This document shows positions 1 through 64,000 of a stretch of 64,000 nucleotides of DNA, piece after piece. Under the pieces are notes generated by a model. It had not been told where the DNA came from, did no database searches, and worked only from the letters and a program-made list of their open reading frames with translations. A program made the translations under genes and the position numbers. How positions within the stretch are numbered: position 1 is the first letter of the stretch; every line of letters starts with the position of its first letter. Source of the stretch: a virus (lineage: Duplodnaviria > Caudoviricetes); the IMG/VR virus record IMGVR_UViG_2907202186_000003, positions 74,081-138,080 of that record. The stretch is one strand, 5' to 3'.

Positions 1-33
1 TTCTCCTTTGTTTAAGTAAAATCTACATTTTAT

Positions 34-192
34 TCAGTCTTCGTCAGTTTCTTCAAATAATACTTTATACCCCTGCTCTGCGAACAAAGATAAAAGTTCT
101 AAAGCCTTATTCTTGTCATCTATACTCAATTTTACATTAAGAACTTCGAGTTGTGGATCGTCAGTAACTACAATTGTAAGTTTATAGAACAT
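34..192 (-). CDS. small hypothetical protein (not in ORF track)
   Basis: Hand translation MFYKLTIVVTDDPQLEVLNV...ETDED*, with a GAAGGGG RBS upstream. Confidence 0.55.
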   Translation of the reverse strand: MFYKLTIVVTDDPQLEVLNVKLSIDDKNKALELLSLFAEQGYKVLFEETDED

Positions 193-260
193 GGGAATGC
201 CCCTTCCATTTCATAGTAGTAATTATATAATAACACCAATCTTCTCAAAAGTAAGTCATT

Positions 261-620
261 CTAACCTGAATACTTATTCGCAGTAATTGGGTAATAAAAT
301 ATTTCTATTTCCTCACTAATAAACCCTCTGCGTTGTGCAGCTAAAAGCGTTTCATACATGTTCTTACGTCCAACTGGATTATCTGTATGCAAATATATCT
401 TATCGACTTGTAATCCGTATTCGCAAAAATATTTAACTAAATCATATCCATTTTGAAGCTCATGTCCGTTCTCATCCTCACCCAAGTCATGATCTAAGGT
501 CAGTATATGTACCCTTTGTGACTCAAGGATACTTATTGCCTCATGATAGGTTCGCGCTACTACAAAACCCTCTGGGCAATCACGTAGATCGTCTACATAT
601 AGGTTTATTTTCTGATCCAT
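261..620 (-). CDS. cyclic-phosphate processing receiver-domain-like protein
   Basis: Motifs LYVDDLR, LDHDLG, GYD and HTDNPVGR. Likely start MDQK at 620 after GGAAAGGAAG. Confidence 0.7.
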   Translation of the reverse strand: MDQKINLYVDDLRDCPEGFVVARTYHEAISILESQRVHILTLDHDLGEDENGHELQNGYDLVKYFCEYGLQVDKIYLHTDNPVGRKNMYETLLAAQRRGFISEEIEIFYYPITANKYSG

Positions 621-655
621 TTGTTCTTCCTTTCCCATAAAACTTGCATTTCATC

Positions 656-976
656 TTAAATGTCATTGATGGCCTGTTTTAAAAATGCAATCTTCAATAT
701 GCCTTTTTCCAAAGATGCAGCATAGTATCCTTTATTTTCGCTGGAGTACTGATAATGGATAATTTCGTCTGCCATCTCCTCGGTCATTTCACCTCTATAA
801 TATGGGATATCAACTAGCGAACCAATTGGAATATCGGAGCTTTTTTTGTTAATGTCAACTCGCTCCAAAATTGTTTTAACCGAGTCATCTAATTTAGACC
901 AGTCAGTGTCTACAATTCTCATTTCTAACCCCCTCTCTAATGATGAAACATGCCTTTTATGTCTTTTACTGCTCAT
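656..976 (-). CDS. hypothetical protein
   Basis: ORF whose stop lies next to the boundary motif at 637; the true start may be internal (MRIV). Confidence 0.6.
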   Translation of the reverse strand: MSSKRHKRHVSSLERGLEMRIVDTDWSKLDDSVKTILERVDINKKSSDIPIGSLVDIPYYRGEMTEEMADEIIHYQYSSENKGYYAASLEKGILKIAFLKQAINDI

Positions 977-1400
977 TGAAATACCACATTACATCAGATT
1001 GCTCTAATACTTGATACAATGCATTTAAATTAGACGACGTTTCTCTAACGTAAATCTCCAATCTGCTGATTTCGTCTCCTGTATATTTTATGATCCGTTT
1101 CACTTTCTCATCAATTTCATTCCCTAGAAAAGTGTATACATCTAACACATTATCAATGGAGTAAATTAATACCGTATATTGAACATCATTTAAAGGACGA
1201 AATGTAAACAAATTATCAGTAGGTTGTATTCTTTTGCAGTATTCACATACAACTTTATGCTTTTCGCCTTTGTCGTCAATAATTATTCCACCATTTTTGT
1301 CTGAGGTAGATAGCTCAACGATTGTTCCTTCTATTTGTTGTCCAACATAATCATATTTCACTCTATCACCAAGATATAACCCATACCAACCTCTAGTCAC
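966..1400 (-). CDS. hypothetical phage protein
   Basis: 144-aa ORF with AAGGAGTGG RBS. Confidence 0.7.
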   Translation of the reverse strand: MTRGWYGLYLGDRVKYDYVGQQIEGTIVELSTSDKNGGIIIDDKGEKHKVVCEYCKRIQPTDNLFTFRPLNDVQYTVLIYSIDNVLDVYTFLGNEIDEKVKRIIKYTGDEISRLEIYVRETSSNLNALYQVLEQSDVMWYFNEQ

Positions 1401-1446
1401 TCTATACCACTCCTTATTTTAGGATTCAAGTGAAATAGCCATTTGA

Positions 1447-1965
1447 TTAAGACTCCGCAGCAAGCAATCCAGCAACACGAGCCAGTTCCTCTTGACTGTG
1501 AACAGTGCCACCACTATTCATCTGTAAGTACCATTCAAGTACCTCTTTACGAGTCTGAAGGTTGTTAACATGAAAACTCAAACGAATCATCATTGGGATC
1601 TTGTCTTGAAATTCATTGTAGAAATGTCCAAATGCTTTAATTTGGTTTCTAATGAATTTCAAGCATGCTGTAAGGCGTTGCAGTCCATCGACACACACGA
1701 ACCACCCATCACCATTTCCCACAGTGTTCTGCCATTTAGTGTGATTGAAGTATATATCTAATCCTGAGACACCTTCACGCAACAAATGCTCGATATAAAG
1801 CTCTTGTTGTTGCTCAGTCCAGACCTGCCCTCTCTGAAAATCCGGTTCTAACTCTAATCCCATCTCTTCAATATAATCACCTATAGTGCTTTCAAGATAC
1901 CTTAGAGCTACATCAACAGAATAGTTATTGCACTGTATGTATGGTTTAATGCCCTGGAACTTCAT
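1447..1965 (-). CDS. stand-alone DUF262 (ParB/Srx-fold, GmrS-like) domain protein
   Basis: The PDFQRGQVW and VDGLQRLT motifs and the C-terminal MNSGGT are typical of DUF262. Confidence 0.8.
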   Translation of the reverse strand: MKFQGIKPYIQCNNYSVDVALRYLESTIGDYIEEMGLELEPDFQRGQVWTEQQQELYIEHLLREGVSGLDIYFNHTKWQNTVGNGDGWFVCVDGLQRLTACLKFIRNQIKAFGHFYNEFQDKIPMMIRLSFHVNNLQTRKEVLEWYLQMNSGGTVHSQEELARVAGLLAAES

Positions 1966-1985
1966 GTTTTAACCCCCTAAAACGA

Positions 1986-2186
1986 CTATCCATCTTGTTT
2001 ATCGATGATAAAGTAATCTAAATCCTCAAGAAACTCTTTAATTAAACGGATCTCAGCTTCTAAAATCAACATCGTAATGCTTTCATTAACTGATAAATCT
2101 TCTGTTCCCTTCTTTTTATTGTGGTAGGGTTTCAAAAGATTTTCTTTTCGTTCAAGTGATCTTTTATACTGTTCAATTAACTCCAT
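1986..2186 (-). CDS. hypothetical protein
   Basis: ORF with AAGGAGG RBS. Confidence 0.7.
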   Translation of the reverse strand: MELIEQYKRSLERKENLLKPYHNKKKGTEDLSVNESITMLILEAEIRLIKEFLEDLDYFIIDKQDG

Positions 2187-2228
2187 ATAATAATAGCCTC
2201 CTTAAATATAGGTAAAACAGTCATTTGA

Positions 2229-2588
2229 TCAAGAATCGATCCTATGTTTCTTGAAGTATCCATGAATCACTTCTTCGCTTGGATTATCAATACGTTCATC
2301 AGTACTCCATCTAGACCAACCATCAGCGCAATAATATGCGATATCTAAAAGGCTTTCAGGTTCTTTACCATAGTGTTGTTTGAAATCCTCTTTCAGTTCA
2401 CTCATTCCTTCTTCTGGATCTGAGCCAAAATATTCAGTAAAGCGAATAACTTTTCTTGATAGCAGCTTTTCTCCTTCTTTGAAGGTGTCTAAGAGTATTA
2501 CTTCAGCGTTCTCCTGATATTTTGAGTAATCCTCATTTATCATTTTTACATATCCTACTGTCTCTCGATCCCTATACTCTTTCCACAT
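2229..2588 (-). CDS. hypothetical protein
   Basis: ORF with AGGAG RBS; stop overlaps the boundary motif at 2212-2229. Confidence 0.7.
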   Translation of the reverse strand: MWKEYRDRETVGYVKMINEDYSKYQENAEVILLDTFKEGEKLLSRKVIRFTEYFGSDPEEGMSELKEDFKQHYGKEPESLLDIAYYCADGWSRWSTDERIDNPSEEVIHGYFKKHRIDS

Positions 2589-2607
2589 GATTTCATCTCC
2601 TATTTAC

Positions 2608-2817
2608 TCATAATTCTTCTAGTACAACTTTATATTTTTTCCCAGTAACATTGTTTGTGAAATGTGACAGTTCACTATAAATAAAGTTATTTCTTATATA
2701 GTCCTTATCTTTCTCTACTTCGGTTGCAAGAACCTGCATTAACTCATCTGTATTTTCAACAACATAAATACCCCAAACGTCGATGTGTTTTTCATGATAA
2801 GCATAAAATAATTTCAT
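2608..2817 (-). CDS. hypothetical protein
   Basis: Likely start MKLFYAY after the GAAGGAG RBS, which follows the motif at 2839. Confidence 0.6.
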   Translation of the reverse strand: MKLFYAYHEKHIDVWGIYVVENTDELMQVLATEVEKDKDYIRNNFIYSELSHFTNNVTGKKYKVVLEEL

Positions 2818-2869
2818 ATTTAGTATGCTCTCCTTCACATAAAATAGTTATTTGACCATGAATTATTTA

Positions 2870-3169
2870 TTAGAAATCTTTTCCTGCTTGTTTAAAATAA
2901 TTATCTAACTGCCGTTGTGCCTCTAGATGAGAAATAGGCGCCTTATTGATTCTTTCTAATTCAGTCTCAAGTTTCTTAACTTCATCGTCCGTGTTGTCTG
3001 GCTGTACTCCATTTTCACGCTGTGCTTTATTTAAAATTATCTGTTCTCTCAACCAAACCAATCTATTCAAGCAAAATCCATACCTATTTAGTTTTTCCTC
3101 AGTATCTCTTTTTTCAATCCATTCGTTACCGTTCCACTTATAGCCCTTTACGATCTTATCTTTCTTCAT
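2870..3169 (-). CDS. hypothetical protein
   Basis: ORF with GAGGTG RBS. Confidence 0.6.
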   Translation of the reverse strand: MKKDKIVKGYKWNGNEWIEKRDTEEKLNRYGFCLNRLVWLREQIILNKAQRENGVQPDNTDDEVKKLETELERINKAPISHLEAQRQLDNYFKQAGKDF

Positions 3170-3191
3170 GACCTTAACACCTCGTAGTTTT

Positions 3192-4184
3192 TTAAATAGC
3201 TTTTAGAACAATGTTTCCTGCATGATCAATAAATCCAGTGTCATCTTTTTTACTTGAAAATCTAACCAAGGCTAAACCTTCTTTGAATGAATCAATGTCT
3301 TCATACTGTGGCTCAACAATCCAATTACCAGACTTGTCAAGAACACCAAACGATTCTAAATACCTCTTCTTACCGTTTTTAACTGTGGCAAGCCCTTCAC
3401 TAAACCAAAAATTCTCGCTTGCAATATCTTTTACTATAGAATGCTCATACTTATCCATCAACCCAATAACTCTTCTATCTTGTGATCTCGTATTATTCAA
3501 AGGGCAATAAGAATACAAACCTTCTCCGGCATATCCCAAACTACTATAATCCTCTTTGAAAACTCTTTCTCCATTGCTATTGATTGCATAATATTTTGAT
3601 TGATCGAAATCATACACCACTGCTATACCATTATTAAAACCACTCGACACAGGATGATACTGATTTTTAATAACAACGGAACTGTTTATATTTATGAATC
3701 CAACCTTATAGTCTTGTTCAAATCTAATCAATCCGTCTTGAGGATGGCTTAAAGAATTAAAACTCGGCAACACAACCCATTCACCTTTTTTGTTTATCAT
3801 TCCATATCTATCATTTTTCTTCACAATCGAATATCCATTTCTAAAAGGACTGGCGGCTTCATATTTAGGCTCAATTATAAATTCACCACAATCATCTATA
3901 AAACCCGCTTTTCCGTCAATAACTACATTAACTAACCCTTCGGAGAATCCCCATGAAGCATATATCCCTTTATCAAATTTGCAGTCAATAATAATATCCC
4001 CATCTACGTTAATAAACCCCCATTTTTTAGAGGTATTTTGGAATGGGGCGTATCCCTCAGAGAAGTCTTCAGCGTAAGCAAACTTTGACTCAATTGCGAC
4101 TTCTCCATATTTATTAATGTATCCGTATTTTTTTTCATCTTGAATCAATGCCAAACCATTTGAAAAACCAGATTTATACTTCAC
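3192..4184 (-). CDS. WG-repeat (KWG-type) protein
   Basis: Repeated FSEGLA/F..G...V..GK.GFI...G..II units. Confidence 0.85.
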   Translation of the reverse strand: MKYKSGFSNGLALIQDEKKYGYINKYGEVAIESKFAYAEDFSEGYAPFQNTSKKWGFINVDGDIIIDCKFDKGIYASWGFSEGLVNVVIDGKAGFIDDCGEFIIEPKYEAASPFRNGYSIVKKNDRYGMINKKGEWVVLPSFNSLSHPQDGLIRFEQDYKVGFININSSVVIKNQYHPVSSGFNNGIAVVYDFDQSKYYAINSNGERVFKEDYSSLGYAGEGLYSYCPLNNTRSQDRRVIGLMDKYEHSIVKDIASENFWFSEGLATVKNGKKRYLESFGVLDKSGNWIVEPQYEDIDSFKEGLALVRFSSKKDDTGFIDHAGNIVLKAI

Positions 4185-4257
4185 ATTAATTCCTCCATAT
4201 CAAGATTGCTATGTATTTAGATTTCGCTAACCCCATGAAATAAACCTTTCACACACT

Positions 4258-4509
4258 CTAGTCCCTTGGATAGTTAACTTCCATTATGTCCATAAATGGC
4301 ACCTTAGTGATAACACCATCTTTCTTGATATGCACCTTTCCCGTCCGAGAGTCCATTTGATCGATTTGCCCCCTAACAGACTCTTCCCAACCCCACACGG
4401 TTAATACAATTTCTGATTCCTCTTGGTAGGCTTCGGTGAGTTGATTTCCTAACTCCTCAAGTACAAACTCATCTCTTGTTGGTCTCTTTGCTACCTTAGA
4501 TTTTGCCAT
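4258..4509 (-). CDS. YolD-like protein
   Basis: The pattern KRPTRDEFVLEELGNQLTEAY...LTVWG...G.ID.MD matches YolD-like SH3-fold proteins. Start taken at MAKSK after the AGGAGG RBS. Confidence 0.65.
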   Translation of the reverse strand: MAKSKVAKRPTRDEFVLEELGNQLTEAYQEESEIVLTVWGWEESVRGQIDQMDSRTGKVHIKKDGVITKVPFMDIMEVNYPRD

Positions 4510-4593
4510 CATTAATGCCCTCCTAGCTGTCGAATTCAGTACGCAAGAGTTGAAATGGCGACCTAAACGTTTCTGTTTGATCGCCAAGAAAAT

Positions 4594-4953
4594 TTAATTA
4601 TTATTCAATCTTTCTGTGATTTCTTTTATCTTTGAACGAGCAACATTGAGCTGTTCGCCATCTTTAAAAATAACCATTCCGTTAGCCTCATCAACATATT
4701 TCACTTGTTCAAGATTAATCATAAGATCTCTATCGGCCTGTAGAAACCCTTTTTCAGCGGAATAATACTCTGCCAAATCTTGAAACGTAGCAACCTGACT
4801 ATATCTGGCTCCGTTTGTGGTTGTATATACGGGTACTTTTTGACCCTTAATTATTTTTATTGAAACATGACTCACATCTTCAAGTTTGAAATCTTCAATC
4901 GATCCTGTATCATGATTATATCCGACCAATTCATTTGTTGTCATCGATGTCAC
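4594..4953 (-). CDS. stand-alone LytTR-domain protein
   Basis: FLQADRDLMINLEQV...VIFKDGEQLNVARSK resembles the LytTR FxRxHRSxxVN...lpVSR pattern. Confidence 0.7.
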   Translation of the reverse strand: MTSMTTNELVGYNHDTGSIEDFKLEDVSHVSIKIIKGQKVPVYTTTNGARYSQVATFQDLAEYYSAEKGFLQADRDLMINLEQVKYVDEANGMVIFKDGEQLNVARSKIKEITERLNNN

Positions 4954-5145
4954 CTCAAAGGTTATTATTGTATAATTTTACAATACAAAGTTACTTCAGA
5001 ACAGTACATTGTTTATCTATCAGTTATATAAGCATTGTATCACATAAATTTATATTTGTATATTTATTTTATTAATAATTTCAATTCAATCCAGTTGTGT
5101 CCCGATGTGCGAACAAACAATTTGCCTTTCTCAACTTTACCCCCT

Positions 5146-5325
5146 CTATACATATCTATATACGCTCCCAGTTCTACGGCTGTAAACCTCTACATAAGCT
5201 TTAAACTCGCTAGTGAGCTTGTACACTCTATCCATGATAATAAAGCTCATAGTCTCCTTGCAGCGTCCCAGTTGTGCAATGCTTTCTACCACTTGATTAT
5301 TTACCACAATATCATATGTATCCAT
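5146..5325 (-). CDS. small hypothetical protein
   Basis: Start MDTYDIVV after GGAGG. Confidence 0.6.
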   Translation of the reverse strand: MDTYDIVVNNQVVESIAQLGRCKETMSFIIMDRVYKLTSEFKAYVEVYSRRTGSVYRYV

Positions 5326-5377
5326 TATAAATACCTCCAATTAATATTTTTATTTTATTTTATTTGAAAGACTTATT

Positions 5378-5566
5378 TTATGCAGATTCATGTTTCGTCA
5401 TTTGGACACCATGGTAACTAACTTCTACAATATCAATTATCTCAGTTTCTTTATCATTAAACCAGAAATCATCTATCAGTTTTTTCGCATGTATTTCGTT
5501 GTTAGCTGTAACGATATGATACTTGGTATCCCCTAAAGCTTTAGTTTCAGCATAATAAATTCTCAT
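5378..5566 (-). CDS. small hypothetical protein
   Basis: ORF bounded by motifs at 5364 and 5581; GAGGAG RBS. Confidence 0.65.
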   Translation of the reverse strand: MRIYYAETKALGDTKYHIVTANNEIHAKKLIDDFWFNDKETEIIDIVEVSYHGVQMTKHESA

Positions 5567-5597
5567 TTTTTCAACTCCTCATGAAATACTTATTGTG

Positions 5598-5741
5598 TTA
5601 CCAGAATCTAACCTTATCATCCTCAATCGAGTAACCTTCAAGAATGAAGTTTATTCCTTCATTGGTATATGTAGCATCTTTATTTTCATGACCATGAGAA
5701 ATTAATTCTTCAAGTATCTCCTTTAACTCTATTAATTTCAT
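5598..5741 (-). CDS. small hypothetical protein (47 aa, not in ORF track)
   Basis: MKLIELKEILEELISHGHENKDATY...RFW*; AAGGAG RBS; bounded by motifs at 5581 and 5759. Confidence 0.6.
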   Translation of the reverse strand: MKLIELKEILEELISHGHENKDATYTNEGINFILEGYSIEDDKVRFW

Positions 5742-5872
5742 TGTCTTTTCAACTCCTTATAAATTACTTCTTTCATCCTATAACCCTGCCTAAAGTCCCA
5801 ATAAAATCTTCCAATATAACCAATTATGCTATATAGTTTATTTATCAAAATTAATAAGACTGGGGTAGACAT

Positions 5873-6373
5873 TTGATGAAAGCCATATTAATTATTGTTG
5901 TATTATTCATAGTTTGTGCACTGATACTCATTAAAATGAGGTCAAAAGGTCAAGAAAAAATCAACGATTATTCTAATAATCAATCAAAAGACCAAACCAG
6001 GAGTTTCTCCGGAGCTCTAAATGATGTAAGAAACGGAACATCTGAATTTGCTCCAGAAGCTATTAGGGGAATTGAGAAAATTAAGACTGTGCTTATGACT
6101 GATGAAGAAATTATTCACTCAGGTTATGGAAAAGATGGCTTTAAAAACGTAGTTTATGCTGTGACAAACAAACGATTTATAGCCTGTTATGTTGGAGTTA
6201 CTTCCGAACAACTCACTTCCATTAATTATAATAAGATTACAAATGTAGATATTAAAAACAAACTTAATTTATCATATGTTGTAATTCAAACAAGCGAGAA
6301 AGCAGTAGAGATTCTTGTCCAGAACAAACCAAGATCAGTTGAGTTTTTCAATTCAATAAATAGTTATACTTAA
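5873..6373 (+). CDS. membrane-anchored bacterial PH-domain protein
   Basis: N-terminal TM helix; AVTNKRFI and INYNKITNV are bPH-like motifs. Confidence 0.7.
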   Translation: MMKAILIIVVLFIVCALILIKMRSKGQEKINDYSNNQSKDQTRSFSGALNDVRNGTSEFAPEAIRGIEKIKTVLMTDEEIIHSGYGKDGFKNVVYAVTNKRFIACYVGVTSEQLTSINYNKITNVDIKNKLNLSYVVIQTSEKAVEILVQNKPRSVEFFNSINSYT

Positions 6374-6427
6374 TAATATTTTGGGTGAGGTCTTATTGAT
6401 CTCACCTTTCTTTATAAAAGAATCCTT

Positions 6428-6712
6428 TTATACAGACTTTCTCAATTGTCTTTGGCAAAACTGCATCGCCTCGAACAATGTTTCTGTGTCTGCTGTAACA
6501 TTCTGATAACCAAAGACTTTTTCATTCACATTGTTACTTGGTAAATCACTGTATACAAATAAAAAACCCCTTACAATCTTCCCCTTTCCTTCACCACAAT
6601 TGTCATCAGAAACAACCATGATATTATATTTACCAACAGGAATGATTAAACTTGCTTCAGCACCATCAGCATTACTTGCAATGATTCGGCCACCCAGTTT
6701 GATATTTTCCAT
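6428..6712 (-). CDS. hypothetical protein
   Basis: GAGGAG RBS; bounded by motifs at 6414 and 6728. Confidence 0.65.
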   Translation of the reverse strand: MENIKLGGRIIASNADGAEASLIIPVGKYNIMVVSDDNCGEGKGKIVRGFLFVYSDLPSNNVNEKVFGYQNVTADTETLFEAMQFCQRQLRKSV

Positions 6713-6785
6713 TGAACTAATCTCCTCATAAAATATTCATATTTAAACTTCAATTATCATAGCATCTTCGTTCTGCGACACTTTA

Positions 6786-7085
6786 CTATTTAAGCGAACA
6801 TCTCTTATGCTCCATGCTATAAATAACAATTTGATCGCCTGTCATTGACCTTGATCTATATCGAATGCCTAAACATTTAACTTTTCTTCCATCCTGAGTT
6901 TGACTCAATTTGTTGTTTTGATACTCTTGTTTTGTAAGGTTTTCATTGCATTTAGGGCAAAGCAATTCAAACGCTTCTTCAACATGCTCTGCCATGTAGT
7001 CATCTTCTAATTGTTCCTCATGGGTTCTTAGACTAAATTCTGTAAAGTTTGCTTTCGCATACAGAATGTCATTCAAAATCACCAC
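6786..7085 (-). CDS. hypothetical protein (CxxC)
   Basis: AGGAGG RBS; CPKC. Confidence 0.55.
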   Translation of the reverse strand: MVILNDILYAKANFTEFSLRTHEEQLEDDYMAEHVEEAFELLCPKCNENLTKQEYQNNKLSQTQDGRKVKCLGIRYRSRSMTGDQIVIYSMEHKRCSLK

Positions 7086-7143
7086 CTCCTGTTTTGCGGT
7101 ATTTTGTCTACTGTACTTAATAAATCCTCATAAAATAATCTTT

Positions 7144-7356
7144 TTATTCAAACTTACTATCTCTAATTAAGACATAAATAAAATCCCTTACTTCTGTATC
7201 ATCCCATCCCCACTCATCTGCCAGATCTTTTATCCTATCTGGAATCAAGTTAATAATGGCAGTTATTTGTGCTTCATCGGGAGCAATATTGTTAATATCA
7301 ATATAGCTGCTTCGAATTTGATCTTTTAATTCCCAAGTTCCATCCATATTATTCAA
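7144..7356 (-). CDS. hypothetical protein
   Basis: ORF bounded by motifs at 7130 and 7370. Confidence 0.6.
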   Translation of the reverse strand: MNNMDGTWELKDQIRSSYIDINNIAPDEAQITAIINLIPDRIKDLADEWGWDDTEVRDFIYVLIRDSKFE

Positions 7357-7387
7357 TCCTCATTTCTACGTAAAATATTCATTTTAA

Positions 7388-7462
7388 TGCCAACTACAGG
7401 AATTGAACCTGTCATCGCACCAATTTATGCTTTTGTAGTCATCACCAAAGACTCTAGCTGGC
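7388..7462 (-). tRNA. degenerate tRNA / tRNA-like element (anticodon arm poorly paired; possible CAT)
   Basis: Acceptor stem GCCAGCT/AGTTGGC plus discriminator A; D-arm AGTC-TTTGGTGAT-GACT; T-arm ACAGG-TTCAATT-CCTGT. Confidence 0.65.
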
Positions 7463-7481
7463 TATCTAATTATTACTTTAA

Positions 7482-7706
7482 TTAGTTCTTACTCTGTTCA
7501 CGGAAGAATAATTGCTCATATGCATCCGTTACTGCATCAACTGGATTATCGTATTGTTTTGATATCGCGCGTTCACGACTCTCAATCTGTTCCAGCATAC
7601 ACTTATACAAACCAACAGTATGCAAATAGAGAATGTAATCATCTCCCTGAATATTTACAATGGAGACTTGAACCTTATTGTTGTTGATTTCACTCATCGA
7701 TAGCAT
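7482..7706 (-). CDS. hypothetical protein
   Basis: GGAGGTGA RBS. Confidence 0.65.
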   Translation of the reverse strand: MLSMSEINNNKVQVSIVNIQGDDYILYLHTVGLYKCMLEQIESRERAISKQYDNPVDAVTDAYEQLFFREQSKN

Positions 7707-7742
7707 ATCCTCACCTCCTCTCAGTGGTTATGGATGAAAGGA

Positions 7743-7976
7743 TTATTTAATTACAAATTCTATTTCCTTATATTCAAACTTATCACCATGTCTTGAATCA
7801 TAGAACTTTTCCCAAGCTAGCAGATCCTCTTCTTTTTCTGTTTCACTAAATACCATTGATTCAATTAAGTTGTCAGTATATTCACCGACTTTTCCAATCC
7901 ATACATTTCCTTCTACACTCTGGATGCTGCACCACTTAATAAATTTATCTCCAACTTTGATTACATATCTGCTCAC
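7743..7976 (-). CDS. hypothetical protein
   Basis: Bounded by motifs at 7734 and 7992; GGAGTGA RBS. Confidence 0.65.
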   Translation of the reverse strand: MSRYVIKVGDKFIKWCSIQSVEGNVWIGKVGEYTDNLIESMVFSETEKEEDLLAWEKFYDSRHGDKFEYKEIEFVIK

Positions 7977-8008
7977 TATGTATCACTCCCCATGAAAGGA
8001 TCATTTCA

Positions 8009-8377
8009 TCAATACTTCAATGCTTTTCCCTTGCCTATGGTCAATTTCCATGCAAGTAAACATCCTTCTTCAAGTTCTTGTTTGTCAGTAAAACACATAT
8101 CACACTGCCCGTTTCTAAAAATCTCGCACTGTCTCTCAACAATGTTATGAAGAGTTTTTCTTTTGATAATTCTAGCAGCAGTTCCCTTAATATATCGTTC
8201 CTCGGTGTAAACTGTTATGTATTCTGGATCATTTTGCAGCTCTAAAGTACTTCTTTGTGGTTTAACTGTTTTTTCAAACCGTGCGGCGAACATGTAAACA
8301 CGATTATTAAAGTCATCATTTACGTACACAGCCCTCATTGGAGCAGTTACATTTGTATCTTCCTCAATCTGATACAC
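8009..8377 (-). CDS. hypothetical protein (5' end possibly frameshifted)
   Basis: ORF present; the RBS-supported ATG at 8426 is out of frame by one base. Confidence 0.55.
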   Translation of the reverse strand: MYQIEEDTNVTAPMRAVYVNDDFNNRVYMFAARFEKTVKPQRSTLELQNDPEYITVYTEERYIKGTAARIIKRKTLHNIVERQCEIFRNGQCDMCFTDKQELEEGCLLAWKLTIGKGKALKY

Positions 8378-8436
8378 TTTATTAAGTGTCAGATTGTCTG
8401 TGGCTGCTGTGCATTTTCCCCACCATTTATCTCCTT

Positions 8437-8676
8437 TTAATTGTTCTCTCTCCCATCTTTGTCAATTTTCGCTCCAGCTCTAATATAAACTTCCAAGTTT
8501 CTCGGAATCTTAAACTGATTACGATCAAATATTGGCATTTGTTCTTCCGGAATAGAGCCACCAGACACATGAAATACTTCTCCATTCCATTGTCTAACGA
8601 AACCCCAGAATCCATAATAAGGTGATTCTTTATCAATAATTTCAATCAGTTTACCTATTGAATTTTCAGGCTTCAT
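8437..8676 (-). CDS. hypothetical protein
   Basis: GAGGAG RBS following the motif at 8693. Confidence 0.65.
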   Translation of the reverse strand: MKPENSIGKLIEIIDKESPYYGFWGFVRQWNGEVFHVSGGSIPEEQMPIFDRNQFKIPRNLEVYIRAGAKIDKDGRENN

Positions 8677-8777
8677 TTAAAAACAACTCCTCATGAAAAG
8701 ATCCTATGATTTAGTCTTGATCCAGCGGATCAATACGGTTTTCATAGCAGTAAGATTCTCAATTCCTTAGTAAAAGA

Positions 8778-9023
8778 TCATTTTAAAGGAAACTTTGTGT
8801 ATAGTTCCTCTCTAAACTCGTCATTTTCGATTAGGTAAAATTCGTCAATGATACTTCCTTGATCGTCCCAGATTTTCATTTTCCAATCGTGCAGTATTTC
8901 AACAGAAGTTCCATAGTATTTAGTCAACGAATCAAATTTAAACTTTACTTCATTATATTGTGTACTTTCTTCGGTAACATCAATCCAATCAGACTCTAAA
9001 ACATGAATACCGAACAATATCAT
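8778..9023 (-). CDS. hypothetical protein
   Basis: Bounded by motifs at 8770 and 9039; GAGGAGTG RBS. Confidence 0.65.
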   Translation of the reverse strand: MILFGIHVLESDWIDVTEESTQYNEVKFKFDSLTKYYGTSVEILHDWKMKIWDDQGSIIDEFYLIENDEFREELYTKFPLK

Positions 9024-9060
9024 AAAAAATCACTCCTCATTAAAATATAGTTTCATCAAC

Positions 9061-9228
9061 TTAAATTGCTACAAGTTGGATGTTGGCTTTTTCTCCAGGA
9101 ATAATAACCAAATCACCGTCTTCCTCACACATCTGTTTAAACAATATCATTTGTTCGTATTTCGGAAAAGTATATGTATTCATTACTAGTTTACCTAGTA
9201 CCTTTTCAACAACAGCGATTTTATACAT
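9061..9228 (-). CDS. small hypothetical protein (55 aa, not in ORF track)
   Basis: MYKIAVVEKVLGKLVMNTYTFPKYEQM...; GAGGTGA RBS. Confidence 0.55.
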   Translation of the reverse strand: MYKIAVVEKVLGKLVMNTYTFPKYEQMILFKQMCEEDGDLVIIPGEKANIQLVAI

Positions 9229-9321
9229 TTCAATATCACCTCTTTGTTTTGTTAGTTAAATTATACCATATGATTTTATATTATGTCTATATTTATTTTG
9301 TTAAATATAAAGGAATAAACA

Positions 9322-9957
9322 TCATCCTTTATATTCTGTATCGCTATTCAAAATAGGATCGAAATATTTTTCCTCGGCTCGTTTACGAGCTTTTATAGCA
9401 TCTTCCTTTTCGGAAAAATACCCTAGAGATATTTGTTTCCCCTTAAATCCAATGTGTGCCGTCCATTTTTGACGGGATTCATTCCATCGTACACCCTTGT
9501 GTCCACTTTTATTGCCTTTATGGAGCTTTGCCTTCAAAGCGGTTTTCCTCGTCCCATCCACACGGTCAGTTTTTTCATGCTCTCTTGCACCTATATCACG
9601 TTTTTCCTCTCTATTACACCCACAACTCTTATAATACCCAGCCCGCAGGCTGGCCCCGAGAACATATATAACTTCCCCACACTTGCAACGACATTCCCAA
9701 AGCCTTGTTCCGTTTGCCCCTCTTTTGTCGCTTAGTCGGATAACCTTCAAATCACCAAAATCCATGTCAGACAAGTCTTTCATTCTTGATGTGGTCCTAT
9801 GGCTGCCATATTCCAATTCAGCGTCTTTTCGCGCTTGTACGGCGTCCTCGACATCAGTGAAATAGCCTAAATATTTTCGTTTTTTATTTACAAATATATA
9901 AGCACGATACTTGCCTTTGCGGCTGTCATAACTAACGTCTTTGTGATCATCTATCAT
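9322..9957 (-). CDS. AP2-domain DNA-binding protein (homing-endonuclease-associated architecture)
   Basis: Two AP2-like repeats (KYRAYI...YLGYF.D.EDAV.AR; KWTAHI...SLGYF.EKEDAI.AR) flank a WECRCKCG...KSCGC module. Confidence 0.8.
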   Translation of the reverse strand: MIDDHKDVSYDSRKGKYRAYIFVNKKRKYLGYFTDVEDAVQARKDAELEYGSHRTTSRMKDLSDMDFGDLKVIRLSDKRGANGTRLWECRCKCGEVIYVLGASLRAGYYKSCGCNREEKRDIGAREHEKTDRVDGTRKTALKAKLHKGNKSGHKGVRWNESRQKWTAHIGFKGKQISLGYFSEKEDAIKARKRAEEKYFDPILNSDTEYKG

Positions 9958-10172
9958 TTTCCTACCTCAAATCGGCTTGCGAACCAAAGCGGAGTTAAAT
10001 TACCTGTCCGCCCCTTGATTACAGCATCTGGCCGTGAAAACCGCTTTTCCTTACCGCGGTAAGATGGATTCAACATCGCCTTAGCTGTCTTACTTACATT
10101 TTGCTGAGTGGTACCGATATGTTCAGCAACCCACTCAGCTCCAACGTATTCAAGGGGCGGTGTTACTTTACC
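9954..10172 (-). CDS. small HTH protein, Aca-like/AlpA-like (no canonical start visible; not in ORF track)
   Basis: Open frame ...LEYVGAEWVAEHIGTTQQNVSKTAK...FSRPDAVI...PLWF. Its TGA overlaps the ATG of the AP2 gene. Confidence 0.55.
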   Translation of the reverse strand, partial: GKVTPPLEYVGAEWVAEHIGTTQQNVSKTAKAMLNPSYRGKEKRFSRPDAVIKGRTGNLTPLWFASRFEVGK

Positions 10173-10441
10173 AGTGTCACGCCTATTGGATTATACCAGT
10201 CACACATTTCTGACTCATCAGTGATTTCTTCGTACTCATCATAAACATCCCACACCAGAATATATTCGTTATTTTCTGCATCAACAGCGGTTGCTTTGTA
10301 GTGGGGGCGTTCGCCGGAAACTCCATCAATATATGGGTCCTGTGTGGTCTTCAAGGTTTTCCCTTCAAAATCAATCACCGTCGAGTTAAACTCGTTCAGA
10401 TCGCTAAAAGTTTTCACTAAATTTTTCCTCCTTGACATCAT
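10163..10441 (-). CDS. small acidic hypothetical protein (candidate anti-CRISPR); true start probably internal
   Basis: D/E-rich C-terminus WDVYDEYEEITDESEMCDW; lies next to the solitary CRISPR repeat and the HTH gene. Confidence 0.55.
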   Translation of the reverse strand: MMSRRKNLVKTFSDLNEFNSTVIDFEGKTLKTTQDPYIDGVSGERPHYKATAVDAENNEYILVWDVYDEYEEITDESEMCDWYNPIGVTLVK

Positions 10442-10460
10442 ATTTAATATGATTTAATTT
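10432..10460 (+). promoter_or_regulatory. sigma-A-like promoter with palindromic operator for the solitary repeat
   Basis: TTGACA at 10432-10437; TG-A-TTTAAT or TAATTT as -10; perfect palindrome ATCATATT-T-AATATGAT at 10437-10453. Confidence 0.65.
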
Positions 10461-10472
10461 AAAAATGTAAGT

Positions 10473-10504
10473 GTCGCACCCCGTGCGAGTGCGTGGATTG
10501 AAAT
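10473..10504 (+). CRISPR. solitary type I-C-like CRISPR repeat (candidate Racr / crRNA-like RNA)
   Basis: GTCGCACCCCGTGCGAGTGCGTGGATTGAAAT (32 nt) fits the I-C repeat pattern GTCGCAC...GTGCGTGGATTGAAAT. No second repeat and no cas genes were seen. Confidence 0.88.
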
Positions 10505-10526
10505 ATTCTTATAGTATTTCAGCAGG

Positions 10527-10551
10527 AGGCCCTTTACGGGGCCTTTTGTGT
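10527..10551 (+). terminator. intrinsic terminator after the solitary repeat
   Basis: AGGCCC-TTTACG-GGGCCT followed by TTTGTGT. Confidence 0.7.
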
Positions 10552-10577
10552 TACCATCCCGATGATGCCCTCTTAAT

Positions 10578-10979
10578 TTAAAATAGTTGCGCAATCACGA
10601 GAGCGTCCTTTATTACAATCTCTCCGTGATCAGGATCGTCATGGCGTCCCAGGCGCTTACTGGCGATTATGTAACAATGATCGGTACCAAAAATTTGGTC
10701 GCGCGCCTTTTCAGCTGCGAAGGAAGAATATTCGTAAGTCTGGCTGATTGACATGTCCCAGGCGGATGTACCGTTAAGAAGTTCCATCTCCTCGTATTCC
10801 TCTGTCCCGTATTTAGGGAACTCCCTTTCATCTTCGCGATCAGCGTTATGGCGGCTGTATTCGCATTCCTCACCGATCGCGCGTTCCTTGTTTTCAAAAC
10901 GAAGTCCGATAAAATAGAATTCATTCTCATTGGCGACGTAGATTTCTTTAGCCTCCGCGTACATTTCTGCGACTGTCAT
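10578..10979 (-). CDS. acidic hypothetical protein, possible ADP-ribosyltransferase-like fold (candidate anti-defence)
   Basis: Start MTVAEM after GAAGGAGG; IGLR / GTSAW / DHGEIVI recall the R-S-E ART motifs. Confidence 0.55.
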   Translation of the reverse strand: MTVAEMYAEAKEIYVANENEFYFIGLRFENKERAIGEECEYSRHNADREDEREFPKYGTEEYEEMELLNGTSAWDMSISQTYEYSSFAAEKARDQIFGTDHCYIIASKRLGRHDDPDHGEIVIKDALVIAQLF

Positions 10980-11028
10980 CTTAATTCCTCCTTCATATAT
11001 TTTTCCGTGATTCCTTGTTGTTGGTTTT

Positions 11029-11061
11029 ATTATATCACACAAGGTTGTGCTACACAACCTT
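11029..11061 (-). promoter_or_regulatory. sigma-A promoter with palindromic operator
   Basis: Minus strand TTGTGT-17 bp-TATAAT with extended TG; perfect inverted repeat AAGGTTGTG-CTA-CACAACCTT at 11041-11061. Confidence 0.7.
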
Positions 11062-11192
11062 TTCTTGAAAATATTATAATTTCCATACACAAATAACTCC
11101 AAGCAACAAAACTAACTCGCTTGGAGTTTGATAAAATTAATCTTTCATTAAGAAAGACAACCCCGAAAATAAGATTGTCTTTGCAATATAAA

Positions 11193-11378
11193 TTATTCAG
11201 TTTCAGTCCAGTACATGATTTTCACATGATTTGGAGTGGTTTTTTCTAACCTCACAATCTGTTCTTTTACATAATCATGTACTTCTCTCTCTTCTCCATT
11301 TGGAACATCGTAAATGCTTGCTCTTTTGTTGTGCTGTACTCTGTCAACAAATAGAATGTAATCAACTTCGAGTGTCAT
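11193..11378 (-). CDS. small hypothetical protein
   Basis: GAGGGG RBS. Confidence 0.55.
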   Translation of the reverse strand: MTLEVDYILFVDRVQHNKRASIYDVPNGEEREVHDYVKEQIVRLEKTTPNHVKIMYWTETE

Positions 11379-11478
11379 GATTGCCAGCCCCTCTATATGT
11401 AATTATTTTCCTGTTATATCTTTACGCTTGTCGGAGTCAAAGTTTACTAGCCGAGAGATTGTTATCAAAAAAATAAAG

Positions 11479-11973
11479 TTAGGAGTTACTTTTTAGTTTT
11501 ACCTTATATTTTTCAGCTAGTTCTTTTACTTTATCCTGATATTCTCGCATCATCTTCCTTGCCTCTGAAAGCTTCTCATTCGCTTCAGTAATAGTCTTTA
11601 TATCCTGTTCTTCTAGAGCATAAGCGATTGTTGTTAAAGCTGAATTCTGACGATTTAATCCGTCTATATAAATATTATGTACTTCTCGTAACTCTTTTGA
11701 TTCAATTTTAACACTTTCAACTTTTCCAGTGAACTCGTTATAACCAGGTATTACTTTGTCCACCAAAACGTTGTAGGTTGTTTCGTCATCCGTAAAATTT
11801 GCTCCTGTTACACTTTCATAGGTATTAACTAACTCCTGTTCTTCAGTAAACAGAGGAACCATTTGTTCGTTAATATAAGACAGTAATTCTTCTGTTACCG
11901 GGTCAGTTTTGCTACACCCCATTAGAACATTAAAGAGCAACATAGTGCTGATAAGAATTATTAACTTTTTCAA
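11479..11973 (-). CDS. lipoprotein, helical
   Basis: Signal peptide with lipobox LMGC. Confidence 0.75.
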   Translation of the reverse strand: MKKLIILISTMLLFNVLMGCSKTDPVTEELLSYINEQMVPLFTEEQELVNTYESVTGANFTDDETTYNVLVDKVIPGYNEFTGKVESVKIESKELREVHNIYIDGLNRQNSALTTIAYALEEQDIKTITEANEKLSEARKMMREYQDKVKELAEKYKVKLKSNS

Positions 11974-12109
11974 AAGAAAACCTCCTAGTCTTAAATACCT
12001 TTTATCTTGTAGATTATAATGGAAAATAGTTCAAAAGCAATAGGGTATTTGGAACTAATTACATCTAATTCATTTCACAACTCTTCTTATTTTTCATGAA
12101 ATAACTGTT

Positions 12110-12295
12110 TTATCCAACTTTATCTTCTATTACCTGACAGACTGTGTGTGTAAGTACTAAAAATGTTAATGTAAATAATAAAAACGGAAAACTATTGTGC
12201 CATCCTTCTTGAAATACACACTGTGTATCTAATACTCCAAAAACAAAACAAGCGATACCAAATAATACAAGTCTACATTTAGATAATTTCTCCAT
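12110..12295 (-). CDS. small membrane protein
   Basis: Start MEKLSK after AAGGAG; two hydrophobic segments. Confidence 0.5.
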   Translation of the reverse strand: MEKLSKCRLVLFGIACFVFGVLDTQCVFQEGWHNSFPFLLFTLTFLVLTHTVCQVIEDKVG

Positions 12296-12355
12296 TGTCC
12301 ATATCTCCTTTTTGTAAAATTCTGCTTTTAACAGCTTCCTAATTAATAACTCCAA

Positions 12356-12658
12356 CTAATTTTGATCAAAAATCATGCAGTACTCACAATCATCAAAAAT
12401 GGCCTTTTCAATTTCTTTATTGGTTGCATCCTCCCAAACAGTTACCTTCCCGTTATATGTACCAATTGGCCTGACACTAATTGTATATTCGACTTCCTTG
12501 ATTTTTCTTTGTTCGCTGTACGCTTTCTCTGCTGCTATAAGATTCTCAATAGCTTCATCAAACTCAGCTCTAGTTCGATTATTGTTTGTTGTTCCTGCAA
12601 TACATGCCTTTTGATTAACAATGGATTGCAATTTCTCAATATCTTTTCTTGTGATCAT
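12356..12658 (-). CDS. hypothetical protein
   Basis: GAGGTGA RBS following the motif at 12677. Confidence 0.65.
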   Translation of the reverse strand: MITRKDIEKLQSIVNQKACIAGTTNNNRTRAEFDEAIENLIAAEKAYSEQRKIKEVEYTISVRPIGTYNGKVTVWEDATNKEIEKAIFDDCEYCMIFDQN

Positions 12659-12690
12659 TTCTCTTTCTCACCTCTTATAAAATACTGTTT

Positions 12691-12978
12691 TTATTGGAAG
12701 TACATTTCCTCGATTTTACGTTTAAATCGCGCTAAATTATTTTTTGCTTGTTGGTATGATCCATTCAAACCCTTCAACTCCAACGAATCAATTTGAGCAC
12801 CAAATTGATTAAACACCGTTACCGATAAATCAAAATCTCCAAAAAACTTATGATTTTCATTAAATATATTTTCTTTCCCTACTATTTCTGCCTGAGCTTT
12901 ATAGTTGTTATTGCTTAAATACTCCAGCGAACAATTTTTTATATCAAGTTTCTCAGTTGCCCATTCCATCTTTACCAC
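12691..12978 (-). CDS. hypothetical protein
   Basis: Bounded by motifs at 12677 and 12984. Confidence 0.65.
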   Translation of the reverse strand: MVKMEWATEKLDIKNCSLEYLSNNNYKAQAEIVGKENIFNENHKFFGDFDLSVTVFNQFGAQIDSLELKGLNGSYQQAKNNLARFKRKIEEMYFQ

Positions 12979-12997
12979 TCCTTATAAAATCGTTGTT

Positions 12998-13279
12998 TCA
13001 CTTAGATTCCTTAAATACCTGGTCATAATTTCCTTCAACATCTACTAAATGCAAATATGAATAAATCTGTGCAACAATATCTTTAATCTCTTTTCTTTGT
13101 CGTAGAACAAAGTTACGGTACAATTCATCTTTTAATAGTTCTTCTCCCACCAGACCGGAGAGCATCTCAATTTTACTTGTGATATCTGCAATCTCATTTC
13201 CCATTGCCTTCACTTTATTTCTTGCATATCCTGTAAAGTGGATCTCTTTTTCAATGCTTTCCAATTGATCTCGATTCAT
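12998..13279 (-). CDS. hypothetical protein
   Basis: Bounded by motifs at 12984 and 13309. Confidence 0.65.
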   Translation of the reverse strand: MNRDQLESIEKEIHFTGYARNKVKAMGNEIADITSKIEMLSGLVGEELLKDELYRNFVLRQRKEIKDIVAQIYSYLHLVDVEGNYDQVFKESK

Positions 13280-13682
13280 TTAGTTAACTCCTTATATTAT
13301 GTATTTTTATTAAATAACCGTTTTAATAATGATAAGCCCCCATAAACCGATGCACAGTGAATACAAGATTGCATTTTCAAACGTTAGATGCTTCATAATT
13401 CTCATGTGATTTCCTCCACCTAATCTATAAAGCGTTGCTGTTCTTTATCATGTGAAAGTAACCTTTCATACAGAGAATTCATATCGTTCACATATAAATC
13501 GAGTAAAAAATTTAAATAGATAAACTCCTCAATGGATGCAATTTGCTGGTCTATTGCATCCATGATCTCATCAGGTAAAAGCGCAGGAAGCAATATACTG
13601 GAGGTTTCCTGCGCTTACCTGATAATTAACGTATGTACATTTTATATCGCTCTCTCTATGCATTGTTGTGGTCTCATAAACT

Positions 13683-13925
13683 CTACCAAAAACATGATCC
13701 AGTATTATTATATGTTACCTGATGAATTCCTTTTGTTTTAAGGAAAGCCTCCAATTTACTATAAAATTCATTTGAGGGATTAAGAACGAAACTGCTAACA
13801 AACGCATTATCAGTTATGCCTATATCAACTTTAAATCCGTTTCGTCTTAGCTTAATTATTGATCCCATGTTTTTAAGCGTTTGATTAAATTCATTTATAT
13901 ATTCTTCAGTAATTTCACTCATCAA
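13683..13925 (-). CDS. hypothetical protein
   Basis: AAGGAGTGG RBS. Confidence 0.6.
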   Translation of the reverse strand: MMSEITEEYINEFNQTLKNMGSIIKLRRNGFKVDIGITDNAFVSSFVLNPSNEFYSKLEAFLKTKGIHQVTYNNTGSCFW

Positions 13926-14010
13926 ACTTCCACTCCTTTTTAATATGAATCGATTTTCAGGATACCATCTCTTAAAGTTGTAGTAAAGACGAATAGGAGA
14001 ATTATATCCC

Positions 14011-14511
14011 CTATTCTAATCCGCACTTATCACAAAATTCATCCCATGCCTTATCATATTTCTTACTTCCCGATCTACCTCCAAACTCTTTAGACCACAT
14101 GTCTGCTACAATTTGAAATTGTCTATCAGTTAGGTCTTCGATTTCTTTCATGAATAACTCTTGTGCTATGCTGTAGCAAAATCCCTTTTCCTGTATTCTT
14201 ATTTCGATACCACTTGGTGGATAATATCGCTTATTGTCTTTATCCATCAGATAATCGATAAGCCATCCGTTTTTCTCATAATAGTACTCGCGCGTTTTCT
14301 GTTCTTCTGTTTCTCTTGCCTCAATTTGTGCGTGTCTGTCTGCCTTAAACTTTATGTATTCGTCAACATTTCTTTTGTTTCCCATTTCCCAAACTTTGAT
14401 GCCTGACACAATCTGCACACATTCGCTACCATATGGCTTACCTTGATACTCGAAAATGTTCTTGATACCTTGACCACATCTCGTACAATTAGAAATGATT
14501 CCTGTTTCCAT
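14011..14511 (-). CDS. hypothetical protein with N-terminal Zn-finger-like motif
   Basis: CTRCG...YGSECV; GGAGG RBS. Confidence 0.7.
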   Translation of the reverse strand: METGIISNCTRCGQGIKNIFEYQGKPYGSECVQIVSGIKVWEMGNKRNVDEYIKFKADRHAQIEARETEEQKTREYYYEKNGWLIDYLMDKDNKRYYPPSGIEIRIQEKGFCYSIAQELFMKEIEDLTDRQFQIVADMWSKEFGGRSGSKKYDKAWDEFCDKCGLE

Positions 14512-14638
14512 TTTTGACCGCCTCCGTGTTTTAACTTATAACTAATTATAACACGGGTTATGCATTTACACAATAATATGTTTATATTTATTTTATTGTT
14601 TTTACTTAAAATAAGCATTTCATCGTGTTTTATAAACC

Positions 14639-14854
14639 TTATGTATCACTGTTGGAATTCTCTATTAGAATTTCACAAGCACTATCAAATACAATTTCTT
14701 TCGACAACTGATATCGCTCTTTATTCTTCTCATAATGCACTACAAACATAGGATAAAGTTGCAATTCACTACAACCTTCTTTCATGAGTCTCATCTTTAA
14801 TACTTTTAGATGAGTTCTTAAATGCTCAACAGTTTTTATCTCCAAGTTAACCAC
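14639..14854 (-). CDS. hypothetical protein
   Basis: ORF downstream-bounded by the motif at 14606. Confidence 0.5.
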   Translation of the reverse strand: MVNLEIKTVEHLRTHLKVLKMRLMKEGCSELQLYPMFVVHYEKNKERYQLSKEIVFDSACEILIENSNSDT

Positions 14855-14871
14855 ACCTTATTACATTTATT

Positions 14872-15093
14872 TTATTTACTGCTATAACCAGAAGAACGAA
14901 TTATGCTTTCAATCGAATTTATATTGTTTCTCTCTAAAATAATGTTTCTTACCCAATTCGGCCTATTTAATTTATTTTTATAAAAGGCTTTTTGGAATAC
15001 CTTTATGTTTCCTTCGCCCGTAAATATGGCAATTTTACAAGGTGTATTTTGCATTGCTTTTATTGTTCCTTCATAAATCTTAAATAATTTCAT
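14872..15093 (-). CDS. hypothetical protein
   Basis: AGGAG RBS. Confidence 0.6.
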   Translation of the reverse strand: MKLFKIYEGTIKAMQNTPCKIAIFTGEGNIKVFQKAFYKNKLNRPNWVRNIILERNNINSIESIIRSSGYSSK

Positions 15094-15117
15094 TTTTATT
15101 TCTCCTATAATTAATAA

Positions 15118-15264
15118 CTACCATTCTCTACCGTTTCTGACCGCTTCTAAATTTTCTTTTGCGTGGTTAATGTATTCTTCTTTTCGAGAATCATTTCCAT
15201 AAGCACTAACTACCTTTTCCAATTGTTTTTCATAATACTTAATTAGCTCTTCTCTTGTTTTCAT
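15118..15264 (-). CDS. small hypothetical protein (48 aa, not in ORF track)
   Basis: MKTREELIKYYEKQLEKVV...GREW*; GAGGGGG RBS. Confidence 0.55.
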   Translation of the reverse strand: MKTREELIKYYEKQLEKVVSAYGNDSRKEEYINHAKENLEAVRNGREW

Positions 15265-15322
15265 TTTTTCATTCCCCCTCTAATTTGTTGGTGAAACAAG
15301 CGTTACTTAGATACTTTTTACT

Positions 15323-15562
15323 CTAGATCCCTTCAACCTCAATTACTCTATCAATCATTTCTTCCAGGTCCAAGACAGACTTTTCATTAACTTTAATTTG
15401 ATTTTTATATACTTCAATTGTGCATTTTTCTGTAAGTATTGTTGCTGTAGGTGCAATTACAAATGTTGTACTGTCTCCTGCTACTTCGTGACCATAACCA
15501 TATGTATTCAATTTCTCGCTGATTGAGTTGACCAGTTTTTCAATGCTCTTCATCGGTATCAC
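15323..15562 (-). CDS. hypothetical protein
   Basis: ORF with RBS. Confidence 0.6.
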   Translation of the reverse strand: MIPMKSIEKLVNSISEKLNTYGYGHEVAGDSTTFVIAPTATILTEKCTIEVYKNQIKVNEKSVLDLEEMIDRVIEVEGI

Positions 15563-15765
15563 TTCCTTATAATTTGTATAATTACTTTATTAAATGTTAT
15601 ATCTAAGTGGATAGATTTTTTCCTTCCTGTGGCAATATACATAAATAGTATTATTGTGAAATCCTATTGTTTCCATTTTTGTCCCAGCGATATGAAAAAT
15701 GAAACCTTTCTCCGTTATGTTTTTCATCTTTTGTCCCCTCCAGTTTAGTTGAAACAAGAATTTTA

Positions 15766-16077
15766 TCAATTGTCGATCATTTGCAGATTATTTCTTGTAA
15801 TAAAAGCTTTAACTTCTGAAACACCCCAAGCTTCTTTTCCCCAATCTTTTATATTTTCACTTTCAAAATTCTCTACTCTATTAAATTCAACCGAAACTCC
15901 TTCTTCAATGAGTTTATCAAGGCACGAAGAATGTCTGTATGTCTCCATTTGATAAAATTCTTTATGCTCATCTTCGATAAGTAGACCTTTTTTTTCTATA
16001 AAGCAGAGTTTGATTTTTTTCTGCTCTAATTCTGATAATACATCTTTAAAATCCACAATAATCTTTTTATTTTTCAT
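15766..16077 (-). CDS. hypothetical protein
   Basis: Bounded by motifs at 15749 and 16098; GGAGG RBS. Confidence 0.65.
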   Translation of the reverse strand: MKNKKIIVDFKDVLSELEQKKIKLCFIEKKGLLIEDEHKEFYQMETYRHSSCLDKLIEEGVSVEFNRVENFESENIKDWGKEAWGVSEVKAFITRNNLQMIDN

Positions 16078-16138
16078 TTCTTATTCCTCCGTGTTCTATG
16101 AAATCACTCTTTCACTTACTGTTTTAGAAGGACACATA

Positions 16139-16618
16139 CTATTTTATATGTGTCCACAACTTACCCGAGTTCTTACTTTGACATTTCTTGCAAACATGTG
16201 CACCATCAGGTGGTAAATCTAATGGATCACCTTGAAGCAAATTAGGTCTATCAAGATTGTAACTTTGACAAGATGGATATCTATTATTCTCGATTTCAAA
16301 TCCAATTTTATGCCACGTTCCTGTTTTTGATTGCATCCACTTTTTAAGTCCAGCAGATTCCTCAATTGCTTTACTTGTATTTTTATTTTCTTTTTTTGCT
16401 TCTATATTTTGACGTTTGAGTAAATCTTGTTTCGCTCTGTTCAGATCACGCTGCAGTATGCCAATTTCAACTGCTGCTTTTCTTTCTTCAGAACCTGCAG
16501 GAAATGTTGCCCAGCACTCTAAAGGGTCAGCTCCTAAATTTTTTAGAGTTTCAACTTGTACTAAGATTTTCGATTCATATCTTTCAACCTTTTTAACGGC
16601 TGCCTCAAGTTTGTTCAC
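16139..16618 (-). CDS. hypothetical protein (coiled coil + C-terminal H/C motif)
   Basis: GGAGGG RBS; WH...C...CKKC. Confidence 0.6.
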   Translation of the reverse strand: MNKLEAAVKKVERYESKILVQVETLKNLGADPLECWATFPAGSEERKAAVEIGILQRDLNRAKQDLLKRQNIEAKKENKNTSKAIEESAGLKKWMQSKTGTWHKIGFEIENNRYPSCQSYNLDRPNLLQGDPLDLPPDGAHVCKKCQSKNSGKLWTHIK

Positions 16619-16738
16619 TTTGTCAACCCTCCATAATCGGATAAAATGAGTATTTCTTTTAACGATTTAGTTATATTATTATTATATTTACTTTATAATA
16701 AAATGTCAAGCCTTTGTTTTCTTTTTTTAAAGCGAAAT

Positions 16739-17206
16739 TCAAGTAAAATATTGATAATCAAATTCAATATTTAGCTCAATTTGCTCTATTGTCGGCTCCC
16801 AATATATTAAATTACCTTGATCTTTATAATAAGCTACGTTGTTTTTTATAAAGAATGTCTTATTCGAATAAAATCCACAATTTCTCATATCCTCCAATAA
16901 ATATTTTAAATCGTTACAGTCATCATTGAACAATAAACCATTTATATAGTTATAGTATTTAGCAAGATTATAAATTAATATCTCGTCTAAGCAGAATTCT
17001 AGATTTGGATGAAGTAAAACCTTATTCAAATTTATAAAAATTGTATCCTCTTCAAAAATCACATAACTATATCTATATTTCATTTTATTAGGAATGAATA
17101 TTTTTCCTTTATATTCAAGACTACATATCTTCTTTGCGAGAAATTTAGTCTTTCTTTCTAACATTGGAATGGAATTATCATCTTTCGAGAGTAATGTTTG
17201 AATCAA
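16739..17206 (-). CDS. hypothetical protein, possibly degenerate SprT-like
   Basis: LDEILIYNLAKYYNY.NG..F.D resembles the SprT HExxH region with the His residues lost. Confidence 0.45.
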   Translation of the reverse strand: MIQTLLSKDDNSIPMLERKTKFLAKKICSLEYKGKIFIPNKMKYRYSYVIFEEDTIFINLNKVLLHPNLEFCLDEILIYNLAKYYNYINGLLFNDDCNDLKYLLEDMRNCGFYSNKTFFIKNNVAYYKDQGNLIYWEPTIEQIELNIEFDYQYFT

Positions 17207-17371
17207 AATATTCTCTCCTTTTATTAAAGATTTTACTTAGTGTTCAAATATACAATGTTACTAATTGTACCATTGTATATTTGTCTTGCCACCTAACCGC
17301 TCAATGTCAGCGGTTAACGCTCTAGGCTTAAGGCTCAATCCCGATATGTCGGGAACCGCCTAGACGGTTTA

Positions 17372-17644
17372 TTATACATTCTGTTTTAGTAACAGATAGT
17401 TATAACTTGCTAATTCATTAAGGTCAATTCCCTTTGATTCAATTAAATTTTTGATCTGTTCTTTAAAGGTATTCAGTCCAGTGATTCGGTCTTCTTTATT
17501 TGCAATTTCTTCGGTGTTTTGGATTTCTTGTATCGCAAAGCTAATATCGATCATAAATCTATATAATTCTACTGGAGTACCTTTTAATTTAACCTCTAAT
17601 TCAATATTAGTTTCAAAATCATTTTTCATTGTAATTACCTCCAT
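17372..17644 (-). CDS. hypothetical protein
   Basis: GGAGG RBS before the internal MKNDF. Confidence 0.6.
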   Translation of the reverse strand: MEVITMKNDFETNIELEVKLKGTPVELYRFMIDISFAIQEIQNTEEIANKEDRITGLNTFKEQIKNLIESKGIDLNELASYNYLLLKQNV

Positions 17645-17722
17645 TTTTTAGTCATATCATACCACTAATATGCAACATCAGTAATAATGAAATGAGGATT
17701 TCAATCTGATTTAATTCAAGTA

Positions 17723-18024
17723 TTAAACCTTAGCTGCTAACGTTAACATTTCATTAAACACTATTAGATTGCTATATGCCTCAATTGGATCGATGTCTCT
17801 CCATTGTGATATTCCTTTTGTCATCTCTTTAATAAGTTCCAAGCCTCTATTATTTACGTTTATGTAATTTCCTTCAGGATAGCGTTTAGAAATTAGCTTT
17901 CGGACTTCTTCCTCTCTTTCCTGATTGAATAACTTCTGTACTTCGTTATCCTTTAAAACTGCCTTTTGTGTTTTACTTCTTCATTGTAAGATTTTAAAGC
18001 CTTCCTTTTTCCCGTTCTATTCAT
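17723..18024 (-). pseudogene. frameshifted hypothetical gene
   Basis: The RBS-supported MNRTGKRK frame stops early. A -1 frame continues ...KDNEVQKLFNQ...AAKV*. Confidence 0.45.
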
Positions 18025-18155
18025 ACAATCGCCTCCTATGTATTGACTTTATATTTTTATTATATTTATTTTATTGTTTAAAGTCAAGCGTTTGTTTTAC
18101 TTTTATTTTAACCCGCTTTGATTTGTTTCATTGGTTTCACCTCCATTAGTTTAAT

Positions 18156-18680
18156 TTAAATCTTTTCCATCCACCAGACTGAGTCAGTGAAATCAAGCAG
18201 CCCGCCTTCGGTCAGGATCGATTGTAAAGCCTTTTTGCCTCCTGCTGGTGTATAAGGTTTACCATCCCCTTTGAAGCCAAAGTAACCGAATGTAGGGTGA
18301 TACAGTGTATAACCTTTTGGAATGATATAGCCACCTGGAACTATAAATTTTTGATTGGACAATTTCACAATTTTCAATGCTGCATTTATAGCTTTCGTTT
18401 CGTCTGTGCGTTCGTGATTAGTGTCATTGAGCGCTACGTACTCAAGAAGGAATGAAGTCATTGGAGATGCAGTAAACTCATTCTCGACTGCTTGAATAAG
18501 AAAGTCTGTTACTTGGATGTTTTCATCTTTCAGTGATTCATGAAAGCCCTGTTTAACTGTCAGTTGCTGACCAGGTAATAATTCGTTGTATGGGTGAGTA
18601 CCAAAGTTAAAGATTTCGTTGGCCAGAAGATCGGAAAGATAATCCAGTTGTTCCATTTGGGAAAGTTGATTGAAGTTCAT
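18156..18680 (-). CDS. hypothetical protein
   Basis: 174-aa ORF with AAGGAG RBS. Confidence 0.7.
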   Translation of the reverse strand: MNFNQLSQMEQLDYLSDLLANEIFNFGTHPYNELLPGQQLTVKQGFHESLKDENIQVTDFLIQAVENEFTASPMTSFLLEYVALNDTNHERTDETKAINAALKIVKLSNQKFIVPGGYIIPKGYTLYHPTFGYFGFKGDGKPYTPAGGKKALQSILTEGGLLDFTDSVWWMEKI

Positions 18681-18951
18681 TATAATACATCTCCTTATAG
18701 TACAATTTATATAGTTATATTTATTTTATTAGCGAAGGATTAAGGACCCATATACAGTTTGACCTTTTAATGCTTGCTTACGTTGCCACTGACTTTTTAA
18801 AACTGCTAATTTAGATTGACTCACTTGATAACAACTCCTCTTTAAATGATTAACCTTATATTTATAATTATAATGATTTTATTAATAAAGTCAAGTCATT
18901 TCTTTACTTTTCGAATTGAATGTCAAAAATAAAACCGCTACATATGAGCGG

Positions 18952-19383
18952 TTAGACTATATAGTATTTGCTTTCCTTCTCTGTGATACGTCTAAACTTA
19001 AATAACACCTCTACAGGTTCATTCACAACATTTGAAACCCTAATCATTGTTTGAGCATCCAAATTGCCATCAGAAAGAATCTGATTAGCTCTTTGCTTAG
19101 TAACTCCTAAAGCTGCTCCTAACTCTTCCTGAGTAATTCCCTTGCTTTTAACTACTTCCTTCGCTGCATTCTCGAAACCTTCGTTTCTAAATATGGCTAG
19201 TTGCTTATCAATGTATTTACTTGCTTTTGGACTGAGGTAAATTTCTTTGCATTGATTACACTGGATAGCTGGAATATGTTCGATAACAAACGTCTTACCA
19301 TATTCCTGGTGTTCCATTGTATGAAGAATATCAGTTAAATCTTTTGAGCCACACTCTACACATTTTGACATTAAAGTACCCAT
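18952..19383 (-). CDS. MqsA/YgiT-type Zn-finger + HTH antitoxin
   Basis: CVECG...IPAIQCNQCKE followed by the Xre HTH ITQEELGAALGVTKQRANQI. Confidence 0.8.
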   Translation of the reverse strand: MGTLMSKCVECGSKDLTDILHTMEHQEYGKTFVIEHIPAIQCNQCKEIYLSPKASKYIDKQLAIFRNEGFENAAKEVVKSKGITQEELGAALGVTKQRANQILSDGNLDAQTMIRVSNVVNEPVEVLFKFRRITEKESKYYIV

Positions 19384-19420
19384 GTAACATTCTCCTTTTA
19401 GATGGACTTGCGGTGATTTC

Positions 19421-19702
19421 TCACCGCTTATCCATTACCGTTATGATTATGATTGCATTTTCTTCATCAAACTTGATTGCCAGTCTATGGCTATGTATTC
19501 CACCCTCAACCTTGTATGATGTGATGCCGTCAGGATTGTCTGTGTCTACTCTTAGGATGCGGTTGACATTGATTAGTATGTCCTCGATGTCAGCAGTCGT
19601 AATATTGCGGTCTGTCATTCGTTGCCTTGCATGAAGTCTGAGGAAGTACTTACCTTGTTTAGCTAGTGACTTGATTAGAGATATGATTTCTTGGTCACTC
19701 AT
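19421..19702 (-). CDS. DUF4258 / RelE-like toxin
   Basis: HARQRMTDRNIT...IITV; lies upstream of the Zn-finger HTH gene. Confidence 0.75.
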   Translation of the reverse strand: MSDQEIISLIKSLAKQGKYFLRLHARQRMTDRNITTADIEDILINVNRILRVDTDNPDGITSYKVEGGIHSHRLAIKFDEENAIIIITVMDKR

Positions 19703-20058
19703 TATGATATCACCTCACTTATCTATAAGTCAATTATACGCTTAACTTTGAGATTAGTCAATATATTTATACTGTATTTGTATGTTTATTTTGTTATAAA
19801 TACAAATAAACCGCCAATTATTTTTGACGGTTAAAGGTGATCTGATATCGACAGCCGTAAGGCTGTACGGAGCAAAACAGACGCTTCAGCGGATTTTTGT
19901 GACGTGCCTTTAATGTGCGAAGCACTAAGATTAATACTCAATCGATAATTAAGAAAAAATCCTTGTGAATACTTATATTTTCAATAAAAAGTTGGACAAA
20001 ACAACCTTATTAATATACTTATATAATAAGCCTGTTATAGCCAACTTTTTAATCATGT

Positions 20059-21180
20059 TTAAGTATTTTCTCCTTTATTTAAATGGATTTTTTCAATATC
20101 AGACCTTATGTTTGTGGCATTTTGATCAATTAATGTGTTAACTAACTTCTTATTGTTTTTTATGTATGTGAGCACAGATCTATAATAATTCTCTTTGCTT
20201 TTTATAGCTCTATTGTGCCTTGTTTTCCCATTTTCCAGCAGCTTTGATTTAATATTATTGTTTACATTTAAAAATCTGCTCATTTTCTCTTCGTCAGTAA
20301 GTGTGAAATTATCAATGTCCTGAATGTCTTGTAATGCGTTTAAAGCATGTTCTTCATTAAAAATAATCTTATAAGAATTATAGTAAAAATAAATATTGTG
20401 ATTGTCAAAAGTAATAGCTTGTACTCTACTTTTAAATGTGTCCCACAATCCCTTTTTTACAACCTCTTGTTTATCATGACATTCTAATTCGTCCATTACA
20501 TCGCGTTCAGCTGCTAGTATTATTTGAACCTCATTCTTAGTTGCTTCCCTATGGGTCATTCTCACACTAGAACTTATTCCAAAGCTATATACCCTATTAC
20601 CATACTTATCTTTCTTATATGAATCTTTAACTGCCTTGATCTTTCCTGAATCATTTATAGCAACATTAGCATCAATTATACACACAGTCATAGCATAAGA
20701 CCACATTACTAAAGACTTCTCTTTAAGCCTGTTTAGTGCATTCTCTAAGCTCCTGGTTAATGAATCCCTAGATAGATCATAGAACTCATATATTTCTTTC
20801 TCGCTTATGTCGGTGAACAAGCTTAACTTTGGAACATGTTTACGTCCAAAATTATAATTATCATGAACCATATTTAATAATAAAAATAATGAACTCTTAG
20901 GAAGAAAGGCTTGCCCATTCCTTTCCTGTATAATTAGATCAAGCAATAACTCCTCTATGTCACTTATGTATCCATATCTACTAAGTTTGTGTCTTGGTTT
21001 CTTATAAACCTTTTCAATATTATATTTATTGCCAAGCCTAGTATATTCAAAATACATTGTCCAGTCTTCGAGCTGCTTCCTTTTTGATGTTCCATTCTTA
21101 ATGGGTTCATTCAAGAATAAGCATAACTCCTTGTAGTTCTTAAATAGTCGACCTTTTTTTAATTTAGATGTATCGATAAT
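20059..21180 (-). CDS. conserved phage DNA-binding/replication-associated protein (probable non-ATG start)
   Basis: 351-aa ORF whose frame extends upstream through FKNYKELC to an ATT at 21180 after a GGGGGG RBS. Confidence 0.6.
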   Translation of the reverse strand: MIDTSKLKKGRLFKNYKELCLFLNEPIKNGTSKRKQLEDWTMYFEYTRLGNKYNIEKVYKKPRHKLSRYGYISDIEELLLDLIIQERNGQAFLPKSSLFLLLNMVHDNYNFGRKHVPKLSLFTDISEKEIYEFYDLSRDSLTRSLENALNRLKEKSLVMWSYAMTVCIIDANVAINDSGKIKAVKDSYKKDKYGNRVYSFGISSSVRMTHREATKNEVQIILAAERDVMDELECHDKQEVVKKGLWDTFKSRVQAITFDNHNIYFYYNSYKIIFNEEHALNALQDIQDIDNFTLTDEEKMSRFLNVNNNIKSKLLENGKTRHNRAIKSKENYYRSVLTYIKNNKKLVNTLIDQNATNIRSDIEKIHLNKGENT

Positions 21181-22624
21181 TCATTCCCCCCCAAAATGAT
21201 GAATGTTATTGGTGTATGAGAACCGTTAAATAGGACACATAAGAGATGATCGTGTAAAGAATGATAGATATAACAAGATAGAGTGTACTAGTTAGATAGT
21301 ACACTCATAGATAAGACAAAATTTGCCCATTTTATGTTAAGGCTCGATAAAACTGCACCCCCAGGCATGAGGCTTCTAATTTAAAATTGAGTTTGGCCAC
21401 ATTTTTCGAAAATTTTCATCTCATTTTCAAATCACCTCATGCAATGATTGTCCTATCTCTAGATGGTACACAATATATCTTATATACCATCTAGGAAGGG
21501 TATGGGGGGATAGTTAAAAGCCCAAAAACTGGCAGATATGCAAAAAAATTCGGCAGCACATCCATTTCCACACCCATTCATAATTTTCCCTTCTCACTGT
21601 TTTACGTCATTTTCATCAAATTTGACATCGTATTCGTAATCGTATTACCCCCATTTTCCCCTTTGTTTATATACACTTTTTCACCTTACTTTTTTACGTC
21701 TTATCCTCTCTTTGCCCATTTTAAACATCAAAATCACCATTTCCCCCTTATTCTATATAGGGTTTTACGATGTCGAGTTAACGATATAGCCCTTTTCGAC
21801 CTGTTCTTCATCTTATTCCCTTATAAAATCTACACTTTTCTCTCCTCACGATAAAATGGTCAATCGTCACATTTTCAATTTGCGATAACATTTCGGGTAA
21901 TTGTTAGAGTAGGGATACTTGATTTATTGAAAGATGGGTGTTTCAAGAGTTATTAGTTCCTTTTCCTGCAGATATAATGATTTCTTATCCAGTATCTAAG
22001 TCTGTCGGCAATGTTAGGAATATAAATCCAGAACTAATTGAGGAAATACCTTTAAACTCGAAGTAGCAACAAACCCGATAAAATGTATGAGCGTAGGATA
22101 CACCCCAACTTCAATTCTACGCTCTAATCTCTTATTAATTAATCATGAATTCAGCATATAACTACCTCCACCAATACAAACACCTTGCCTGTGTAATTAA
22201 TTTCAATTTCATTGATTTAATTAATAGCGAATAAGCAAGATGAGGCACTAGCAAGATCCTCCAACAATAATCAAAGAATCTCCCTCCACCATACTTCAAG
22301 TTTAAATTCTATATAGTCAAACCTCTAACATCGATTTTAAGCTCAAATTCTAAAGAGTAATCAATAGAATCAGAACATACCTCCCCAAACAAGTACAAAC
22401 ACCTCACCTGAACATTTATATTTCAAATTCATGATTAATTTATTAGCTAATTCAAGAACTATAATAATCACTCAACCTTTAACAATTTAAATATAATCAA
22501 ATTCAAATATAATACCCAAGCGCAAGCGATCATTGCCAAACAGGGGGAAAATGTTTTTCGCCCCCCTTTAAATACTGGTTCTAATTGTCTATATTTCTAT
22601 AGTCTATATATACTCTTTATATAG

Positions 22625-22718
22625 GTGCAAAATATGCAGCATAAATTGCACTTCAAACTAGTAATTTCTGCACTTCAAACTAGTAAATTTTGCACCTCTA
22701 GTGGTAATTTTTGCACTT
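22625..22718. repeat. iteron-like direct repeats (candidate origin)
   Basis: TGCAC cores at 22647, 22669, 22691 and 22712 (21-22 bp period); TGCACTTCAAACTAGTAA is exact twice. Confidence 0.75.
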
Positions 22719-22767
22719 AGCAAAAAATGGCGTCATATCAAGGGGTAATATTCACAGAAAAAAGAGA

Positions 22768-23385
22768 CTAAAGAAGATTCTCTAGTCTCACATCATAATG
22801 GTTATTGTATCTGTTCCAATTCATCATTCCATCTTCATCATATTCAGATCTAACCTTGTGCTCTGTAATATTCAACAACTTTGCATTCTTTAATCGCTTA
22901 TTGTATTCAATAATTGATCTAACCGACACTCCAGTATCACGTTGAATTGTCTCTTGAGATGCATAGCAAAACTGATTTATTGTGTTAGCTCTAATAATAA
23001 AGCTTTCGTAATAGTATAGCAGCCTAAACCCAACGCAACCTATGTTGTTTATCCTGGTGAACAGTTTGGTTGGGAGCTGTGTAAATGGTTTTGTGAATAA
23101 TATTTTATTCAATCGTACAACGCTCATCTGCTTTCTATGTATAACTACTTCGTCCATTATGTATTCCTGCTCATATAGATTTGTTAGTGATTTCTTTAAG
23201 GTTCTATTGTCATGTATTCCTATTACCCGTTTTACCTCATTGAAGTCTACCTCGAACAAATCCTTTTTACTACCAGAAAAGAAATGAGCATACTTTAAAC
23301 TGGCTAGAACGCAGAAGTCCAGTGGGTTAATATTCGGATCTCTTACAATATAGTTTGGGACTTGAATGAAAGCTGTATTACTCAT
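22768..23385 (-). CDS. winged-HTH replication-initiator-like protein
   Basis: Two FxQxP-started repeats; CYASQETIQRDTGVSVRSI HTH; adjacent to the iterons. Confidence 0.65.
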   Translation of the reverse strand: MSNTAFIQVPNYIVRDPNINPLDFCVLASLKYAHFFSGSKKDLFEVDFNEVKRVIGIHDNRTLKKSLTNLYEQEYIMDEVVIHRKQMSVVRLNKILFTKPFTQLPTKLFTRINNIGCVGFRLLYYYESFIIRANTINQFCYASQETIQRDTGVSVRSIIEYNKRLKNAKLLNITEHKVRSEYDEDGMMNWNRYNNHYDVRLENLL

Positions 23386-25636
23386 TGAAACTATCCAGTC
23401 TTAGTAATTCACAAAGATGCGTATTTCTGCGTTTACTCTCCACTTTGCGGATTGCAAAATTAATTGTCTCAGCTTGAGTAATTAGTATCCCCTTTTTCTT
23501 GGCTCTTGTAAGCATTGTATAAAGCATGTTTGCTGATACCTGGAACTTATGAGATCGATCAACAATACTTAATACTGCAGGTGCACTATCGCCCTGCGCT
23601 TTATGTCCAGTTCTACACCAGGCAGCTAACAATTGAAATACATCTTTATAGTCAATTCTAAATGCTCCAGTATCAAACTCAATGATTATCCCCTTCTTAT
23701 CACGTTCCAGCAATTCATCTGAATCTGTTTTAGCGTCTTCAAACTTTAGGTCAATTACTTTTCCTGAATCACCATTTACAATATCCACTATAGTTTCTTC
23801 TAGGTTTTTAACTCTGTACATGTTTGTTGTATTAAGGATATAATCTCCTACTCGGATCACATTTTCATTATCCTTACCGTATTCATATTCAAGTTTATCT
23901 TCTGACTTAGCATTTACAATAGATTGAATATATTTATTTATTTGAACTGTACCAAGTTTATTCTTCTTAGTTGGAGTCAACACCATTATTTCTTCGGGCT
24001 CATACTCATTAAGAAGGTAATTGTAATAATGCTTATAACCATTCTCCATATCAGCTTGATATAGACAATGAATCAGCAAATCCTTCCCAAACAATTTCTT
24101 ACCTTCAAAATCGTCTTTAAGGAAGTACTCTCCCTTTCGGATCTTTGTAGCAACATCCAGAAGTCCACCCTCTTCTTGTCTAAAAACAATATCTAACTTA
24201 GTCATAGGTATAACTCCACTTTCAATTGAATCATGCAAAACGTTTCCAGCTTGGATTGACAAGAACTGAAAGTCATCGCCTACAAAGAGAATTCTCGCTT
24301 TAGGGTTCTTAATCTTTGCTAAAAGTGAGGAAAGGATGTAAATGTCAGTCATACCCGATTCATCGATTATTACAAAATCCTCATTAATCTCATACATCAT
24401 TTCTTCATCCTTGCCAGCACCATAGCCAATCTTCCGATGTATTGTTTGAGCGTCAAATCCTGTGTATTGCTTTGTTACTTTGGCAGCCTGTGCAGAAGGG
24501 GATAAAAGTGTATAAGTTAATTTCAACTGGCTTAATAATTCAATAAGGAATTTTTGTAATTGGCTTTTTCCCGTTCCAGCATATCCTGCAAGCAATCCCG
24601 CCTTTGAATGTCTAATCATCCTAAAAAAGTCTTTCTGTTGATGCGTTAGACCATTAACTAAAATATCCTTATATTTATTTTCAATTTGTTTAATAAACTC
24701 ATCAGGATTAAAGTTTAACTCCTCACCATTGCTCTCGCTTAACATCATCTTCAATCGTTTTGCTATGTATTTTTCTGCATTATACGCTTTAATGAGTGAT
24801 ACTTTATCATCAATAAACTTCAATTCCCCTGTTTTTTCAAGAATCTGTTCAACCAAGCATTCTTCAACCTCTAACTTTTCCGATGAAGATCTTAACAACT
24901 CATCACGATACATAAAGGTATGACCCTGCTGTTCGTTATCTTCGAGTGTATATCTGATTCCATACTCAATTCTATTTTCATCATTAAACTGCACACCCAT
25001 TGCTCGTGCTATCTTATCTGCGCGTTTAAATCCAAAACCGTTTAGCTTGGTAAGTATGTATGGACACTCATCGAGTTTCTGCGTTGCTAATTGGATAGAC
25101 CCAAGCAATGTTTTCAACTTTGTGATAATCTCATATGTAATTCCGAACCTAGCATATTTACTAAGAATATCTTTGAACTCAATGTTTTCTTCAATACGAT
25201 TTTTAATCTTTATCAATGTTTTTTCTCCAAAGTGTTTTACTTTTTTATAATCGAACTTATCCTTCATTATCAGCTCTATAATATCCTCGTCAGGATAAGT
25301 TCGGTATACTTCAGCCAACTGTATTTCCGTCATCATTGTAGCCAGGAATTCTTTTTGTCCATCTAACGTTTCCGGTACATCTTGATATATGGATATGATG
25401 TTATAACTTGCTCCAAATTTCGGATCAATTTTATCAAGAACAATTTGTGCTGTATACTCAGTATCTAACTCCAAACGTTGCATAACGCCTTTTATTGAAA
25501 CATTTCCGTACTCATTCTTCTCAACCTCGCTGCTATTCGTAATACATGCGTATATCCGAAAGTCGTTCTTATTGTCTGCTTCCTTTTTTGGAAACATCAT
25601 TCGTACAGGCGTTAATTTTAGTTCAATAAAGCTCAA
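23378..25636 (-). CDS. recD2: RecD2-like SF1B DNA helicase
   Basis: HhH GFGFKRAD; Walker A AGYAGTGKS; IIDESGM; VGDDFQ; TGHKAQG; LYTMLTRA. Confidence 0.92.
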   Translation of the reverse strand: MSFIELKLTPVRMMFPKKEADNKNDFRIYACITNSSEVEKNEYGNVSIKGVMQRLELDTEYTAQIVLDKIDPKFGASYNIISIYQDVPETLDGQKEFLATMMTEIQLAEVYRTYPDEDIIELIMKDKFDYKKVKHFGEKTLIKIKNRIEENIEFKDILSKYARFGITYEIITKLKTLLGSIQLATQKLDECPYILTKLNGFGFKRADKIARAMGVQFNDENRIEYGIRYTLEDNEQQGHTFMYRDELLRSSSEKLEVEECLVEQILEKTGELKFIDDKVSLIKAYNAEKYIAKRLKMMLSESNGEELNFNPDEFIKQIENKYKDILVNGLTHQQKDFFRMIRHSKAGLLAGYAGTGKSQLQKFLIELLSQLKLTYTLLSPSAQAAKVTKQYTGFDAQTIHRKIGYGAGKDEEMMYEINEDFVIIDESGMTDIYILSSLLAKIKNPKARILFVGDDFQFLSIQAGNVLHDSIESGVIPMTKLDIVFRQEEGGLLDVATKIRKGEYFLKDDFEGKKLFGKDLLIHCLYQADMENGYKHYYNYLLNEYEPEEIMVLTPTKKNKLGTVQINKYIQSIVNAKSEDKLEYEYGKDNENVIRVGDYILNTTNMYRVKNLEETIVDIVNGDSGKVIDLKFEDAKTDSDELLERDKKGIIIEFDTGAFRIDYKDVFQLLAAWCRTGHKAQGDSAPAVLSIVDRSHKFQVSANMLYTMLTRAKKKGILITQAETINFAIRKVESKRRNTHLCELLRLDSFNE

Positions 25637-26673
25637 CCAATCATCTCCTTTTGACTAATCATTTCTAACGCTTCTTTCTTCATTTGAATAATGGTTCCTA
25701 CAGATTGCTGCTTGATGAGTTGGATCAGTTCTTCTTTACTGAGCAATTCAAACACATCATCATCAAGCCTATCGTCCATTCTTAGACTAATGCTCTGTGA
25801 GTAATCCTTCAACTTATGTCTGTAGTATTTATTTGTAGTGTTGATGTCGCTATGATTCAAATGTTCCTTCACTTCTTCAAGAGACCCATAGCTTGCAGCA
25901 ACGTTTCGGAAACTGTGAAATACAATGTTTCTTTCTTCCGATATGCCCATTTCATTCTTAAGTGAATCCATCATACTTTGTATCGTTGTCTTGCTTAAGT
26001 GGAATATCTTATTATCGCTGTATTTCTCATAATACTTTTGTTCTTTTATTAACAGTAATTCAGAATACAATTCAGAGGATATGGGAACAGTATGTTTCTT
26101 ACCTCCTTTACCTATAGTAGTTACTAAATAATGATCTGCTTCTGGATTCTTCTTGATATCTGTCCACCCAAGTTTCAAGAGTGAAGACTTACGAAAACTT
26201 GTGGTGTAAGCAAGCCTAATGAGAGATGATTTTTCCTGACCCTTGGTTTGTTTCTTAACCAGGTTAGCCATAAGCTCTGCTTCATTAAAAAATAGACTGC
26301 CCGCAGATTCAGAATCGTCTGGGAGAACATCGACTTTCAAGTACTTAGAATTAACTTCATACTCATTTATTTCAAGGAACTCATACAAACTTTGGATAGC
26401 AGCCATCATATTATTAATAGTCGTGTTTGTATAATCTGCTTCATGATTTCTTAAGTAGACCTGGTATTTTACTACATCTGCATTTCGAACATGCAAATCA
26501 TCTTTCTGAAGCATCTCAATTGATTTCTGAGCAAACCACATGAAGAAAGATCTAATGCTTCTTTCATAGTTGCTCTGAGTGTTCTTACTTTCAAATTTGG
26601 AAACAAAAGTTCTTATGTCTTCATATACTGTTCCTGTATGTAATCCTACTATATTGTTTTTAGCTGCATTCAT
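25633..26673 (-). CDS. tyrosine recombinase-family protein
   Basis: Catalytic set present: R (SFRKSS), K (GKGGK), HxxR (FHSFR), H and Y (LNHSDINTTNKYY); N-terminal SAM-like core-binding domain. Confidence 0.85.
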   Translation of the reverse strand: MNAAKNNIVGLHTGTVYEDIRTFVSKFESKNTQSNYERSIRSFFMWFAQKSIEMLQKDDLHVRNADVVKYQVYLRNHEADYTNTTINNMMAAIQSLYEFLEINEYEVNSKYLKVDVLPDDSESAGSLFFNEAELMANLVKKQTKGQEKSSLIRLAYTTSFRKSSLLKLGWTDIKKNPEADHYLVTTIGKGGKKHTVPISSELYSELLLIKEQKYYEKYSDNKIFHLSKTTIQSMMDSLKNEMGISEERNIVFHSFRNVAASYGSLEEVKEHLNHSDINTTNKYYRHKLKDYSQSISLRMDDRLDDDVFELLSKEELIQLIKQQSVGTIIQMKKEALEMISQKEMIG

Positions 26674-26700
26674 CTTTGCAACCTCCCTTCGATTAATTAC

Positions 26701-26782
26701 ATTTTATCATTATAATGAAAACAAAGTCAATAAAATAAAAATATTAATATCGATTGACACACAGTTTATTTGTTGATATATT
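26701..26782. promoter_or_regulatory. divergent sigma-A promoters
   Basis: Plus strand: TTGACA 26754-26759, 17 bp, TG-A-TATATT. Minus strand: TTGACT 26730-26725, 18 bp, TG-A-TAAAAT. Confidence 0.7.
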
Positions 26783-26881
26783 TGATTCACAGAGATAAAC
26801 ATTCTCTGGAATACAGATGGCAATGTACCTTTTGAATGTTACTCTCTGAATTCAAAATTAGAGAGGATTTATAAATAATTA

Positions 26882-27112
26882 ATGACAAAACACTTTAAAG
26901 AAATGCAGGACATGTACTACGATGGAGACAAAGACTACTATGATGATAGAGATGTTTCACCAGAAATGAAGCAAGGAACCAAAGATTGTATCAAATACAT
27001 AGAAGAAGTAATTGATAATGAAGCTACATGGTTAAAACAAGAAGCACAAAAGAAATATTACCGTGAACCTTATAAATCAGATCCGGAATTTGTGTCTGCT
27101 CTTATTAAGTAA
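26882..27112 (+). CDS. small hypothetical protein upstream of RNAP
   Basis: GAGAGGA RBS. Confidence 0.65.
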   Translation: MTKHFKEMQDMYYDGDKDYYDDRDVSPEMKQGTKDCIKYIEEVIDNEATWLKQEAQKKYYREPYKSDPEFVSALIK

Positions 27113-27148
27113 TTATAATAATATTAAACAATTAAGGAGGACTTATTA

Positions 27149-29719
27149 TTGACTGAACTTCACAAGCCCGTATACATACCCTCCATTGAAGGTAGTGACA
27201 TATACAACCATATGTTCAGGGGTAGAGATTTAGATTTAAAATACATAGGAATGGTTCCATCTAGTCTAGAGTTAAATAAAGTAATTAGCTTAGGATTGAA
27301 GACTACAGCAAAAAAAACTAATGGAAAGCTATTATCAACTGATATTATTAACGTGAAGTTTAAGCAAAAAGTTGACTCAGGTAAGCAGACAATCAAAAAA
27401 ATTGAGTCTAAAATAGAAAACCTGAAAGATAAGCCCGAGTACCGAGAAAAATTAAACGATTTTGTTCAATCAATATTATTAGAGCTAGATCAACCAAAAT
27501 GGATCGGTGTTTCTCAGTCAGACCTCAGAAAGAAGCTTTATAGTGATGGTTTCGTCTTAAACGGAGTAAAATATGTTGTTTATAAACGTTCTAGTGCTAA
27601 ATCAAGAATTGGTCAGTGTCTATTTATCAAAGAAAAGCTTTATGAACCGATGATCAAATGGAGTAGAATGGGCATAGATTTCCGGGATGATAATATTGAT
27701 ATCGACTTCCCCTCCTTACTCGCCTATGAAAGTCTGGTTGGTTCATCTCTAGAGGATACTATACATGTAGATCCAAACAACATTCTGATTATTAGCGACG
27801 TTAAAAGTACTTTCAACAGAATTTCTAATGTAGTTAGAACAGGTTCAGATGGATATCTTGATAGCTTTCTTGAAGAATCGCTAATATCAAACAGTTTATT
27901 TGATGGCGAATCTCTGTTGGAGTCATCTTACTTTCCAGAAGGAAAGTCAATGATGCTGTTACGTAATCACATGTTTAAGAGTGCTGCCTTTAGCTGTAAT
28001 ATACAACGCTTCTTAAGGAATCATTGTCCACTTGGAACCAATTATGACGATTGGGAACTAGAAAGTATGCATTCAGAGAAGATTTTTGCTAAAGATGTTC
28101 ATTTTATTACTACTCCGAGCAGCCTTAAAGCGCTAAAATTCAGCCGCCTCAAGGGATCTGAAAAGAACATGTGGGAGTACTGGAAAAAGATCGTAATTAA
28201 AGATAAATGTTTGTTCGGCGTTTGTAAGAGTGAAAAGAAATCTAAGCGCGGATATGACGATATGGGAAGAGTATTACAGCAGACTAGTTACCAAATGATT
28301 AATTCACTACCAATGACAAGAGAAGACATTAAGAATTTTACGTTTCTCGAAAAAGAATACATAAATAGACTTAAAAACGAAGATGGATTTTTCATTTCAT
28401 ACCTAGAACAAACCAAAAATGACATGAATACCAATAAGATGTTTGTGGATTTATATAGCACCAATCAAGATATTGTTAAAACAAAACTGTTCAAGAACTT
28501 TAGAAAGAAGACCATCTCATCTTATGTCACCCATATTAAAAACGGCAAAGTAAGGCTTAATGGCGACTACTGTGTCATGTTGGGCAATCCCATCGAGTTT
28601 TTGTATCACGCTATTGGAAAGTTAGATACGAGTGAACCGCAATGCGTAGATTTAAACGAAAACGAAGTTCACACAACGCTTTTTGAAGAAACTGAACTAA
28701 GCGGATTTAGAAATCCGCATACTAGTCCGAATAATGTTTTGTTGGTCAAGAATGTTAAAAGTAAATTTATAGACGAATATTTGAATCTTACAGACAATAT
28801 TGTCTGTGTGAATGCAATTAAGTTCCCCTTACAAGACATTCTATCAGGCAGTGACTACGATAGTGATACTGTACTTCTCATTAAGGACGATTGCTTGCTT
28901 AAGTTAACAAAGCATGTATTTGGGAAATACAATGTATGCATCAACAAGGTGTCGAGTAGCAAAAAAAAGTATAAGGTTAACAATGGAGATATGGCTATTA
29001 TCGATAATGAGTTATCAAATAGTCAAAGATACATTGGGCGTACGGTTAATGTTGGACAGCTCTGCATGTCTCGTTATTGGGATATGTTGAATAAAGGGAA
29101 GTCTGAAGAGGAAATCATGGAACTCTTAAAAAAGATTGACGTTGTTACTGTCCTATCAGGTATATGTATCGATCTTGCTAAAAAAATGTTTGATATTGAT
29201 ATCAATAAAGAGATTGATCGAATATCTAAGACAAAAGAACTGCTCAATAAGAAGCCTCTATTTTGGAAATACGTCAGTCAATCAAATGACATTCAGACGA
29301 CAATGTATAATTGTCCAATGGATTTCCTATTCGAAGAAATGGCTCAGTTAAATTATGCAAGTCCTATTGAAGAAGTTCAGTTAATAGATTTACTATTACC
29401 CGGGGAGATTAAAAAAAGCAACAGACGACAAGAAAATAAGATATTAAGCTACGTAGAAACAATGGTAACTAAAATAAATAATACATATTCAAGCAATTTA
29501 TCTGAAGAAGAACGCGACAGGAAGATTGACGATGTAATAAAGTACTATAGATTCTATATTGATAAGATTCAAATTAATGAGTCAACAATGCATTCTCTAC
29601 TCGTTAAAATTTCAAAAAACAAAAAAGACAAGATCGCTTCGAGACTGCTAAATGTCTTGTATTCTTCTCAAAAAGACCTATTTTTAGGTCGTTTTTGCCC
29701 AAAAGTTGCACACTTTTAA
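27149..29719 (+). CDS. yonO: YonO-like single-subunit DNA-dependent RNA polymerase
   Basis: KRSSAKSRIG, FDGESL, LLRNHMFKSA, FRNPH and the metal-binding SGSDYDSD; position at the head of the SPbeta-like late cluster. Confidence 0.88.
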   Translation: MTELHKPVYIPSIEGSDIYNHMFRGRDLDLKYIGMVPSSLELNKVISLGLKTTAKKTNGKLLSTDIINVKFKQKVDSGKQTIKKIESKIENLKDKPEYREKLNDFVQSILLELDQPKWIGVSQSDLRKKLYSDGFVLNGVKYVVYKRSSAKSRIGQCLFIKEKLYEPMIKWSRMGIDFRDDNIDIDFPSLLAYESLVGSSLEDTIHVDPNNILIISDVKSTFNRISNVVRTGSDGYLDSFLEESLISNSLFDGESLLESSYFPEGKSMMLLRNHMFKSAAFSCNIQRFLRNHCPLGTNYDDWELESMHSEKIFAKDVHFITTPSSLKALKFSRLKGSEKNMWEYWKKIVIKDKCLFGVCKSEKKSKRGYDDMGRVLQQTSYQMINSLPMTREDIKNFTFLEKEYINRLKNEDGFFISYLEQTKNDMNTNKMFVDLYSTNQDIVKTKLFKNFRKKTISSYVTHIKNGKVRLNGDYCVMLGNPIEFLYHAIGKLDTSEPQCVDLNENEVHTTLFEETELSGFRNPHTSPNNVLLVKNVKSKFIDEYLNLTDNIVCVNAIKFPLQDILSGSDYDSDTVLLIKDDCLLKLTKHVFGKYNVCINKVSSSKKKYKVNNGDMAIIDNELSNSQRYIGRTVNVGQLCMSRYWDMLNKGKSEEEIMELLKKIDVVTVLSGICIDLAKKMFDIDINKEIDRISKTKELLNKKPLFWKYVSQSNDIQTTMYNCPMDFLFEEMAQLNYASPIEEVQLIDLLLPGEIKKSNRRQENKILSYVETMVTKINNTYSSNLSEEERDRKIDDVIKYYRFYIDKIQINESTMHSLLVKISKNKKDKIASRLLNVLYSSQKDLFLGRFCPKVAHF

Positions 29720-29847
29720 AATGAATATACGTAAAATACCTATATTTAATAAGGATTTTTTGAAGATCTAAAAGGTCTCCATATGATAGGGGTAAAAATC
29801 CTCTATTAAAAAACATATAAATATAAATTCTAAGGGAGAAATATTAC

Positions 29848-30171
29848 ATGAATAAGCAAGATTTGATTAATAATGTTGCAGACAATACCGATTACGCAAA
29901 GAAAGACGTAGAAAATGTAGTGATTGATGTATTTAATCAGATTGCAGAAGCACTCAAAAATGGCGAGGATGTTAATATTGCTGGATTCGGTAAGTTTGAA
30001 TCACGTGAAACGAAAGCTCGAAATGGAATGAATCCAAAACTATTCAAAGAACTTAAAGAACAAGGCGTAGATGAAGTTACCGCTAAACAGCAAGCCGCTG
30101 TTGCAATTGCCGCATCTAGAAAGCCTACCTTCAAGCCAGCAAAAGCACTCAAAGACTCAGTAAAACTATAA
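29848..30171 (+). CDS. HU-like DNA-binding protein (YonN-like)
   Basis: MNKQDLI...GFGKF...ARNGMNP...PTFKPAKALKDSV. Confidence 0.92.
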   Translation: MNKQDLINNVADNTDYAKKDVENVVIDVFNQIAEALKNGEDVNIAGFGKFESRETKARNGMNPKLFKELKEQGVDEVTAKQQAAVAIAASRKPTFKPAKALKDSVKL

Positions 30172-30281
30172 TTTCATTAAGATATACATAGAAAAATCAA
30201 TTCCTTTTAAGTGGTGTAGTCGATTTAGACTATACCTCTTCCCCATTAATAAACATCGAATACTGAAAGGGAGAATCTAAT

Positions 30282-30464
30282 ATGGCTAAAAGTAAAACAA
30301 CGGAATCATATAAAGGTGTTTTCGAATACGAAACTATGGAGCTGACTGAAGAAACAAAAGAAGGCGTATTTATTTATGATATTAAGGAAGCATTAAAACG
30401 TTTTGACGGTAAGAATTTGTCATTTCAGCTGGTTGAAGAGAATCCAGTGCAACCAAAGGAGTGA
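30282..30464 (+). CDS. yonK: YonK-like protein
   Basis: 60 aa MAKS...KG......TEETKE....YD....LK.FDGK; synteny. Confidence 0.7.
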   Translation: MAKSKTTESYKGVFEYETMELTEETKEGVFIYDIKEALKRFDGKNLSFQLVEENPVQPKE

Positions 30465-30468
30465 TTAA

Positions 30469-31677
30469 ATGAACAATACTCCGCAAACAAAAAAGAATAC
30501 TGATGAGAGTATTGAATCATATTTGTATCGTCTTGGTTCAAACAAGGATACATATGGCGTAACCTGGGATGAAATAACTATTCTCATGAACGAAGAATCT
30601 GGAGAATCTTTTTCTGAATCGAAGTGGAGAAAAGACTTCTCATCATTTAAAAGGGGTTATGATTATGCCTCCTCCACTCTATTCGAAGATGAAGTATATA
30701 AGAAATTGACAGATAAAGAGATAGAAATTCAAAAGAAAACTGTTCAATTTCGTGACCAGCGTAGAGAATACAATAAATTAATTAATGAACAAGGTAAGAT
30801 CGATGGAATTAGGGGTATTGTCGTAGAGGCTGCCCACAGACTATCTGAGAATTATCCTCTGTTAGTAACTAATAAACCCAAGAATACATACGATTCAAAT
30901 AAAGAAGCAGCACTCCTTCTATCTGACTGGCATAAAGGATTATTTGCAAACAGTTACTGGAATAAGTTTGATAACAATGAGTTTTACAAAAGAGTTAATA
31001 AAGTTGTAAATAGGACAATTGAAGATGCTAAACGTCATAACGTAAAAACTATTCACGTGTTTTCATTGGGAGACCTAATTAACGGTTGGATTCACACCAC
31101 AACTCGGATTAATAGCGTTGAAGATGTAATAACTCAGACAATGGAAGTGTCTGAATCCATGGCGCAAGTATTACATACTCTTTCCAATGAATTTGAATCG
31201 GTCAAGTTTTATAACTGTCGTGGGAATCATGATCGTGTAACTCCAAACAAAAACGATGAAATTGCAAAAGAGAGTTTCGCTGACATTGTACCTTGGTTCC
31301 TAAAAGCAAGGCTATCGCACTTATCTAATATCGAATTTATTCAAAATACATACGATGACGAAATAATTACAACCGAAATTTGTGGTAAAACTATATTTGC
31401 TGTGCATGGTCATAGGGATAGAGTCGGAAATGTTGTTGAGAATCTTACCTTGATGACAAAACGCATTCCAGATTTTTGCTTTATGGGTCATATTCATCAT
31501 CATGAAGAGAATGAAGTGCATGGCATTGAAATTGTTGTAAACTCAAGTTTGTCTGGTGTGGATGCCTATGCAAAAGAAATAAGAAAAACAAGTAAACCAG
31601 CTCAAAAACTAATTATCTTCGATAACGAAGAAGGCCGATTAGCTACATACAATATCCGCTTAGATGTAAATGTATAG
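30469..31677 (+). CDS. calcineurin-like metallophosphoesterase (YonJ-like)
   Basis: SDWH, LGD, GNHD, HGH, GHIH motifs. Confidence 0.85.
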   Translation: MNNTPQTKKNTDESIESYLYRLGSNKDTYGVTWDEITILMNEESGESFSESKWRKDFSSFKRGYDYASSTLFEDEVYKKLTDKEIEIQKKTVQFRDQRREYNKLINEQGKIDGIRGIVVEAAHRLSENYPLLVTNKPKNTYDSNKEAALLLSDWHKGLFANSYWNKFDNNEFYKRVNKVVNRTIEDAKRHNVKTIHVFSLGDLINGWIHTTTRINSVEDVITQTMEVSESMAQVLHTLSNEFESVKFYNCRGNHDRVTPNKNDEIAKESFADIVPWFLKARLSHLSNIEFIQNTYDDEIITTEICGKTIFAVHGHRDRVGNVVENLTLMTKRIPDFCFMGHIHHHEENEVHGIEIVVNSSLSGVDAYAKEIRKTSKPAQKLIIFDNEEGRLATYNIRLDVNV

Positions 31678-31689
31678 GAGGCATTAATA

Positions 31690-32040
31690 TTGACAGAGGC
31701 AGAGTATCTTCAGGGCGAGCCAGAAAATGAACCCGATAACGACCTCCCTTCTGCGTTTTTATCTGACGAAGATTTACCTTCAAATACAAACGTAGTTATC
31801 ATTCCAAGTTATAAACCAAATATTGAACTTATTTTAGACAACTATGTTGATCAGGTTATCAAAGTTAAAAATAAAGTTCAGCTCAAAGAAGCTCTCTCGT
31901 CAATTTGGAATCACGCCGCGTATCACGGCGCAATTTCCGAACGCTTGGACAAACTCCAGGATGACGTTGAAATGCTGCAAATCGATCTACTGTCAATGGC
32001 TGGTTATGAAATAGAGTTCATTGATGGAGATGAAGGTTAA
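31690..32040 (+). CDS. hypothetical protein
   Basis: AGGAGG RBS. Confidence 0.7.
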   Translation: MTEAEYLQGEPENEPDNDLPSAFLSDEDLPSNTNVVIIPSYKPNIELILDNYVDQVIKVKNKVQLKEALSSIWNHAAYHGAISERLDKLQDDVEMLQIDLLSMAGYEIEFIDGDEG

Positions 32041-32196
32041 AAGTAAAATACAAAGAATTCGTCAGACGATTTTAATGATCGTCTTTTTTGTTGTTTGTAT
32101 TTTTGAAAGGGATTTATCTTTGCAGATATCTAAAACGGGCCACTCCCTCCTGCCCTTTCACTTTTTTTATTCGGGAGTTTATAGGAAGGTGAAATC

Positions 32197-33096
32197 ATGA
32201 AACTTAAACAGCCTGAAAGGGTCGTTTGCCTTAAGTGTGACAAGGCTAAAGCATTGAATAATTATTATGTTAATACCAATCCCCTCTTCTCATCAGATAA
32301 GCTAGCGGTATGCAAAAACTGTATTGTAGATTATATAGGATTAAAAGATTCACCTGGTTATTTAGACAGAATTAAGCTAGTTCTTGCACTTATGAATAAA
32401 CCTTTTATTGAAGAAACATTTGAACGAAGCGAAAGAGATTGGGGTAAGTATATACCTCAGTTGTCGTCTTTACCTAATTACAAAGGTAAAACATTCTCAG
32501 ATAGTGAACAATACGTTAACCAAGTACCTGAGTGCATTGTCTCTACACCCCCAAATTTCACAACCAATGAGGAAACACTGAAAGAATTGATTGATAAATG
32601 GGGAGATTATCCCACAGAGGAAGTTGTCTTATTTGAGAAAAAGTACAAACAACTTAAAGTCAATTATCCTGAAAGAACAGCTATGCATACAGAAGCTTTG
32701 CAGATCTATGTACGCTATCGAGTAAAAGAGGAGTTAGCTACAACGAAGGGTCTCTATAAGGAAGCCGAGGCCTGGGGAAAGCTGGCAAAGGAAGCTGCTA
32801 CGGCTGCTAAAATAAATCCCTCACAACTTTCCAAAGCTGATCTTTCAGATGGCTTAGATAGCTTCTCGCAACTAACGCGAAATGTTGAACAGGCCATCGA
32901 TGTCATTGAGATACTTCCCTATTTCAAGGAAAGACCTCAGGATTCCGTAGATTTCACTATTTGGTGCTATGTAAATTACGTTCGTGATCTCAAGGGTCTT
33001 CCAGTTGCAGACTATAAAGAAATTTATTCATTCTACGAACAGAGAAAAAAGGAATATGATAGATTGACTGAAGGTGAAGATGATGACATCTTATAA
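32197..33096 (+). CDS. Zn-finger protein upstream of terminase (possible small terminase subunit)
   Basis: CLKC...CKNC; overlaps the start of the large terminase. Confidence 0.6.
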   Translation: MKLKQPERVVCLKCDKAKALNNYYVNTNPLFSSDKLAVCKNCIVDYIGLKDSPGYLDRIKLVLALMNKPFIEETFERSERDWGKYIPQLSSLPNYKGKTFSDSEQYVNQVPECIVSTPPNFTTNEETLKELIDKWGDYPTEEVVLFEKKYKQLKVNYPERTAMHTEALQIYVRYRVKEELATTKGLYKEAEAWGKLAKEAATAAKINPSQLSKADLSDGLDSFSQLTRNVEQAIDVIEILPYFKERPQDSVDFTIWCYVNYVRDLKGLPVADYKEIYSFYEQRKKEYDRLTEGEDDDIL

Positions 33097-34837
33097 TAAC
33101 TTTCAATCTAATAGCGCTAAACATACAAAAAATCGATTAGATGTAAGGAATCCCGATTTTAATAACACAGTTGAAATGAAAACTGAAAATCAGATTGATA
33201 ATTTCACAAGAAACTTGAGTAAATATAAAGATTTTGTTAGTTGGTGTAGATGGAATCCAGATCTATGGTATGACTTAATTACTCCAGAAACTGGAGGAAT
33301 AAGACTTGATTTAGATCAGAGAGTGTTCTTACGATCAATAGCAAGATTTCTTTCTACTTATGGAGTTTTTCCACGAGGATATGGAAAAACGCTTATTGAA
33401 GTAATGGGCATGGTTCATGCTGCTATTTTTTATCCAGACATTGAGATCTCTATGACTGCTCAAACTCTACAAAATGCAAGCAGTATTTTCGAAGATAAGT
33501 GGCGAGAGTTAATAAGGTTTTACCCATTATTAAAGAATGAAGTTGCGGGCAATCCTTCTTTCTCAAAAGATAGTGCAGAAGTCAATTTTATTTCTGGAGG
33601 AAGAATTGATGTTCTTGCTAATGCACAAAGCAGCAAGGGGCAGCGACGGAAGAGACTGCAAATCGAAGAATCAGCACTTCTCAATAATGCACTATTTGAA
33701 GACTGTCTTGAACCAATACCCAATGTACCCAGAAGAACCATCGGGAGAGAAGCAGTAATCAATCCTGAGGAATTGAATGGTCAAATCAATTTTTTCACAA
33801 CTTCGGGTTTTAGAGGTTCAGATGAATTCGAAAGAAATTTAAGAATGCTCGATGAAATGGCAGAATTGAAGGGTAAAATGGTGATTGGTTCAGATTGGCA
33901 GCTCGCAGTTAATTATGGTAGAGGTGAACCTAAATCAGCACTACTAGATAAAAAAAGCAAGCTCTCTCCTACCTTCTTTGCTATGAATTACGAGAGTAAA
34001 TGGGTTGGTGCCTCTGATGGAGCAATAGTAAATATTAATAAGGTCATCGACTTAAGAACATTGTCCTCTCCTGAATTCAAAAGTGATGGAAAATCAGAAT
34101 ATGTAATTTCTGTTGACGTGGCGAGATCATCTTCTCAAAACAATAACCAAACTTCAATTTCGATATTAAAAATCAAAAGAAGTAAAGATGGAAAAATTCT
34201 GAAAATTTATTTGGTAAACTTAATAAACCTACCAAATGGTCTTAATTTTAGCGCCCAGGCTATTGAAGTAAAAAGATTGAAATTATTATACGATGCGAAA
34301 ATAGTAGTGGTAGATACCAATGGTGTTGGCGTTGGATTAAAGGATGAACTCCTGAAAGATACAGTAGATCCAATTACGGGTGATAATTTGGGATGTTGGA
34401 ATACAATTAACACCGATGATGATCCTGAGTCAAGCGAATCAGAAAAAATATTATATGCTCTTACCTCCCAAGGAATTAACCACGACATAATTGTTAACTT
34501 CATAGATATGGTGGAGAGTGGGAAACTGCAGCTATTAGTTAAAAATACTAATAATAACTACGATATAAATGACAAGGAACATGTTCGAAAAATATATCCT
34601 CACACCCAGACAGATCTTTTACTTGAGGAAGTAGCAAACTTAAAAATCAAGCAACTTCCCGGTGGTAAGTTCACTGTAGAACAATTAACTAAAAGGGTTG
34701 ATAAGGATAGATATAGTTCTTTAAGTATGGGATTATGGTACATAAAAGCCTTTATGGATAAAACAAGAGAAAAAGTGAATCTTAACCCTCATGACTTTTT
34801 CTTAATGCGTAAGCCTAACATCTATTCAAAGCATTAA
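33083..34837 (+). CDS. terminase large subunit
   Basis: Walker A PRGYGKT; Walker B IEESA; nuclease SVDVAR, VVDTNGVG and KDRYSS. Confidence 0.9.
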   Translation: MTSYNNFQSNSAKHTKNRLDVRNPDFNNTVEMKTENQIDNFTRNLSKYKDFVSWCRWNPDLWYDLITPETGGIRLDLDQRVFLRSIARFLSTYGVFPRGYGKTLIEVMGMVHAAIFYPDIEISMTAQTLQNASSIFEDKWRELIRFYPLLKNEVAGNPSFSKDSAEVNFISGGRIDVLANAQSSKGQRRKRLQIEESALLNNALFEDCLEPIPNVPRRTIGREAVINPEELNGQINFFTTSGFRGSDEFERNLRMLDEMAELKGKMVIGSDWQLAVNYGRGEPKSALLDKKSKLSPTFFAMNYESKWVGASDGAIVNINKVIDLRTLSSPEFKSDGKSEYVISVDVARSSSQNNNQTSISILKIKRSKDGKILKIYLVNLINLPNGLNFSAQAIEVKRLKLLYDAKIVVVDTNGVGVGLKDELLKDTVDPITGDNLGCWNTINTDDDPESSESEKILYALTSQGINHDIIVNFIDMVESGKLQLLVKNTNNNYDINDKEHVRKIYPHTQTDLLLEEVANLKIKQLPGGKFTVEQLTKRVDKDRYSSLSMGLWYIKAFMDKTREKVNLNPHDFFLMRKPNIYSKH

Positions 34838-34849
34838 GGAGGTGATAAA

Positions 34850-36325
34850 TTGTCCCAAGAGATTACTGAAAGACAACAAATGTTAGCAACATTCAAGGAA
34901 ATCGCACTTATTAATCTAAATACAGAAAACGCCTCAAGTCGAGTAGTGGGTACATTCAGCAAAGAGGATATAAAAAAATACTTAAAAGATAAATCGAATA
35001 GTGAAAATCAAAAAAAACTCAGAGAAATCAGCAAGCAGCTCTATTATACCTCATCACAATATCGAAGATTAATCAACTACTACGCAACTCTCTATAATCT
35101 TGATTACGTCATTGAGGGGTTTGGATCTAATCCAGAAAAGATAGACCCAGCAAAGTATAAAAATTTATATATCAAGAATGTTGATTACGTAGAACGTATG
35201 AACATCAAAAATGAATTTACCAAAGCTAGGTTGATTACTTATCGAGACGGAGTATTTTTTGGCTATGCAAGAGTATCTAAAGATGGTTTTTATATACAAG
35301 AATTGAATCCTGATTATTGCCGCTTGTCATTTATAGATGCTACCACAGGCTTGTTGGGATATTCGTTTGATTTCTCAACAATTAACTCAACCAATAAGAT
35401 AGAATCTTATCCAGATGAGTTCCAGCGTATTTATAATGATTTACAAAACAAAAAAGGTAATAAGGATAAAATAGTGAGAATAGAATCTCCATTTGCGATT
35501 TGTTTAAAAGCTAATTCTGACATCTATTCTATCCCTCCCTTTGTTTCATTGTTTGAAGGCCTTCTTGATATAGCAGATTTCAAGGCATTAAATAAAAATA
35601 ATGAGGAAATCGGCAACTATAAACTCCTATTTCAGAAGATACCTATGAGAACGGACAAGGATGCTCAAATAAACTCATTCTTAATTGATAAAGACTTTGC
35701 ACAAGTCTTTCATGACAATATCGAAGAGAACCTTCCTCCGCAAGTTGGTTTGATGACCTCCCCGATGGACATACAGGCGATAAATTTTGATCGCGATTCT
35801 ATTGATAAAAACAAAGTTGGACAAGCAACGAGTCAATATTGGAATGAGGCTGGAGTTTCCGAGTTGCTTTTCAGTTCAAATTCAAACTCAAGCGCAGCAT
35901 TAAAATCCTCAATCATAGCAGATGAGTCCGATTCCTCCATTTTAATCAAGGATATTGAGAGATGGATAAATGAACATCTAAAGGCAACTCAAACAGGTGC
36001 ATATAAGTTTAGGGTTAGAATTCTTGAAACAACCAGACATAATAAGGATGCATATTTGGATAGTAGACTAAAGGCGGCTCAGTTTGGTATGCCTGTCAAA
36101 AATGAGATTATTGCCGTTATGGGGTCTCAACCAAGTTCAATGTATTTGAATACATATCTTGAGAATGAAGTATTAGAATTACCTTTAAAACTCGTACCGT
36201 TGCAATCAAGCCATACGACCTCGGGAGATCCAAATAAGAAAAATGGTGCTCCAACAAAGAATGAGACCGATCTTACAGATAAAGGGTTGCAAACAAAAGA
36301 TTTAGAAAGCAACTCTGCAGGGTAA
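34850..36325 (+). CDS. portal protein
   Basis: Position after the terminase, 491 aa, SPbeta YonE-like synteny. Confidence 0.75.
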   Translation: MSQEITERQQMLATFKEIALINLNTENASSRVVGTFSKEDIKKYLKDKSNSENQKKLREISKQLYYTSSQYRRLINYYATLYNLDYVIEGFGSNPEKIDPAKYKNLYIKNVDYVERMNIKNEFTKARLITYRDGVFFGYARVSKDGFYIQELNPDYCRLSFIDATTGLLGYSFDFSTINSTNKIESYPDEFQRIYNDLQNKKGNKDKIVRIESPFAICLKANSDIYSIPPFVSLFEGLLDIADFKALNKNNEEIGNYKLLFQKIPMRTDKDAQINSFLIDKDFAQVFHDNIEENLPPQVGLMTSPMDIQAINFDRDSIDKNKVGQATSQYWNEAGVSELLFSSNSNSSAALKSSIIADESDSSILIKDIERWINEHLKATQTGAYKFRVRILETTRHNKDAYLDSRLKAAQFGMPVKNEIIAVMGSQPSSMYLNTYLENEVLELPLKLVPLQSSHTTSGDPNKKNGAPTKNETDLTDKGLQTKDLESNSAG

Positions 36326-36339
36326 GGAGGTGAAATTAT

Positions 36340-37950
36340 ATGTATGAAAAAATGTTGCGTTTTGATGTTCATATCTCTGATGTAGAAAAAATCAATCCTC
36401 TCTTTTCTAAATGTAAGATCCGCGTATTGTATGCAGGTCTCAACAGAAATAATTCATACTTATCTCGCAAATCAATTGAAGAGGCATTGCCATCTATGTT
36501 TAATATCCCTATTGTTGGCGAGTTTGAGCAAGAAACAGAAAACTTTGGTGGGCATGGTGGTGCAATCGATGTGTCAGGAGATAAGCCCAAATGGATCAAT
36601 ACTACCGTTCCTTATGGATTAGTTCCTGAAAGTGCAAACATATATTGGGAAGAAGTCGAAGAAAAAGATGGTTCCATTAATGAATATCTGGTTGTAGATA
36701 ATGCGTTTTTATGGACTGGTCGCTACCCAGAAGCACAAATGTTGATCGGGCAGCAGTTCAATCAATCAATGGAGATTGAAATCCAAAAAGGAAATTATTC
36801 AAATATTAATGGACAAAAGACGTATGAAGTAGAAAAATTCCTCTTCTCCGCTTTGTGTATTTTAGGCATCGACAAGGAATCCGATCCCAGTGGGCACGTT
36901 GAGCCATGTTTTGAATCAGCTTCGATTGTTGCATATCAACTAGATAAAGATAAGTTTAAAGATGATTTTCAAAGAATGTTAAAAGAGCTCAAATTTTCGT
37001 TAAATGAATCATCCTCTTCTGAGGTTAAAATAAATGATTCGCAAGGAGGAAATAAAGTGGAAGAAATTCTAAAAATGCTGGAGCCTTACAGTTTGACATT
37101 GGAGGACTTGCAAGCGAAAGGAATTAACCACGAAGACTTCTCTCTTGAGGAACTTGAAGACAAGGTAAAGACTGAATTTACAGTTGCAGATGAAGGATCT
37201 CCATCTGAAAATAAAACGCCTAATACTTTTACACTTACTGGTTCTCAATTGTTTGAAGAAGTTAGTCGTGAAATTTCTAATTTCGGCAGCATTGTCGATG
37301 AATATTGGGGATTCGAGTATCCTAAGTATGCTCTTGTAGATATTGATACCGAAAAATCCCATGTAATTGCTTATGATTATGAAAAATGGTATACCGTTGG
37401 TTTCTCCTACTCCGTAACAGGTGATAAGGTATCTATTGATCAAGCATCCATGCAGCGATTCAAAGTTAATTATGTTCCAATGGATCTATCTACTGAATCC
37501 CCTACCCTATTCAGTGAGTCTATTAAGAATTTTGCTAATCAAATTAAGTCTCACTCTGAAGAAAGAACAAAGAATAGGTTCGAATCGCAATTATCTGATA
37601 AAGACCAAGAGATTGAATCTTTGAACCAGACCTATAAGCAATTGCAAGAAGAATTCTCTAAAGTCTCTTCGGAGTATTCCACAAAACTCCAAAAGGAACG
37701 CGAGGATGTTGAAAATGCCCTTTTCTCTTCTTTCGCAAATGAATTGTCCGAAGAAGAGATGAAGCCTGTTAAAGAATCAAAGGAACAGTTCACACTTGAA
37801 CAAATTGAAGAAAAACTCTTCACACTAGTTGGTAAGAAAAAAGCAAAACTTAATTTTAGCATCGAGACTAAACCAGTTATCGACATTGAAATAAAGAATG
37901 AAAAAGTCAAAAAGTCTGGGAAGTCTTATGATGTTCTGTTTGAAGACTAA
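36340..37950 (+). CDS. prohead protease/scaffold (YonD-like)
   Basis: N-terminal PIVG...HG...QSMEI...LCILG...PCFE domain with an acidic coiled-coil C-terminus. Confidence 0.7.
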   Translation: MYEKMLRFDVHISDVEKINPLFSKCKIRVLYAGLNRNNSYLSRKSIEEALPSMFNIPIVGEFEQETENFGGHGGAIDVSGDKPKWINTTVPYGLVPESANIYWEEVEEKDGSINEYLVVDNAFLWTGRYPEAQMLIGQQFNQSMEIEIQKGNYSNINGQKTYEVEKFLFSALCILGIDKESDPSGHVEPCFESASIVAYQLDKDKFKDDFQRMLKELKFSLNESSSSEVKINDSQGGNKVEEILKMLEPYSLTLEDLQAKGINHEDFSLEELEDKVKTEFTVADEGSPSENKTPNTFTLTGSQLFEEVSREISNFGSIVDEYWGFEYPKYALVDIDTEKSHVIAYDYEKWYTVGFSYSVTGDKVSIDQASMQRFKVNYVPMDLSTESPTLFSESIKNFANQIKSHSEERTKNRFESQLSDKDQEIESLNQTYKQLQEEFSKVSSEYSTKLQKEREDVENALFSSFANELSEEEMKPVKESKEQFTLEQIEEKLFTLVGKKKAKLNFSIETKPVIDIEIKNEKVKKSGKSYDVLFED

Positions 37951-38035
37951 ATCTTAAAACGTTACTCAATTATTAAATACACCAAAATGGTGTGTTTTTT
38001 ATTTTCTTTTAAAAACAAGGAGGATTTTATAAATT

Positions 38036-38506
38036 ATGGCGATTCGCAAAGATAAAATGCAGTCTGTTGTAGCAGGTAATATTGAAAGTGTAGTTCTTGC
38101 TGCGGATACTCAAAATGGTCAAGTTGTTACTCTGGGTTCTCCAGTAGTAGGAGAGCGTGAACTGGTAAATGGTGTAGCTCCCACTGATGTAGTTACTCAG
38201 GAAATTGTAATCATCTCCTCTCCTGAAATTGTTTACGAGGCAGGAAAAGGGATTCTTGATTTCGTTAATAAGGCAGGTAAACCAGCTCGTGCAGATCATT
38301 TCACTGTTGGTGATAATGTAACAGTAACTGATGATGTGATTGATGGCACTAGTGTAGTTGATAAATTCCTTATTCCTGTGAATGGTAAAACTAAACTTGC
38401 CCATGCAAATGATCTTACTGGTGGAACTCGCTTCGCTGCGGTAGTTATCGGTAAAGGTAAAGTCTACGGTCAACCAGCAACCACATTCCGTGTTGTACAA
38501 GCCTAA
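38036..38506 (+). CDS. head decoration/structural protein
   Basis: Lies between scaffold and capsid; strong RBS. Confidence 0.6.
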   Translation: MAIRKDKMQSVVAGNIESVVLAADTQNGQVVTLGSPVVGERELVNGVAPTDVVTQEIVIISSPEIVYEAGKGILDFVNKAGKPARADHFTVGDNVTVTDDVIDGTSVVDKFLIPVNGKTKLAHANDLTGGTRFAAVVIGKGKVYGQPATTFRVVQA

Positions 38507-38542
38507 TAACATAAACATACATATAGGAGGAATAATATTATA

Positions 38543-39526
38543 ATGGAAAACCAAAATGCAATTATTGATTTGGCAATTGACCTTGCAAAAGGTTCTGTAG
38601 CTACTTACTCGAAGGAAGAAGCAAACGAAAAACTTCGTGAAGCTTTGAATAAACTTACTGGTTCCGCAGATGGAAAGTTTGACGCTAAGAAGTTCCGTAG
38701 AAATAAAAACGAAATCTTTGAGATTATCGAAGAAGTTGTTGACGCTCGTGTAGAGGAAGGTATCAAAGATCAATTCGATCAATTCGTTGATTATCGTTCG
38801 ACTGCTTTTGGCGATAAATTGTCCTTTACACCTGAATCTGATGAACTGTTTGAAGTTGCTAAAATTGCAGGTGGTACTAATAACCTTCGCCGCCAACGTA
38901 TTGCTGAAGGACAACCTTACCAAATTGATACCGATTGGTATGGAGTAGCAATCTACGAGGAGCTAGAACGATTCCTTGCTGGTCGTGTTGATTGGGTTAA
39001 GCTTGTGAACAGAGTTGAAACTTCGTTCAAGGCAAAAATTACTGAACAAATCTTCAATGCCGTCAAAGCGGCTTACAACGGTTTGACGGCCCCATACAAA
39101 CACACCGGCTCCTGGGATGTAGATGAATTTAATACACTCGTAGAGCATGTTCGTGCCCAAACAGGGATGAACCCAATGGTAATTGGTACTCGTCTTGCAG
39201 TACAAAAAGCAGTCCCTGCATACGTTTCTGAAGATATGAAAAATTCTCGTAACGCTGATGGATACTTTAAAGAGGTTGACGGTATTACATTCGGTATTAT
39301 GCCACAAGCTCATAAAGTTGGCACTGATGAATTCGCAATTGATAATAACTTCCTACTTGTTCTTCCAAATGGCAATGAGAAAATCGTGAAATTTGTTATG
39401 GAAGGCGTAGCATTGATTGATGAGGCAATCGGTAATAAAGATGATTCCAAGGAATATGAACTGCGTAAGAAATATGGCGTAGGCGTAGAGACGGCTGCAA
39501 AATACGGAGTATATATCCTCGCTTAA
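38543..39526 (+). CDS. major capsid protein
   Basis: 327 aa, strong RBS, synteny, followed by a hairpin. Confidence 0.8.
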   Translation: MENQNAIIDLAIDLAKGSVATYSKEEANEKLREALNKLTGSADGKFDAKKFRRNKNEIFEIIEEVVDARVEEGIKDQFDQFVDYRSTAFGDKLSFTPESDELFEVAKIAGGTNNLRRQRIAEGQPYQIDTDWYGVAIYEELERFLAGRVDWVKLVNRVETSFKAKITEQIFNAVKAAYNGLTAPYKHTGSWDVDEFNTLVEHVRAQTGMNPMVIGTRLAVQKAVPAYVSEDMKNSRNADGYFKEVDGITFGIMPQAHKVGTDEFAIDNNFLLVLPNGNEKIVKFVMEGVALIDEAIGNKDDSKEYELRKKYGVGVETAAKYGVYILA

Positions 39527-39533
39527 TTTTCAA

Positions 39534-39560
39534 TTTTAGGAGGGCTCTCCCCTCCTAAAA
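39534..39560 (+). terminator. hairpin after capsid gene
   Basis: TTTTAGGAGGG-CTCTC-CCCTCCTAAAA. Confidence 0.6.
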
Positions 39561-39570
39561 TAATTAACCT

Positions 39571-40107
39571 TTGAAGGGAGTAAATATATTGGCAAAGCAA
39601 TCTATGAGTATAAATAAATCAGAAAATAAAGAACAATCTCAAGAACAGAAAAAAACACGTCAAAAGTTAGACGAGAATGTTTTGGTACCTGTTTCCAGTA
39701 ATGTTAAAGGTGGTTTGATTTATAAATCTCCTCGTTCCGGTCAAGTATGGAAATTTACCGACTTTGGCGATGAGGACGTTATGGAATTAAGTGAACTCAG
39801 AACTATGCTTTCTTCTCAACGAGCTTTTCTTGAAAAGGGTTGGCTTAAAGTTATGGATCAGGAAGCAATTGACTACTTGAATCTTGCTAGATTTCAGAAA
39901 AATGTAGTTGATCTAGATGATATTGATCATATTCTTGAACAATCACCAGAACAAATCAAGCAAGTAATTAAAGAAGCCAACACAAACACTAAGTCATTAA
40001 TTTTCGGTTTCGCTAGGGACAAATATGTACTCGGAGAACTGAGAGATGTACATATTATTAAAGCGATTGAAGAAGGTTTAGGTCAAAAACTAGACCCTAA
40101 TAACTAA
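39571..40107 (+). CDS. virion-cluster hypothetical protein
   Basis: Synteny; the true start is probably TTG at 39589. Confidence 0.65.
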   Translation: MKGVNILAKQSMSINKSENKEQSQEQKKTRQKLDENVLVPVSSNVKGGLIYKSPRSGQVWKFTDFGDEDVMELSELRTMLSSQRAFLEKGWLKVMDQEAIDYLNLARFQKNVVDLDDIDHILEQSPEQIKQVIKEANTNTKSLIFGFARDKYVLGELRDVHIIKAIEEGLGQKLDPNN

Positions 40108-40112
40108 TTGGG

Positions 40113-40538
40113 GTGTTGCTAGTGGGAACTCAATTTGAAGATATTTACGATGTATTTCTAAGTCAGATTTCAGACTCGATTTTTTTGGAGAAAGATTCTG
40201 ATGATAATTTAAAATATCGTTATTTGCTAAACAGCATCCCCCGTTTCAAAAAGTGTAGACAAGATTTATCTAAGCGTGACTCAGAGTCATTTGATGAAGC
40301 ATTGAACGATGAAGATATTTTAATTTTAGGGACTTTAATGGTTGTTGAATACTTAAATCCTCTAATCATTTCAATTGAGAATCTTAAACAATTCATGTCA
40401 TCTAAGGATTTCTCTATGACTTCTCAAGCAGCGCATCTTAAGCAATTATCAGACATTAGAGAGATAAAGCGTAAAGAAGCAGATAAATTGATCTTGGATT
40501 ATACATACAACAACGGCAACCTTGGTAACTTGAAATGA
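40113..40538 (+). CDS. head-tail adaptor-like protein
   Basis: Synteny; size. Confidence 0.55.
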   Translation: MLLVGTQFEDIYDVFLSQISDSIFLEKDSDDNLKYRYLLNSIPRFKKCRQDLSKRDSESFDEALNDEDILILGTLMVVEYLNPLIISIENLKQFMSSKDFSMTSQAAHLKQLSDIREIKRKEADKLILDYTYNNGNLGNLK

Positions 40539-41725
40539 GTTACAAAGATAAGTATAAAGTCCGCGATAAAATGTATGGAGTGAATGTTAGAGACATTAGG
40601 GTTCATAGTAGCAATCTAAATCTATCTTCAATTTTTAAGGATTCGCCAGTCTATTATCAAGTAGCTGATATTATTTCGAATGAGAAATACGATCTTCAAA
40701 TTACTGATAATAGTAACGCAACAGATACGAAAAAATTCATCACTCCTTTCAGCTCACTAATCGAACTAGGTATAACGATCGATTGGAAAAACGATAAGTG
40801 GATTGTTATTCATTTTGATGAAAATAGTGAAATCTACAAGAGTGGGATATTGCGAAAATGCTTATCTACTATAAAATGGCAAGAATCAAATGGCGAAGTT
40901 AATGAAACCTTCTTTACTTACACAACAACTGCATTAGGTAACTTCGGAGTCGACAATGGTAAGATAGTTACACTCGACAACGAGAGAAGACAATTGACCA
41001 TACAAAATAACGAAAATACCTATGAGTTCAAGAAAGGTAAAAGATTTATATTTGATGACCGTGCATGGAGAATTAGTTCAATAGACAAGCTCGATGATAA
41101 CCTAATTTATCTGGTTCTTGATGCTGATAATATCGATCCTTCTAAAGATAATGTAGAGCTCAGAATTGCTGACTATGTCAAACCAAACTATGTCATCAAT
41201 CTTAATCAAACAAGCATTTCATTAAAACCAGATGACTCTTTTCAATTGTCGGTGTCAGTCACAAACAACAATAAACTTATGTCTTCCCCTCTACTCTCCT
41301 TTACCTCATCTGATTTTAACATTTGCACTATTGATGATTACGGCCTTATTTCCGCTATATCCGAAGGTAATGCGACTATTAATGTTTCCTATAAAGACAT
41401 AAGTACAACTTTAGATGTTGTGGTTGTTCCACTTCAAACACACAATTATTCTGTTGTCATTAATGGCGATGTTTCAATTACAAAGTCCAAGACTAAGGCT
41501 TACAGTTGTGAATTCTATGATAACGAACTAGCTGTGCAGATGGATGGAGTTTTCAGTTTAACTGATGTAAATAACAAACCAACTTCTCTGGCTACTATCA
41601 CAACTCAATCAAACAACTCGTGTATTATTCGTGGTGATTCCATCGGTTATATTTTGTTACATGTATCCAATGCTGATGGATCTGTAACTATGACAAAACA
41701 AATCCAAATAAAATCTGCTATCTAA
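40535..41725 (+). CDS. head-closure-like protein with Ig-like (Big_2) domains
   Basis: FTSSDFNICTID..GLISAISEGNATINVS. Confidence 0.65.
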   Translation: MSYKDKYKVRDKMYGVNVRDIRVHSSNLNLSSIFKDSPVYYQVADIISNEKYDLQITDNSNATDTKKFITPFSSLIELGITIDWKNDKWIVIHFDENSEIYKSGILRKCLSTIKWQESNGEVNETFFTYTTTALGNFGVDNGKIVTLDNERRQLTIQNNENTYEFKKGKRFIFDDRAWRISSIDKLDDNLIYLVLDADNIDPSKDNVELRIADYVKPNYVINLNQTSISLKPDDSFQLSVSVTNNNKLMSSPLLSFTSSDFNICTIDDYGLISAISEGNATINVSYKDISTTLDVVVVPLQTHNYSVVINGDVSITKSKTKAYSCEFYDNELAVQMDGVFSLTDVNNKPTSLATITTQSNNSCIIRGDSIGYILLHVSNADGSVTMTKQIQIKSAI

Positions 41726-41729
41726 GGAG

Positions 41730-42206
41730 GTGAGTGTGATGAGCAGACTTGAAAATCTAAGTAAAGACAAAGAAACCATTATGTTGAGACTTATCGACTC
41801 ACCCGACTTATGTAAGGCACTTTACTATCGCAATAGCGATTTTTTGGATCAATCCGACATTGAGGATACTAGTGAGTTACTGTACAAGAACATCTATCCG
41901 TTTAGTACCGTTCCTGAATTAAGCAAGGACAGAATGTCCTATGTGACTATGGCCCTTAGAAATTATGGATACATTAACAATGTCTTTAGGCGAGGATACG
42001 TTTATTTCTACGTAATTATCCATAAGGATTTGCTAAGAACCGAATATGGATTTCTAAGAAATGATTTCATTTTAAACGAAATAGATAGGTTGATGAACGA
42101 AAAGCGCGGAATCGGGATTGGTAAGACGAGGTTTTATAAGATGGATGAGATGTATGTAAATGATAGCTATACTGGTTATTACACCTCTTATAAATTGGTC
42201 GATTAA
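41730..42206 (+). CDS. tail terminator-like protein
   Basis: Synteny. Confidence 0.5.
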   Translation: MSVMSRLENLSKDKETIMLRLIDSPDLCKALYYRNSDFLDQSDIEDTSELLYKNIYPFSTVPELSKDRMSYVTMALRNYGYINNVFRRGYVYFYVIIHKDLLRTEYGFLRNDFILNEIDRLMNEKRGIGIGKTRFYKMDEMYVNDSYTGYYTSYKLVD

Positions 42207-42209
42207 GAA

Positions 42210-42923
42210 ATGAATCATGAAGATCTGAAACTTAAATTACTATCCAATTCCCCTATCTATTTATCAGGCGCAGGTATCATAAATATCCCCTCCGTAAGAA
42301 CAATCATTGATATCGGACTAAATGAGTATAATATTCGACTCTCCCATTTATTGATCGACAAGAGCTACCTAAAAGAGAGTATCGACAATATTTCCAACTT
42401 CGATATCTTCTTCGCTAACTGCTATCACAACACATCTTTTAGATCTAATAGTTTCGACTTACTGCGTTTATATTTTGCAACAGAGTGTTCTTTAGAACAA
42501 GACGATTACAGTATCTCTATAACTATTGGTGACAAAGGTCATTTAGATCATTCGAATTTCGATGAATTTCAAGAAATGATAAGTACCGCCCACAACATAC
42601 GACCATCTAATGAAGCTGAGTTTAAACCCGGCAATTCAAAGGCCCAAGAAATGGTAGATATGATTCTCAAGAATAGAAAGAAGCAGCCTAAACCAAAAGA
42701 AAAGATGGACTTACATAGCATAATTTCTGGACTTGCATGGAAAAGCAATGGACTTAATATTCTAAATGTTTTTGATTTGTCTATTTATCAAATCTACAAT
42801 GGCCTACAAGTTACCGATAACATCGATAATTACCATCATACTCTAAATGGAATATATGCAGGAACAATTGAAACTAAAAATATTAAAATATCTGATTTGC
42901 ATTGGGCAAATAAATCTAATTAA
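42210..42923 (+). CDS. virion-cluster hypothetical protein
   Basis: Synteny. Confidence 0.55.
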   Translation: MNHEDLKLKLLSNSPIYLSGAGIINIPSVRTIIDIGLNEYNIRLSHLLIDKSYLKESIDNISNFDIFFANCYHNTSFRSNSFDLLRLYFATECSLEQDDYSISITIGDKGHLDHSNFDEFQEMISTAHNIRPSNEAEFKPGNSKAQEMVDMILKNRKKQPKPKEKMDLHSIISGLAWKSNGLNILNVFDLSIYQIYNGLQVTDNIDNYHHTLNGIYAGTIETKNIKISDLHWANKSN

Positions 42924-42943
42924 CTAATAGGAGTGATACATTA

Positions 42944-43747
42944 ATGGGTGCACCAAATGTATGGGCAATTAAAGAAGTAGCACTTGCAACATTTTATGAT
43001 CTAAAGACAGAAAAAGCTAAGGTTCAACTTCGAAACTTGAAAACAGCGGGAATTGAAAATTCTGGGGAAACGAAATATGCCCAAGGTGGTCGTGGAAACA
43101 CTAAGGTTGTAGGGTTTTCAGGAAACCGAGGAGGAAAAGTAACTCTTCAAGACTGTGTATTTACTAATGAAGTTATCGCGATGATGACAGGGAACGATAT
43201 TAAAACAGGTGCAACTAATGTAATTCAGCGTCAAGAATTGAAAGTGGTAGCTAACAAAGCAACACTTGATTATACTCCTGTGAATGTTACAAATGGATTG
43301 ATTAGTGTATACAAACTCAACGAAGACGGTACACATGGCGATGAGATTACTTTTACAAAAGGAACTGTAGCAACAACTAACTATACGCTAGCAGCAAAGG
43401 TACTGTCATTCTTCGCAAGTGATCTCGAAGACGGATCTGATATCGTTGCATACTATAATGTAGCCACTGATAGTACGGCAAAAACAATCACCGTTTCTAC
43501 AGATAAGTTTGCTGGCTCTTATAAAGTTGTTCTCGATTGCTTGGTTCGTAACACTGTAAATGAGGAAGATTATGCAGCCCAGATTGTAATCAACAAAGCA
43601 AAAATGGAGGACAATTGGAAGATCGATACTAGCGCCGATGGTGACCCTTCCGTATTTGATATTCCACTTGAAATGCTAAAACCAGCCAAAGGTAATGAGA
43701 TGTATACAATGACAATTTATGACGAGGCTCTAATCCCAAACCCATAA
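42944..43747 (+). CDS. major tail (tube) protein
   Basis: AQGGRGN, ADGDPSVF; position before chaperones and tape measure. Confidence 0.75.
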   Translation: MGAPNVWAIKEVALATFYDLKTEKAKVQLRNLKTAGIENSGETKYAQGGRGNTKVVGFSGNRGGKVTLQDCVFTNEVIAMMTGNDIKTGATNVIQRQELKVVANKATLDYTPVNVTNGLISVYKLNEDGTHGDEITFTKGTVATTNYTLAAKVLSFFASDLEDGSDIVAYYNVATDSTAKTITVSTDKFAGSYKVVLDCLVRNTVNEEDYAAQIVINKAKMEDNWKIDTSADGDPSVFDIPLEMLKPAKGNEMYTMTIYDEALIPNP

Positions 43748-43782
43748 GTCCTCGCACTCTTGGTACATTGAAGGCGGGGACT
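43735..43782 (+). promoter_or_regulatory. -1 programmed ribosomal frameshift signal
   Basis: In-frame C CCA AAC heptamer (43735-43741), a 5-nt spacer, and stem AGTCCTCGC (43747-43755) / GCGGGGACT (43774-43782). Confidence 0.75.
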
Positions 43783-44244
43783 GATCTTGTTCTGAACACT
43801 GGATTTGGAGCCAGTTTGGATACAACGCAAGCAGGAACAACGGGTGGATCATGTGTTAAATTTGAATATGGCGACAAGGGAAACGGTAAAGCTACAATCA
43901 GCGGTGGAGTGATTGAGGGGATATTGGGCAACAAAGCAGGTCAATATACTGTTAGAGCGAGAGTCAAAGTAACTTCTACAACTTCTACAACTCCTATCTT
44001 TGTTTTAAGTATGCAAAATCTAAATACAATGACAATATTTGAGAGATATAAAGGCGCTGGTGAGCCAAGTAATGAACAGGTAATGTTTTCTCCAAGTCAG
44101 ATGAAAACTGAATGGAATTGGGTAGAACTTCCTTTCTATTGGGATGGTATACAACCAATTGAATTATGGACAGGCCGAAGAGGTGGCTATGAACCTGATT
44201 TAGTATTTTGGGAAGACAAAGTTGAATTCGTTTCAATGGATTAA
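43741..44244 (+). CDS. C-terminal extension of tail tube (carbohydrate-binding-like beta domain) in the -1 frame
   Basis: The frame is open from the slippery site; no RBS precedes TTG 43768; GQYTVRARVKV...W.WVELPFYW beta-sandwich pattern. Confidence 0.65.
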   Translation, partial: PISPRTLGTLKAGTDLVLNTGFGASLDTTQAGTTGGSCVKFEYGDKGNGKATISGGVIEGILGNKAGQYTVRARVKVTSTTSTTPIFVLSMQNLNTMTIFERYKGAGEPSNEQVMFSPSQMKTEWNWVELPFYWDGIQPIELWTGRRGGYEPDLVFWEDKVEFVSMD

Positions 44245-44269
44245 GAGAGGGTATCCCCCTCTCTTTTTT
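44243..44269 (+). terminator. intrinsic terminator
   Basis: AAGAGAGGGG-TATC-CCCCTCTCTT followed by a T-run. Confidence 0.75.
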
Positions 44270-44391
44270 GTGTTTTGATATATTATTTTGATTTATAAGG
44301 CATTTTTAGACTCTACTCATTTGTAAAAATGAGATTTTTCAAAAAAAGTGTCTTATGACACAACTATTTAAAAACGGGAGTGAGTTTTACA

Positions 44392-44865
44392 ATGGCAAAA
44401 ACAAAAAAGCTTACAATTGCTGAACTCGACAAGATGGAAAACGAACTAAATCAGAAAGAGACAATTAAGATTCTGGATGGCAAATACGAAGTCAACATCC
44501 ACAAAGTATTTAAGGATAGTGATATTGAGGATATGCTTCTCAATTACATGACTATTTTACAGGAACTCAATAAATCACCAGAAGCTAATTTGAAGAATAG
44601 TGCCTCCCTCTATATAACACTGATTCTACGTCATTTTACCGACTTGCCAATTCCTGAATCTAATGAAATCGATGAGCTTATCAGAATTACCAAAGTGTTG
44701 AAAAATAAAGGCATCACAACAGAAGTAACTGAATCTCTTCCCAAAGATCAGTTAGAATATTTAGGCACCAGAGCACAGGAAGCATCCGTAGCCCTTGAAA
44801 AACTTATCAAAGGAGCTGAGACTAATGGCGGCTCAGAATATGAAACAACTGGAGTCATTAATTAA
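44392..44865 (+). CDS. tail assembly chaperone-like protein
   Basis: Synteny; start MAKTKK. Confidence 0.55.
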   Translation: MAKTKKLTIAELDKMENELNQKETIKILDGKYEVNIHKVFKDSDIEDMLLNYMTILQELNKSPEANLKNSASLYITLILRHFTDLPIPESNEIDELIRITKVLKNKGITTEVTESLPKDQLEYLGTRAQEASVALEKLIKGAETNGGSEYETTGVIN

Positions 44866-45256
44866 GAAAAAGGTATCTAATGCGCTCATGACTGATGTTG
44901 CACCCAGGGCAAAGAATACCATGAAAGAAAAGATCGATGACTGCGTATATTCCGTCTACTCACCCACCATGTACGAACGTGAGAAAGAGAATGGTGGTCT
45001 TACAGATGATGCGAATATTCTTATCTCATTAATAGGCGATACCACACTATCTGTTGAAAGTCATCGTATGGACGGAGATCGAAATGTTAGTGAGATTGTT
45101 GAATCTGGAGTTGGCTACCAATATGATTTCGAGTATAACGGAAGACCAAGACGTTTTACTGAAGCAACCAGAGAAGAGTTAAGAGATACCGGCAGCCACA
45201 TAGCGGCGTTATATAGCGGATTAAAGAAGCAGGGCCTTGATGTTAAAGTTAGATAA
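44825..45256 (+). CDS. tail completion-like protein
   Basis: VY..Y.P.MYER...GGL.D...RPRRF motif; AAGGAG RBS. Confidence 0.55.
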   Translation: MAAQNMKQLESLIKKKVSNALMTDVAPRAKNTMKEKIDDCVYSVYSPTMYEREKENGGLTDDANILISLIGDTTLSVESHRMDGDRNVSEIVESGVGYQYDFEYNGRPRRFTEATREELRDTGSHIAALYSGLKKQGLDVKVR

Positions 45257-45289
45257 AAGAGTTATTTCATAAAGATAAAAATACACAAG

Positions 45290-46306
45290 TTGGTGATTCA
45301 ATTGAGTAAGAAAGATGTTAAGAAAAACACATTGCGTGAACCCGCAAAGAAACTTGCAGATGTCACTGAAGAGATGTGGTTAAAAGTAAACGATGATTAT
45401 AGAACTCTTGTCGAAGAATTCCTAACTGTCCAGGACTTGAGTAAGGCTTCTAAATCTCAGTACAAAAGTGTTTTGCGTCAATTTGGTTGGTATATGTATG
45501 ATTCGATGAACAACAAATTCTTCTATAAAATATCTAAGCGTGACTTCATGAGATATCTTAGTTATATTCGCGACAACAGAAAGATGTCTTCGTCTGCAAT
45601 CGGCATTCGTAAGTCGGTGGTTTCAAGTTTATGTAACTATATTGAAAATGTAGTTGCTGAGGACGATGGAAATTACAAGATGTTTAGAAACTTTACTCGT
45701 GGCCTCCCTCCTATTCCGAAGAACCGAGTATACGAAAAAGTAAAAGTAACTCGCGATGAATATGACATGATGATGAAACTCCTTGAAGAAGACGGCAACT
45801 TGTTAGGAATGGCTTGGTTAGCTACAGCATTTCTAGTTGGAGCAAGGCGCTCAGAAATTATTCAATTTAAGACTGAGATCCTTGAGTATAGCGTTCCAGA
45901 AGGTCAAAGCTATGTTCTTTCTCATATTGTTCGTGGAAAGGGACCATCAACAGATGGAAAAAAATTGGAATATATGATACCACTTGAAGTGTTGCCTTAT
46001 TGGAAAAAATGGATTGAATCCAGAGGATATGAAAGCGAATTTGTATTCTCTACTCGATACGACAATGATATTAAGGCAATGTCTTCTGCCTGGGCAAATG
46101 ATTTTTGTACAAATACCCTTTCAGATATGTTAGAACGTCGAATCAATGTACATATTTTTAAGAATTCTTGTATAACTTACCTCCTAGAGTCTGGAGTTCC
46201 GATGCATTTGGTCTCTAAATATGTAGCTCATCACAATGATATCTCAACAACGCAAATATACGATCTTCGAGATTTTGAAGAAGAGAAGAATCAAATATTC
46301 GGATAA
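45290..46306 (+). CDS. tyrosine recombinase in the tail cluster (YomM-like)
   Basis: GARRSE, VRGKG, HIFKNS (HxxK variant), AHHNDISTTQIY. Confidence 0.85.
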   Translation: MVIQLSKKDVKKNTLREPAKKLADVTEEMWLKVNDDYRTLVEEFLTVQDLSKASKSQYKSVLRQFGWYMYDSMNNKFFYKISKRDFMRYLSYIRDNRKMSSSAIGIRKSVVSSLCNYIENVVAEDDGNYKMFRNFTRGLPPIPKNRVYEKVKVTRDEYDMMMKLLEEDGNLLGMAWLATAFLVGARRSEIIQFKTEILEYSVPEGQSYVLSHIVRGKGPSTDGKKLEYMIPLEVLPYWKKWIESRGYESEFVFSTRYDNDIKAMSSAWANDFCTNTLSDMLERRINVHIFKNSCITYLLESGVPMHLVSKYVAHHNDISTTQIYDLRDFEEEKNQIFG

Positions 46307-46311
46307 CTTCT

Positions 46312-46329
46312 GTGAAATCCATCTTTCAT
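46312..46329. repeat. copy of the 18-bp boundary motif
   Basis: GTGAAA-TCCATC-TTTCAT, 5 bp after the recombinase stop. Confidence 0.75.
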
Positions 46330-46384
46330 CAAAAAAATTTAGACAACATAAAAAAGGAAGGGTATCCCCTTCCCTTTCTCTACT

Positions 46385-47098
46385 CTAGTCTTGAATCGTA
46401 GTCAATATTCCGTTATCGAAATATAGATATCTGTTACTGCCGTACACCCATTGCTCATGTGTTAATGTGGCCGTTTTTGTTCGGTTGATGTTCTTAGGTT
46501 TGCCCCAGGTAGATGCGAGAACTTGATCTTTAGTCATTCCAATTTGAGGACTGTACGGGTTTTTATCAGCTTCATTTGATGCCTTTACTCTCTCCTCGCG
46601 CTCTTTCTCTTCTTTAAGTTTCAGTTCGTCAATCTTCTTTTGTTTCTCAATTGGATCTTCATATACTTCCCCATTAGCTCTTTGCTTAAAAGATAAATAC
46701 TTTGGATTCAATTTATGAAGTTCTTGTTCATACTTTGCCAACTCTTCCTTGGTAATAATACCTGGAATTGGATCAAGATATTCTAAACTATCCAATGCAG
46801 ATGTATAATCTTCATTTTCTTTCGAATTTAATGATGATGCATAGTTATACAAATCGATCTTTTGTTTTAAATCTTCAGGTAAATCGAGTTTATAGTTATA
46901 AACCGTTGGATCTTTTGACATTTCGATATATTTTTCTACTTCTTTATCCAACACTTTCATCACATCTGTATATTTTTGCTTCTTTAGATATTCAAGAGCA
47001 TTCTCTTTACTCTTCGCTGGAGTAACATTATTGCATCCAGATAAAATTACAACAATCAAAGTTAGATATAATACAATCGATAAATTATTGCTCTTCAA
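46385..47098 (-). CDS. lipoprotein (moron), C-terminal SmpA/OmlA-like domain
   Basis: Lipobox LSGC; IGMTKDQVLASTWGKP...EQWVY...YLYFDNG. Confidence 0.75.
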   Translation of the reverse strand: MKSNNLSIVLYLTLIVVILSGCNNVTPAKSKENALEYLKKQKYTDVMKVLDKEVEKYIEMSKDPTVYNYKLDLPEDLKQKIDLYNYASSLNSKENEDYTSALDSLEYLDPIPGIITKEELAKYEQELHKLNPKYLSFKQRANGEVYEDPIEKQKKIDELKLKEEKEREERVKASNEADKNPYSPQIGMTKDQVLASTWGKPKNINRTKTATLTHEQWVYGSNRYLYFDNGILTTIQD

Positions 47099-47314
47099 TG
47101 AGTCCCCTCCACGTAAAACAATCTAATCATAGAGTCTTATCTACCGCACGACCACAATTAGAAAATTATGTCACAAATAATAATTTCATTCTATAGTTAG
47201 TCATTAAAACAGTCAACATCTTAACAGGTGTTGGCTGTTTTGCTTATTAACTATATGCATCGGAAGCGATTTTGTATCGCTTCTTTTTTATTTTATAAAG
47301 GGAAGTGATTACAA

Positions 47315-50300
47315 TTGAATGAAGATTTGAGAATTCTCATATCTGTAGGACTGAAATCAACTACTGTTACGGATATTAATAAAGAACTTGAAAAATTAGC
47401 TAAAGACACCTCTCTTCAAAAACTAAACGTAAAGATAAATATTGACGAAAGCTTTACAAAGTCAATCAACAGTTTCATTGAAGTAACAAAAAAATTAGAT
47501 CAAGCCTTGCAGCAACAAAATCAGATTGTTAAAGAAAATATTACTACATACGCAAAACTTGATGGGTCAATAGAAAAGGTTCGAGAAAAACATTTAGCAA
47601 ATGGAACAATAATCACTCAAACCAATAAAAAGATTGACGAACATAATCAAAAGCTTAAACAAGAAACCCAAGCATATGATGACCAGAGAAAAACTATTCA
47701 ACAATTTGAAAAAGAACTTGTTGGTTTTAACAAGCTTAAAACTCAAACCGTAAAGAATGGCGCTGGGGAAATAGCTGGATATAGAAATACATATGTAAGT
47801 CCAACAGGTCAACAGTTAACTGTCAATGCCGATGCAGAAGGCATCGTTAAAAAGTCTACACAGACACGCGATTATCTCCTTCAGATGGGAGATATTCAAA
47901 AAATTGAAGATGCTCGGATTAAATCAGAGCTAAGAGTTCGCGATGAAGAACGTAAAGTCAATGAGGCACAACAAAAAGCAATTCAAAAAAGTGCAGACGC
48001 AGATCGTGAAGCCCATAACAAAAAGCTAAGCCAATTAAGAGAATTTCAACGTAAAGCAGAAGAAACATATGCAAAGATCGGTTCTCAGAAATTAACCATA
48101 GACAATGCTCAAAAATTAGATGGCACTATCGCTCAGGTAAGAAGCCTTGATGTGAATGATGCTAATCTCACTTCTAAAATGAGGAATATATCTAATGGAT
48201 TTAAAGATATATCCGCATCAGCAAAAGAAGGCTCTACTAGGCTTAGGGCATTTGTGGATAGCGCAGGAAAACTAGCAGCTCATGTGCCAGTTTTCATGGC
48301 GGTTCACACTGCTATTTATGGTGTGTTTAATGCCATATCTGAAGGCTTCAGGGGTATGATTGACATTGAGGCTAAAATGGCTGGCTACATCCAAACCAAC
48401 GAAACATACTTTAAATCGCTGACGGGCGAAGGATTGGATCAAAAAAAGATCAATGATCAAACTCAGCAATTTATTTTGACTGCTCATGAGCTTGGTGCCG
48501 AAATTGGCGAAGTTACTGAGTCTGCCCGTCTCTGGGGGCGAATGTATAAGGACGTTGGTGTAGTTCAGGAACTAGTACGTCAATCCACAATGCTCTCAAC
48601 TGTTGACCTTGTATCACTTGAGGACGCAACAAAATCAATGGAATCAGTTCTCGCACAATACGGAGTCCAGTTGAAGAACGTTGCTGCCGCCCAGTTATAC
48701 GGAAACCGAATACTAGACTCCTGGTCTAAAGTGGCTCACGATACGATGGCTCCCGCCAGAGACCTTGGAGCAGCATTTGAACGTACTGGCAAAATCGCAT
48801 CTGAAACTGGCGTTTCATTCGACTTCTTGAATGGTTTAGTATCTTCGGGTATGCGAAACACTGCTTTGTCAGGCGAAAATCTCGGCAACATGTGGAAGAC
48901 CGTTCTGGGTACTATTCGAACCGGTAAAGCTGTAGCTGAAATTGAAAAACTTGGTGTGGCTACGAAAGAAGTTGTTGATGGTACTGAACAATGGCGTAAA
49001 GCTGAAGATATTCTATTGGATTTATCTATAGCAGTCACCGACAAGAACTATGACCTTACTAAGTCCTATGCCGACATCTCGCGTGGTGTATATCAATATG
49101 CGAAACTTGCAGCATCTCTGAACGCTGGGGATATCTTACGTGGTACTGCTGCATCTATAAGCTCTTCAGGTGAAACTTTAGAGTACCTAAAAGTTCAAAT
49201 GGATACAATTCAGCGAAAATCATCGCAGGTAAAAACATCGTTCCTTGAAATTTTTAACACTGCTGGAAACGATGGGTTAAGAAGTAGTCTTAAAAATATT
49301 TTAGATATCATTGATCGCTTGTTAATCGGCATTACAAAAATGCCCCCTGGACTGATTGAATTTGGAGCTTTATTTGCAGGTGTTGCTGGAGCTGCAGCTC
49401 TTGCTAAACAACCAGTTCTAAATTTAATTAAGACTATCGATTACTATAGAACTGCCAGAGTAGCAAGTGCCGCTGCAACTGCTGCAGAAACTACTGCTAA
49501 CACCACCAATATTGTCTCTGCTGAAGGACAAATCTTAGCAACCGTACAAAAAACAGTGGCGACAGAAGCAGAAACCGCTGCGATAGGAATGCAAACTGCG
49601 GCAACCGCGACTGCGACCACCGTCGCGAATGGATTTACTGCTTCGGCAGCAGCGGCTACTGCGACAATGGCTATATTAACTGGGGGTCTTATTGTACTCG
49701 CTGGTATTTTTGTTACAGTTGCATTAAACGCTGGTAAAGCAGAAAAGCAACATAGGGATAATGTGCAGACCATCAAAGATGAAATAGCTGCAAACAATCA
49801 ATTAATTAGTCAATATAAAAGACAATCCGAATTTGTTCCTAAAGCTGCTAAGGCTTATAAAGCTTATAACGACATGATTAATAAAGGTTCTCTTAATGCA
49901 AAACAACAAGCAGATGCTCAAAAGCAGCTAATTGAAGTCGAAAAAGCTTTAACCGAGACATTAGCAGATCAGGACTTATCAAGACTGAAGTCTCAACTAA
50001 ATAGAACTGATGTTGACTATCAAAAAGCAATAGAAAATGAAATAGATTTACTTAATCAAAAAACTGAAGCTCAAAGAAAATCCAACAAAGAAGAGATTAA
50101 CAGACTGCAATCCGAAGGAGAAAAAAGTATTGCATCGAAATACGATGAAATACTAAAGAAAGAAAAAGAGCTTACAAAATACAAAGAGCTAAACAAATAT
50201 AGAGGCGAAGGAGTAGAATTTCGTCAACTCCAAGAACAACTTGAAAAGTTAAAAAACGAGTATGCATCTCTAAAAAAAGAACAGCAAGGTTATGACGAGC

Positions 50301-53300
50301 AATTACTACAATTAAATAGCGATCAAATCGATCAATTAAGCGCCAAATTAGGAACAGTAACCGAAAATGCAGACGATGCAGCTGAAGCCATAAATACACT
50401 ATTTGAAAATATAGATGGTTATGCTGATGATGTCAAAACGCTTAATCAAACTATTGATAAGCTTAACAAAGGCCAATCTTTAAATAGCGAAGAAGTTTAC
50501 GATTTAGTTAAGAAATATCCCGAACTTGCTGGACATGTTAAGAAAACAACCGAAGGCTGGAAGCTTGAGCTTGATGCAATTAAGAACTTACGCAAAGATA
50601 AGATAAAGTTTGCAAATGAAGACATTGAAGCTCAAAAGAAGAATTCTTTAAACACACTTAATGAATCCTTGAAAAGAATTAAGATATACGGTCTAGAATT
50701 ACAAACAATTAATAATATACAAGATGCAAAAAAAGAAATAAACAAACTAAACGATACGACAAATCCTCTGTTAAAAGATGAATCATATCTAGGTGGCTTA
50801 GAAAACATTGGTGCCAATTCAAAACACGGCTCACCTTTTTCAGATTGGAATAGGCAACTTAATGATTCTAGAAAGCAGTCTGCTTCTGAGGCAAAATCTT
50901 TATTGCAAGGCTATGTTGATTCTCAAGAGAAAATTGAGAAACAGATGAACGACTTGTTATTATCTATGTCGAACGATGATTTCGGGATAGGTGAAGAATC
51001 CAAAAAAAATAACAAGGAGCTAAATGATAGCTTTAGCGAAACAAATGAAATTTTAACTGCAACACAAAAAAGACTTCGCGAAATTCAAACCGAACTCGAA
51101 AAGTTAAACAACAAACGATCAAAAATTAAAAAGGGTTCAGAAGAATACCGAAAGTCTTTGCAAGAAGAGATAAAGCTTCTGAAGGAACAAAAGAACTTAT
51201 ACGAAGACGGTATTAATAACCCAGAAAAATTAGTATCTACAAAAGTCACTACTTCTTCTAAATCTTCAACAGGTTCCTCCTCCTCTTCTTCGACTTCTGT
51301 TTCCAATTTGATCGCTAACGCGCAAAGTCTTCAGGGTAAGCTAACATACAAACAAATCTCTGGAGAGTTTAAAGGTACATATGATCAGTTCGTAAATAGA
51401 GCACTCTCAGATTGTTCTCAATTTGTTCAAGAGATGTTTAAACAGTTTGCAGATGTAAAACTCCCTCGTACAGCAGCTGAACAGTTTAAAAAAGGAACCA
51501 AGGTTGAAAAGTCCGATCTGCAAGCAGGAGACTTGGTATTCTTTAATACAACAGGTAAAACCGCTTCTCATGTTGGTATTTATACGGGTAACGGCAAGTT
51601 TATTCAGATGGGTAATCATGGGCTAAGTGAACAGAGTTTAGACAGTAAAACATGGACAGAGACGTATAAGTACGATGGTGCAAGACGTGTATCGGCTGGT
51701 GGAGTTACAACAACACCGAAATCTTCTTCGTCTTCTTCGCCTAAAACTTCTACCAAAAACGCCTCTCAAAGCGACTTGGATGCTGCTGCAGAAACTGCTA
51801 AACAAAAAACGGAAGAAGCTAACGCAAAAATATATCAACTTACTATTGATATAATTCAGGACGTTGTAACTGAATCAGAAAATCGTATTGATCGATTCAG
51901 TACACTCATAGCTCAATCCCAGGGTAGACAGTCGAGATATTCTGAGGATTCGGCTAACTGGAGAAAAGAAGAAAGTTCACAGTCATCCTATCTCCAAGAG
52001 CAACAGAAAGAAATTGAAAATCAGAATAAGCAACTTGATAAGCTGGTCAAAGAGAACGCGATTACTTCTGGAGAATTTGATAAACAGAAAGCCGCCAATA
52101 GTGAAAAATGGTGGGATTACGAAAAACAAATTCAAGAGAAGCGATTCAATGTTATTTCTAGTTACCTAAAAGAGTACGATGGTAAGATTGATAAGGTTAA
52201 AACACAGTTTGATGAAGCTAGTGCAAAGATGGGATTAATGACCGAAGGGACAAAAGAGTATAATGATGCCCTTCAAGATCAAATTCCTTTACTACGAAAC
52301 GAGCAACAACTTCATCAACAGAAAATTGATCTTATTAATAAACAGCTAAGTAGCGATAAGCTTACCGCTGCACAAAAAGCTGAACTAATTACTCAACTAC
52401 ACACAGAGACGGCTGCATGGCTTGATAATGAATCAGCTATTAAGTCTAATATCGAACGTCTTGCTGATCTTAGAAAATCCGCAGCTGACAAAATCATAAG
52501 CGATTATAAAGCGATGATTGAAAAACAGAGAGACCTTGAATTGTCTGCGTTTGATCAGCAAAAAGAAGCCGAAGATAAGCGTCATGAACAGATTAAGAAA
52601 AATCTTGAAGAAGAAAATAAACTCTACGAAGATATCATCAATCCTCAAATAAAAGCTTTAGACAGACAGAACAGTTCGGATGATCACGAATCAGAATTAA
52701 ATAATAAGCTTAAAGATCGTCAGAAGTTACAAGACGAGATCAACAAGTACTCACTGGATGAGTCCATTGAAGGTAAAGCCAAAAAGAAACAACTTCAAGA
52801 ACAATTGTATGCCAAAGATGAAGAAATCGCTAAGTTTAAGCTTGATCGTGAACGTGAACTTCGGAAGCAAAGTCTTCAAGACCAATTAGATGATCATAAG
52901 AATCAGTCAGACCAAATTGCTGACAATGAAGATAAATTAAACAAAGAAATCAATGATAACATTGATCAAGAAAAGAAGGCTGTTGAGCAGAAATATAAAG
53001 ACATTCTTGAGAATGATAAGAAGTATTACGATCTTAAGCAAGGATTGCTAAGTAATGATTCGTCTGTTGTTAATTCTACTCTTGCGGAATTGCAACTAGG
53101 ATATGATACATATTTTGGGCAGTTGAAAGATCATGTATTTGATACTAACCAGGAGTTTGAAAATCTCAACTATACTCTTCAACAAAGCTTGGAGATGCTG
53201 AAAAAGTATTCAGGTGGAGACTACTCAGAACAGAATGACTTCCCATCCGGTTATACTCCCCCATCCTCCACTCCTTCATCTGGTAGCAACAATAATAATA

Positions 53301-53824
53301 CAGCCAAAGAAGCATGGAAAAATTATCTGAGTAATAAGCAATCAGCAGAATCAATAACACAACAAGTTATTAATTTAAATAGAACTAACCCTAACTCACC
53401 AGAAATTGCTAAGTTAAAATCTCAGTTAGACACATTAAAACAGCAAAACGATTCTATGCGGACTCAATATGGGTTTCCAGATGGTAGTTATAATGAATTG
53501 AAGAATAAGAATATTTTCTCGGCTGAAACAGGTGGTATGACTCCAGCATTTACAGGTGGAAAGTTTCTTTTAGCACATGAGAAGGAACTAGTGCTAAACA
53601 AAAATGATACTGCTAATCTAATTACCGCTGTAGACATTACACGGAATATGGTTAGCGGTCTGAAAAATTTAACATCTCTGCTTTTGCCAAAATCACCATC
53701 CCCTGCTCTCGCAGGTGGAGTAGAAATTAAACAAATTATTATCAACGCGAATGACAAAGAATCAGGAGAAAGCATTTATAAGAAATTCGCAAAAGAGGTA
53801 TCGAGGAATATGAAAAGAAACTAA
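47315..53824 (+). CDS. tape measure protein with NlpC/P60 peptidoglycan hydrolase domain
   Basis: 2169 aa coiled coil with TM-like segments; DCSQFV...LQAGDLVFF...SHVGIY. Confidence 0.9.
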   Translation: MNEDLRILISVGLKSTTVTDINKELEKLAKDTSLQKLNVKINIDESFTKSINSFIEVTKKLDQALQQQNQIVKENITTYAKLDGSIEKVREKHLANGTIITQTNKKIDEHNQKLKQETQAYDDQRKTIQQFEKELVGFNKLKTQTVKNGAGEIAGYRNTYVSPTGQQLTVNADAEGIVKKSTQTRDYLLQMGDIQKIEDARIKSELRVRDEERKVNEAQQKAIQKSADADREAHNKKLSQLREFQRKAEETYAKIGSQKLTIDNAQKLDGTIAQVRSLDVNDANLTSKMRNISNGFKDISASAKEGSTRLRAFVDSAGKLAAHVPVFMAVHTAIYGVFNAISEGFRGMIDIEAKMAGYIQTNETYFKSLTGEGLDQKKINDQTQQFILTAHELGAEIGEVTESARLWGRMYKDVGVVQELVRQSTMLSTVDLVSLEDATKSMESVLAQYGVQLKNVAAAQLYGNRILDSWSKVAHDTMAPARDLGAAFERTGKIASETGVSFDFLNGLVSSGMRNTALSGENLGNMWKTVLGTIRTGKAVAEIEKLGVATKEVVDGTEQWRKAEDILLDLSIAVTDKNYDLTKSYADISRGVYQYAKLAASLNAGDILRGTAASISSSGETLEYLKVQMDTIQRKSSQVKTSFLEIFNTAGNDGLRSSLKNILDIIDRLLIGITKMPPGLIEFGALFAGVAGAAALAKQPVLNLIKTIDYYRTARVASAAATAAETTANTTNIVSAEGQILATVQKTVATEAETAAIGMQTAATATATTVANGFTASAAAATATMAILTGGLIVLAGIFVTVALNAGKAEKQHRDNVQTIKDEIAANNQLISQYKRQSEFVPKAAKAYKAYNDMINKGSLNAKQQADAQKQLIEVEKALTETLADQDLSRLKSQLNRTDVDYQKAIENEIDLLNQKTEAQRKSNKEEINRLQSEGEKSIASKYDEILKKEKELTKYKELNKYRGEGVEFRQLQEQLEKLKNEYASLKKEQQGYDEQLLQLNSDQIDQLSAKLGTVTENADDAAEAINTLFENIDGYADDVKTLNQTIDKLNKGQSLNSEEVYDLVKKYPELAGHVKKTTEGWKLELDAIKNLRKDKIKFANEDIEAQKKNSLNTLNESLKRIKIYGLELQTINNIQDAKKEINKLNDTTNPLLKDESYLGGLENIGANSKHGSPFSDWNRQLNDSRKQSASEAKSLLQGYVDSQEKIEKQMNDLLLSMSNDDFGIGEESKKNNKELNDSFSETNEILTATQKRLREIQTELEKLNNKRSKIKKGSEEYRKSLQEEIKLLKEQKNLYEDGINNPEKLVSTKVTTSSKSSTGSSSSSSTSVSNLIANAQSLQGKLTYKQISGEFKGTYDQFVNRALSDCSQFVQEMFKQFADVKLPRTAAEQFKKGTKVEKSDLQAGDLVFFNTTGKTASHVGIYTGNGKFIQMGNHGLSEQSLDSKTWTETYKYDGARRVSAGGVTTTPKSSSSSSPKTSTKNASQSDLDAAAETAKQKTEEANAKIYQLTIDIIQDVVTESENRIDRFSTLIAQSQGRQSRYSEDSANWRKEESSQSSYLQEQQKEIENQNKQLDKLVKENAITSGEFDKQKAANSEKWWDYEKQIQEKRFNVISSYLKEYDGKIDKVKTQFDEASAKMGLMTEGTKEYNDALQDQIPLLRNEQQLHQQKIDLINKQLSSDKLTAAQKAELITQLHTETAAWLDNESAIKSNIERLADLRKSAADKIISDYKAMIEKQRDLELSAFDQQKEAEDKRHEQIKKNLEEENKLYEDIINPQIKALDRQNSSDDHESELNNKLKDRQKLQDEINKYSLDESIEGKAKKKQLQEQLYAKDEEIAKFKLDRERELRKQSLQDQLDDHKNQSDQIADNEDKLNKEINDNIDQEKKAVEQKYKDILENDKKYYDLKQGLLSNDSSVVNSTLAELQLGYDTYFGQLKDHVFDTNQEFENLNYTLQQSLEMLKKYSGGDYSEQNDFPSGYTPPSSTPSSGSNNNNTAKEAWKNYLSNKQSAESITQQVINLNRTNPNSPEIAKLKSQLDTLKQQNDSMRTQYGFPDGSYNELKNKNIFSAETGGMTPAFTGGKFLLAHEKELVLNKNDTANLITAVDITRNMVSGLKNLTSLLLPKSPSPALAGGVEIKQIIINANDKESGESIYKKFAKEVSRNMKRN

Positions 53825-53874
53825 AGTATTGCGGCGGGATTATGTCTCGCCGCTTTTTACTGTGAGGTGAAAAT

Positions 53875-54648
53875 ATGACAATAGCTGAAAGTCTATATTT
53901 TGTTTATGACGGAGTTCGAAGTGATGAGATGGGGCTTTTAAATGTAAACATGCAATCTGGAATGCTTGAGGAAATATTCCTACCAGAACAATCCATAACC
54001 GAAGTAACTATTAGAGGAAGAGATACACCATATTTTATTGAAACAAAGAGATCTCCATTTACCCTTAGTTTGTCTTTCGCTTTTGAAGATACTTTTGATG
54101 AGGATAAGATTAGGAGCATTGTGAACTGGCTTTCTAATCAGCCATATTATAAGCCACTTTATTTCTCAGACAATTTAAACAAATGGTATTACACCATTTA
54201 TACGGGTGAAGCCAAGCTTCTTCATAATGCGTTGAAACAAGGCTACATTACAATTGAAATGAGAAACATTAGCCCTTATACATACTCACCAATTTATCAG
54301 TCAGGTGTCTTTGATTATTCAAACAATGTACCTGAAGGTTCAGAGTTTGTTTTGAACAATACTGGAACACTTAATTGTAAACCCTTAATCAGAATAGAAA
54401 AAGTTGGATTAGGTGAAATCAAAATCGTTAATTACTCAAATCGTGGAGAAACTTTTTCAATTATCAATTTGGTTGAACGTGAGATTGTTGATATCGATTG
54501 TGAGCAAGAAGATATTACTTCAGATATCCCGTTAACTTACCACTTTGATAATGCTACTGGTAACTATCCGAGTTTTGTTCCTGGTATGAACTTCCTTAGA
54601 GTCTATGGTAATTGCAAGATTCAATGGACTTATCAATTTGCACAATAG
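53875..54648 (+). CDS. distal tail protein (Dit)
   Basis: Follows the tape measure; F.YDG..S..MG...NNTG...CKP...PG.N.L. Confidence 0.8.
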   Translation: MTIAESLYFVYDGVRSDEMGLLNVNMQSGMLEEIFLPEQSITEVTIRGRDTPYFIETKRSPFTLSLSFAFEDTFDEDKIRSIVNWLSNQPYYKPLYFSDNLNKWYYTIYTGEAKLLHNALKQGYITIEMRNISPYTYSPIYQSGVFDYSNNVPEGSEFVLNNTGTLNCKPLIRIEKVGLGEIKIVNYSNRGETFSIINLVEREIVDIDCEQEDITSDIPLTYHFDNATGNYPSFVPGMNFLRVYGNCKIQWTYQFAQ

Positions 54649-54669
54649 GATAAAAGGAGATCTGATTAA

Positions 54670-57399
54670 TTGATTACAACTGTAAGTGGAGAAATAATTA
54701 AACCTAAGTATTATTTGTGTAAACCTGACTTGCATCGAACTACAATAGCGCACTTGAAAGAAGTGATGCACGATTCACAGAAGATTGCATTAAATGGATT
54801 GAATCAATTAGATTTTTCTCTTCCGATCTTTATGAACAATACGAGAAACAAAAAGAGAAATAAGAATATTGATTTAATCAAGGAACACTTCTTGATTAGA
54901 GTGGAAAAAGGAAACGACACAGAATATTACATTATTGATAAAGTATCGAAAATAATGGATGATTCCGATTCTGTAGCGGTTGAATGTTACAGCTTGCCAT
55001 ATGAATTATCCTTTAAACTGATCAAAAATTATAGTGTTGTTTCGTATAATACCTCTCAATTGTTAGTGGATATGTTGAAGGAAACCATTTGGAACATTGG
55101 CTACGTAGATGCACAGTTTGACCTAAAATACCGATCCTTTGACTTCAACGGAAATGTTAAGGAAGCGATTTATGAAATAGCCGATAGGTTTGAAGCATTA
55201 GTTATTTGGGATACCATCAAAAGAGAAGTAAGTTTTTATAATCCCGATACATACGGTATGAACAAAGGGTTTAAAACTAAGTATGGCAAGCTTATGAAGG
55301 GCGTAACTCAGGAACTAAATCTTGATGAATTTTGCACTCGACTTAAACTGTTCGGTAAGGATGGAATGTCAATTCAGGCAGTCAATCCTTTAGGAAGCAA
55401 TTTCATTCAGGATTTTTCTTATTTTATGTATCCTTTTGCTATGGATAACAGCGGTAAAATCAAATCCCATAGCTTATATATGAGCGATGAATTGTGTGTT
55501 GCCTTGACAAAATATAATAAGCTAGTTGAAAGTAAATCAGGAGAGTTCTCAAATCTATTGACACAAAAGAATCAGTTAGATACTACTCTAGCTGCGAAAC
55601 AAACTGAACTATCTACTTTGAACACCGAGTTTAATATAATTTCTGACAAGCTAGATACAGCTAATGGAACTGGCCAACCAACGGGTGATTTGATTGCTCA
55701 GAAGAATAATAAACAAGCTCAAATTGATGCTAAACAAGCCGAAATCACTTCGGTCAATAATCAGATTAATTCTCTTATGTCCACTATTCAAGCATTGGGT
55801 AACACATTGAAAATGGAGAATAATCTAACCGCTAATCAATTGATCGAGTTGAATCAGTTCATTATTGAAAAAGAGTTGTCGGATGAGAATTACACAGATG
55901 CCAAGGACTTATATGAAGATGGAAAAAAGAAGTTTCAGAAGATACGTGAGCCTAAAATTATTGTAACTGTTTCCCTGGTTAACTTTTATGAAATCATGAC
56001 TGAAAAACATAACTGGGATAAGTTAAGCATTGGGGACGTAATTACTGTAGAACACGAAGATTTAGGAATACATATTAAAGCAAATGTTACTGAGATTAAT
56101 CCTAATTATGCTGAGTCCGATATTAATTTAACTATTTCGAACGCTGCCGAATTGTCTTTGGATGATCAATTTATGAAAGACCATAAGAATAATATCAGTA
56201 CATCTAATACAGTCAACATGAATCATTACAAATGGGATGATGCCAAAGCAACTGCTGATGATGTATCGACAATTCTAAATAACACATGGGATGCTGTTAA
56301 AAGGGATATTACTGCAGGAGTTAATGAGGATGTAAGCATCAGCAGACGTGGAATCATTATAAGAGATCCAAAAGACCCCAAAAAACTTTTGATCATGCAG
56401 CATGGACAAATTGCCCTCTCCAATGATAATGGTAACACATGGAAAACTGCCATTACTCCCGAAGGGGTATTTGCCGAGAGATTGGTTGGCAAGATCTTAT
56501 TGGGGAATAAACTTATTATTTCTGACGATGATGGGACATTTACTATTGAAGGCAACCTATTAACCATTAAAGATAAGACTGGAACTGTTAGGATTCAGCT
56601 TGGCGAGTATCAAAAAGATAAGTATGGGCTAAAAATTGTAGGTAAGAGCGGAAAGGTTGTATTAGATGAGGATGGAATTTTACAGACTGACACTATTCAG
56701 TTAGCGGATAATGTTGATTCCACTCATTCACTAAAATTGAAATTCTATATTGATGATAATACAATGCGAATTGACAAGGTAAAATTGAATTTTAGTCTTG
56801 AGCGCTTCAGGGCTTATAGTAAAAGTGTTGCCTCTGGCGGTGGAGGATCAACAACATCGGCATCTGGCGGAGGAGATTTAACAACAACAGATTTTGAACA
56901 GATCAACTTGACTACTACTGGCCCACAAAATATTTCTGGAAGCACTCAAACTGAGGGGAGTTATACTGGAACTGGAGGACACAATCATGGTATCAGCGAA
57001 GGAACGCGGTTGGCAACGCATCCAACTTCAAGTGGTGGCTATGTGACATGGGTATCTTCTGGTAATCATTCTCACCCAATCTCTCTTCAATCTCACTCAC
57101 ACAGTATTTCAATGCCCCAGCATAGACATGGCCTTTCTATCCCCAATCATACACATCAAGTCAACATACCATCGCACACACATGACATAGATTATGGTAT
57201 TTTCGAGAGTTCCTATGCATCAGGTGTTCAAATTAAAATAGATGGTATTGTTCGAAATGGCACCATTTACTACAGCGATAGCAATGTAGATATTACTCAA
57301 TGGATTCAAACATCTGGATGGCATACCATTGAACTATCTTCTAATCAATTAGGTAGAATCAATGCTAGTTTGTTTGTAAGAACATTTGTTGGTTCTTAA
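54670..57399 (+). CDS. Tal/tail spike protein
   Basis: Prophage tail endopeptidase-like N-terminus (TRLKLFGKDG), coiled coil, TAITPEGV.AE, His-rich C-terminus. Confidence 0.8.
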   Translation: MITTVSGEIIKPKYYLCKPDLHRTTIAHLKEVMHDSQKIALNGLNQLDFSLPIFMNNTRNKKRNKNIDLIKEHFLIRVEKGNDTEYYIIDKVSKIMDDSDSVAVECYSLPYELSFKLIKNYSVVSYNTSQLLVDMLKETIWNIGYVDAQFDLKYRSFDFNGNVKEAIYEIADRFEALVIWDTIKREVSFYNPDTYGMNKGFKTKYGKLMKGVTQELNLDEFCTRLKLFGKDGMSIQAVNPLGSNFIQDFSYFMYPFAMDNSGKIKSHSLYMSDELCVALTKYNKLVESKSGEFSNLLTQKNQLDTTLAAKQTELSTLNTEFNIISDKLDTANGTGQPTGDLIAQKNNKQAQIDAKQAEITSVNNQINSLMSTIQALGNTLKMENNLTANQLIELNQFIIEKELSDENYTDAKDLYEDGKKKFQKIREPKIIVTVSLVNFYEIMTEKHNWDKLSIGDVITVEHEDLGIHIKANVTEINPNYAESDINLTISNAAELSLDDQFMKDHKNNISTSNTVNMNHYKWDDAKATADDVSTILNNTWDAVKRDITAGVNEDVSISRRGIIIRDPKDPKKLLIMQHGQIALSNDNGNTWKTAITPEGVFAERLVGKILLGNKLIISDDDGTFTIEGNLLTIKDKTGTVRIQLGEYQKDKYGLKIVGKSGKVVLDEDGILQTDTIQLADNVDSTHSLKLKFYIDDNTMRIDKVKLNFSLERFRAYSKSVASGGGGSTTSASGGGDLTTTDFEQINLTTTGPQNISGSTQTEGSYTGTGGHNHGISEGTRLATHPTSSGGYVTWVSSGNHSHPISLQSHSHSISMPQHRHGLSIPNHTHQVNIPSHTHDIDYGIFESSYASGVQIKIDGIVRNGTIYYSDSNVDITQWIQTSGWHTIELSSNQLGRINASLFVRTFVGS

Positions 57400-57441
57400 A
57401 AAATGGTCACACTTTTTTATATAAGCGTGACCATTTATAGT

Positions 57442-58212
57442 TTAATCAACAAACCAGTTTCCCAAAGCATCACTGCTTTGCGATGTTCCGACATTTGGAT
57501 AATAAGCTATTTCTTTAATTTTAAACGATTGAGTTGACTGATAATAGATGTATCCTGTAGCTGTTTCTGATTTATTTAGAATACTTCCTTTGTATTGGTT
57601 CCCGTCAACATCCATAACTACTGTATTACCTAAAGTATTGATTATATTGTCACTTAGAATAGAGTCTGTTTTAAATGTAAACAAACTTCCCAGATTAGAT
57701 ATTCCTCTATCTACAGCGTTGTTAGAAATAGATAAATGAATTTTAAATCCTTTGGAGAATTTCAAATTCCCTACTGTTTCACCATCTGGCATATACTCAA
57801 CCTTATCAATTTTTACAGTTAAACCGTCTTTAGTGATTGATTCACCAAGCTTTAGCTTTTGAACTACTTCTGATTTAGCTTGCTCGGATGGAGTTGATGG
57901 TGTAATTGTTGCCTGAGACGAAGAGGAATCATTAAATTTTTCAGGGTTCTTAATATTAATTGCATCATTCGTTTTATCATAACTTACATCTAGTCCAAGT
58001 GACCTTCCTATCTCTCCAACAGGTAAATAGTTGAGGTTGTTATATTCAAGTGGTTGAGTTTTCAATTGCACCTTCTCACCATTCAGAATAACAGATACCG
58101 TGTTGTTAACTTTGGCAGAGATGGTCTTCACTGCACTCGCTACTACAGGTGATCCAACTGAAATAGTGAGGCCAAGTGCTAAACCTGTGATTAAATAACC
58201 TACTTTTTTCAA
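57442..58212 (-). CDS. secreted protein (stalk-like N-terminal + DUF4352-like Ig domain), moron
   Basis: Signal peptide; YLPVGEIGRSLGLDVSYD; KLGESIT.DGLTV.I. Confidence 0.65.
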   Translation of the reverse strand: MKKVGYLITGLALGLTISVGSPVVASAVKTISAKVNNTVSVILNGEKVQLKTQPLEYNNLNYLPVGEIGRSLGLDVSYDKTNDAINIKNPEKFNDSSSSQATITPSTPSEQAKSEVVQKLKLGESITKDGLTVKIDKVEYMPDGETVGNLKFSKGFKIHLSISNNAVDRGISNLGSLFTFKTDSILSDNIINTLGNTVVMDVDGNQYKGSILNKSETATGYIYYQSTQSFKIKEIAYYPNVGTSQSSDALGNWFVD

Positions 58213-58356
58213 ATTTGTTCACTTCCTTTTGTGGTTACTATGTACTAATATATATCGTCAATTATAAGAAATAATTGATACATTTACCAATGTTTAAAGT
58301 CGTTCTGTTTTGAACGACTTTTTCGTTTTTCTTGAATTAAGAAAAGGAGGAGTCTT

Positions 58357-60276
58357 ATGTCATCGTTTGATTACCAGAATAGTACAATCACAAAATATCG
58401 AACTGGTACTAGTGATGATCCATTTATCGATATAATCGAGACTAAAAAAGTTATTAATGGTCAGATACAACTTAATGAAATACCCATTTTATTAAATAAA
58501 GTAAGAATCAATTATATGTTTGAAGTTCCCAGTACATACACTGATACATTGAAAGAAAAGGAATATCGAGTTGATTACTCTGAAGGTATTGTCTCCTTTC
58601 ACCCTTCTGCCGAAGGATTAACATTAGATTTGAATTATAAAGGTCGAGGAAATCATTATGTAAGTGCGGCAAGAATTTGGACTAAAGAGCATGATGGTGA
58701 GGTTCTTGAGACTTTAGGAGATATTTTAGAAGTCGGCAAAGATGCAATAGGCAACATCCAGGAATTATCCGAGCTAATGAATAATGCAAAGACGGCAATA
58801 GTAGATGCTAACACAGCTACTCAAGAAGCCCATGATGGTGCAACTAAAGCAAACGAAGCTGCGACAGGGGCAAATAGTCAAGGTAAGTATGCTAAAGACC
58901 AGGGTGATTATGCTAAGACTCAAGGAGATGCAGCGAAAAAGTCCGCTTCGGATACGGTTATTGCAACTGGAAATGCTAATCAAGCTACAGATAAGGCGAA
59001 TCTTGCGACTACCACAGCAAATACAGCTCACGACTTGGCTATTGATGCAGCAGCTAATGCGAATCAAAAAGCCAATTACGCCCAAGAGCAAGGAGACTAC
59101 GCTAAGACTAGCACTGATGAACTGGTTGAAATCGGAACATCACTAGCTAATAAGGGTATCTACGATAACTCAATTACATATAAACCTTTAAATATTGTAG
59201 TGTACAGTTCAGGAGTTTATCAAAACACCCAAGAATGTAAAGGAATTCTCCCTACTAACTCAAATTACTGGCAACTTTTGATGCAGACGGCAACTTCGGT
59301 TACGTGGGATAGTGTTGTCGGTAAACCAGATGTTGATGGTCATATTAATAACACGAGTAATCCTCATAAAGTTACAGCTGCCCAAGTAGGCGCTTATTCT
59401 AAAGCTGAATCCGATGGCAAGTATGCTACTTCTACGAATTTAACCGCTCATACAAATGACACCAATATTCACCTTCAAACAGGTGAACGTACAAAATGGA
59501 ACGGAAAGCAAGATGCGTTAGGATTTACACCTGAGGATATCTCAAAGAAGGGCAAAGCCAATGGATATGCAAGCCTTGATTCGAGTGGCTATGTCCCATC
59601 CTCTCAACTCTCCCTTCCCTCCAATCTTGAAACAACAACAGGGGCTCAAGCAAAAGTAGATGCCCTTAGTGGCGCTGGGAATACGAAAACGGTGAAACAA
59701 GTGGACGACGCAGTTACTGCGCATTTGGCGGATACCACGAAGCACATTACAGCAGCGGAACGAACCAGTTGGAACAATGCAGTAACTGATATCGGAGTTA
59801 AAGGAAATCTAAATACATCCGCAAAGAGTAACCTTGTCGCAGCAATAAACGAGCTTTTTACATCTGTCGCTAATGGGAAAAATAGTATCGCTTCCGCCAT
59901 TAGCGGCAAGGGGATTTCGGCTTCAGGAAGTGATGAGTTTTCAGCACTAGCGGCCAAGATAGGGCAGATCAATACTGGAATAGCATCTGTTCAGGGTGTT
60001 GTTACCGGGAACGCAGATAAAAATTTAATTATCCCAACTTCGTTTCCCGTAAAGGTAGCGATTTTATGGAAAGGTACTAGTAATATCTCTGGAACCACTA
60101 ACGGGGTTGTGTTTGGAAAACTAATTGATGGCTTTAATACTGGGACTCTCTTTTGGGGGACTGGTGGTACAACAGGTACCGATACTTTATACAATCAAAC
60201 AAACAGCTATTATCCAGGAAGTGTATGCTGTCTTGCAAACAAGTTTCCTGGTGACTGGAATTACATTCTTATTTAA
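58357..60276 (+). CDS. tail fibre / receptor-binding protein
   Basis: Ala-rich GDYAK repeats; NPHKVTAAQVG, HLADTTKHIT, NLVAAINE fibre motifs. Confidence 0.8.
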   Translation: MSSFDYQNSTITKYRTGTSDDPFIDIIETKKVINGQIQLNEIPILLNKVRINYMFEVPSTYTDTLKEKEYRVDYSEGIVSFHPSAEGLTLDLNYKGRGNHYVSAARIWTKEHDGEVLETLGDILEVGKDAIGNIQELSELMNNAKTAIVDANTATQEAHDGATKANEAATGANSQGKYAKDQGDYAKTQGDAAKKSASDTVIATGNANQATDKANLATTTANTAHDLAIDAAANANQKANYAQEQGDYAKTSTDELVEIGTSLANKGIYDNSITYKPLNIVVYSSGVYQNTQECKGILPTNSNYWQLLMQTATSVTWDSVVGKPDVDGHINNTSNPHKVTAAQVGAYSKAESDGKYATSTNLTAHTNDTNIHLQTGERTKWNGKQDALGFTPEDISKKGKANGYASLDSSGYVPSSQLSLPSNLETTTGAQAKVDALSGAGNTKTVKQVDDAVTAHLADTTKHITAAERTSWNNAVTDIGVKGNLNTSAKSNLVAAINELFTSVANGKNSIASAISGKGISASGSDEFSALAAKIGQINTGIASVQGVVTGNADKNLIIPTSFPVKVAILWKGTSNISGTTNGVVFGKLIDGFNTGTLFWGTGGTTGTDTLYNQTNSYYPGSVCCLANKFPGDWNYILI

Positions 60277-60291
60277 TGGTAGGTGATTTAA

Positions 60292-60765
60292 TTGGAGACA
60301 CAGCAAATCATCGAACGAGGCAGAGTTATTTTTTATGATGTAAATAATGGACAAATTCTTGAAATAATTCCATCGATGAGGGGGCCATTTAAACCCAAAA
60401 CAATTGATGAATATATTTCGATGTACCCTCTGCTTCGCGATAGAGATCGAGATTCTTACGGACATTTGGAACTTGATTTTGGACAATATGATGAGGATTT
60501 CGCACAAGCAAATGGATACTGGGTCAATCCCGGTACAAGGCAGTTAGAATTTTCGTACCCCGATCCAAATACACCTGATCCAGAACAACCGCCTATGCAC
60601 CAAAAGCCGCTGACTGAGCAAATCGAGAATTTACAACGAGAGAATACTGAGTTGAAACTAGCGTTGACAGAACTAGCGGAAACAAACGAATCCGACAAAC
60701 TGAATATGCAACTTGCGATTACAGAACTGGCTGAACTCGTAGTAGGGGGTGATCAAGTTGGCTAA
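60292..60765 (+). CDS. tail fibre-associated protein
   Basis: Follows the fibre gene; C-terminal LALTELAE coiled coil. Confidence 0.6.
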   Translation: METQQIIERGRVIFYDVNNGQILEIIPSMRGPFKPKTIDEYISMYPLLRDRDRDSYGHLELDFGQYDEDFAQANGYWVNPGTRQLEFSYPDPNTPDPEQPPMHQKPLTEQIENLQRENTELKLALTELAETNESDKLNMQLAITELAELVVGGDQVG

Positions 60766-60871
60766 AATTTATTATGATTTGATCAAGATTAATATGAAAA
60801 AAATCGAAGATGTTCCAACTCGCTGGCGTGCTGATGTACAGGCCATGCTCGAATCAGATGTAACAGAGTAG
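60758..60871 (+). CDS. XkdX/CD1375-like small protein (not in ORF track)
   Basis: MAKIYYDLIKINMKKIEDVPTRWRADVQAML. Confidence 0.7.
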   Translation: MAKIYYDLIKINMKKIEDVPTRWRADVQAMLESDVTE

Positions 60872-60933
60872 GATGATAATACGCAGTAAGAACAAGCGCT
60901 AATAGGCGCTTTTATTTTGCACAGCAATTACTT

Positions 60934-60951
60934 ATAAAATGGACATTTCAT
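60934..60951. repeat. copy of the 18-bp boundary motif
   Basis: ATAAAA-TGGACA-TTTCAT between the fibre module and the lysis module. Confidence 0.7.
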
Positions 60952-61068
60952 CAAGAAAAGAGAGTTAAAAAGTCCTTATTTTATAAGGGTTTTTCAAACT
61001 CTCTTTTTTATATTTTCAGCTCTCCCCTATTCTATTTTTACAATTAAACATAAATCGGAGGAAAGATT

Positions 61069-61515
61069 GTGTATGACAAAATTTTAAATGCAATTATAGC
61101 TTCATTTGGTGTAATTACTACATACGCCTTTGGTGGTTGGAATGAAGCGCTTGCCCTACTCGCTATTTTAGTTGTTCTAGATTGGTTTTCTGGTGTAAGT
61201 GCTTCGCTCCGTGAAGGATTTGCCAATCCCTCTGATAAAACCAAGGGGCTGAATTCAAATAAGGGATTCTTAGGTATATTCAAGAAAGTTCTTATGTTTA
61301 CTGTGATTGCTGTCCTATATAGAATCGATAATCTACTTGGTCTCAGTGGAACATTAAGTTTAGCAGTGGGCGCGACGTATTTCTATATTTCAAACGAGCT
61401 TATTAGTTTAGCGGAAAATTATGGCCGTCTCGGACTTCCAATGCCAGAGCAGTTTAAAAGAGCTATTAGTGTGTTAAAAGCAAAAAGTGAAACAAAAGAG
61501 GAAGATAAGAAATAG
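61069..61515 (+). CDS. holin (phage holin 4 family)
   Basis: FGGW...LDWFSGV...S.KG..GI.KK...NE..S..EN...LG.P.P. Confidence 0.88.
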   Translation: MYDKILNAIIASFGVITTYAFGGWNEALALLAILVVLDWFSGVSASLREGFANPSDKTKGLNSNKGFLGIFKKVLMFTVIAVLYRIDNLLGLSGTLSLAVGATYFYISNELISLAENYGRLGLPMPEQFKRAISVLKAKSETKEEDKK

Positions 61516-61551
61516 CAGAAACTCCAACGTCAAGAAAGGAGATCTAAAGCA

Positions 61552-62430
61552 ATGTCATTTAAAATGAAATACAACATTACGCCCAAGTATTTAACTTCGG
61601 GTACAAAACGTAGATCGGGTATCAAAGCGCATAGTATTAAGTTTATTGTTGCTCACGACACAGGCAATAAGGGTTCAACCGCACTAAACAATGTAACTTA
61701 TTATGAGAATACTAAAAATGAGCAATCGGCATCTGCTCACCTTTTTGTGGATGATAAGAACATTTATGAATGTATTCCTGCTCTCACTGGAACGCCAGAG
61801 AAAGCTTGGCATGTTCTTTATAACAAACCAAAGGATAATGAAATGTTTGGTTGTGATGCCAATGACGCAGCAATCGGAGTTGAGTATTGTTATGGTTCTA
61901 ATATCAATTCTAATGAGTCGTATAAGCGTTACATATGGGTAATGGCATACATCTGTTATAAGTTCAACCTTGACCCCAAGAAATCAATTGTAGGGCATTT
62001 TATACTCGATCCAGAACGTAAGACAGATCCTAGAACTGGATTAGCTGATAGTAAACGGACTTACGAACAAATGCTCAAGGATGTTGTTGCTGAGTATGAA
62101 GATTGCACAAATACTAATATTGTAAAGGATGATGAACCAATGACCAAAGAAGAAAAATTAGCATTTGATAAACTTTGTGCTCAGGTAGAAAGTTTGAGTA
62201 AAAGTAAAGACATCCTTAAGAACACAATAATGGAGCAGGGTCAAACTATTCTCAAACTTCAGTCTAAATTGAGTATGGATGTTCCTGCTTATGCCAAGGA
62301 AGCCATAGATAAACTAGCCTGTATGAAAGACAAGAATGGTAAACCCGTGGTTGATACACCGAATGGAAAAAGCGAGGCATTCTACCAAGCGGCAACTGTA
62401 CTTGATCGCACAGGTATCTTTAATAAGTAA
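61552..62430 (+). CDS. N-acetylmuramoyl-L-alanine amidase endolysin
   Basis: IVAHDTGN, SAHLFVD, AWHV, IGVE, GH...KTDP (Amidase_2). Confidence 0.9.
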   Translation: MSFKMKYNITPKYLTSGTKRRSGIKAHSIKFIVAHDTGNKGSTALNNVTYYENTKNEQSASAHLFVDDKNIYECIPALTGTPEKAWHVLYNKPKDNEMFGCDANDAAIGVEYCYGSNINSNESYKRYIWVMAYICYKFNLDPKKSIVGHFILDPERKTDPRTGLADSKRTYEQMLKDVVAEYEDCTNTNIVKDDEPMTKEEKLAFDKLCAQVESLSKSKDILKNTIMEQGQTILKLQSKLSMDVPAYAKEAIDKLACMKDKNGKPVVDTPNGKSEAFYQAATVLDRTGIFNK

Positions 62431-62461
62431 AAATACATAAGCCAGTTAAAGGAGAATTTTA

Positions 62462-62848
62462 ATGAATGAACTATATATTATTGTCGCAGTGCTTGCTGTA
62501 ATTGTAGCAGGTTTCTTTGTCATTCCCTTTGCTAAGAAAAAGGGCTGGTTTACAAAAAAAAGAATCGATGGTGTAGAAAAAGCATTGCAAGTTGCAGATC
62601 TTATTCTTCAAGTCTCCAATATTGATGCTTTAAATAAGCAGAAAAGTACATTCGCCCTGGACATCGCAAGCACCGTTGTACACTATGTTGATAAATTAGA
62701 CAATGCTCAAAGCAAGGATGATAAAATGACACTTTCTTTAAAAATTGTCGATAACATTCTGGAGAAATACGGAGTAAAACCAAGCATTCAAGAGCAGCAA
62801 TTGATTAATATTGTGATTGCTGAATGTCTGAATATTGCACAGAAATAG
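62462..62848 (+). CDS. membrane protein, holin-like
   Basis: Single N-terminal TM; lysis cassette position. Confidence 0.55.
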   Translation: MNELYIIVAVLAVIVAGFFVIPFAKKKGWFTKKRIDGVEKALQVADLILQVSNIDALNKQKSTFALDIASTVVHYVDKLDNAQSKDDKMTLSLKIVDNILEKYGVKPSIQEQQLINIVIAECLNIAQK

Positions 62849-62854
62849 AGATAC

Positions 62855-62898
62855 AAAAAAGCCCCTCTTAAGGATAATTCCTTTTGAGGGGCTTTTTT
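62855..62898. terminator. bidirectional terminator
   Basis: AAAAAAGCCCCTC...GAGGGGCTTTTTT between convergent genes. Confidence 0.85.
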
Positions 62899-64000
62899 AC
62901 TTTAATAGATTATCTAAAGCATTAACTGCGTCTGTCTGCATGTTTGGTGTCATATGTGAATACAAATCAATAGTCACCTTTATTGATGAATGACCTAATA
63001 ACTCCTGAACCACTTTTGGATGTTGTCCAAGTTGCAACAATAGAGACGCACATGTATGCCTTAAATCATGGAATCTAATCTTTCTAACCTTTGTTAGCCC
63101 CAGTAAGTAATACCATGTACTAGTCAAGTTAGGCTTGGTTAATGGCTTACCTGTTGTGGTGCAGACCAATAATCTATCTTTATTGTATTCTTCTCCGTAT
63201 TGTTCAATCTCTATCTCCATAGACCTAATCTGCTCCAAGAGTGGATTTAATAAGCTTTCAGGAATTGCAATGGATCTATTGCCAGAAATAGTTTTTGCAC
63301 CTGCTTTAAGTTTTGCATCATACGTAAGTACTTGCCTAACATGTATTCTTTTATTCACTAAATCTATATCAGAAATCGACAATCCCAAAATTTCACCCAT
63401 GCGCATCCCCGTATAAATTGCTAATTGGAATACGATCTTCTGCCTATGCTCAAAACCATTTAAGAATTGTTTTACTTCATCAACTGTCCAGTAATCAAGT
63501 TTCTTCTTAGATACTCTAGGAGCAGACTCAAGCAATGTCATTGGATTCTTAGGTAATAATTCTTTTTTAGCAGCAGCGTTTAGCGAGGTGTTAACGATAT
63601 TGTATATTTTTCTTATAGTACTCTCAGCCAGATTCCGGTCCTGAAGATCAGATACAAATTTCTCTAATATGAATACATTTAGTTTAGACATAGGCACATG
63701 TCCAATGAGTGGGATGATATGATGTTTGATGTGATTGAGATTATTGTATCTCGCTTGCTCAGAAAGATTTTGCTTATTATCAATCCACTGATAAATATAC
63801 TCTCCAAAAGTTGATTTAATTGGTTCATAATAAGAACCTTTATTCCATTCATTCCTAGCTTCAACTTCTAAAATTTCAGCTTCTCTTTTTGTTTTAAATC
63901 CACGTTTCTTAATAGTTTTGCGTTTTCCATTGTCATCTTTAACCTCAAAAGCATAATACCATGGATTTAACTTAGCGTTTTTATCCTTATAAACTGGCAA
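62897..64000 (-). CDS. tyrosine integrase with arm-binding domain
   Basis: KKRGFKTKREA arm-binding region; TGMRMGE; FHDLRHT; LGHSSIKVTIDLY. Confidence 0.93.
   Translation of the reverse strand: MPVYKDKNAKLNPWYYAFEVKDDNGKRKTIKKRGFKTKREAEILEVEARNEWNKGSYYEPIKSTFGEYIYQWIDNKQNLSEQARYNNLNHIKHHIIPLIGHVPMSKLNVFILEKFVSDLQDRNLAESTIRKIYNIVNTSLNAAAKKELLPKNPMTLLESAPRVSKKKLDYWTVDEVKQFLNGFEHRQKIVFQLAIYTGMRMGEILGLSISDIDLVNKRIHVRQVLTYDAKLKAGAKTISGNRSIAIPESLLNPLLEQIRSMEIEIEQYGEEYNKDRLLVCTTTGKPLTKPNLTSTWYYLLGLTKVRKIRFHDLRHTCASLLLQLGQHPKVVQELLGHSSIKVTIDLYSHMTPNMQTDAVNALDNLLK

Follow-up and report, generated by a model that had tools for sequence, protein, structure and literature searches.

The window analysed here is a 64-kb stretch of a 139-kb prophage, which is SPβ-like (Spbetavirus-like) by its YonO RNAP, YopQ-MrpR, YorG/YorF, YomM and YonN proteins, its size within ~130-140 kb and its opposed early and late arms. 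The prophage has ~35% GC, compared with ~50% for the host. The left end of the window belongs to the early arm, and its small minus-strand genes are separated by copies of an 18-bp palindrome with a 6-bp centre (the spacer). The consensus is RTRAAA-N6-TTTYAY, also written ATRAAA-N6-TTTYAT.

We found 18 exact matches to RTRAAA-N6-TTTYAY in the window, 13 of them at 16-16115, as against 0.58 ± 0.73 expected from dinucleotide shuffles (shuffle maximum 3), so the enrichment proposed from the first reading of the sequence is real. The original prediction had counted about 30 copies. That is the right order of magnitude and somewhat high: junction sites with at most one mismatch between 16 and 17704 number 21, and a looser definition yields 25 (Table 1). 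The genome as a whole has 70 copies, of which contig C11 holds 54. Because 49 of these lie at C11:164,839-254,900, the array reaches ~74 kb upstream of the window. This array (~90 kb) occupies the entire early arm of the prophage and has the phage's own sigma-A promoter repeats inside it. The early arm (100 kb) contains 81-94 copies under stricter or looser site definitions, and the late ("core") arm is poor in them, as had been noticed, with 5 exact copies and 9 with at most one mismatch.

Copies also lie where they were said to lie, between the stop codon of one minus-strand gene and the ribosome-binding site (RBS) of the next. With genes called by a home-made caller, the order on the gene strand is stop codon, site, n-AAGAAAGGAG and a start codon 14-25 nt past the site, and almost no site falls within a CDS. 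The units between sites hold small genes, 1-3 or more per slot, which are unrelated between phages.

Table 1. Junction sites and other features of the window (window coordinates).
Feature	Position	Strand	Spacer	Match to consensus	Remarks
Junction site	16..33		TCTACA	exact	same spacer, colinear, in G089 at 4143797
Junction site	637..654		CTTGCA		upstream of gene 261-638; spacer kept in G279; travels with gene in G013, G360
Junction site	943..960		CATGCC	exact	spacer kept in G279 and G089
Junction site	4235..4252		TAAACC	exact	18-mer identical in G089
Junction site	5364..5381		GACTTA	1 mismatch	spacer present in G279
Junction site	5759..5776		TACTTC	1 mismatch	conserved in G279 and G089
Junction site	6414..6431		GAATCC	exact	conserved in G279
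Junction site	7130..7147		TAATCT	exact	18-mer identical in G089; also in G279, G351
Weaker junction site	7370..7387		TATTCA		spacer in G089 and G351, colinear
Junction site	7734..7751		GGATTA	1 mismatch	5/6 spacer positions as in neighbour at 7992
Junction site	7992..8009		GGATCA	exact	identical site, unrelated flanks in G089 and G351
Junction site	9039..9056		ATATAG	1 mismatch	
Junction site	11131..11148		TTAATC	exact	conserved in G089
Junction site	12096..12113		TAACTG	exact	conserved in G089
Junction site	12677..12694		TACTGT	exact	conserved in G279
Junction site	12984..13001		TCGTTG	exact	conserved in G279 and G089
Junction site	13452..13469		GTAACC	exact	
Junction site	14606..14623		TAAGCA	1 mismatch	directly upstream of sigma-A promoter repeat
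Junction site	15749..15766		CAAGAA	1 mismatch	identical in G089, G279, G311; flank common to G311 only
Junction site	16098..16115		TCACTC	exact	conserved in G089; ends 91%-identical gene block in G311
Junction site	16641..16658		TGAGTA	1 mismatch	conserved in G279 and G089
Junction site	17687..17704		TGAGGA	1 mismatch	5/6 spacer positions as in neighbour at 16641
YopP-like Xer-type tyrosine recombinase, candidate enzyme	25633..26673	-			PF00589 and SAM-like N-terminal domain; homologues in G292, G110, G279, G089
YonO-like single-chain RNA polymerase	27149..29719	+			PF05183; 65% identical homologue in G292; SPβ-like phage marker, late arm start
YomM-like tyrosine-recombinase-family protein, candidate enzyme	45290..46306	+			PF00589; 61% identical to SPβ YomM; beside arrays in G292, G110, G279, G089

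The anatomy is that claimed for a tyrosine-recombinase core site, with inverted arms about a strict N6. A 6-bp spacer was found in 37 copies, and each other spacing from 0 to 12 in 0-2 copies; everted arms gave 0-2 copies and a reversed control gave 1. The inverted arms, ATRAAAK and MTTTYAT, are 6-7 bp long, and their symmetry reaches position 7/12 and then continues weakly as TYT/ARA. Thus, two inverted arms flank a fixed central region in the 6-8-bp range of core sites. A hairpin reading of the palindrome was rejected. The pairs at arm positions 3/16 are AC in 12 copies, AT in 11, GT in 14 and GC in 12, and a 6-bp A/U stem would contain an A-C mismatch in 12 of 49 copies. The two arms therefore vary independently, without covariation, which indicates that the palindrome is not a hairpin and points to a dimer recognising double-stranded DNA. 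Two features count against a core site: the arms are short, with 6-7 strongly conserved base pairs, whereas those of Cre, Flp or Xer sites usually have 11-13 bp, and the fixed distance to the RBS would equally suit an expression signal.

We compared the spacers of this prophage (A) with those of prophages G279 and G089, the latter from another genus, and also with G292, G110 and SPβ. In none of A, C and D does a spacer occur twice, match the reverse complement of another or form a palindrome. Between phages, the same spacers recur in the same order. A and G089 have 37 identical spacers in direct orientation, 36 of them colinear, whereas letter shuffling gives 3.0 ± 1.7 and reverse complements give 0. 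A shares 31 spacers with G279 (29 colinear), and G279 and G089 share 36, all colinear. With G292, G110 and SPβ, which are more distant from A, address sharing was not significant.

The flanks of these shared spacers have turned over. Constant arm positions of the anchors are ~0.95 identical between phages, wobble positions 1, 3, 16 and 18 are randomised (only 0.5-0.7 identical), and the flanks are at the random level of 0.28-0.39. No homologous gene pairs flank the anchors, either downstream (0/17) or upstream (0/19), and 17 of 22 inter-anchor segments, which differ in length, have no significant tblastx hit. Alignments accordingly show an identical site amid unrelated flanks across 3-4 species. 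By comparison with their orthologues in G089 and G279, the sites thus appear to combine degenerate arms with an overlap that is identical in the partners. Degenerate arms around a 6-bp core that matches the partner's core are what characterises tyrosine-recombinase core sites with heterospecific overlaps.

The two genes originally named as possible recombinases are indeed PF00589 members with catalytic-type residues conserved across phages. The YopP-like family conserves SFR, K, HSxR (K in SPβ), H and Y; HxxR is missing from the HMMER alignment of the YopP-like protein to XerD but is seen in the family alignment. In the YomM family, R, K, HxFK, HH and Y are invariant in four phages, with Lys in place of the second catalytic Arg. 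This Lys and the HMMER result count against a recombinase role at the sites. The genes sit 8 and 28 kb from the array end, and both Xer-like recombinase genes co-occur with the sites in every site-rich prophage that was searched.

Based on these observations, we consider it fairly probable that an Xer-like tyrosine recombinase encoded by the phage uses the palindromes as core-type sites, at which it would exchange slots between related genomes. We infer that one of the two candidates binds and cuts at the sites and that exchange takes place at the overlap. A recombinase dimer would bind the inverted arms, and strands would be exchanged in the 6-bp centre as the overlap region. Since each junction has its own overlap sequence, we propose that the productive partner of a site is always its same-numbered counterpart in a related genome, be it a co-infecting phage or a resident prophage, and never one of its neighbours. 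One crossover would then exchange everything on one side, and two would exchange a single slot. Gene order, the stop-site-RBS linker and the reading frames would be kept and intragenomic deletions avoided. Through such in-register crossovers the early arm would become a series of addressed slots, in which contents turn over and addresses persist. The likely function suggested by the sequence comparisons is that related phages trade accessory-gene slots site-specifically and in register.

The same element behaves in the same way in the Bacillus phages SPβ, phi3T, Goe13 and Goe14. Pairs of these phages have ~21 sites each, 13-20 of them with identical spacers, and both, one or neither of the flanks may be homologous. 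Of the mosaic breakpoints, 14-34% fall no more than 10 bp from a site, compared with 3% at random, and breakpoints hit 37 of the 51 junctions that have a site and 46 of the 146 that have none. A comparison of relatives had been suggested to ask whether gene indels break inside the motif, and this held in part: sites are conserved around turned-over content, but two thirds of the breakpoints (102/153) lie away from site junctions. Among variable segments, only 3 of 51 have a site at both ends, which speaks against integron-like cassettes, and 25 of 51 have one at neither end. A site travels with the RBS of the downstream gene as often as with the upstream gene.

These breakpoints also bear on an alternative that we regard as unlikely, namely that the sites are conserved intergenic linkers that serve homologous recombination, either general or phage-encoded by annealing of the Sak4/YorG type. 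A site-specific recombinase would then play no part, and the palindrome would have some other role. The run of stop codon, palindrome and RBS would offer a short stretch of identity for in-register exchange, as proposed for the PeSLs of T4-type phages (PMC2839356). Breakpoints do gather at site edges, with the entire site remaining with one block, and the prophage encodes Sak4-like (AAA_24) and YorF-like proteins. Furthermore, a report on phi3Ts-SPβ hybrids made in the laboratory placed 15 of their 16 junctions simply in homologous regions (bioRxiv 10.1101/2020.05.06.055103). However, because the wobble positions are randomised, unbroken identity between orthologous sites extends over only ~12 bp (positions 4-15), which is very short for homologous recombination. 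Linkers of this kind would also leave the dimer-type palindrome, the strict 6-bp spacing and the centre-only partner matching unexplained.

Purely regulatory operators seem rather improbable. In this reading, some phage DNA-binding protein would bind each junction as a dimer and silence or time the early genes in the manner of stoperators, without recombination; it might have a recombinase fold but no catalytic activity, like MrpR. A palindromic dimer-type site that lacks hairpin covariation, is common in the early arm and rare in the late arm, and keeps a constant position directly upstream of the RBS would suit such a protein, and there are precedents in the recombinase-fold repressor MrpR (PMC10516654) and in L5-type stoperators (PMC9283540). 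The repressor site already listed as an alternative in the original prediction nevertheless fails to explain distinct centres that are conserved and colinear across phages despite the turnover of flanks and arm wobble positions. For MrpR, whose fold is that of a tyrosine recombinase, ChAP-seq in SPβ yielded ten peaks, and each of them lay at an SPBRE promoter (PMC10516654). SPBRE is a different, promoter-embedded sequence, a 15-bp element in ~10 copies (...ACAAATACAAATAATATGTATATAAT) with the core AATATGTATA within TAGACA-N17-TATAAT promoters, and we rejected the junction site as an SPBRE/MrpR operator on this ground. The prophage studied here encodes an MrpR homologue and has its own separate promoter-linked repeat. 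SPBRE and L5-type stoperators resemble the junction sites as elements repeated across a temperate phage genome, bound by protein in those systems, but neither has a site-specific conserved centre. In addition, the stoperators of mycobacteriophage cluster A are asymmetric 13-14-mers that follow the direction of transcription and bind a repressor monomer, whereas the core here is symmetric.

An RNA signal in polycistronic early transcripts (processing, translational operator or terminator) or a phage-polymerase promoter is highly improbable: the distance between the element and the Shine-Dalgarno sequence is indeed fixed in all 5' untranslated junctions, and a YonO-type RNA polymerase is encoded by the phage itself, but the missing covariation contradicts an RNA signal, the site has no G+C stem or T-run, its core is two-fold symmetric unlike promoters, the prophage has no sigma factor gene, and SPβ YonO transcribes the late operon from a single start site (PMC5467207), while sites are rare in the late arm.

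Exchange at addressed core sites resembles dif modules or recombinase-mediated cassette exchange (RMCE) more than an integron. In Acinetobacter plasmids, XerC/XerD act on pdif sites of ~28 bp with inverted arms and a 6-bp centre, and modules are shuffled between related replicons (PMC13141974, PMC6449649, PMC9947245). Both systems have many short sites per replicon, each with two inverted arms and a 6-bp centre, that bound accessory-gene modules. They differ in that pdif has distinct XerC and XerD arms and the arms here are near-palindromic; that the element here is a 139-kb prophage with two Xer-like genes of its own; that ~80-90 sites occupy almost every junction, between stop codon and RBS; and that the centres form a colinear address series common to host genera. 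We know of no equivalent address map for pdif. With heterospecific lox or FRT sites, Cre and Flp recombine only identical overlaps, so that segments swap in register without deletion. The junction sites likewise have common binding arms and differing overlap sequences, although here a 6-bp overlap lies between arms of 6-7 bp, compared with 13 bp in lox and FRT. RMCE is a laboratory design of 2-4 site variants, whereas here a natural array of dozens would exist.

As in integrons, small and mostly unrelated genes are separated by recombination-type repeats and a tyrosine recombinase is present, here as candidates. The integron-like system of the original prediction did not otherwise hold up. There is no attI/Pc platform, the recombinase genes are not at the array head, and the sites are not attC-type, which are long imperfect palindromes of 57-141 bp that lie 3' of each ORF and fold as single strands, but 18-28-bp double-stranded palindromes without hairpin covariation, 5' of the gene with its RBS. 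Because all centres differ within the genome, canonical intramolecular excision as circular cassettes is not expected. The pattern fits in-register crossover at homologous addresses, by the logic of dif modules or RMCE, and not capture at one site. T4-type PeSLs are also short conserved intergenic elements in hyperplastic regions rich in small ORFs. They consist of sigma-70 promoters and terminator stem-loops and recombine by homology, with indels and replacements starting and ending there (PMC2839356, PMC4122927). The junction sites differ from PeSLs in having no promoter consensus (their logo lacks a -35/-10), no stable stem and a partner-specific 6-bp centre in each element. On site features (no attI/Pc, no promoter or stem, a symmetric core), the array is thus neither an integron, nor a set of PeSLs, nor a stoperator array.

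Adjacent sites carry similar spacers, in direct orientation only, in A (z=5.8 or 3.4, by site definition), G279 (z=3.8) and G089 (z=2.8). There are no adjacent paralogous genes, and together these observations suggest that new sites arise via duplication of a site.

The window corresponds to positions C11:238803-302802 of the host genome (G000) and contains 18 exact matches to RTRAAA-N6-TTTYAY, compared with 0.58 expected; 13 of the 18 lie at 16-16115, and 21 sites are found from 16 to 17704 when one mismatch is allowed. Over the whole genome, 54 of 70 copies are on contig C11, and 49 of those 54 fall within C11:164,839-254,900, the early arm of a 139-kb island (C11:~164,000-303,500). The island has a GC content of ~35% compared to ~50% in the host, and its genes occupy the minus strand until ~265.5 kb and the plus strand beyond. 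Copies with no more than one mismatch number 81 in the 101.5-kb early arm, 9 in the 38-kb late arm and ~1-2 per 100 kb in the host, whose chromosome has a single strict copy in 3 Mb. Its marker genes identify the island as an SPβ-like prophage. One block of ~12 tightly overlapping small genes has higher GC (0.42) and zero junction sites, and resembles an operon brought in from a different type of element.

Coordinates of features in and around the prophage (window positions unless another contig is named)
Feature	Position	Strand	Remark
Block of overlapping small genes	C11:174,000-177,600
YopQ and MrpR homologues	4-5 kb upstream of window		SPβ-like markers
YorG, YorF, YonN, YomM, YopP and structural homologues	island		SPβ-like markers
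Small XRE-type HTH gene	C11:237255-237422
MazF/PemK-like toxin gene and divergent regulator	C11:237538-238687 (L011:14538-15687)		directly upstream of window
125-aa gene	261-638	-	site at 637-654
Gene 1447-1965	1447-1965	-
109-aa gene	4258-4587	-
Second repeat family	5059-5110, 9288-9340, 14583-14640, 18061-18110, 18716-18770	-
Second repeat family	upstream in C11		~10 further sites
Address TAATCT	7130
CRISPR-like stretch	10470-10508
Zinc-ribbon + HTH_3 protein	18952-19383	-
DUF4258 protein	19421-19702	-
YopP-like protein	25633-26673	-	candidate recombinase
YonO-type RNA polymerase	27149-29719		SPβ-like marker
YonN-like HU homologue	29848-30171
Sites bracketing yomM-like gene	45253-45270, 46312-46329		late arm
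YomM-like protein	45290-46306	+	candidate recombinase
G089 YomM homologue	G089:C1:4189490-4190491

On the gene strand, the site has the consensus (T)YTnn-ATRAAAK-N4-MTTTYAT-n-AAGAAAGGAG. The upstream gene's stop codon falls within or beside the left edge, and 14-25 nt separate the site from the start codon that follows. The original prediction of a recurrent palindrome placed between a stop codon and the next gene was borne out, and the palindrome is enriched over background. The spacer is strictly 6 bp: N6 is found in 37 copies, any other spacing in 0-2, everted arms in 0-2 and a reversed control in 1. An extended symmetry of 28 bp, present in this phage and SPβ and absent in the G292 prophage, is only suggestive.

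A pattern scan of 301 host-family genomes showed an excess in a few. Those tested (G292, G110, G279 and, from another host genus, G089) carry SPβ-like prophages with MrpR-, YomM- and YopP-like genes, and all four show enrichment of the core TRAAA-N6-TTTYA at N6. In SPβ itself, strict copies number 14 at N6 and no more than 3 at other spacings; allowing one mismatch gives ~55 copies, chiefly ATAAAA-N6-TTTTAW, and the sites of the SPβ yop-yot arm likewise take the stop-site-RBS position. A limited search of the SPβ literature found no description of the element. With this phage's YonO as query, no homologue was found in the G279 and G089 prophages, which have close homologues of YomM, YopP and MrpR; either this first-look filter missed the match or another polymerase is in use. 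A scan of IMG/VR with one address as a 16-mer returned >114 matches, mostly expected by chance given the database size.

Within one genome, no two spacers are identical and none is palindromic. Thirty-seven of this phage's spacers recur identically and in the same orientation in G089, compared with 3.0 ± 1.7 for letter-shuffled spacers and 0 for reverse complements, and 36 of the 37 are colinear along the 100-kb arm. The G279 prophage shares 31 spacers, 29 of them colinear. This comparison covered 94 early-arm and 11 late-arm sites, 25 of which are in the window; spacers were found in G279 or G089 for 48 early-arm sites, no late-arm site and 17 of the window sites. A constraint that is particular to each site, yet the same at the corresponding site elsewhere, points to a requirement for the centres to match a partner, the obvious one being that same site in another genome. 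Tyrosine-recombinase core sites have degenerate arms around an exactly matched 6-bp centre of fixed length, and identity of the overlap between partners is required, as established for Cre, Flp, lambda Int and XerCD. Judging from sequence comparison, we lean toward the palindromes being site-specific recombination sites with heterospecific overlaps.

Two proteins of this phage are candidate enzymes for the sites on the basis of their sequences. The YopP-like protein retains R, K, HxxR, H and Y in the family alignment, and the YomM-like protein, 61% identical to SPβ YomM, has R, K, HxxK, H and Y that are invariant across four phages. Each of the four site-rich prophages searched carries both genes. 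One of the few late-arm sites lies on each side of the yomM-like gene, and conservation of the spacers of these two sites does not extend to G279 or G089; autoregulation through these sites was rejected because G292 yomM lacks them. The G089 homologue, 82% identical, carries one in-frame TAA and may be a pseudogene or reflect a sequencing error.

At shared anchor sites the constant arm bases are ~0.95 identical and the wobble bases (1, 3, 16 and 18) only 0.5-0.7, and the flanks are 0.28-0.39 identical, the level of unrelated AT-rich DNA. No homologous flanking gene pairs were found at anchors, either downstream (0/17) or upstream (0/19), and tblastx gave no significant match for 17 of the 22 stretches that separate one anchor from the next, which are also unequal in length (e.g. 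160 and 1239 bp). Alignments of two window sites show an identical site amid unrelated flanks in three or four species. Likewise, each pair within the SPβ group (SPβ, phi3T, Goe13 and Goe14) has identical spacers at 13-20 of ~21 sites, with homologous flanks on both sides, one or neither. We also considered whether homology at conserved linkers could drive the exchange, which we think unlikely.

The two arms vary independently (positions 3/16: AC 12, AT 11, GT 14, GC 12), which fits a two-fold symmetric protein on duplex DNA. We regard it as quite improbable that the site is purely a regulatory operator, because a regulator that reads a consensus cannot yield a constraint unlike at each site yet equal at corresponding sites of other phages. 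Host regulator boxes were dismissed as well: to our knowledge, those of CodY, cre, Rex, LexA, ComK, Noc and dif have spacing or arms unlike those of the site, and the host chromosome lacks the site but for the one strict copy. A YoqY-like conserved protein was dismissed as universal partner, not being found in G279 or G089. The operator of MrpR, the recombinase-fold repressor of SPβ, was also rejected: the known SPβ repeat SPBRE is that operator, and all ten MrpR ChAP-seq peaks are at SPBRE promoters (PMC10516654). We located SPBRE in SPβ as AATATGTATA(TA) within TAGACA-N17-TATAAT promoters, and it is therefore a sequence other than the junction site. This phage has its own analogue, a second repeat family of ~10-20 copies (AAAATAAATATA, then gacata or tacata as the -35-like hexamer, then tgNtataat as an extended -10). 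This family resembles a sigma-A early promoter joined to a conserved UP-element and is likely the counterpart of the SPβ SPBRE/MrpR operator.

That the site is an RNA element or promoter signal is very improbable: covariation is absent at positions 3/16, 1/18 and 7/12, so that selection is not acting on a hairpin, the logo lacks the -35/-10 consensus of a sigma-A or phage-sigma promoter, and a search of the prophage for a sigma-factor gene (sigma r2 domain) found none.

If the palindromes are indeed recombination sites, then neighbouring sites should not recombine, because the centres within one genome all differ. Co-resident related phages would cross over in register at any address in common, and the arms would be re-assorted at every exchange, randomizing their wobble bases. 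Such crossover would turn over slot contents at fixed addresses and keep the stop-site-RBS linker. Our tentative proposal is that SPβ-like phages, including SPβ, may practise a natural multiplexed cassette exchange, with dozens of orthogonal Xer-type sites, distinguished solely by their 6-bp overlaps, as a shared coordinate system. YomM or YopP would use it for in-register swaps of accessory slots among related phages and prophages, also of different host genera, and the heterology of neighbouring sites would guard against self-deletion.

Neighbouring sites of this phage share 2.32 of 6 spacer positions, compared with 1.71 ± 0.11 after shuffling. This similarity is seen in direct orientation and at lag 1 only, and is absent in the flanks. 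It was replicated in G279 (z=3.8) and G089 (z=2.8), was ambiguous in G292 and was not replicated in G110 or SPβ. Tandem gene duplication was rejected as its source, the adjacent genes not being paralogues; the pattern suggests that new addresses arise by site duplication at DNA insertion and then diverge.

No close relative of the window's early arm was found in the phage collection, and 116 genomes of the genus matched it in single genes only, with homology stopping at gene boundaries. The upstream site and spacer lie inside the homology for the 125-aa gene (G013 and G360), and the upstream site lies outside it for gene 1447-1965 (G351). The latter gene, at 84% DNA identity, occupies another slot in L023 (G351:C11), beside the address TAATCT; it has an upstream site there and none in this phage. 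Genes can thus move from one slot to another, for which in-register exchange by itself is not a sufficient explanation.

The G292 prophage was too distant for breakpoint mapping (39/244 genes in common). Given the lack of a close relative, breakpoints were instead mapped in the SPβ group, whose members are 91-99% identical where aligned. A site lay no more than 10 bp away from 14-34% of breakpoints versus 3% of random positions, and 37 of 51 junctions with a site were breakpoints, compared to 46 of 146 without one. At single-base resolution, breaks map to one or the other outer edge of a site, and the site goes undivided with one block. Of 153 breakpoints, however, 102 lay away from the sites, and only 3 of 51 variable segments have sites at both ends. 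This mapping was the check named in the original prediction, namely whether gene-indel breakpoints fall inside the motif. From these figures, including the two-ended segments, the sites are preferred boundaries of mosaic blocks and not cassette delimiters as in integrons.

The integron-like system first envisaged is also at odds with the site's architecture. Integrons have an attI/Pc platform and folded attC, neither of which is found in this phage, where the site sits on the 5' side of the gene. Nor is it a PeSL, which has a promoter and a stem-loop, because the junction site lacks both. The closest natural system is the dif modules of Acinetobacter plasmids, flanked by 28-bp Xer sites, and the closest logic is that of engineered cassette exchange with heterospecific lox or FRT sites. 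We rate the proposed exchange as a new form of site-specific gene-module exchange. It would stand out for its many orthogonal sites, conserved in colinear order between host genera, and for its setting in a phage. Phage genomes are mosaic, and orderly accessory-gene exchange is mostly credited to rare illegitimate events and selection. If true, our proposal would provide a large temperate phage family with a dedicated mechanism for orderly gene flow, give a function to one or both of the conserved, uncharacterized recombinase-like proteins of SPβ, and supply genome engineering with a natural set of orthogonal recombination sites. Because SPβ, phi3T and the Goe phages also carry the element, Bacillus subtilis offers a direct test of the proposal.

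Several other genes of the prophage deserve mention. Nothing else in the early arm is as widely shared as the 125-aa gene, which occurs at 72-80% DNA identity in at least 7 other genomes (G360, G013, G046, G342 and G332 among them; two copies in G279). The 109-aa gene has a chromosomal match at 66-81% DNA identity in almost all genomes of the genus and is 86% identical to the host's own copy on C1; it appears to be host-derived and captured by the phage, and is separate from the YonN-like HU homologue. The zinc-ribbon and HTH_3 protein (MqsA/YokU-like) and the adjacent DUF4258 protein are conserved in G292 (57% and 48%) and look like a toxin-antitoxin module. Near the window are a MazF/PemK-like toxin gene with a divergent Myb/MADF-like regulator and a small XRE-type HTH gene. 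Finally, a single ~36-nt stretch matches CRISPR-like array repeats of G316, G374 and G379, from other species of the same genus, at 92-97%.

Follow-up and report, generated by a model that had tools for sequence, protein, structure and literature searches.

Short palindromes with related neighbouring centres separate the accessory genes of an SPbeta-like Paenibacillus prophage

The junction sites and the genes around them

The window (the whole stretch of 64,000 nucleotides that was analysed) is part of a large, SPbeta-like prophage of Paenibacillus, in a genome labelled G000. Between nearly every small accessory gene of this prophage and the next stands an 18-base palindrome, RTRAAA-N6-TTTYAY, with a 6-6-6 layout in which the left and right arms (half-sites) vary independently and the centre is asymmetric. 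The sites are found on the transcribed strand, inside operons, between stop codon and ribosome-binding site. In 32 of them the stop codon of the upstream gene lies inside or abuts the left arm, where it reads A[TGA]AA or A[TAA]AA, and the ribosome-binding site of the next gene follows 0-10 nt past the right arm. No longer conserved structure was found around the 18-bp sites, and their flanks share no common sequence. About 85 sites, dispersed over about 85 kb of the phage genome, occur within the limits of the prophage; in the rest of the genome the density is 0.2 per 10 kb. Their role as gene-cassette boundaries is supported. The window also has a promoter-linked repeat of its own, separate from the junction sites.

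The sites between 16 and 17704 are all on the minus strand; G070, G088 and G097 denote three other Paenibacillus prophages, and G000 only marks a site seen in G000 alone. The 16 sites of the initial annotation were all verified as written, in coordinates and in spacers. The first is TAGCCA (1430-1447), present in G070, G088 and G097 with an identical centre and different arms, followed by CAGTCA (2212-2229; in G088 and G097, not G070) and TAGTTA (2839-2856; G088 and G097). Then come GACTTA (5364-5381; G097) and TACTTC (5759-5776; G088 and G097), with TACTTA (5581-5598; G000 only) between them, one mismatch from each; in G097 the two outer sites are directly adjacent, 308 bp apart, and TACTTA is missing. 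TATTCA occurs at 6728-6745 with a degenerate arm (G000 only, absent from G088 contig C18 and from G097) and again at 7370-7387 (G088 and G097), on either side of TAATCT (7130-7147; G088 and G097). GGATTA (7734-7751; G000 only, absent in G088 and G097) is one mismatch from GGATCA (7992-8009; G088 and G097), which has perfect ATGAAA/TTTCAT arms, and AGATCC (8693-8710) is again G000 only. CAAGCG (15291-15308), with a weak right arm, is two mismatches from CAAGAA (15749-15766), which recurs in G070, where the adjoining gene has 83% protein identity and the other flank is unrelated. The last two are TGAGTA (16641-16658; G097) and TGAGGA (17687-17704; G000 only, absent in G097), one mismatch apart.

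Further sites were called objectively by scoring the arms alone with a weight matrix and keeping intergenic hits of 10 or more. These are TCTACA (16-33; the same collinear centre in G070 and G097), CTTGCA (637-654; common to G070, G088, G097 and G001), at whose edge, position 654, the homology of G000 with G001 and G097 ends, and CATGCC (943-960; G000 only, missing from the series of G070, G088 and G097), two mismatches from its neighbour CTTGCA. TAAACC (4235-4252) is found in G070 and G097, GAATCC (6414-6431) in G088 and G097, and ATATAG (9039-9056) in G000 only. TTAATC (11131-11148) is in G097, TAACTG (12096-12113) in G070 and G097, and TTCTGC (12314-12331) has the counterpart TCCTGC in G097. 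TACTGT (12677-12694) and TCACTC (16098-16115) are in G097, while TCGTTG (12984-13001) and TAAGCA (14606-14623) are in both G088 and G097.

Three reading frames resemble tyrosine recombinases. A YomM-type gene, the candidate acting enzyme (45290-46306, plus strand; PF00589, 41.5 bits; 61% identical to SPbeta YomM), itself lies between junction sites at 45253 and 46312; aligned by eye, it has the box I Arg, the His and the Tyr, with HxxK instead of HxxR in box II. A YopP-type gene, the candidate site binder (25633-26673, minus strand; PF00589, 62 bits; 28% identical to SPbeta YopP), has N and F in place of the box II His and Arg when aligned to XerD, and its product is probably non-catalytic. 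XerD is the closest solved relative of this protein, and a match to IntI4 is weak (E=7e-4, partial). The active sites of both proteins are non-canonical. The third reading frame is at 62897-64000.

Similarity of neighbouring centres

The claim of the initial annotation that adjacent spacers are alike was confirmed by permuting site order: for its 16 sites the mean adjacent Hamming distance is 2.13 versus 3.39 permuted (p=1e-5). That list had omitted the intervening sites 6414, 9039, 11131, 12096-14606 and 16098; with the 28-29 objectively called sites the distance is 2.85 versus 3.83-3.87 (p=1e-5). The signal was replicated in 57 sites of the same prophage upstream of the window, which had played no part in the initial annotation (3.82 versus 4.33, z=-3.7, p=2e-4), and all 85 prophage sites pooled give z=-5.6. 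It is restricted to the 6-bp centre (z=-5.2), none being found in the arms or in flanks to 40 nt, and to the direct orientation (z=-0.07 for adjacent centres compared as reverse complements). The similarity is positional, the control of shuffling letters within centres giving z=-6.7, and not compositional, the composition distance between neighbours giving z=-1.0. It decays from z=-5.6 at lag 1 to about z=-2 at lags 2-3, with none from lag 4, and is limited to pairs separated by less than 1 kb. The excess is in adjacent pairs with 2-3 mismatches (distance 2 accounts for 20% of adjacent versus 6% of all pairs), and no adjacent pair has identical centres in any genome examined. Tandem gene duplication was rejected as the source, since the 197 ORFs include one near-pair of paralogues. 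In SPbeta itself, neighbouring centres are no more alike than by chance (z about 0).

Conservation of centres between genomes and distinctness within them

The three other Paenibacillus prophages retain 35-41 of the G000 centres without change of order, while the intervening genes are nearly all different. G000 and G070 share 35 collinear anchors (null 14.3, maximum 19), at which identity is 95% in the centre, 82% in the arms and 30-38% in the flanks, arms and flanks both being at the level of random site pairs. G070 has homologues for just 46 of 200 G000 ORFs, and the distances between anchors differ. With G097 there are 41 exact collinear anchors (null 10.4, maximum 15), about 20 of them inside the window, where one gene alone matches at the DNA level. 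G088 carries CTTGCA>TAGCCA>CAGTCA>TAGTTA>TCGTTG in the G000 order, and also GAATCC>TAATCT>TATTCA>GGATCA. Because these three prophages have addresses in common with G000, they do not count as independent replicates. In G097 a homologous gene is at times found under another address than in G000, so any exchange does not strictly keep to one position.

Within a genome, centres tend to avoid one another. Identical centres number 0 versus 2.4 expected, and pairs with at most one mismatch are depleted in G000 (21 versus 38.8 expected, P=0.001) and likewise in G070 (14 versus 25.4, P=0.01). This depletion and the relatedness of neighbours are new findings here. Several junctions specific to G000 nearly copy a conserved neighbour with 1-2 mismatches (for example 5581, beside both GACTTA and TACTTC; 7734, beside GGATCA; 17687, beside TGAGTA; and 943, beside CTTGCA), the relatives having the conserved ones only. 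In G000 the mean neighbour distance is 2.62 for shared joints and 3.13 for specific joints, compared with 3.70 at random; neighbour pairs of two anchors average 3.27. Because joints found in several species are at least as neighbour-like as lineage-specific ones, the neighbour signal is old, and when it arose cannot be dated.

Homology breakpoints in the SPbeta family

SPbeta has a junction palindrome, ATAAAA-N6-TTTTAW, which is present besides SPBRE. Among SPbeta relatives, homology blocks end exactly at the edges of such sites, the same centre occurring with different genes on its left and on its right, and breakpoints occur at 9 of 10 site-bearing versus 8 of 27 site-less junctions (p=0.002). 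Between phi3T and SPbeta, the junction after yoqG has kept its left arm and has the centre AGACTG, from a site two genes away.

Proposed exchange of single genes at the joints

The preferred explanation, whose chances appear evenly balanced, is that the 18-bp palindromes are joints at which SPbeta-like phages swap single genes, new joints being copied from their neighbours. Each gene unit would bring both the stop codon that ends it, within the left arm, and its own ribosome-binding site, past the right arm, and the six bases between the arms would form the crossover (overlap) segment. To judge from the sequences compared, these six bases look like a position-specific barcode, a recombination overlap or address, and the centres look like heterospecific crossover addresses. 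Each joint would keep its private address because exchange needs matching centres, and the address would outlive replacement of the flanking genes and even of the arms. Conservation across species and distinctness within genomes lend indirect support to a requirement for centre identity, as in tyrosine-recombinase exchange, and we infer that exchange at the joints is protein-mediated and of that type. A new joint would be a copy of an existing one, made when a gene with a single site enters a joint whose centre matches, the address presumably being duplicated upon insertion; alternatively, recombination between related neighbouring joints would lead to the same resemblance. Between two direct copies with the same centre the intervening gene would be lost by deletion, and for this reason only drifted pairs, similar but distinct, would persist and then be conserved.

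The initial annotation had ascribed the resemblance of neighbours to integration of circular cassettes, and this is supported in part. In its favour are the cassette boundaries, the collinear centres with genes replaced between them, the breakpoints, the distinct centres and the near-copies seen only in G000. The identical flanking centres expected of a fresh insertion are lacking, the relatives compared, of at most 90% identity, offer no single hybrid site with conservation on both sides, ancient shared junctions are equally similar, so that the resemblance does not record recent integration, SPbeta is without neighbour similarity, and integron features are absent. The pair 5581/5759 also has a similar flank on the side of the ribosome-binding site (family D4), and, given this common flank, ordinary local duplication fits it better.

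A homology-driven origin is the strongest of the alternatives, though rather unlikely. Relaxed homologous recombination, single-strand annealing or copy-choice template switching would act at short shared sequences, a nascent strand ending in arm and centre re-annealing on a neighbouring or co-infecting site, and palindromes lying close together would now and then undergo conversion over short tracts, making neighbours alike. At anchors an unbroken match of about 12 bp (AAA, centre and TTT) is common, which is enough for microhomology, the SPbeta annotation lists a Sak4-like annealing protein, a RecJ-like exonuclease and a ligase, the junction after yoqG fits a crossover in the arm, and the neighbour effect weakens with distance. 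However, homology has no need of a two-fold symmetric arm pair, which points to a dimeric protein; arm microhomology predicts scrambled order and hybrid centres, whereas the series is collinear with exact centres in four species; and conversion should at times yield the identical neighbours that are never seen.

It is less probable still that the sites serve to dock a DNA-binding protein without catalytic activity, their centres falling into regional classes and exchange being a by-product. A degenerate recombinase of YopP type might bind them, as MrpR does SPBRE, and silence, insulate or organise accessory regions. The confinement of the sites to the prophage, the palindromic arms with independently varying half-sites and the YopP homologue that is without box II residues agree with such binding, and MrpR, a recombinase-fold repressor without catalysis, is a precedent (PMC10516654). 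Yet a reader of arms alone leaves unexplained why centres are better conserved across species than arms, and gives no reason for centre avoidance within a genome or for neighbour likeness in the direct orientation only. Moreover, ChAP-seq of MrpR in SPbeta gave only 10 peaks, all at SPBRE (PMC10516654), and the separate promoter-linked repeat suits an operator role better. An RNA element, a small hairpin of polycistronic early transcripts that would promote translational coupling, RNA processing or stability with incidental loop similarity, would suit the fixed position on the transcribed strand and the copies that fold to 6-bp stems (z down to -3.5), but is very improbable: the hairpins have little stability (0 to -4.2 kcal/mol), with no fold at all in several copies, the arms lack pair-preserving covariation (G..C 16, G..U 26, A..C 16, A..U 13; p=0.23), and the loop is kept by position despite gene replacement on both sides, the opposite of a gene-linked RNA signal.

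Comparison with known systems

Intrinsic terminators and structured intercistronic RNA were rejected as identities of the sites, 16 of 71 setting A against C on the sense strand, with no covariation between the arms (p=0.23) and weak folding. Like the junction sites, SPBRE, the operator of MrpR (YopR), is a repeated element of SPbeta-like phages, and it is linked to a protein of tyrosine-recombinase fold (PMC10516654). It is not the same element: SPBRE has a different sequence and a conserved centre and lies at about 10 SPbeta promoters, while the junction sites are intra-operon.

Exchange between nearby copies of PeSL (promoter-early stem-loop) cassettes in T4-type phages can release circles, and there too repeated intergenic motifs mark gene insertion, deletion and replacement in accessory (hyperplastic) regions, although PeSLs are composite promoter-terminator units acting by ordinary homologous recombination (PMC2839356; PMC4122927). 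The present sites are promoterless and only 18 bp long, with unique centres that keep gene order. Membership of the PeSL class was rejected, the unit having no promoter hexamers and its weak hairpins being AU-rich with no U-tract.

The arms of pdif sites are 11 bp long and bound by host XerC/XerD, unlike the phage-specific arms of about 6 bp described here. On Acinetobacter plasmids, pdif sites and dif modules (XerC/XerD) flank single adaptive genes or small modules in varied contexts, and the likeness lies in many copies of a short recombinase-type site, with inverted arms and a 6-bp centre, in accessory regions (PMC6449649). The present sites differ in number (about 85-130 per element), in being built into the spacing of stop codon and ribosome-binding site in an operon, and in that each centre is a private, ordered address conserved across species.

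Integron arrays likewise have mostly promoterless single genes in one orientation with imperfect palindromes between them, and a circular cassette inserted in an integron-like manner would sit between two related sites. Unlike in integrons, the genes here carry their own ribosome-binding sites and the sites, with their unique centres, extend over about 85 kb. Integron attC sites, which need imperfect palindromes of 57-141 bp, paired R/L boxes and a conserved 7-bp core, were rejected for these 18-bp sites; no attI and no IntI-type integrase lie beside the array, and the sites are not downstream of one attI.

The lox and FRT sites have inverted arms around an asymmetric overlap of 6-8 bp, which must match between partners. 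Heterospecific overlaps do not cross-react, so that cassettes are swapped only with the same site pair (recombinase-mediated cassette exchange). The junction sites have the core layout of the dif/lox/FRT type, inverted arms and an asymmetric 6-bp centre, with arms shorter than the usual 11-13 bp, and their collinear private centres and depleted near-identical centres resemble sets of heterospecific lox/FRT sites. Whereas lox/FRT exchange is an engineered system whose arms measure 13 bp and whose enzyme is known, the present system, as read from sequence alone, would be a natural one with about 100 specificities.

Gene layout and junction sites

The first ~26.7 kb of the window hold a long run of small ORFs on the minus strand. 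In the host assembly, a genome of 6.6 Mb (G000), the window lies at C11:238803-302802. The terminase is ~46% identical to those of SPbeta-group phages, and an ORF of 856 aa matches the RdRP family, which we take to be as expected of the SPbeta YonO polymerase. No phage record matched the window by megablast, and the sole match in a sensitive blastn search was 190 bp of Paenibacillus larvae phages. In 60 related genomes, searching at the DNA level found single-gene fragments only, while an IMG/VR search with the ORF at 15766-16077 returned solely the prophage of another Paenibacillus genome, G070. Two segments (4250-4560 and 4854-4969) show 86% identity to the host chromosome at G000:C1:1466885-1467346, and the first also matches ~25 further genomes of the genus (66–80%); from these alignments, the region looks like an accessory cassette with a conserved host gene as its apparent source. 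At 10465-10512, ~35 nt match (88–97%) the repeats of long tandem arrays with ~67-bp spacing in four genomes (G033, G040, G014 and G059), which look like CRISPR arrays.

On the plus strand, the junction motif reads RTRAAA-N6-TTTYAY, an 18-bp palindrome whose arms enclose a centre of six bases (the address). Read on the coding (minus) strand, it fills the short gap between the stop codon of one gene and the Shine-Dalgarno sequence of the next. The upstream stop lies inside the left arm at 21 sites (A[TGA]AA or A[TAA]AA) and ends at the first base of that arm at 11, and the Shine-Dalgarno sequence usually follows 0–10 nt past the right arm. This means that every unit between two centres carries a ribosome-binding site and a stop codon of its own, a design that lets any gene unit bring both with it. 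The six central bases are the sole untranslated and unassigned segment of the junction. With a weight matrix built from the arms only and applied to intergenic matches, 28–29 sites are called from 16 to 17704; ~85 occur in C11:171 kb-257 kb, against ~0.2 per 10 kb elsewhere in the genome.

Similarity of neighbouring centres

The initial annotation listed 16 sites (1430-17704) and proposed that their centres run in local families. All of its coordinates and spacers are correct, and the families are real: the mean distance between adjacent centres is 2.13 of 6 positions, compared with 3.39 in permuted order (p=1e-5). The objectively called set of 28–29 sites gives 2.85 vs 3.83–3.87 (p=1e-5), and 57 sites upstream of the window, all outside the initial set, give 3.82 vs 4.33 (z=-3.7, p=2e-4); for all 85 sites combined, z=-5.6. 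The autocorrelation is restricted to the centre (z=-5.2), with none in the arms or in flanks out to 40 nt. It is present in direct orientation only, neighbouring centres showing no reverse-complement (kissing-loop) relatedness. Counted in sites, it peaks at a lag of one, is weak at two and three and absent by four, and only pairs within 1 kb of each other show it. Regional base composition is ruled out as the cause, the likeness being positional (z=-6.7 against shuffling of letters within centres, z=-1.0 for shared composition), and so is tandem gene duplication, with 1 paralogous near-pair among 197 ORFs. The same effect is seen in the related prophages of G070 (z=-2.1 to -2.6), G097 (z=-3.5) and G001 (n=17, z=-1.9), although these have addresses in common with G000 and are therefore not independent replicates.

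No adjacent centres are identical, and the excess falls at two and three mismatches. Within a genome, near-identity is avoided more widely. Among 96 centres in G000 there are no identical pairs (2.4 expected from position-specific composition) and 21 pairs at ≤1 mismatch (38.8 expected, P=0.001); in G070 there are 14 such pairs, with 25.4 expected (P=0.01).

At junctions 5566-5597 and 5744-5775 (and 12969-13000), ~30 nt on the ribosome-binding-site side are also alike (75–81% identity). Other neighbour pairs have no such common flank, and this one has the appearance of a plain local duplication or of a common 5' leader.

Conservation of centres in related prophages

Related prophages in G070, G088 and G097 were located by pattern search of 116 congeneric genomes and of five chosen ones. 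Between G000 and G070, 35 centres are collinear at ≤1 mismatch (permutation mean 14.3, maximum 19). At these anchors the arms are 82% identical, as between any two sites, the flanks 30–38%, as at random, and the centres 95%, a value that is partly circular as the anchors were picked by their centres. Despite this circularity, the excess of anchors over the null, together with examples such as GTGAAA-TAGCCA-TTTGAT vs ATCAAA-TAGCCA-TTTCAT, where the arms differ around one and the same centre, shows that centres persist longer than arms. Homologues in G070 exist for only 46 of 200 ORFs, core proteins are 40–65% identical, and the distances between anchors differ. G097 and G000 have 41 exact collinear centres (null 10.4, maximum 15), of which about 20 fall within 1430-17704; there, only one gene matches at the DNA level, and a few proteins have G097 homologues at other addresses. 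In G088, the series CTTGCA>TAGCCA>CAGTCA>TAGTTA>TCGTTG and GAATCC>TAATCT>TATTCA>GGATCA recur. Since such series are conserved across relatives, the families are features of a conserved address scaffold and not recent events in this strain. In an unbiased set, junctions beside orthologous genes, 4 of 5 centres show 0–1 difference (n=5, too few to be firm). Four species kept private addresses while almost all cargo changed.

Two small genes of G097 (G097:C1:4336373-4336609 and G097:C1:4338347-4338556) are homologous to those at 8437-8676 and 7482-7706, with 56% and 41% protein identity, respectively. Both pairs occupy different addresses, one of them in the adjoining slot, indicating that units also move between addresses and not within one only. 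In G001 (locus L006, G001:C1:5108979-5110813), CTTGCA follows GTATTA by less than 1 kb, while the same two centres are 32 kb apart in G000, pointing to a large deletion or to a reduced element, with the join at junction sites.

Age of the neighbour similarity

The families had been attributed to the integration of circular cassettes, and several joints found only in G000 do near-copy a conserved neighbour. TACTTA at 5581 differs by a single base from each of GACTTA and TACTTC, two centres with no other between them in G097. Conserved near-copies also lie beside 7734 (GGATTA/GGATCA), 17687 (TGAGGA/TGAGTA) and 943 (CATGCC/CTTGCA); TATTCA at 6728, a site with a degenerate arm, is the same centre as at 7370; and in G097, TAATCC adjoins GAATCC and TAATCT. 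Copying of a joint during gene gain would be expected to leave such near-copies, as would gene loss through recombination between related joints. Across all sites, however, lineage-specific joints are no more neighbour-like (mean distance 3.13) than those in common (2.62; random 3.70), contrary to expectation, and likeness is already present between neighbouring anchors (3.27, p=4e-4). Most of the relatedness is thus ancient and was later frozen by conservation of the centres.

Junction sites in the SPbeta group

In SPbeta itself, [stop]ATAAAA-N6-TTTTAW precedes the ribosome-binding site at ~25 junctions of the early clusters; the SPbeta record carries no annotation of these palindromes. When SPbeta 81.5-101.5 kb is compared with Goe13, Goe11, SPbetaL8 and phi3T, homology blocks start or stop exactly at the edges of junction sites. 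At SPbeta 86073 (centre GATGCA), the left gene differs in Goe13 and the right gene in SPbetaL8, while centre AGACTG has three left and three right contexts. Breakpoints occur at 9 of 10 junctions with a site and at 8 of 27 without (Fisher p=0.002). All five phages display one order of centres (TTAACT, ATTTAC, TGTAAG, GATGCA, GTAAAA, AGACTG, GATAGT, TATTTA, ACGATA, GTAATT, TGATAA), and the genes between them vary. Neighbouring centres show no similarity in SPbeta (z about 0).

Possible mechanism

Whatever reads ~100 different six-base words is most simply other DNA with the same word. We favour protein-mediated exchange at matching centres, with new addresses arising from duplicated old ones. 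Simple tyrosine-recombinase sites have this build, with inverted arms around an asymmetric 6-bp centre. The cores would act as positional barcodes of ~100 heterospecific sites, at which a phage protein of tyrosine-recombinase type may swap single genes between co-infecting relatives when the cores match. An arm would move together with its gene while the overlap has to match, which would explain why arms drift and centres stay. Integration of a circular gene unit would duplicate the core and so create a new address. Two identical cores in direct orientation would lead to excision of the gene, so duplicated addresses would be forced to diverge, and would persist once too different for the intervening gene to be deleted. 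Duplication with forced divergence would give neighbours that are related but never identical.

Two proteins are candidates for acting on the sites. The YomM homologue (45290-46306), in the structural gene block between junction sites 45253 and 46312, is 61% identical to SPbeta YomM, far above the terminase (46%). It has HxxK for HxxR, and in both phages the second catalytic Arg is a Lys; the family is the best-conserved candidate exchange protein. The second candidate, of YopP type, is encoded at the head of the early operon by one of three overlapping genes (22768-26673, minus strand), the others encoding a RecD2-like SF1 helicase (752 aa) and an HTH_36 protein. It resembles a tyrosine recombinase without the box II His/Arg, and is coupled to the helicase; SPbeta differs, YopP being followed there by the ParB-like YopQ (PMC8612738).

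A serious rival to protein-mediated exchange is that homology alone drives it, or template switching, on ~12–18 bp of identity. A pure docking-site role fits less well. SPBRE, the MrpR (YopR) operator, is ruled out as the identity of the sites, having a different sequence and a conserved centre at the ten SPbeta promoters named in PMC10516654. A second repeat, TATATTTATTTTATT on the + strand, has 17 copies at ≤2 mismatches (2.3 expected), at 5059, 9288, 14583, 18061, 18716, 19781 and other positions. Almost all copies are on one strand, in larger intergenic gaps with promoter-like TATAAT boxes, and it is likely the operator of the phage master repressor, a functional counterpart of SPBRE. An RNA role also fits less well: a selected hairpin is ruled out, as positions 3 and 16 vary independently (G..C 16, G..U 26, A..C 16, A..U 13; p=0.23), and folding of ten junction copies yields just 0 to -4.2 kcal/mol. 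Nor are the sites attC, and no integrase of IntI type adjoins them.

Comparison with known systems

It is possible, though on balance doubtful, that a natural scaffold for cassette exchange is present in SPbeta-like phages from Bacillus to Paenibacillus, made up of ~100 heterospecific 18-bp sites at which a protein of tyrosine-recombinase type swaps genes and addresses are duplicated and then diverge. Such a scaffold bears on how large temperate phages replace accessory genes, including anti-defence genes, without breaking operons. Two quantitative, testable signatures of its growth and stability are the likeness of neighbouring addresses and the avoidance of identical ones, and the genetic tractability of SPbeta and phi3T opens the model to direct testing. 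No prior description of the junction palindrome was found in the SPbeta literature searched. Botstein is said to have advanced the idea of a 'linker' for modular exchange, of which, to our knowledge, there are few clean examples. If the model is true, the phages would offer a natural set of orthogonal exchange sites. Integrons and heterospecific lox/FRT exchange are among the closest systems. Among published systems, the closest also include PeSL cassettes (PMC2839356, PMC4122927) and pdif/dif modules (PMC6449649).

Follow-up and report, generated by a model that had tools for sequence, protein, structure and literature searches.

Anti-CRISPR operons of the acr-aca type combine anti-CRISPR genes with a helix-turn-helix (HTH) Aca protein, which binds to inverted repeats in the operon promoter and represses its own synthesis. 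Among the anti-CRISPR proteins, AcrIF11 is an ADP-ribosyltransferase of ~130 aa (PMC12421852). Viral solitary repeats (SRUs) act as RNA anti-CRISPRs, cluster with acr genes and are enriched within 1 kb of them, and ~90% of SRU-carrying prophages reside in CRISPR-positive hosts (PMC10651486). One of these RNAs, RacrIC1, comes from a Bifidobacterium prophage, where it adjoins an AcrIC5 homologue and is co-transcribed with acrIC5 (PMC10651486). A further point of comparison is provided by bacterial −1 frameshift cassettes, which include dnaX (A_AAA_AAG), the OrfA-OrfAB genes of the IS3 and IS1 families, IS1222 (G_CGA_AAG) and Bacillus subtilis cdd (A_CGA_AAG) (PMC5009743).

Here we describe a phage operon that shares features with each of these systems. 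The operon lies in a 64,000-nt stretch of phage DNA (hereafter the window), and we consider it likely to be a moron operon with a frameshift-made autoregulator as its core, accompanied by cargo genes and, in this copy, by an inserted type I-C repeat that would serve as a decoy. It occupies positions 9322-11061, where a GC content of 43.2%, compared with 33.9% and 32.2% in the 2-kb flanks, bears out the GC-rich island described in the initial annotation; indeed, every sequence feature listed there was found in its place. All genes of the island are on the minus strand, and its content consists of a promoter of its own with a palindrome, two acidic ORFs, an HTH frame that has no start codon, and an AP2/zinc-ribbon gene. 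A hairpin marks the upstream edge (11095..11128, minus strand); identified by inverted repeat search and from the sequence itself, it has a 10-bp stem followed by a U-rich tail and is likely the terminator of the upstream phage gene (11193-11378). The downstream edge is formed by a second hairpin from the same search (9304..9335, minus strand), a perfect 11-bp inverted repeat that spans the AP2 stop codon and is AT-rich and terminator-like. The boundary motif RTRAAA-N6-TTTYAT, which sits just upstream of ribosome-binding sites, is indeed present at 9039 and 11131. The island is nevertheless not the sole occupant of the interval between them, since a separate low-GC gene of 55 aa (9061-9228), with its own promoter at 9289-9260 by promoter scan, sits in the gap from 9039 to the island. 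A Megablast search with the island as query found no match in the phage collection. The island is likely to be an autonomous, horizontally mobile accessory ('moron') operon within a low-GC prophage of ~140 kb.

The island promoter (11029..11061, minus strand), as read directly from the sequence, is composed of a −35 element TTGTGT (11057-11052), a 17-nt spacer and an extended −10 element TGATATAAT (11037-11029). A consensus promoter scanner did not call this promoter because its −35 element agrees with the consensus at only three of six positions; the description of the promoter as strong therefore holds for the extended −10, on which it rests, and not for the −35. A perfect 9-3-9 palindrome, AAGGTTGTG-TAG-CACAACCTT in the minus-strand reading, covers the −35 element and the spacer at 11041-11061, which confirms the inverted repeat reported earlier and makes it a candidate operator. 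Perfect palindromes with 9-bp arms are not rare per se (five in the window versus a shuffle mean of 2.5), and the weight of this one lies in its position and in its conservation at other loci. A GGTTGT-N5-ACAACC palindrome is found upstream of ten other homologous cassettes (L008, L013, L016, L017, L018, L020, L022, L028, L033 and L034), with GGTT..N..AACC placed over the −35 element and compensatory changes at the inner positions. This conservation fits autoregulation, and the combination of a palindrome over the promoter with an HTH-type protein resembles the architecture of an Aca-type autoregulator.

The second of the acidic ORFs, ORF2 (10166-10417, minus strand), starts with GTG behind AAGGAGG and encodes a protein of 84 aa (9.7 kDa, pI 4.05) with a predicted all-beta domain, for which a fold search gave only generic small beta-sheet matches at Z < 5. 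Overlapping its 3' end is the HTH frame, open at 9957-10190 on the minus strand with a stop codon at 9954-9956. The first internal Met of this frame is at 10076 and no ATG, GTG or TTG lies ahead of it, confirming the hidden, start-less frame of the initial annotation. ORF2 ends in a slippery site, G_GUA_AAG (10172-10166), followed immediately by the 0-frame stop codon UAA (10165-10163; minus strand). A −1 slip at this site would carry ribosomes into the −1 frame (9957..10169, minus strand) for a further 70 codons, adding a basic, winged-HTH-like C-terminal domain to give a predicted fusion of 154 aa and 17.5 kDa, whose junction would read ...GVTLVK-VTPPLEY... That the HTH is a −1 frame extension of ORF2, produced by a programmed slip, is strongly supported as a prediction by comparison with related loci.

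The same arrangement, in which a small acidic ORF precedes the HTH and the HTH occupies its −1 frame, was found at 15 loci from several genera (the window, L008, L011, L013-L022, L026 and L034). Across these loci the upstream ORFs are of at least five different types. They end in G_GUA_AAG at nine loci, A_AAA_AAG and G_GGA_AAG at two each, and U_UUA_AAG and G_GGG_GAG at one each, and every one of these sites directly abuts UAA or UAG. Shifting by −1 at these heptamers and at the A_AAG tetramer is established in bacteria (PMC5009743). G_GUA_AAG does not match the strength of a canonical X_XXY_YYZ heptamer, since re-pairing of the Val-tRNA in the P site is poor. Hopping of the Val-tRNA from GUA to GUA (+5) was also considered and rejected, as L018 (UUA), L020-L022, L026 and L015 have no matching take-off codon; the −1 slip is preferred because it fits all loci. 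A keyword search of the literature for frameshifted prophage HTH regulators, which was not exhaustive, yielded no relevant paper.

Downstream of the slippery site, an inverted repeat search revealed a long-range stem. Its 5' arm, CCGCCCCUUGAAUA (10147..10160, minus strand), begins 5 nt after the site, and its 3' arm (10009..10022, minus strand) falls in the part of the HTH domain that encodes VIKGR. The scan covered 14 loci, and in 13 of them a helix of 10-14 bp begins 5-6 nt past the slippery site and closes a loop of ~125 nt; both arms are also present in L034 as read by eye. The helix is absent from loci where the HTH has its own start or is fused in frame. Stem positions are 92.9% paired, compared with 44-50% when the arms are slid, and five pairs have changed on both sides. 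None of 500 shuffles reached this pairing, a control that leaves the relatedness of the loci in. In the window, the stem region folds at −66.5 kcal/mol (z = −4.6). Both arms encode conserved residues (PPLEY and FEGR/IKGR), so that protein constraint explains part of the conservation of pairing; even so, the covariation supports a putative stimulatory stem downstream of the site.

Natural in-frame versions of the predicted product also exist. In L033, an N-domain of the L020/L021 type is fused to the HTH, and its junction, YVERK-VSPLLEYV, is exactly the product predicted from slippage. Likewise, P0120 is the in-frame form of an L026-type upstream ORF and the HTH. The frame itself was found in 16 of 401 family genomes, with homologues 67-82% identical. 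The identity of the C-terminal domain as an HTH is a prediction from its helix-turn-helix-like sequence pattern and from sub-threshold profile matches, namely a PHROG 'DNA binding protein' family at E 0.053 and winged-HTH Pfam families that match 5 of 17 family members at E 0.08-0.2. Searches of the HTH, ORF1 and ORF2 against Pfam, PHROGs, PADLOC and PDB sequences gave nothing significant.

These loci have much in common with the described bacterial frameshift cassettes. They share shift sites with an A_AAG core, including A_AAA_AAG, G_GGA_AAG and U_UUA_AAG in relatives of the window, a spacer of 5-6 nt followed by a downstream stem and, as predicted here, a short 0-frame protein and a longer fusion from one mRNA. 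In contrast to those cassettes, the slip codon in the window is the final sense codon, with the 0-frame stop directly behind it, and the stimulator would be a long-range stem that closes a structured loop of ~125 nt in the downstream coding region. Furthermore, IS elements carry the HTH on the short product, whereas the family described here has its predicted DNA-binding domain on the extension. On this comparison, the loci appear to represent a new gene family of small phage DNA-binding regulators with a programmed −1 frameshift.

The first gene of the island, ORF1 (10581-10979, minus strand), encodes an acidic protein of 133 aa (pI 4.5) that has no Pfam model; both of the small acidic ORFs noted earlier are as described. 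Residues R27, S72 and E120 of ORF1 are invariant. ORF1 belongs to a conserved family of 90 clusters that is widespread in Bacillales prophages and often stands without the HTH; it is linked to CRISPR at one locus only, that of the window. The AF2 model of ORF1 is confident (pLDDT 91). A Foldseek search of the PDB with this model gave nothing at E < 1, BFVD returned uncharacterised phage proteins only, and the ESM Atlas gave no usable match. With VIA, the best neighbor was Arr (Z 4.5, rmsd 3.5, 81 aligned residues), followed by many further ART-fold entries at Z 2.2-4.3, all of these scores being below the level that the tool treats as meaningful. Its structural neighbors, all of them weak, are Arr, Rhs toxins and PARPs, and the model thus weakly suggests an ADP-ribosyltransferase-like fold. 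ORF1 resembles AcrIF11 in its size, in being widespread in mobile elements and in these weak ART-fold neighbors, but it has neither a sequence match nor a significant structural match to AcrIF11. Any anti-defense role of ORF1 is putative.

Between ORF1 and ORF2, antisense to the operon, lies a unit that contains a solitary type I-C CRISPR repeat (10432..10552, plus strand). It has a promoter-like site composed of TTGACA (10432-10437) and, 17 nt further on, a weak −10 element TAATTT (10455-10460), with an 8-1-8 palindrome (10437-10453) in between. The repeat itself (10473-10504) is followed by a second hairpin and by an intrinsic plus-strand terminator with a 12-bp stem (about 10522-10552). The predicted plus-strand RNA of ~80 nt (10466-10552) folds at −32.9 kcal/mol (z = −3.7). 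The repeat agrees at 31 of 32 positions with type I-C-like arrays of a same-genus species, and the sole difference produces a C-A mismatch in the repeat stem. Matching repeats occur in 28 of 58 same-genus species and in 183 of 401 family genomes. Within the 6.6-Mb genome of the host, however, the repeat is single-copy: no second repeat, no array and no cas1 were found, and it is therefore a repeat without a target in this cell.

The repeat was absent from all other cassettes examined, and in L034 the homologues of ORF1 and ORF2 are only 17 nt apart. This comparison indicates that the repeat unit is an insertion specific to the window copy. The sequences flanking the repeat had no match in 400 family genomes. 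The unit is a candidate RNA anti-CRISPR that would most likely act as a decoy for the Cas proteins of related hosts. Similar to RacrIC1 and other viral SRUs, it is a single type I-C repeat located in an intergenic region of a prophage, inside a small accessory operon, and is nearly identical to the arrays of related hosts. Unlike RacrIC1, which is co-transcribed with acrIC5, it is oriented antisense to the operon and depends on a promoter of its own; its host, unlike those of most viral SRUs, has no matching system, and its stem contains one mismatch.

The initial annotation proposed an acr-aca-like operon. In a classical operon of this type, ORF1 and ORF2 would be free anti-CRISPR proteins and the HTH a separately translated Aca that has no canonical start. 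Part of the acr-aca proposal holds. The evidence supports an autonomous, operator-controlled unit in which an HTH-type protein is placed distally in a short operon, at a prophage accessory site, and both upstream ORFs are small and acidic. The ORFs upstream of the conserved HTH differ between loci, the palindrome over the promoter is conserved, and a solitary repeat of a kind enriched within 1 kb of acr genes lies inside the operon. The remainder is unsupported or has to be revised. The variable upstream ORFs are predicted to be translationally joined to the HTH, either through the conserved slip site and stem or as in-frame fusions, and they are therefore regulator domains rather than cargo. 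ORF2, which is co-inherited with the HTH in 10 loci, would accordingly be the N-terminal domain of a regulator and not an independent acr gene. In the searches run, the island proteins showed no similarity to Acr or Aca proteins of solved structure or to Pfam or PADLOC families; ORF1 is broadly conserved, often in the absence of the HTH; and the repeat is confined to the window copy, in a host that has no cas1. A classical acr-aca operon is therefore unlikely in our assessment, and an anti-CRISPR function for the island would be a guess from one adjacency.

The frameshift reading also has to be weighed against separate translation of the HTH, by termination-reinitiation or from a non-canonical start near the ORF2 stop codon. 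In the manner of coupled genes, ORF2 and the HTH frame overlap at the stop codon, and relatives exist in which the HTH has its own start (GTG in L028, ATG in L023). In L008, L011, L014 and L019 the −1 frame is still open and contains GTG or TTG, which in L008, L011 and L019 lies upstream and in frame with the HTH, and independent initiation may add to expression at these four loci. At most of the 15 loci, however, stop codons lie just upstream in the −1 frame and no start codon follows them. In the window, L013, L016, L018, L021, L022 and L026, the stretch from the last −1-frame stop to the conserved domain is free of ATG, GTG and TTG, and in the window it also has no ATT, ATC or CTG. In addition, the last sense codons of the upstream ORFs are always known slip sites, A_AAA_AAG among them, initiation would be impeded, not aided, by a structure 5-6 nt downstream, and the in-frame fusions reproduce the slip junction. 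We regard separate translation as very unlikely.

The absence of a start codon could alternatively reflect recent decay, in which nonsense changes in two codons, 2 and 5, crippled an ancestral GTG-started gene. At the positions where P0001 (MRLGKSNW...) has CGA and AAA, the window has TGA and TAA, giving V*LV*SNRR. However, stop codons in the overlap recur independently in L013, L016, L017, L018, L019 and L026, and the 70 codons downstream of the slip are intact in all loci. Between start-less copies dN/dS is 0.07-0.17, and 0.07-0.11 for the window copy, indicating a real family that is under purifying selection. In the frame of ORF2, which is under selection there, the apparent nonsense changes are one synonymous and one non-synonymous substitution. 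A pseudogene is thus highly improbable. Among the possibilities raised in the initial annotation for a frame with no start, the slip site, the stem, dN/dS and the fusions favor the −1 shift out of the upstream ORF, and decay is rejected.

The last gene of the island (9325-9957, minus strand) encodes a protein of 211 aa in which a CxCxC...CGC zinc ribbon separates two AP2 domains (Pfam AP2, 3e-9); as noted earlier, it is coupled to the HTH frame, its start lying within the ATGA that ends that frame. That the island is a selfish insert of the homing-endonuclease type, with the AP2 protein as its nuclease and the other ORFs as passengers, is the faintest of the possibilities: PHROG 'HNH endonuclease' families match the AP2 protein (up to 3.5e-40) and the island has a foreign GC content and a position between phage genes, but the matches are confined to the DNA-binding AP2/zinc-ribbon portions (for example, profile positions 188-260 of 617), Pfam finds AP2 and no HNH or other nuclease domain, and the cassettes of L034 and L011 have no AP2 gene.

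Returning to the frameshift reading, expression of the operon can be envisioned as follows. Transcription would begin at the promoter whose −35 element and spacer lie under the palindromic operator, and the conserved core would be a single regulatory gene read in two frames. Most ribosomes would make the acidic 9.7-kDa ORF2 protein as the 0-frame product. At the last sense codon of G_GUA_AAG, before the UAA, a fraction would slip by −1, the Lys-tRNA shifting from AAG to AAA, with stimulation by the long-range stem that begins 5 nt downstream. The slipped ribosomes would read on into the start-less frame and produce the ORF2~winged-HTH fusion. We infer that a dimer of the fusion recognizes the palindrome and that the fusion controls its own operon. 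The ORF2-only product, predicted to be far more abundant and to possess the N-domain of the fusion, is probably a modulator of the fusion. The cargo would comprise ORF1 and the AP2/zinc-ribbon protein, which often accompany the regulator core. In the window copy only, the type I-C repeat with its promoter-like site and terminator has been inserted antisense, and it would most likely provide an RNA decoy for the Cas proteins of related hosts.

A broader proposal, which we offer as speculation and consider rather unlikely, is that the HTH family constitutes a new class of Aca-like controllers of anti-defense morons in Bacillales phages that are set by recoding. A fixed frameshift ratio would yield many N-domains that have no DNA-binding domain and that titrate or sense, together with few N-domain~HTH repressors, and the cargo at this locus would be an ART-like ORF1 and an antisense Racr directed against type I-C CRISPR-Cas.

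The family provides a testable and well-supported example of programmed −1 frameshifting from Gram-positive phages; the product is a regulator, not a tail chaperone or a transposase. Its unusual points are a stimulator in the form of a long-range stem and the existence of natural in-frame 'controls'. The predicted frameshift accounts for gene callers that miss the HTH or assign it spurious overlapping starts, and it defines a portable promoter-operator-regulator cassette with accessory genes. Finally, the locus yields a candidate type I-C RNA anti-CRISPR and, in ORF1, a candidate enzymatic partner, in a bacterial family in which arrays that match are present in nearly half of the species sampled.

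The window lies at 238803–302802 of contig C11 of its genome (G000:C11:238803–302802), which is 6.6 Mb long with 48–50% GC. It is enclosed by a sharply edged block of ~140 kb and ~34% GC (C11 about 164–303 kb; ~164000–303000) resembling a giant prophage, or some other integrated element, with a foreign base composition. Within the window, the island at 9322–11061 has a GC content of 43.2% versus 32–34% in its flanks, carries every gene on the minus strand, and encodes proteins with homologues in Paenibacillus and other Bacillales. A hairpin with a 10-bp stem (11095–11128, minus strand), the likely terminator of the preceding phage gene, comes before a minus-strand promoter in which 17 nt separate a −35 element, TTGTGT (11057–11052), from an extended −10 element, TGATATAAT (11037–11029); a perfect 9-3-9 palindrome (11041–11061) overlaps this promoter. 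Reading along the minus strand, there follow ORF1 (10581–10979; 133 aa, pI 4.5), ORF2 (10166–10417; 84 aa, pI 4.05, with a GTG start after AAGGAGG), a start-less HTH frame (9957–10169, continuing further upstream) with its stop overlapping the ATG start codon of an AP2/zinc-ribbon gene (9325–9957; Pfam AP2, 3e-9), and an AT-rich hairpin (9304–9335). Because of the edge hairpins, its own promoter and the separate near-consensus promoter of the next gene (9061–9228), the island forms a self-contained transcription unit, and the features listed for it in the initial annotation were correctly observed.

The island is inserted between two copies of another palindrome, RTRAAA-N6-TTTYAT, which recurs directly upstream of the ribosome-binding site of many minus-strand prophage genes (1430–17700; for example at 7992, 8693, 9039, 11131 and 17687) and may form a hairpin in the mRNA or serve as a binding site for a protein. 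The sole Rfam match in the window is a full-length Pistol ribozyme (RF02679; 17287–17354, minus strand; 38.8 bits versus a gathering score of 34.5).

The HTH frame had been proposed to use a non-canonical start or a −1 shift, or else to be decaying. Decay is excluded by dN/dS values of 0.07–0.17 between start-less copies. A word-index search gave four homologues (67–82% identity), and profile searches found the family in 16 of 401 genomes of the same bacterial family and, exhaustively, in just 41 proteins among 1.8 billion representatives, so the family is small. No Pfam model covers it, and the HTH fold is a limited assignment from the sequence pattern and sub-threshold matches alone. The same C-terminal domain is joined to an XRE-type HTH in protein P0115 and tandemly duplicated in the high-GC protein P0116, hinting at a portable module that binds DNA or a partner.

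Comparison across related loci strongly supports a −1 shift out of the upstream ORF as the way in which the HTH frame is translated. The HTH frame sits at −1 relative to a small acidic ORF in 15 distinct loci (the window, L008, L011, L013–L022, L026 and L034), and at least five different sequence types are represented among the acidic ORFs. The window reads V*LV* where relatives had an annotated GTG start, and its two stops result from changes that, in the ORF2 frame overlapping them, are synonymous in one case and non-synonymous in the other. Overlap stops also recur in L013, L016–L019 and L026, and after them most loci lack any ATG, GTG or TTG. At the end of every upstream ORF, directly before its UAA or UAG, stands a −1 shift site of a kind established in bacteria: G_GUA_AAG in the window and eight other loci, A_AAA_AAG in L020 and L021, G_GGA_AAG in L022 and L026, U_UUA_AAG in L018, and G_GGG_GAG in L015. 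Documented shift sites include A_AAG, A_AAA_AAG, G_GGA_AAG and the A_CGA_AAG of Bacillus cdd (review, PMC5009743).

Starting 5–6 nt past the slip site, CCGCCCCUUGAAUA pairs with a segment ~130 nt downstream to form a helix of 10–14 bp in 13 of the 14 loci scanned; the same two arms were read by eye in L034. Pairing on the alignment is 92.9%, versus 44–50% when the arms are slid. Five pairs changed on both sides, including a C-G to A-U change in L011 that alters both encoded residues, and none of 500 shuffles reached the observed covariation. The helix is absent from relatives with no need of a shift, namely L028, L023 (own start) and L024 (in-frame fusion). The predicted folding energy of this segment in the window is −66.5 kcal/mol (z = −4.6), and in that fold the helix closes a branched loop.

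Natural in-frame fusions of N-domain and HTH also occur. L033 carries the L020/L021-type N-domain in frame, and its junction (...YVERK-VSPLLEYV...) is exactly that predicted by the slip for L020 and L021; P0120 is an in-frame form of the L026 type. For the window, two products are predicted: ORF2 by itself (9.7 kDa), and a fusion of 154 aa (17.5 kDa; junction ...GVTLVK-VTPPLEY...).

Two further arrangements were seen. In L025 (1459–1750, minus strand) the HTH domain has no start codon of its own and shares the frame of a preceding 86-aa ORF across a single TGA, which could reflect either readthrough of that stop or a nonsense mutation that arose recently. L024 (3–2160), from another genus, is a compound cassette that combines an ORF1 homologue with a zinc-ribbon/AP2 protein, a further AP2 protein and a 188-aa protein in which an acidic domain and the HTH are fused in frame.

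The ~135-aa proteins of the ORF1 family share strongly conserved motifs and fall into at least 90 sequence clusters, from Paenibacillus, Brevibacillus, Bacillus, Geomicrobium and Virgibacillus. Homologues adjoin the HTH cassette in L024, L028, L033 and L034; elsewhere they stand alone, beside lysis genes at prophage ends. One in Bacillus smithii adjoins a UvrD-like helicase gene bearing an intein that has a LAGLIDADG domain (L031/L032:1–2698). The AF2 model is confident (pLDDT 91) and had no Foldseek match in the PDB; BFVD returned uncharacterised phage proteins. Exhaustive structural alignment gave weak matches alone, noticeably enriched in ART-fold proteins, with Arr at the top (Z 4.5), followed by 6b, CNFy, TreX/TreTu, PARP13/15/16, TASOR and CopC (Z 2.2–4.3). 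AcrIF11 provides a precedent for an enzymatic ART-like role (PMC12421852), and ORF1 might have a similar activity. For ORF2 the prediction is a small all-beta domain, and its structural neighbours were uninformative. The AP2 protein aligns with the DNA-binding parts alone of 'HNH endonuclease' PHROGs, and no nuclease domain was detected in it with Pfam or PHROGs; its homologues lie downstream of the HTH in L008, L014, L018–L021 and L024.

On the opposite strand, antisense to the operon, the 160-nt ORF1–ORF2 spacer carries a type I-C CRISPR repeat (10473–10504). This 32-nt repeat is present once in the genome, in which cas1 was not found. Matching arrays occur in 33 of 201 family genomes at three mismatches or fewer and, by BLAST, in 183 of 401; among these are 28 of the 58 species from the same genus. 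The arrays of one same-genus species agree with the repeat at 31 of 32 positions, and the single difference leaves its stem with a C-A mismatch. Upstream of the repeat are TTGACA and TAATTT, separated by a 17-nt spacer holding an 8-1-8 palindrome, and downstream lie another hairpin and a strong terminator. Since the same operator-ORF1-ORF2~HTH cassette in L034 has an ORF1–ORF2 gap of just 17 nt, and the repeat is absent from all other cassettes examined, the repeat unit is an insertion specific to the window copy. Viral solitary repeats act as RNA anti-CRISPRs and cluster with acr genes, one example being type I-C (PMC10651486); an RNA decoy is therefore, by analogy, our best guess for its role.

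Perfect palindromes with 9-bp arms are not rare by themselves (five in the window versus a mean of 2.5 in shuffles). However, GGTTGT-N5-ACAACC lies over a TTGTNN −35 element, with a −10 and a 5′ UTR, both conserved, after it, ahead of the cassette in L008, L013, L016, L017, L020, L028 and L029. Compensating inner-base changes are found in L018 (GGTTGCG..CGCAACC), L022 (GGTTGTC..GACAACC), L034 (GGTTGCA..GCGCAACC) and L033 (GGTTTAC..GTAAACC). By this conservation the palindrome behaves as a candidate operator. The cassette had been likened to an acr-aca operon, and it is reasonable to read the HTH and palindrome as Aca-like, whereas anti-CRISPR roles for the two acidic ORFs are unsupported: ORF2 would serve as one domain of the regulator; ORF1 is a widely conserved, possibly enzymatic protein. 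Because the palindrome accompanies the HTH family with or without ORF1 or the AP2 gene, the HTH fusion is its likeliest binder, and autoregulation would be the likeliest role of the fusion.

Follow-up and report, generated by a model that had tools for sequence, protein, structure and literature searches.

A solitary type I-C CRISPR repeat cassette in an SPbeta-like Paenibacillus prophage, a candidate RNA anti-CRISPR

Genomic context and organization of the cassette

The locus described here lies in a 64-kb window, by which the whole stretch of DNA that was analyzed is meant, and this window has a G+C content of about 35%, compared with about 48% in the host contigs. The terminase encoded in the window is 46% identical to those of SPbeta-group Bacillus phages, and the homologues of a protein neighbouring the locus are named from Paenibacillus, Brevibacillus, and Bacillus. 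Taken together, the low G+C content, the terminase, and the homologues of the neighbouring protein point to a large SPbeta-like prophage residing in a Paenibacillus-like host.

The genes that flank the locus belong to a minus-strand operon, the promoter of which has a TATAAT -10 box and a -35 box overlapped by a palindromic operator (Table 1); relatives carry a different palindrome at the equivalent position of the operon promoter. The first two genes of the operon encode small acidic proteins of 133 aa and 84 aa, the former belonging to a conserved unnamed family, and the further members are an HTH-like frame and an AP2/HNH endonuclease. Neither flanking protein found a match in Pfam, PHROG, or the PDB sequences, and a Foldseek search of the 133-aa protein model against PDB returned nothing.

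Between the 133-aa and 84-aa genes, and in the opposite orientation to both, lies a cassette of about 115 nt in total, which consists of TTGACA, a perfect palindrome, a weak -10 box, a single type I-C repeat, a stretch of 22 nt, and a terminator (Table 1). A preliminary description of this DNA had placed the repeat antisense to its flanking genes, and it is indeed on the plus strand with both neighbours on the minus strand. On one side, 26 nt separate the cassette terminator from the stop codon of the 133-aa gene, and on the other side the cassette -35 box abuts the ribosome-binding site of the 84-aa gene.

Table 1. Coordinates of the cassette and of the flanking operon features in the window
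Feature	Position	Strand	Basis or remark
84-aa acidic protein gene, second in the operon, GTG start at 10417	10163-10417	-	Homologue in L289
Ribosome-binding site AAGGAGG of the 84-aa gene	10427-10433	-	Abuts the cassette -35
Promoter-like site	10432-10460	+	Sequence and pattern match
-35 box, TTGACA	10432-10437	+	Sequence
Perfect 8-1-8 palindrome ATCATATT-T-AATATGAT, candidate operator	10437-10453	.	Between -35 and -10
Weak -10 box, TAATTT, 17 nt from the -35	10455-10460	+	Sequence
Solitary type I-C repeat (psiR), 32 nt, GTCGCACCCCGTGCGAGTGCGTGGATTGAAAT	10473-10504	+	Sequence
Hairpin part of the repeat, with the C8-A16 mismatch	10473-10493	+	Sequence
5' handle, 11 nt, TGGATTGAAAT	10494-10504	+	Same as the majority handle among 1,533 array repeats
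Spacer-like stretch (psiS), 22 nt, ATTCTTATAGTATTTCAGCAGG	10505-10526	+	Sequence
Intrinsic-terminator-like hairpin (core AGGCCC / GGGCCT), followed by TTTTGTGTT	10527-10552	+	Sequence and folding
133-aa acidic protein gene, first in the operon, conserved unnamed family	10578-10979	-	Homologues
Palindromic operator (GGTTGTG-TAG-CACAACC core)	11042-11060	-	Overlaps the -35 of the operon promoter

In the relative L289, the homologues of the two flanking genes (77% identity for the 133-aa protein and 65% for the 84-aa protein) are 17 nt apart, compared with 160 nt here, indicating that the cassette, with its length of about 115 nt, was inserted cleanly; both neighbouring genes and the downstream ribosome-binding site are intact around it. 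The cassette is also absent from four other relatives sharing one or other of the flanking genes. Since the unit is antisense to the 133-aa/84-aa intercistronic region and its -35 box abuts the ribosome-binding site of the 84-aa gene, it might be taken for a module that serves the minus-strand operon as a cis-antisense regulator or as a terminator, with a merely fortuitous likeness to a repeat, but this is hardly probable, as relatives possess both genes without any such module and a match of 31/32 bases to a type I-C repeat, with none expected by chance, would be left unexplained.

The solitary repeat and its altered stem

The single 32-nt repeat claimed in the preliminary description was recovered as the one copy in the window at up to 3 mismatches, where the chance expectation is 0, and as the one copy in the whole 6.6-Mb genome (99.99% complete) at up to 8 mismatches. 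Compared with the CRISPR repeats of the genus, it shares 31 of its 32 bases with one array repeat of genome G018, and its handle is the majority handle of the genus.

The sole difference from the G018 array repeat falls on stem pair 8:16, which is C-A in the solitary repeat. Among 1,533 array repeats out of 40 type I-C loci of the genus, this pair is kept in 99.9%, with covariation, being C-G in 1,335, T-A in 152, T-G in 44, C-A in one, and C-T in one. According to folding predictions, the C8-A16 mismatch weakens the canonical hairpin from -12.8 to -5.9 kcal/mol, and the minimum-free-energy fold of the repeat is instead an alternative hairpin, TCGCAC-CCC-GTGCGA, at -7.4 kcal/mol. The C-A mismatch in the canonical stem and the perfect alternative hairpin, both of which had been pointed out at the outset, are therefore real. 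As modelled, the damaged stem could prevent processing by Cas5c, while a first step of decay could equally well account for the mismatch.

Promoter-like region, spacer-like stretch, and terminator

Transcription of the cassette is predicted to start about 5-6 nt 5' of the repeat, the end of the TAATTT box lying 12 nt from the repeat start. A scan with consensus models called neither a promoter nor a terminator at the cassette. The pattern TTGACA-N16-18-TANNNT occurs at six sites in the window, compared with 4.4 by chance, and because it is no rarer than chance in such A+T-rich DNA, only its position just 5' of the repeat is informative. The 64 kb contain no more than five perfect palindromes with arms of 8 bp, and each of the two promoters in this 700-bp stretch is overlain by one of these. 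The TTGACA box and the perfect 8-1-8 palindrome reported previously are thus present as stated, while their assignment to a promoter is qualified by the weak -10 box and by the missing call of the consensus scanner. The weight lies in the arrangement of the three elements around the repeat and not in any element singly.

The spacer-like stretch psiS, which follows the repeat, is shorter than the spacers of about 32-38 nt implied by the repeat-to-repeat spacing of 64-70 nt in arrays. Complementarity exists between its bases 11-17 and the end of the handle (TGAAATA / TATTTCA), and folding predicts that the handle and the seed pair with these bases, by which the handle may be sequestered.

The G+C-rich hairpin at the 3' end of the cassette was called as a terminator by our own terminator finder on the plus strand only, and its opposite strand is without a T-run. 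Folding of the RNA from 10468 to 10556 gave -32.9 kcal/mol with a z-score of -3.95. The consensus scanner presumably missed the hairpin by allowing the A-rich 5' flank to pair with the T-run; the intrinsic terminator proposed 3' of the repeat is accordingly borne out by the strand-specific call and by the fold, though not by that scanner. Among 67 non-redundant solitary type I-C repeats in viral contigs, merely two have a terminator within 120 nt downstream, indicating that a terminator is not generic to this class of sequences. An Rfam search of positions 9000-12000 returned no family, even at E values up to 1.

Distribution of the cassette and of type I-C systems

No second copy of the cassette or of psiS was found in cultured phage genomes, and no second cassette copy in 400 genomes of the family. 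Viral contigs contained 99 matches to the seed pattern, none of which extended further and which showed no PAM enrichment, and species-representative genomes contained six, all from unrelated phyla, compared with about four expected by our own estimate. Among the seven matches in metagenome contigs, six do not adjoin a repeat, and the seventh belongs to an ordinary array whose spacer starts alike by chance. As well, a singleton repeat match in G003 (L002), another genome of the genus, proved to be a small degenerate array and not a comparable unit. The cassette is hence a singleton, for which conservation provides no argument for selection.

In the lysogen genome, a search for Cas1, Cas5, Cas7, and Cas8c/Csd1 found none of them, and a k-mer scan found no CRISPR array; a candidate array with a period of 66 on contig C13 turned out to be a leucine-rich-repeat coding region. 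The earlier observation that the repeat is accompanied by neither cas genes nor a second repeat can therefore be extended to the whole 6.6-Mb genome, and without CRISPR-Cas in the lysogen the cassette has nothing to act on in its present cell.

The situation in the genus is different, where Csd1 is present in 42 of 115 species. The preliminary description had proposed a Racr against a host type I-C system and had named a host lineage lacking type I-C as evidence to the contrary; the lineage does not lack it. The proposal fails for the lysogen itself but agrees with the frequency of Csd1 among its relatives. Allowing up to 3 mismatches, 31 of 115 genomes of the genus contain the repeat, for the most part in arrays with tens of copies. 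Near-identical repeats (BLAST, 32-40 nt aligned at 92-97% identity) are found in several further genera of the family, and some match to the query was obtained from 14 of 19 sampled genera. Moreover, 1,575 unique spacers from type I-C arrays of the genus were compared with the window, and none matched beyond 16 nt, giving no sign of type I-C pressure on this phage.

CreR-like units of the genus and possible targets of psiS

Elements similar to creA have been reported in kind from the cas intergenic regions of type I-C systems (bioRxiv 10.1101/2023.03.10.532045). We located 12 host CreR-like RNAs inside the type I-C loci of the genus, in which a promoter is followed by one degenerate repeat with the handle at its end, then by a guide of 17-32 nt (20-22 in most), and finally by a terminator. 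Gene order was mapped in G008 and G018, and there the unit occupies the opposite strand between cas3 and cas5. A TTC-flanked partial target was present 30-150 nt away for 12 of 18 candidates, with 1-4 mismatches over 17 informative positions, every sixth base being ignored.

The phage cassette resembles these host units (for example, those of L153, L144, L139, and L152) in the order and sizes of its parts and in a promoter next to the repeat, and the resemblance extends to an 11-nt handle that is identical or differs by one base, a guide of about 20 nt, and a terminator. The 22 nt of psiS fall within the range of the host guides. Unlike the phage cassette, the host units are situated inside cas loci, each with a TTC-flanked target nearby, and the 5' half of their repeats is strongly degenerate. 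The phage unit, for its part, is carried by a prophage in a cell devoid of CRISPR, and none of the host units is matched in register by its guide.

When a TTC PAM was required, psiS came no closer than 4 mismatches to any site in the 40 type I-C loci of the genus, and shuffled guides did as well. At the cas3-cas5 intergenic region of G018, psiS matches 10 contiguous PAM-proximal bases and 14 of the 17 informative positions, and this match overlaps the CreR target of that locus on the same strand, but with a shift of 4 nt and with TTA instead of TTC as the PAM. An equally good match to any of the 12 host CreR target sites is reached by only 0.2-0.3% of all window 20-mers, in a comparison that was framed after the G018 match had been seen and in which the similarity is inflated by the -10-box-like character of both psiS and the G018 site.

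Across the family, the TTC-plus-seed pattern gave 22 matches in 401 genomes, with one in a cas locus. In G452, which belongs to another genus, a TTC-flanked 10-nt seed lies inside cas3 of a type I-C locus and 14 of the first 15 bases match, where about 0.01-0.02 such matches in cas operons are expected by chance according to a rough hand estimate. No CreR-like unit was found at the type I-C locus of G452. A match with 3 mismatches in the lysogen genome itself, on contig C13, was inside a 475-aa host ORF with a CAC PAM and was taken as chance. A TTC-flanked partial match had been put forward as a check on the guide-like role of psiS, and what emerged is suggestive, with the TTC flank in cas3 of G452 and an off-register site in G018. 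The base matches thus suggest some support for a guide reading.

Comparison with known crRNA mimics

Racrs are solitary repeats that act as decoys (PMC10651486). Among them, RacrIC1 is a validated type I-C Racr that is co-transcribed with acrIC5 as a bicistronic RNA, while the active part of RacrIF1 is the RNA 5' of the cut, which lacks the handle so that Cas5f and Cas8f are not recruited, and the handle-only product of RacrIF1 is inactive (PMC10651486). A non-targeting crRNA by itself also lowers interference (PMC10651486). Cracrs are instead viral copies of the host regulators CreR/CreA, such as CracrVA1, in which a single repeat-like and a single short spacer-like sequence precede a rho-independent terminator and which makes Cas12a repress its own promoter; type I-C Cracrs have been predicted as well (Liu et al., bioRxiv 10.1101/2024.10.29.618823). 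The order of a repeat, a short guide, and a terminator is the published CreR/Cracr architecture (bioRxiv 10.1101/2024.10.29.618823; 10.1101/2023.03.10.532045).

As an intergenic copy of a CRISPR repeat on a prophage, without other full or partial repeats, the cassette agrees with the definition of a solitary repeat unit. That definition also places a promoter within 250 bp 5' of the repeat, and TTGACA-17-TAATTT lies there, although the scanner called none. Like RacrIC1, the cassette is of type I-C and is located in or beside a candidate anti-CRISPR operon, but it differs from RacrIC1 in being antisense to its neighbours with a candidate promoter, a candidate operator, and a terminator of its own. 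It further differs from most Racr candidates in that its lysogen is without cognate CRISPR-Cas, which applies to a minority of about 10% in the published census (PMC10651486).

The intact stem and handle-less upstream part that characterize RacrIF1 were not found, the stem of the cassette carrying the C8-A16 mismatch. With a predicted leader of only about 5 nt, the cassette RNA would be almost wholly 3' of the predicted cut and would include the handle, which is the arrangement of Cracr/CreR and not that of RacrIF1.

The likeness to Cracrs consists in a phage-borne single repeat-like sequence with a short spacer-like sequence and a terminator outside a CRISPR-Cas locus, a predicted product that keeps the 5' handle, a guide below normal spacer length, and adjoining candidate anti-defence genes. 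The cassette departs from Cracrs in that the defining match of at least nine PAM-proximal bases to a CreR/CreA spacer or a PAM-flanked target was not cleanly found, and in that it is a single unit, not an array, with a nearly perfect array-type repeat instead of a degenerate CreR-type one. On its sequence, the cassette is a better fit to the Cracr build than to RacrIF1. The Racr proposed in the preliminary description consequently keeps its formal basis in the definition of solitary repeat units, while the CreR/Cracr build describes the cassette better than a classic Racr does.

Possible functions of the cassette

By its anatomy, as read from the sequence, the cassette is a self-contained small-RNA gene in the class of phage crRNA mimics, and it is probably an RNA anti-CRISPR. 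The preliminary description had offered two modes of action, a decoy and a regulatory guide, and these stay the best readings, with target matches that are suggestive for the second. We tentatively favour a handle-bearing, CreR/Cracr-like RNA that would load a shortened type I-C Cascade and probably repress the promoter of the Cascade genes. Under this proposal, transcription would begin a few bases 5' of the repeat and end at the hairpin, and Cas5c of a type I-C host would cleave 3' of the repeat hairpin, freeing an RNA that begins with an authentic 11-nt 5' handle, continues with a 22-nt guide-like stretch, and closes with a 3' hairpin. Recruited by the freed RNA, Cas5c, Cas8c, and a small number of Cas7 subunits would form a shortened Cascade, which would divert Cas proteins from phage-targeting crRNAs and would probably also repress a promoter that it matches in part, most plausibly the cas5-cas8c-cas7 promoter, by sitting on it. 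The systems targeted in this way would be the type I-C systems of Paenibacillus-type hosts.

A pure decoy, that is, a Racr in the strict sense whose RNA has no DNA target and titrates Cas5c, Cas7, or Cas8c, is a possible but somewhat doubtful explanation; in a variant of it, Cas5c might be held by the weakened hairpin as a pseudo-substrate that it cleaves poorly. This prophage element falls under the published definition of a solitary repeat unit, the activity of RacrIC1 and the lowering of interference by a non-targeting crRNA provide precedents (PMC10651486), and the searches gave no convincing PAM-flanked target. The operon, with its palindromic operator, two small acidic proteins, and HTH-like frame, also looks like an anti-defence operon. 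Set against these points are the inhibition by RacrIF1 through RNA 5' of the cut (PMC10651486), for which the predicted leader here leaves little room, and the combination of repeat, 22 nt, and terminator, which is the build of the host CreR-like units and is rare (2/67) among viral solitary repeats. The resemblance of psiS to a Cascade-gene promoter site, which by the count of window 20-mers given above is non-random, speaks against a pure decoy as well.

The same single-base difference that damages the stem would be predicted by decay, since it destroys a pair kept in 99.9% of array repeats, and it invites a further explanation, namely, that an array repeat was gained by illegitimate recombination and has been carried as an inert passenger or decaying remnant, neutral in a lineage of CRISPR-free hosts. 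The absence of conservation in a singleton, the lysogen without CRISPR-Cas, and the weak -10 box are in accordance with such an origin. We nevertheless regard it as unlikely, for all positions of the 32 but one are intact, with the whole handle included, and the insertion of 115 nt is clean, with the neighbouring genes and the downstream ribosome-binding site preserved. Random capture does not explain why a -35 box with a palindrome and a strand-specific terminator are found at the right distances and in the right orientation.

The base change itself might also be functional, although this is improbable. With stem pair 8:16 lost and the alternative hairpin favoured, the repeat would act as a pseudo-substrate that binds Cas5c and is poorly processed. 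In this reading, the RNA would trap Cas5c itself, or it would assemble an odd-register Cascade on the Cascade-gene promoter, at a site that is offset from that of the host CreR and has a non-canonical PAM, and an operator of its own within an anti-defence operon would serve as the switch for expression.

Virus-borne mini-arrays are known, and an intact repeat and handle would give a functional crRNA 5' end, so that the 22-35 nt after the repeat could be imagined as the true spacer of a one-spacer mini-array directed against competing phages or plasmids; this is very improbable, because no second repeat exists, not even a degenerate one, the single-stranded stretch measures 22 nt and not about 32-38 nt, a spacer between two repeats that matches a related virus was not found, and no extended protospacer appeared in cultured phages, viral contigs, species-representative genomes, or the lysogen genome.

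Significance of the cassette

The cassette is a new example and not a new principle, as phage solitary type I-C repeats, RacrIC1, and type I-C Cracrs have already been described. The genus itself supplies a ready comparison set in its 12 host CreR-like regulators, whose build is the same, and the repeat is a natural single-base stem variant that is revertible, so the cassette is suited to asking whether it works in a decoy or a guide mode and what Cas5c requires of the repeat hairpin. If active, it would provide an SPbeta-like Paenibacillus prophage with an RNA anti-CRISPR against type I-C systems that is self-contained, seemingly regulated, and compact at about 115 nt.

Candidate CreR-like RNA genes of the host genus

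The host genus carries a family of candidate CreR-like small-RNA genes, that is, genes for crRNA-like regulator RNAs, within its type I-C loci (see the table). Each unit consists of a promoter, a single degenerate repeat with the 5' handle at its end, a guide and a terminator, and the guides are 17-32 nt long, mostly 20-22 nt. In genomes G008 and G018, the unit lies on the opposite strand in the interval between cas3 and cas5. A TTC-flanked partial target is present 30-150 nt from the unit in 12 of the 18 host candidates, and these partial targets are probably located at the cas5-cas8c-cas7 promoter. In G018, a short Cys-rich ORF lies in the interval between the host CreR target site and cas5; its product could be a toxin resembling CreT, or else a small protein of the zinc-ribbon type.

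Coordinates of the features described in the window, related contigs and host type I-C loci
Feature	Location	Strand	Remark
Minus-strand operon promoter	window 11020-11065	-	palindrome over the -35
133-aa acidic protein gene	window 10578-10979	-	
HTH-like frame	window 9954-10172	-	
AP2-domain HNH homing endonuclease gene	window 9322-9957	-	last of the operon
Pistol self-cleaving ribozyme match	window 17287-17354	-	Rfam RF02679; 38.8 bits vs gathering score 34.5
Palindromes at the matching promoter place	related contigs L288, L289, L290, L292, about 2900-2960		
Candidate CreR-like unit, G008	L153:6776-6957		
Candidate CreR-like unit, G018	L144:7632-7868		
Further candidate CreR-like units	L137, L138, L139, L152, L155, L156, L157, L158, L162, L167		
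Cys-rich ORF, ~37 aa, G018	L144 about 7970-8085	+	good RBS; read by eye

The minus-strand operon around the solitary repeat

A conserved unnamed family, in which R27, S42, R48, D50, R52, H101 and Y103 are invariant, includes the 133-aa acidic protein; its 90 relatives come from Paenibacillus, Brevibacillus and Bacillus. Its structure was predicted confidently (pLDDT 92.8), and Foldseek returned no PDB match to the model. Because the weak top rows of a second aligner (Z ≤ 4.6) were mostly ADP-ribosyltransferase folds, including Arr, PARPs, Rhs ART toxins and Tpt1, the modelled protein might possess a minimal ART-like fold.

The HTH-like frame shares 82% identity with a real 74-aa gene (GTG start), which immediately follows the homologue of the 133-aa protein gene in the related contig L290. 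In the window, this frame lies in the -1 register to the 84-aa gene, whose end it overlaps, and the first 33 residues of the HTH-like frame contain no ATG, GTG or TTG start; either the start was lost, or the frame relies on frameshifting or coupling. The terminal homing endonuclease may serve as a vehicle through which genes near the cassette are turned over.

As for the operon promoter, the palindrome position is kept among the relatives and the arm sequences differ, for example GGTTGTG/CACAACC, GGTTGC/GCAACC and GGTTTAC/GTAAACC. Such a pattern is what phage-specific autorepressor operators in an acr-aca-like operon would be expected to show.
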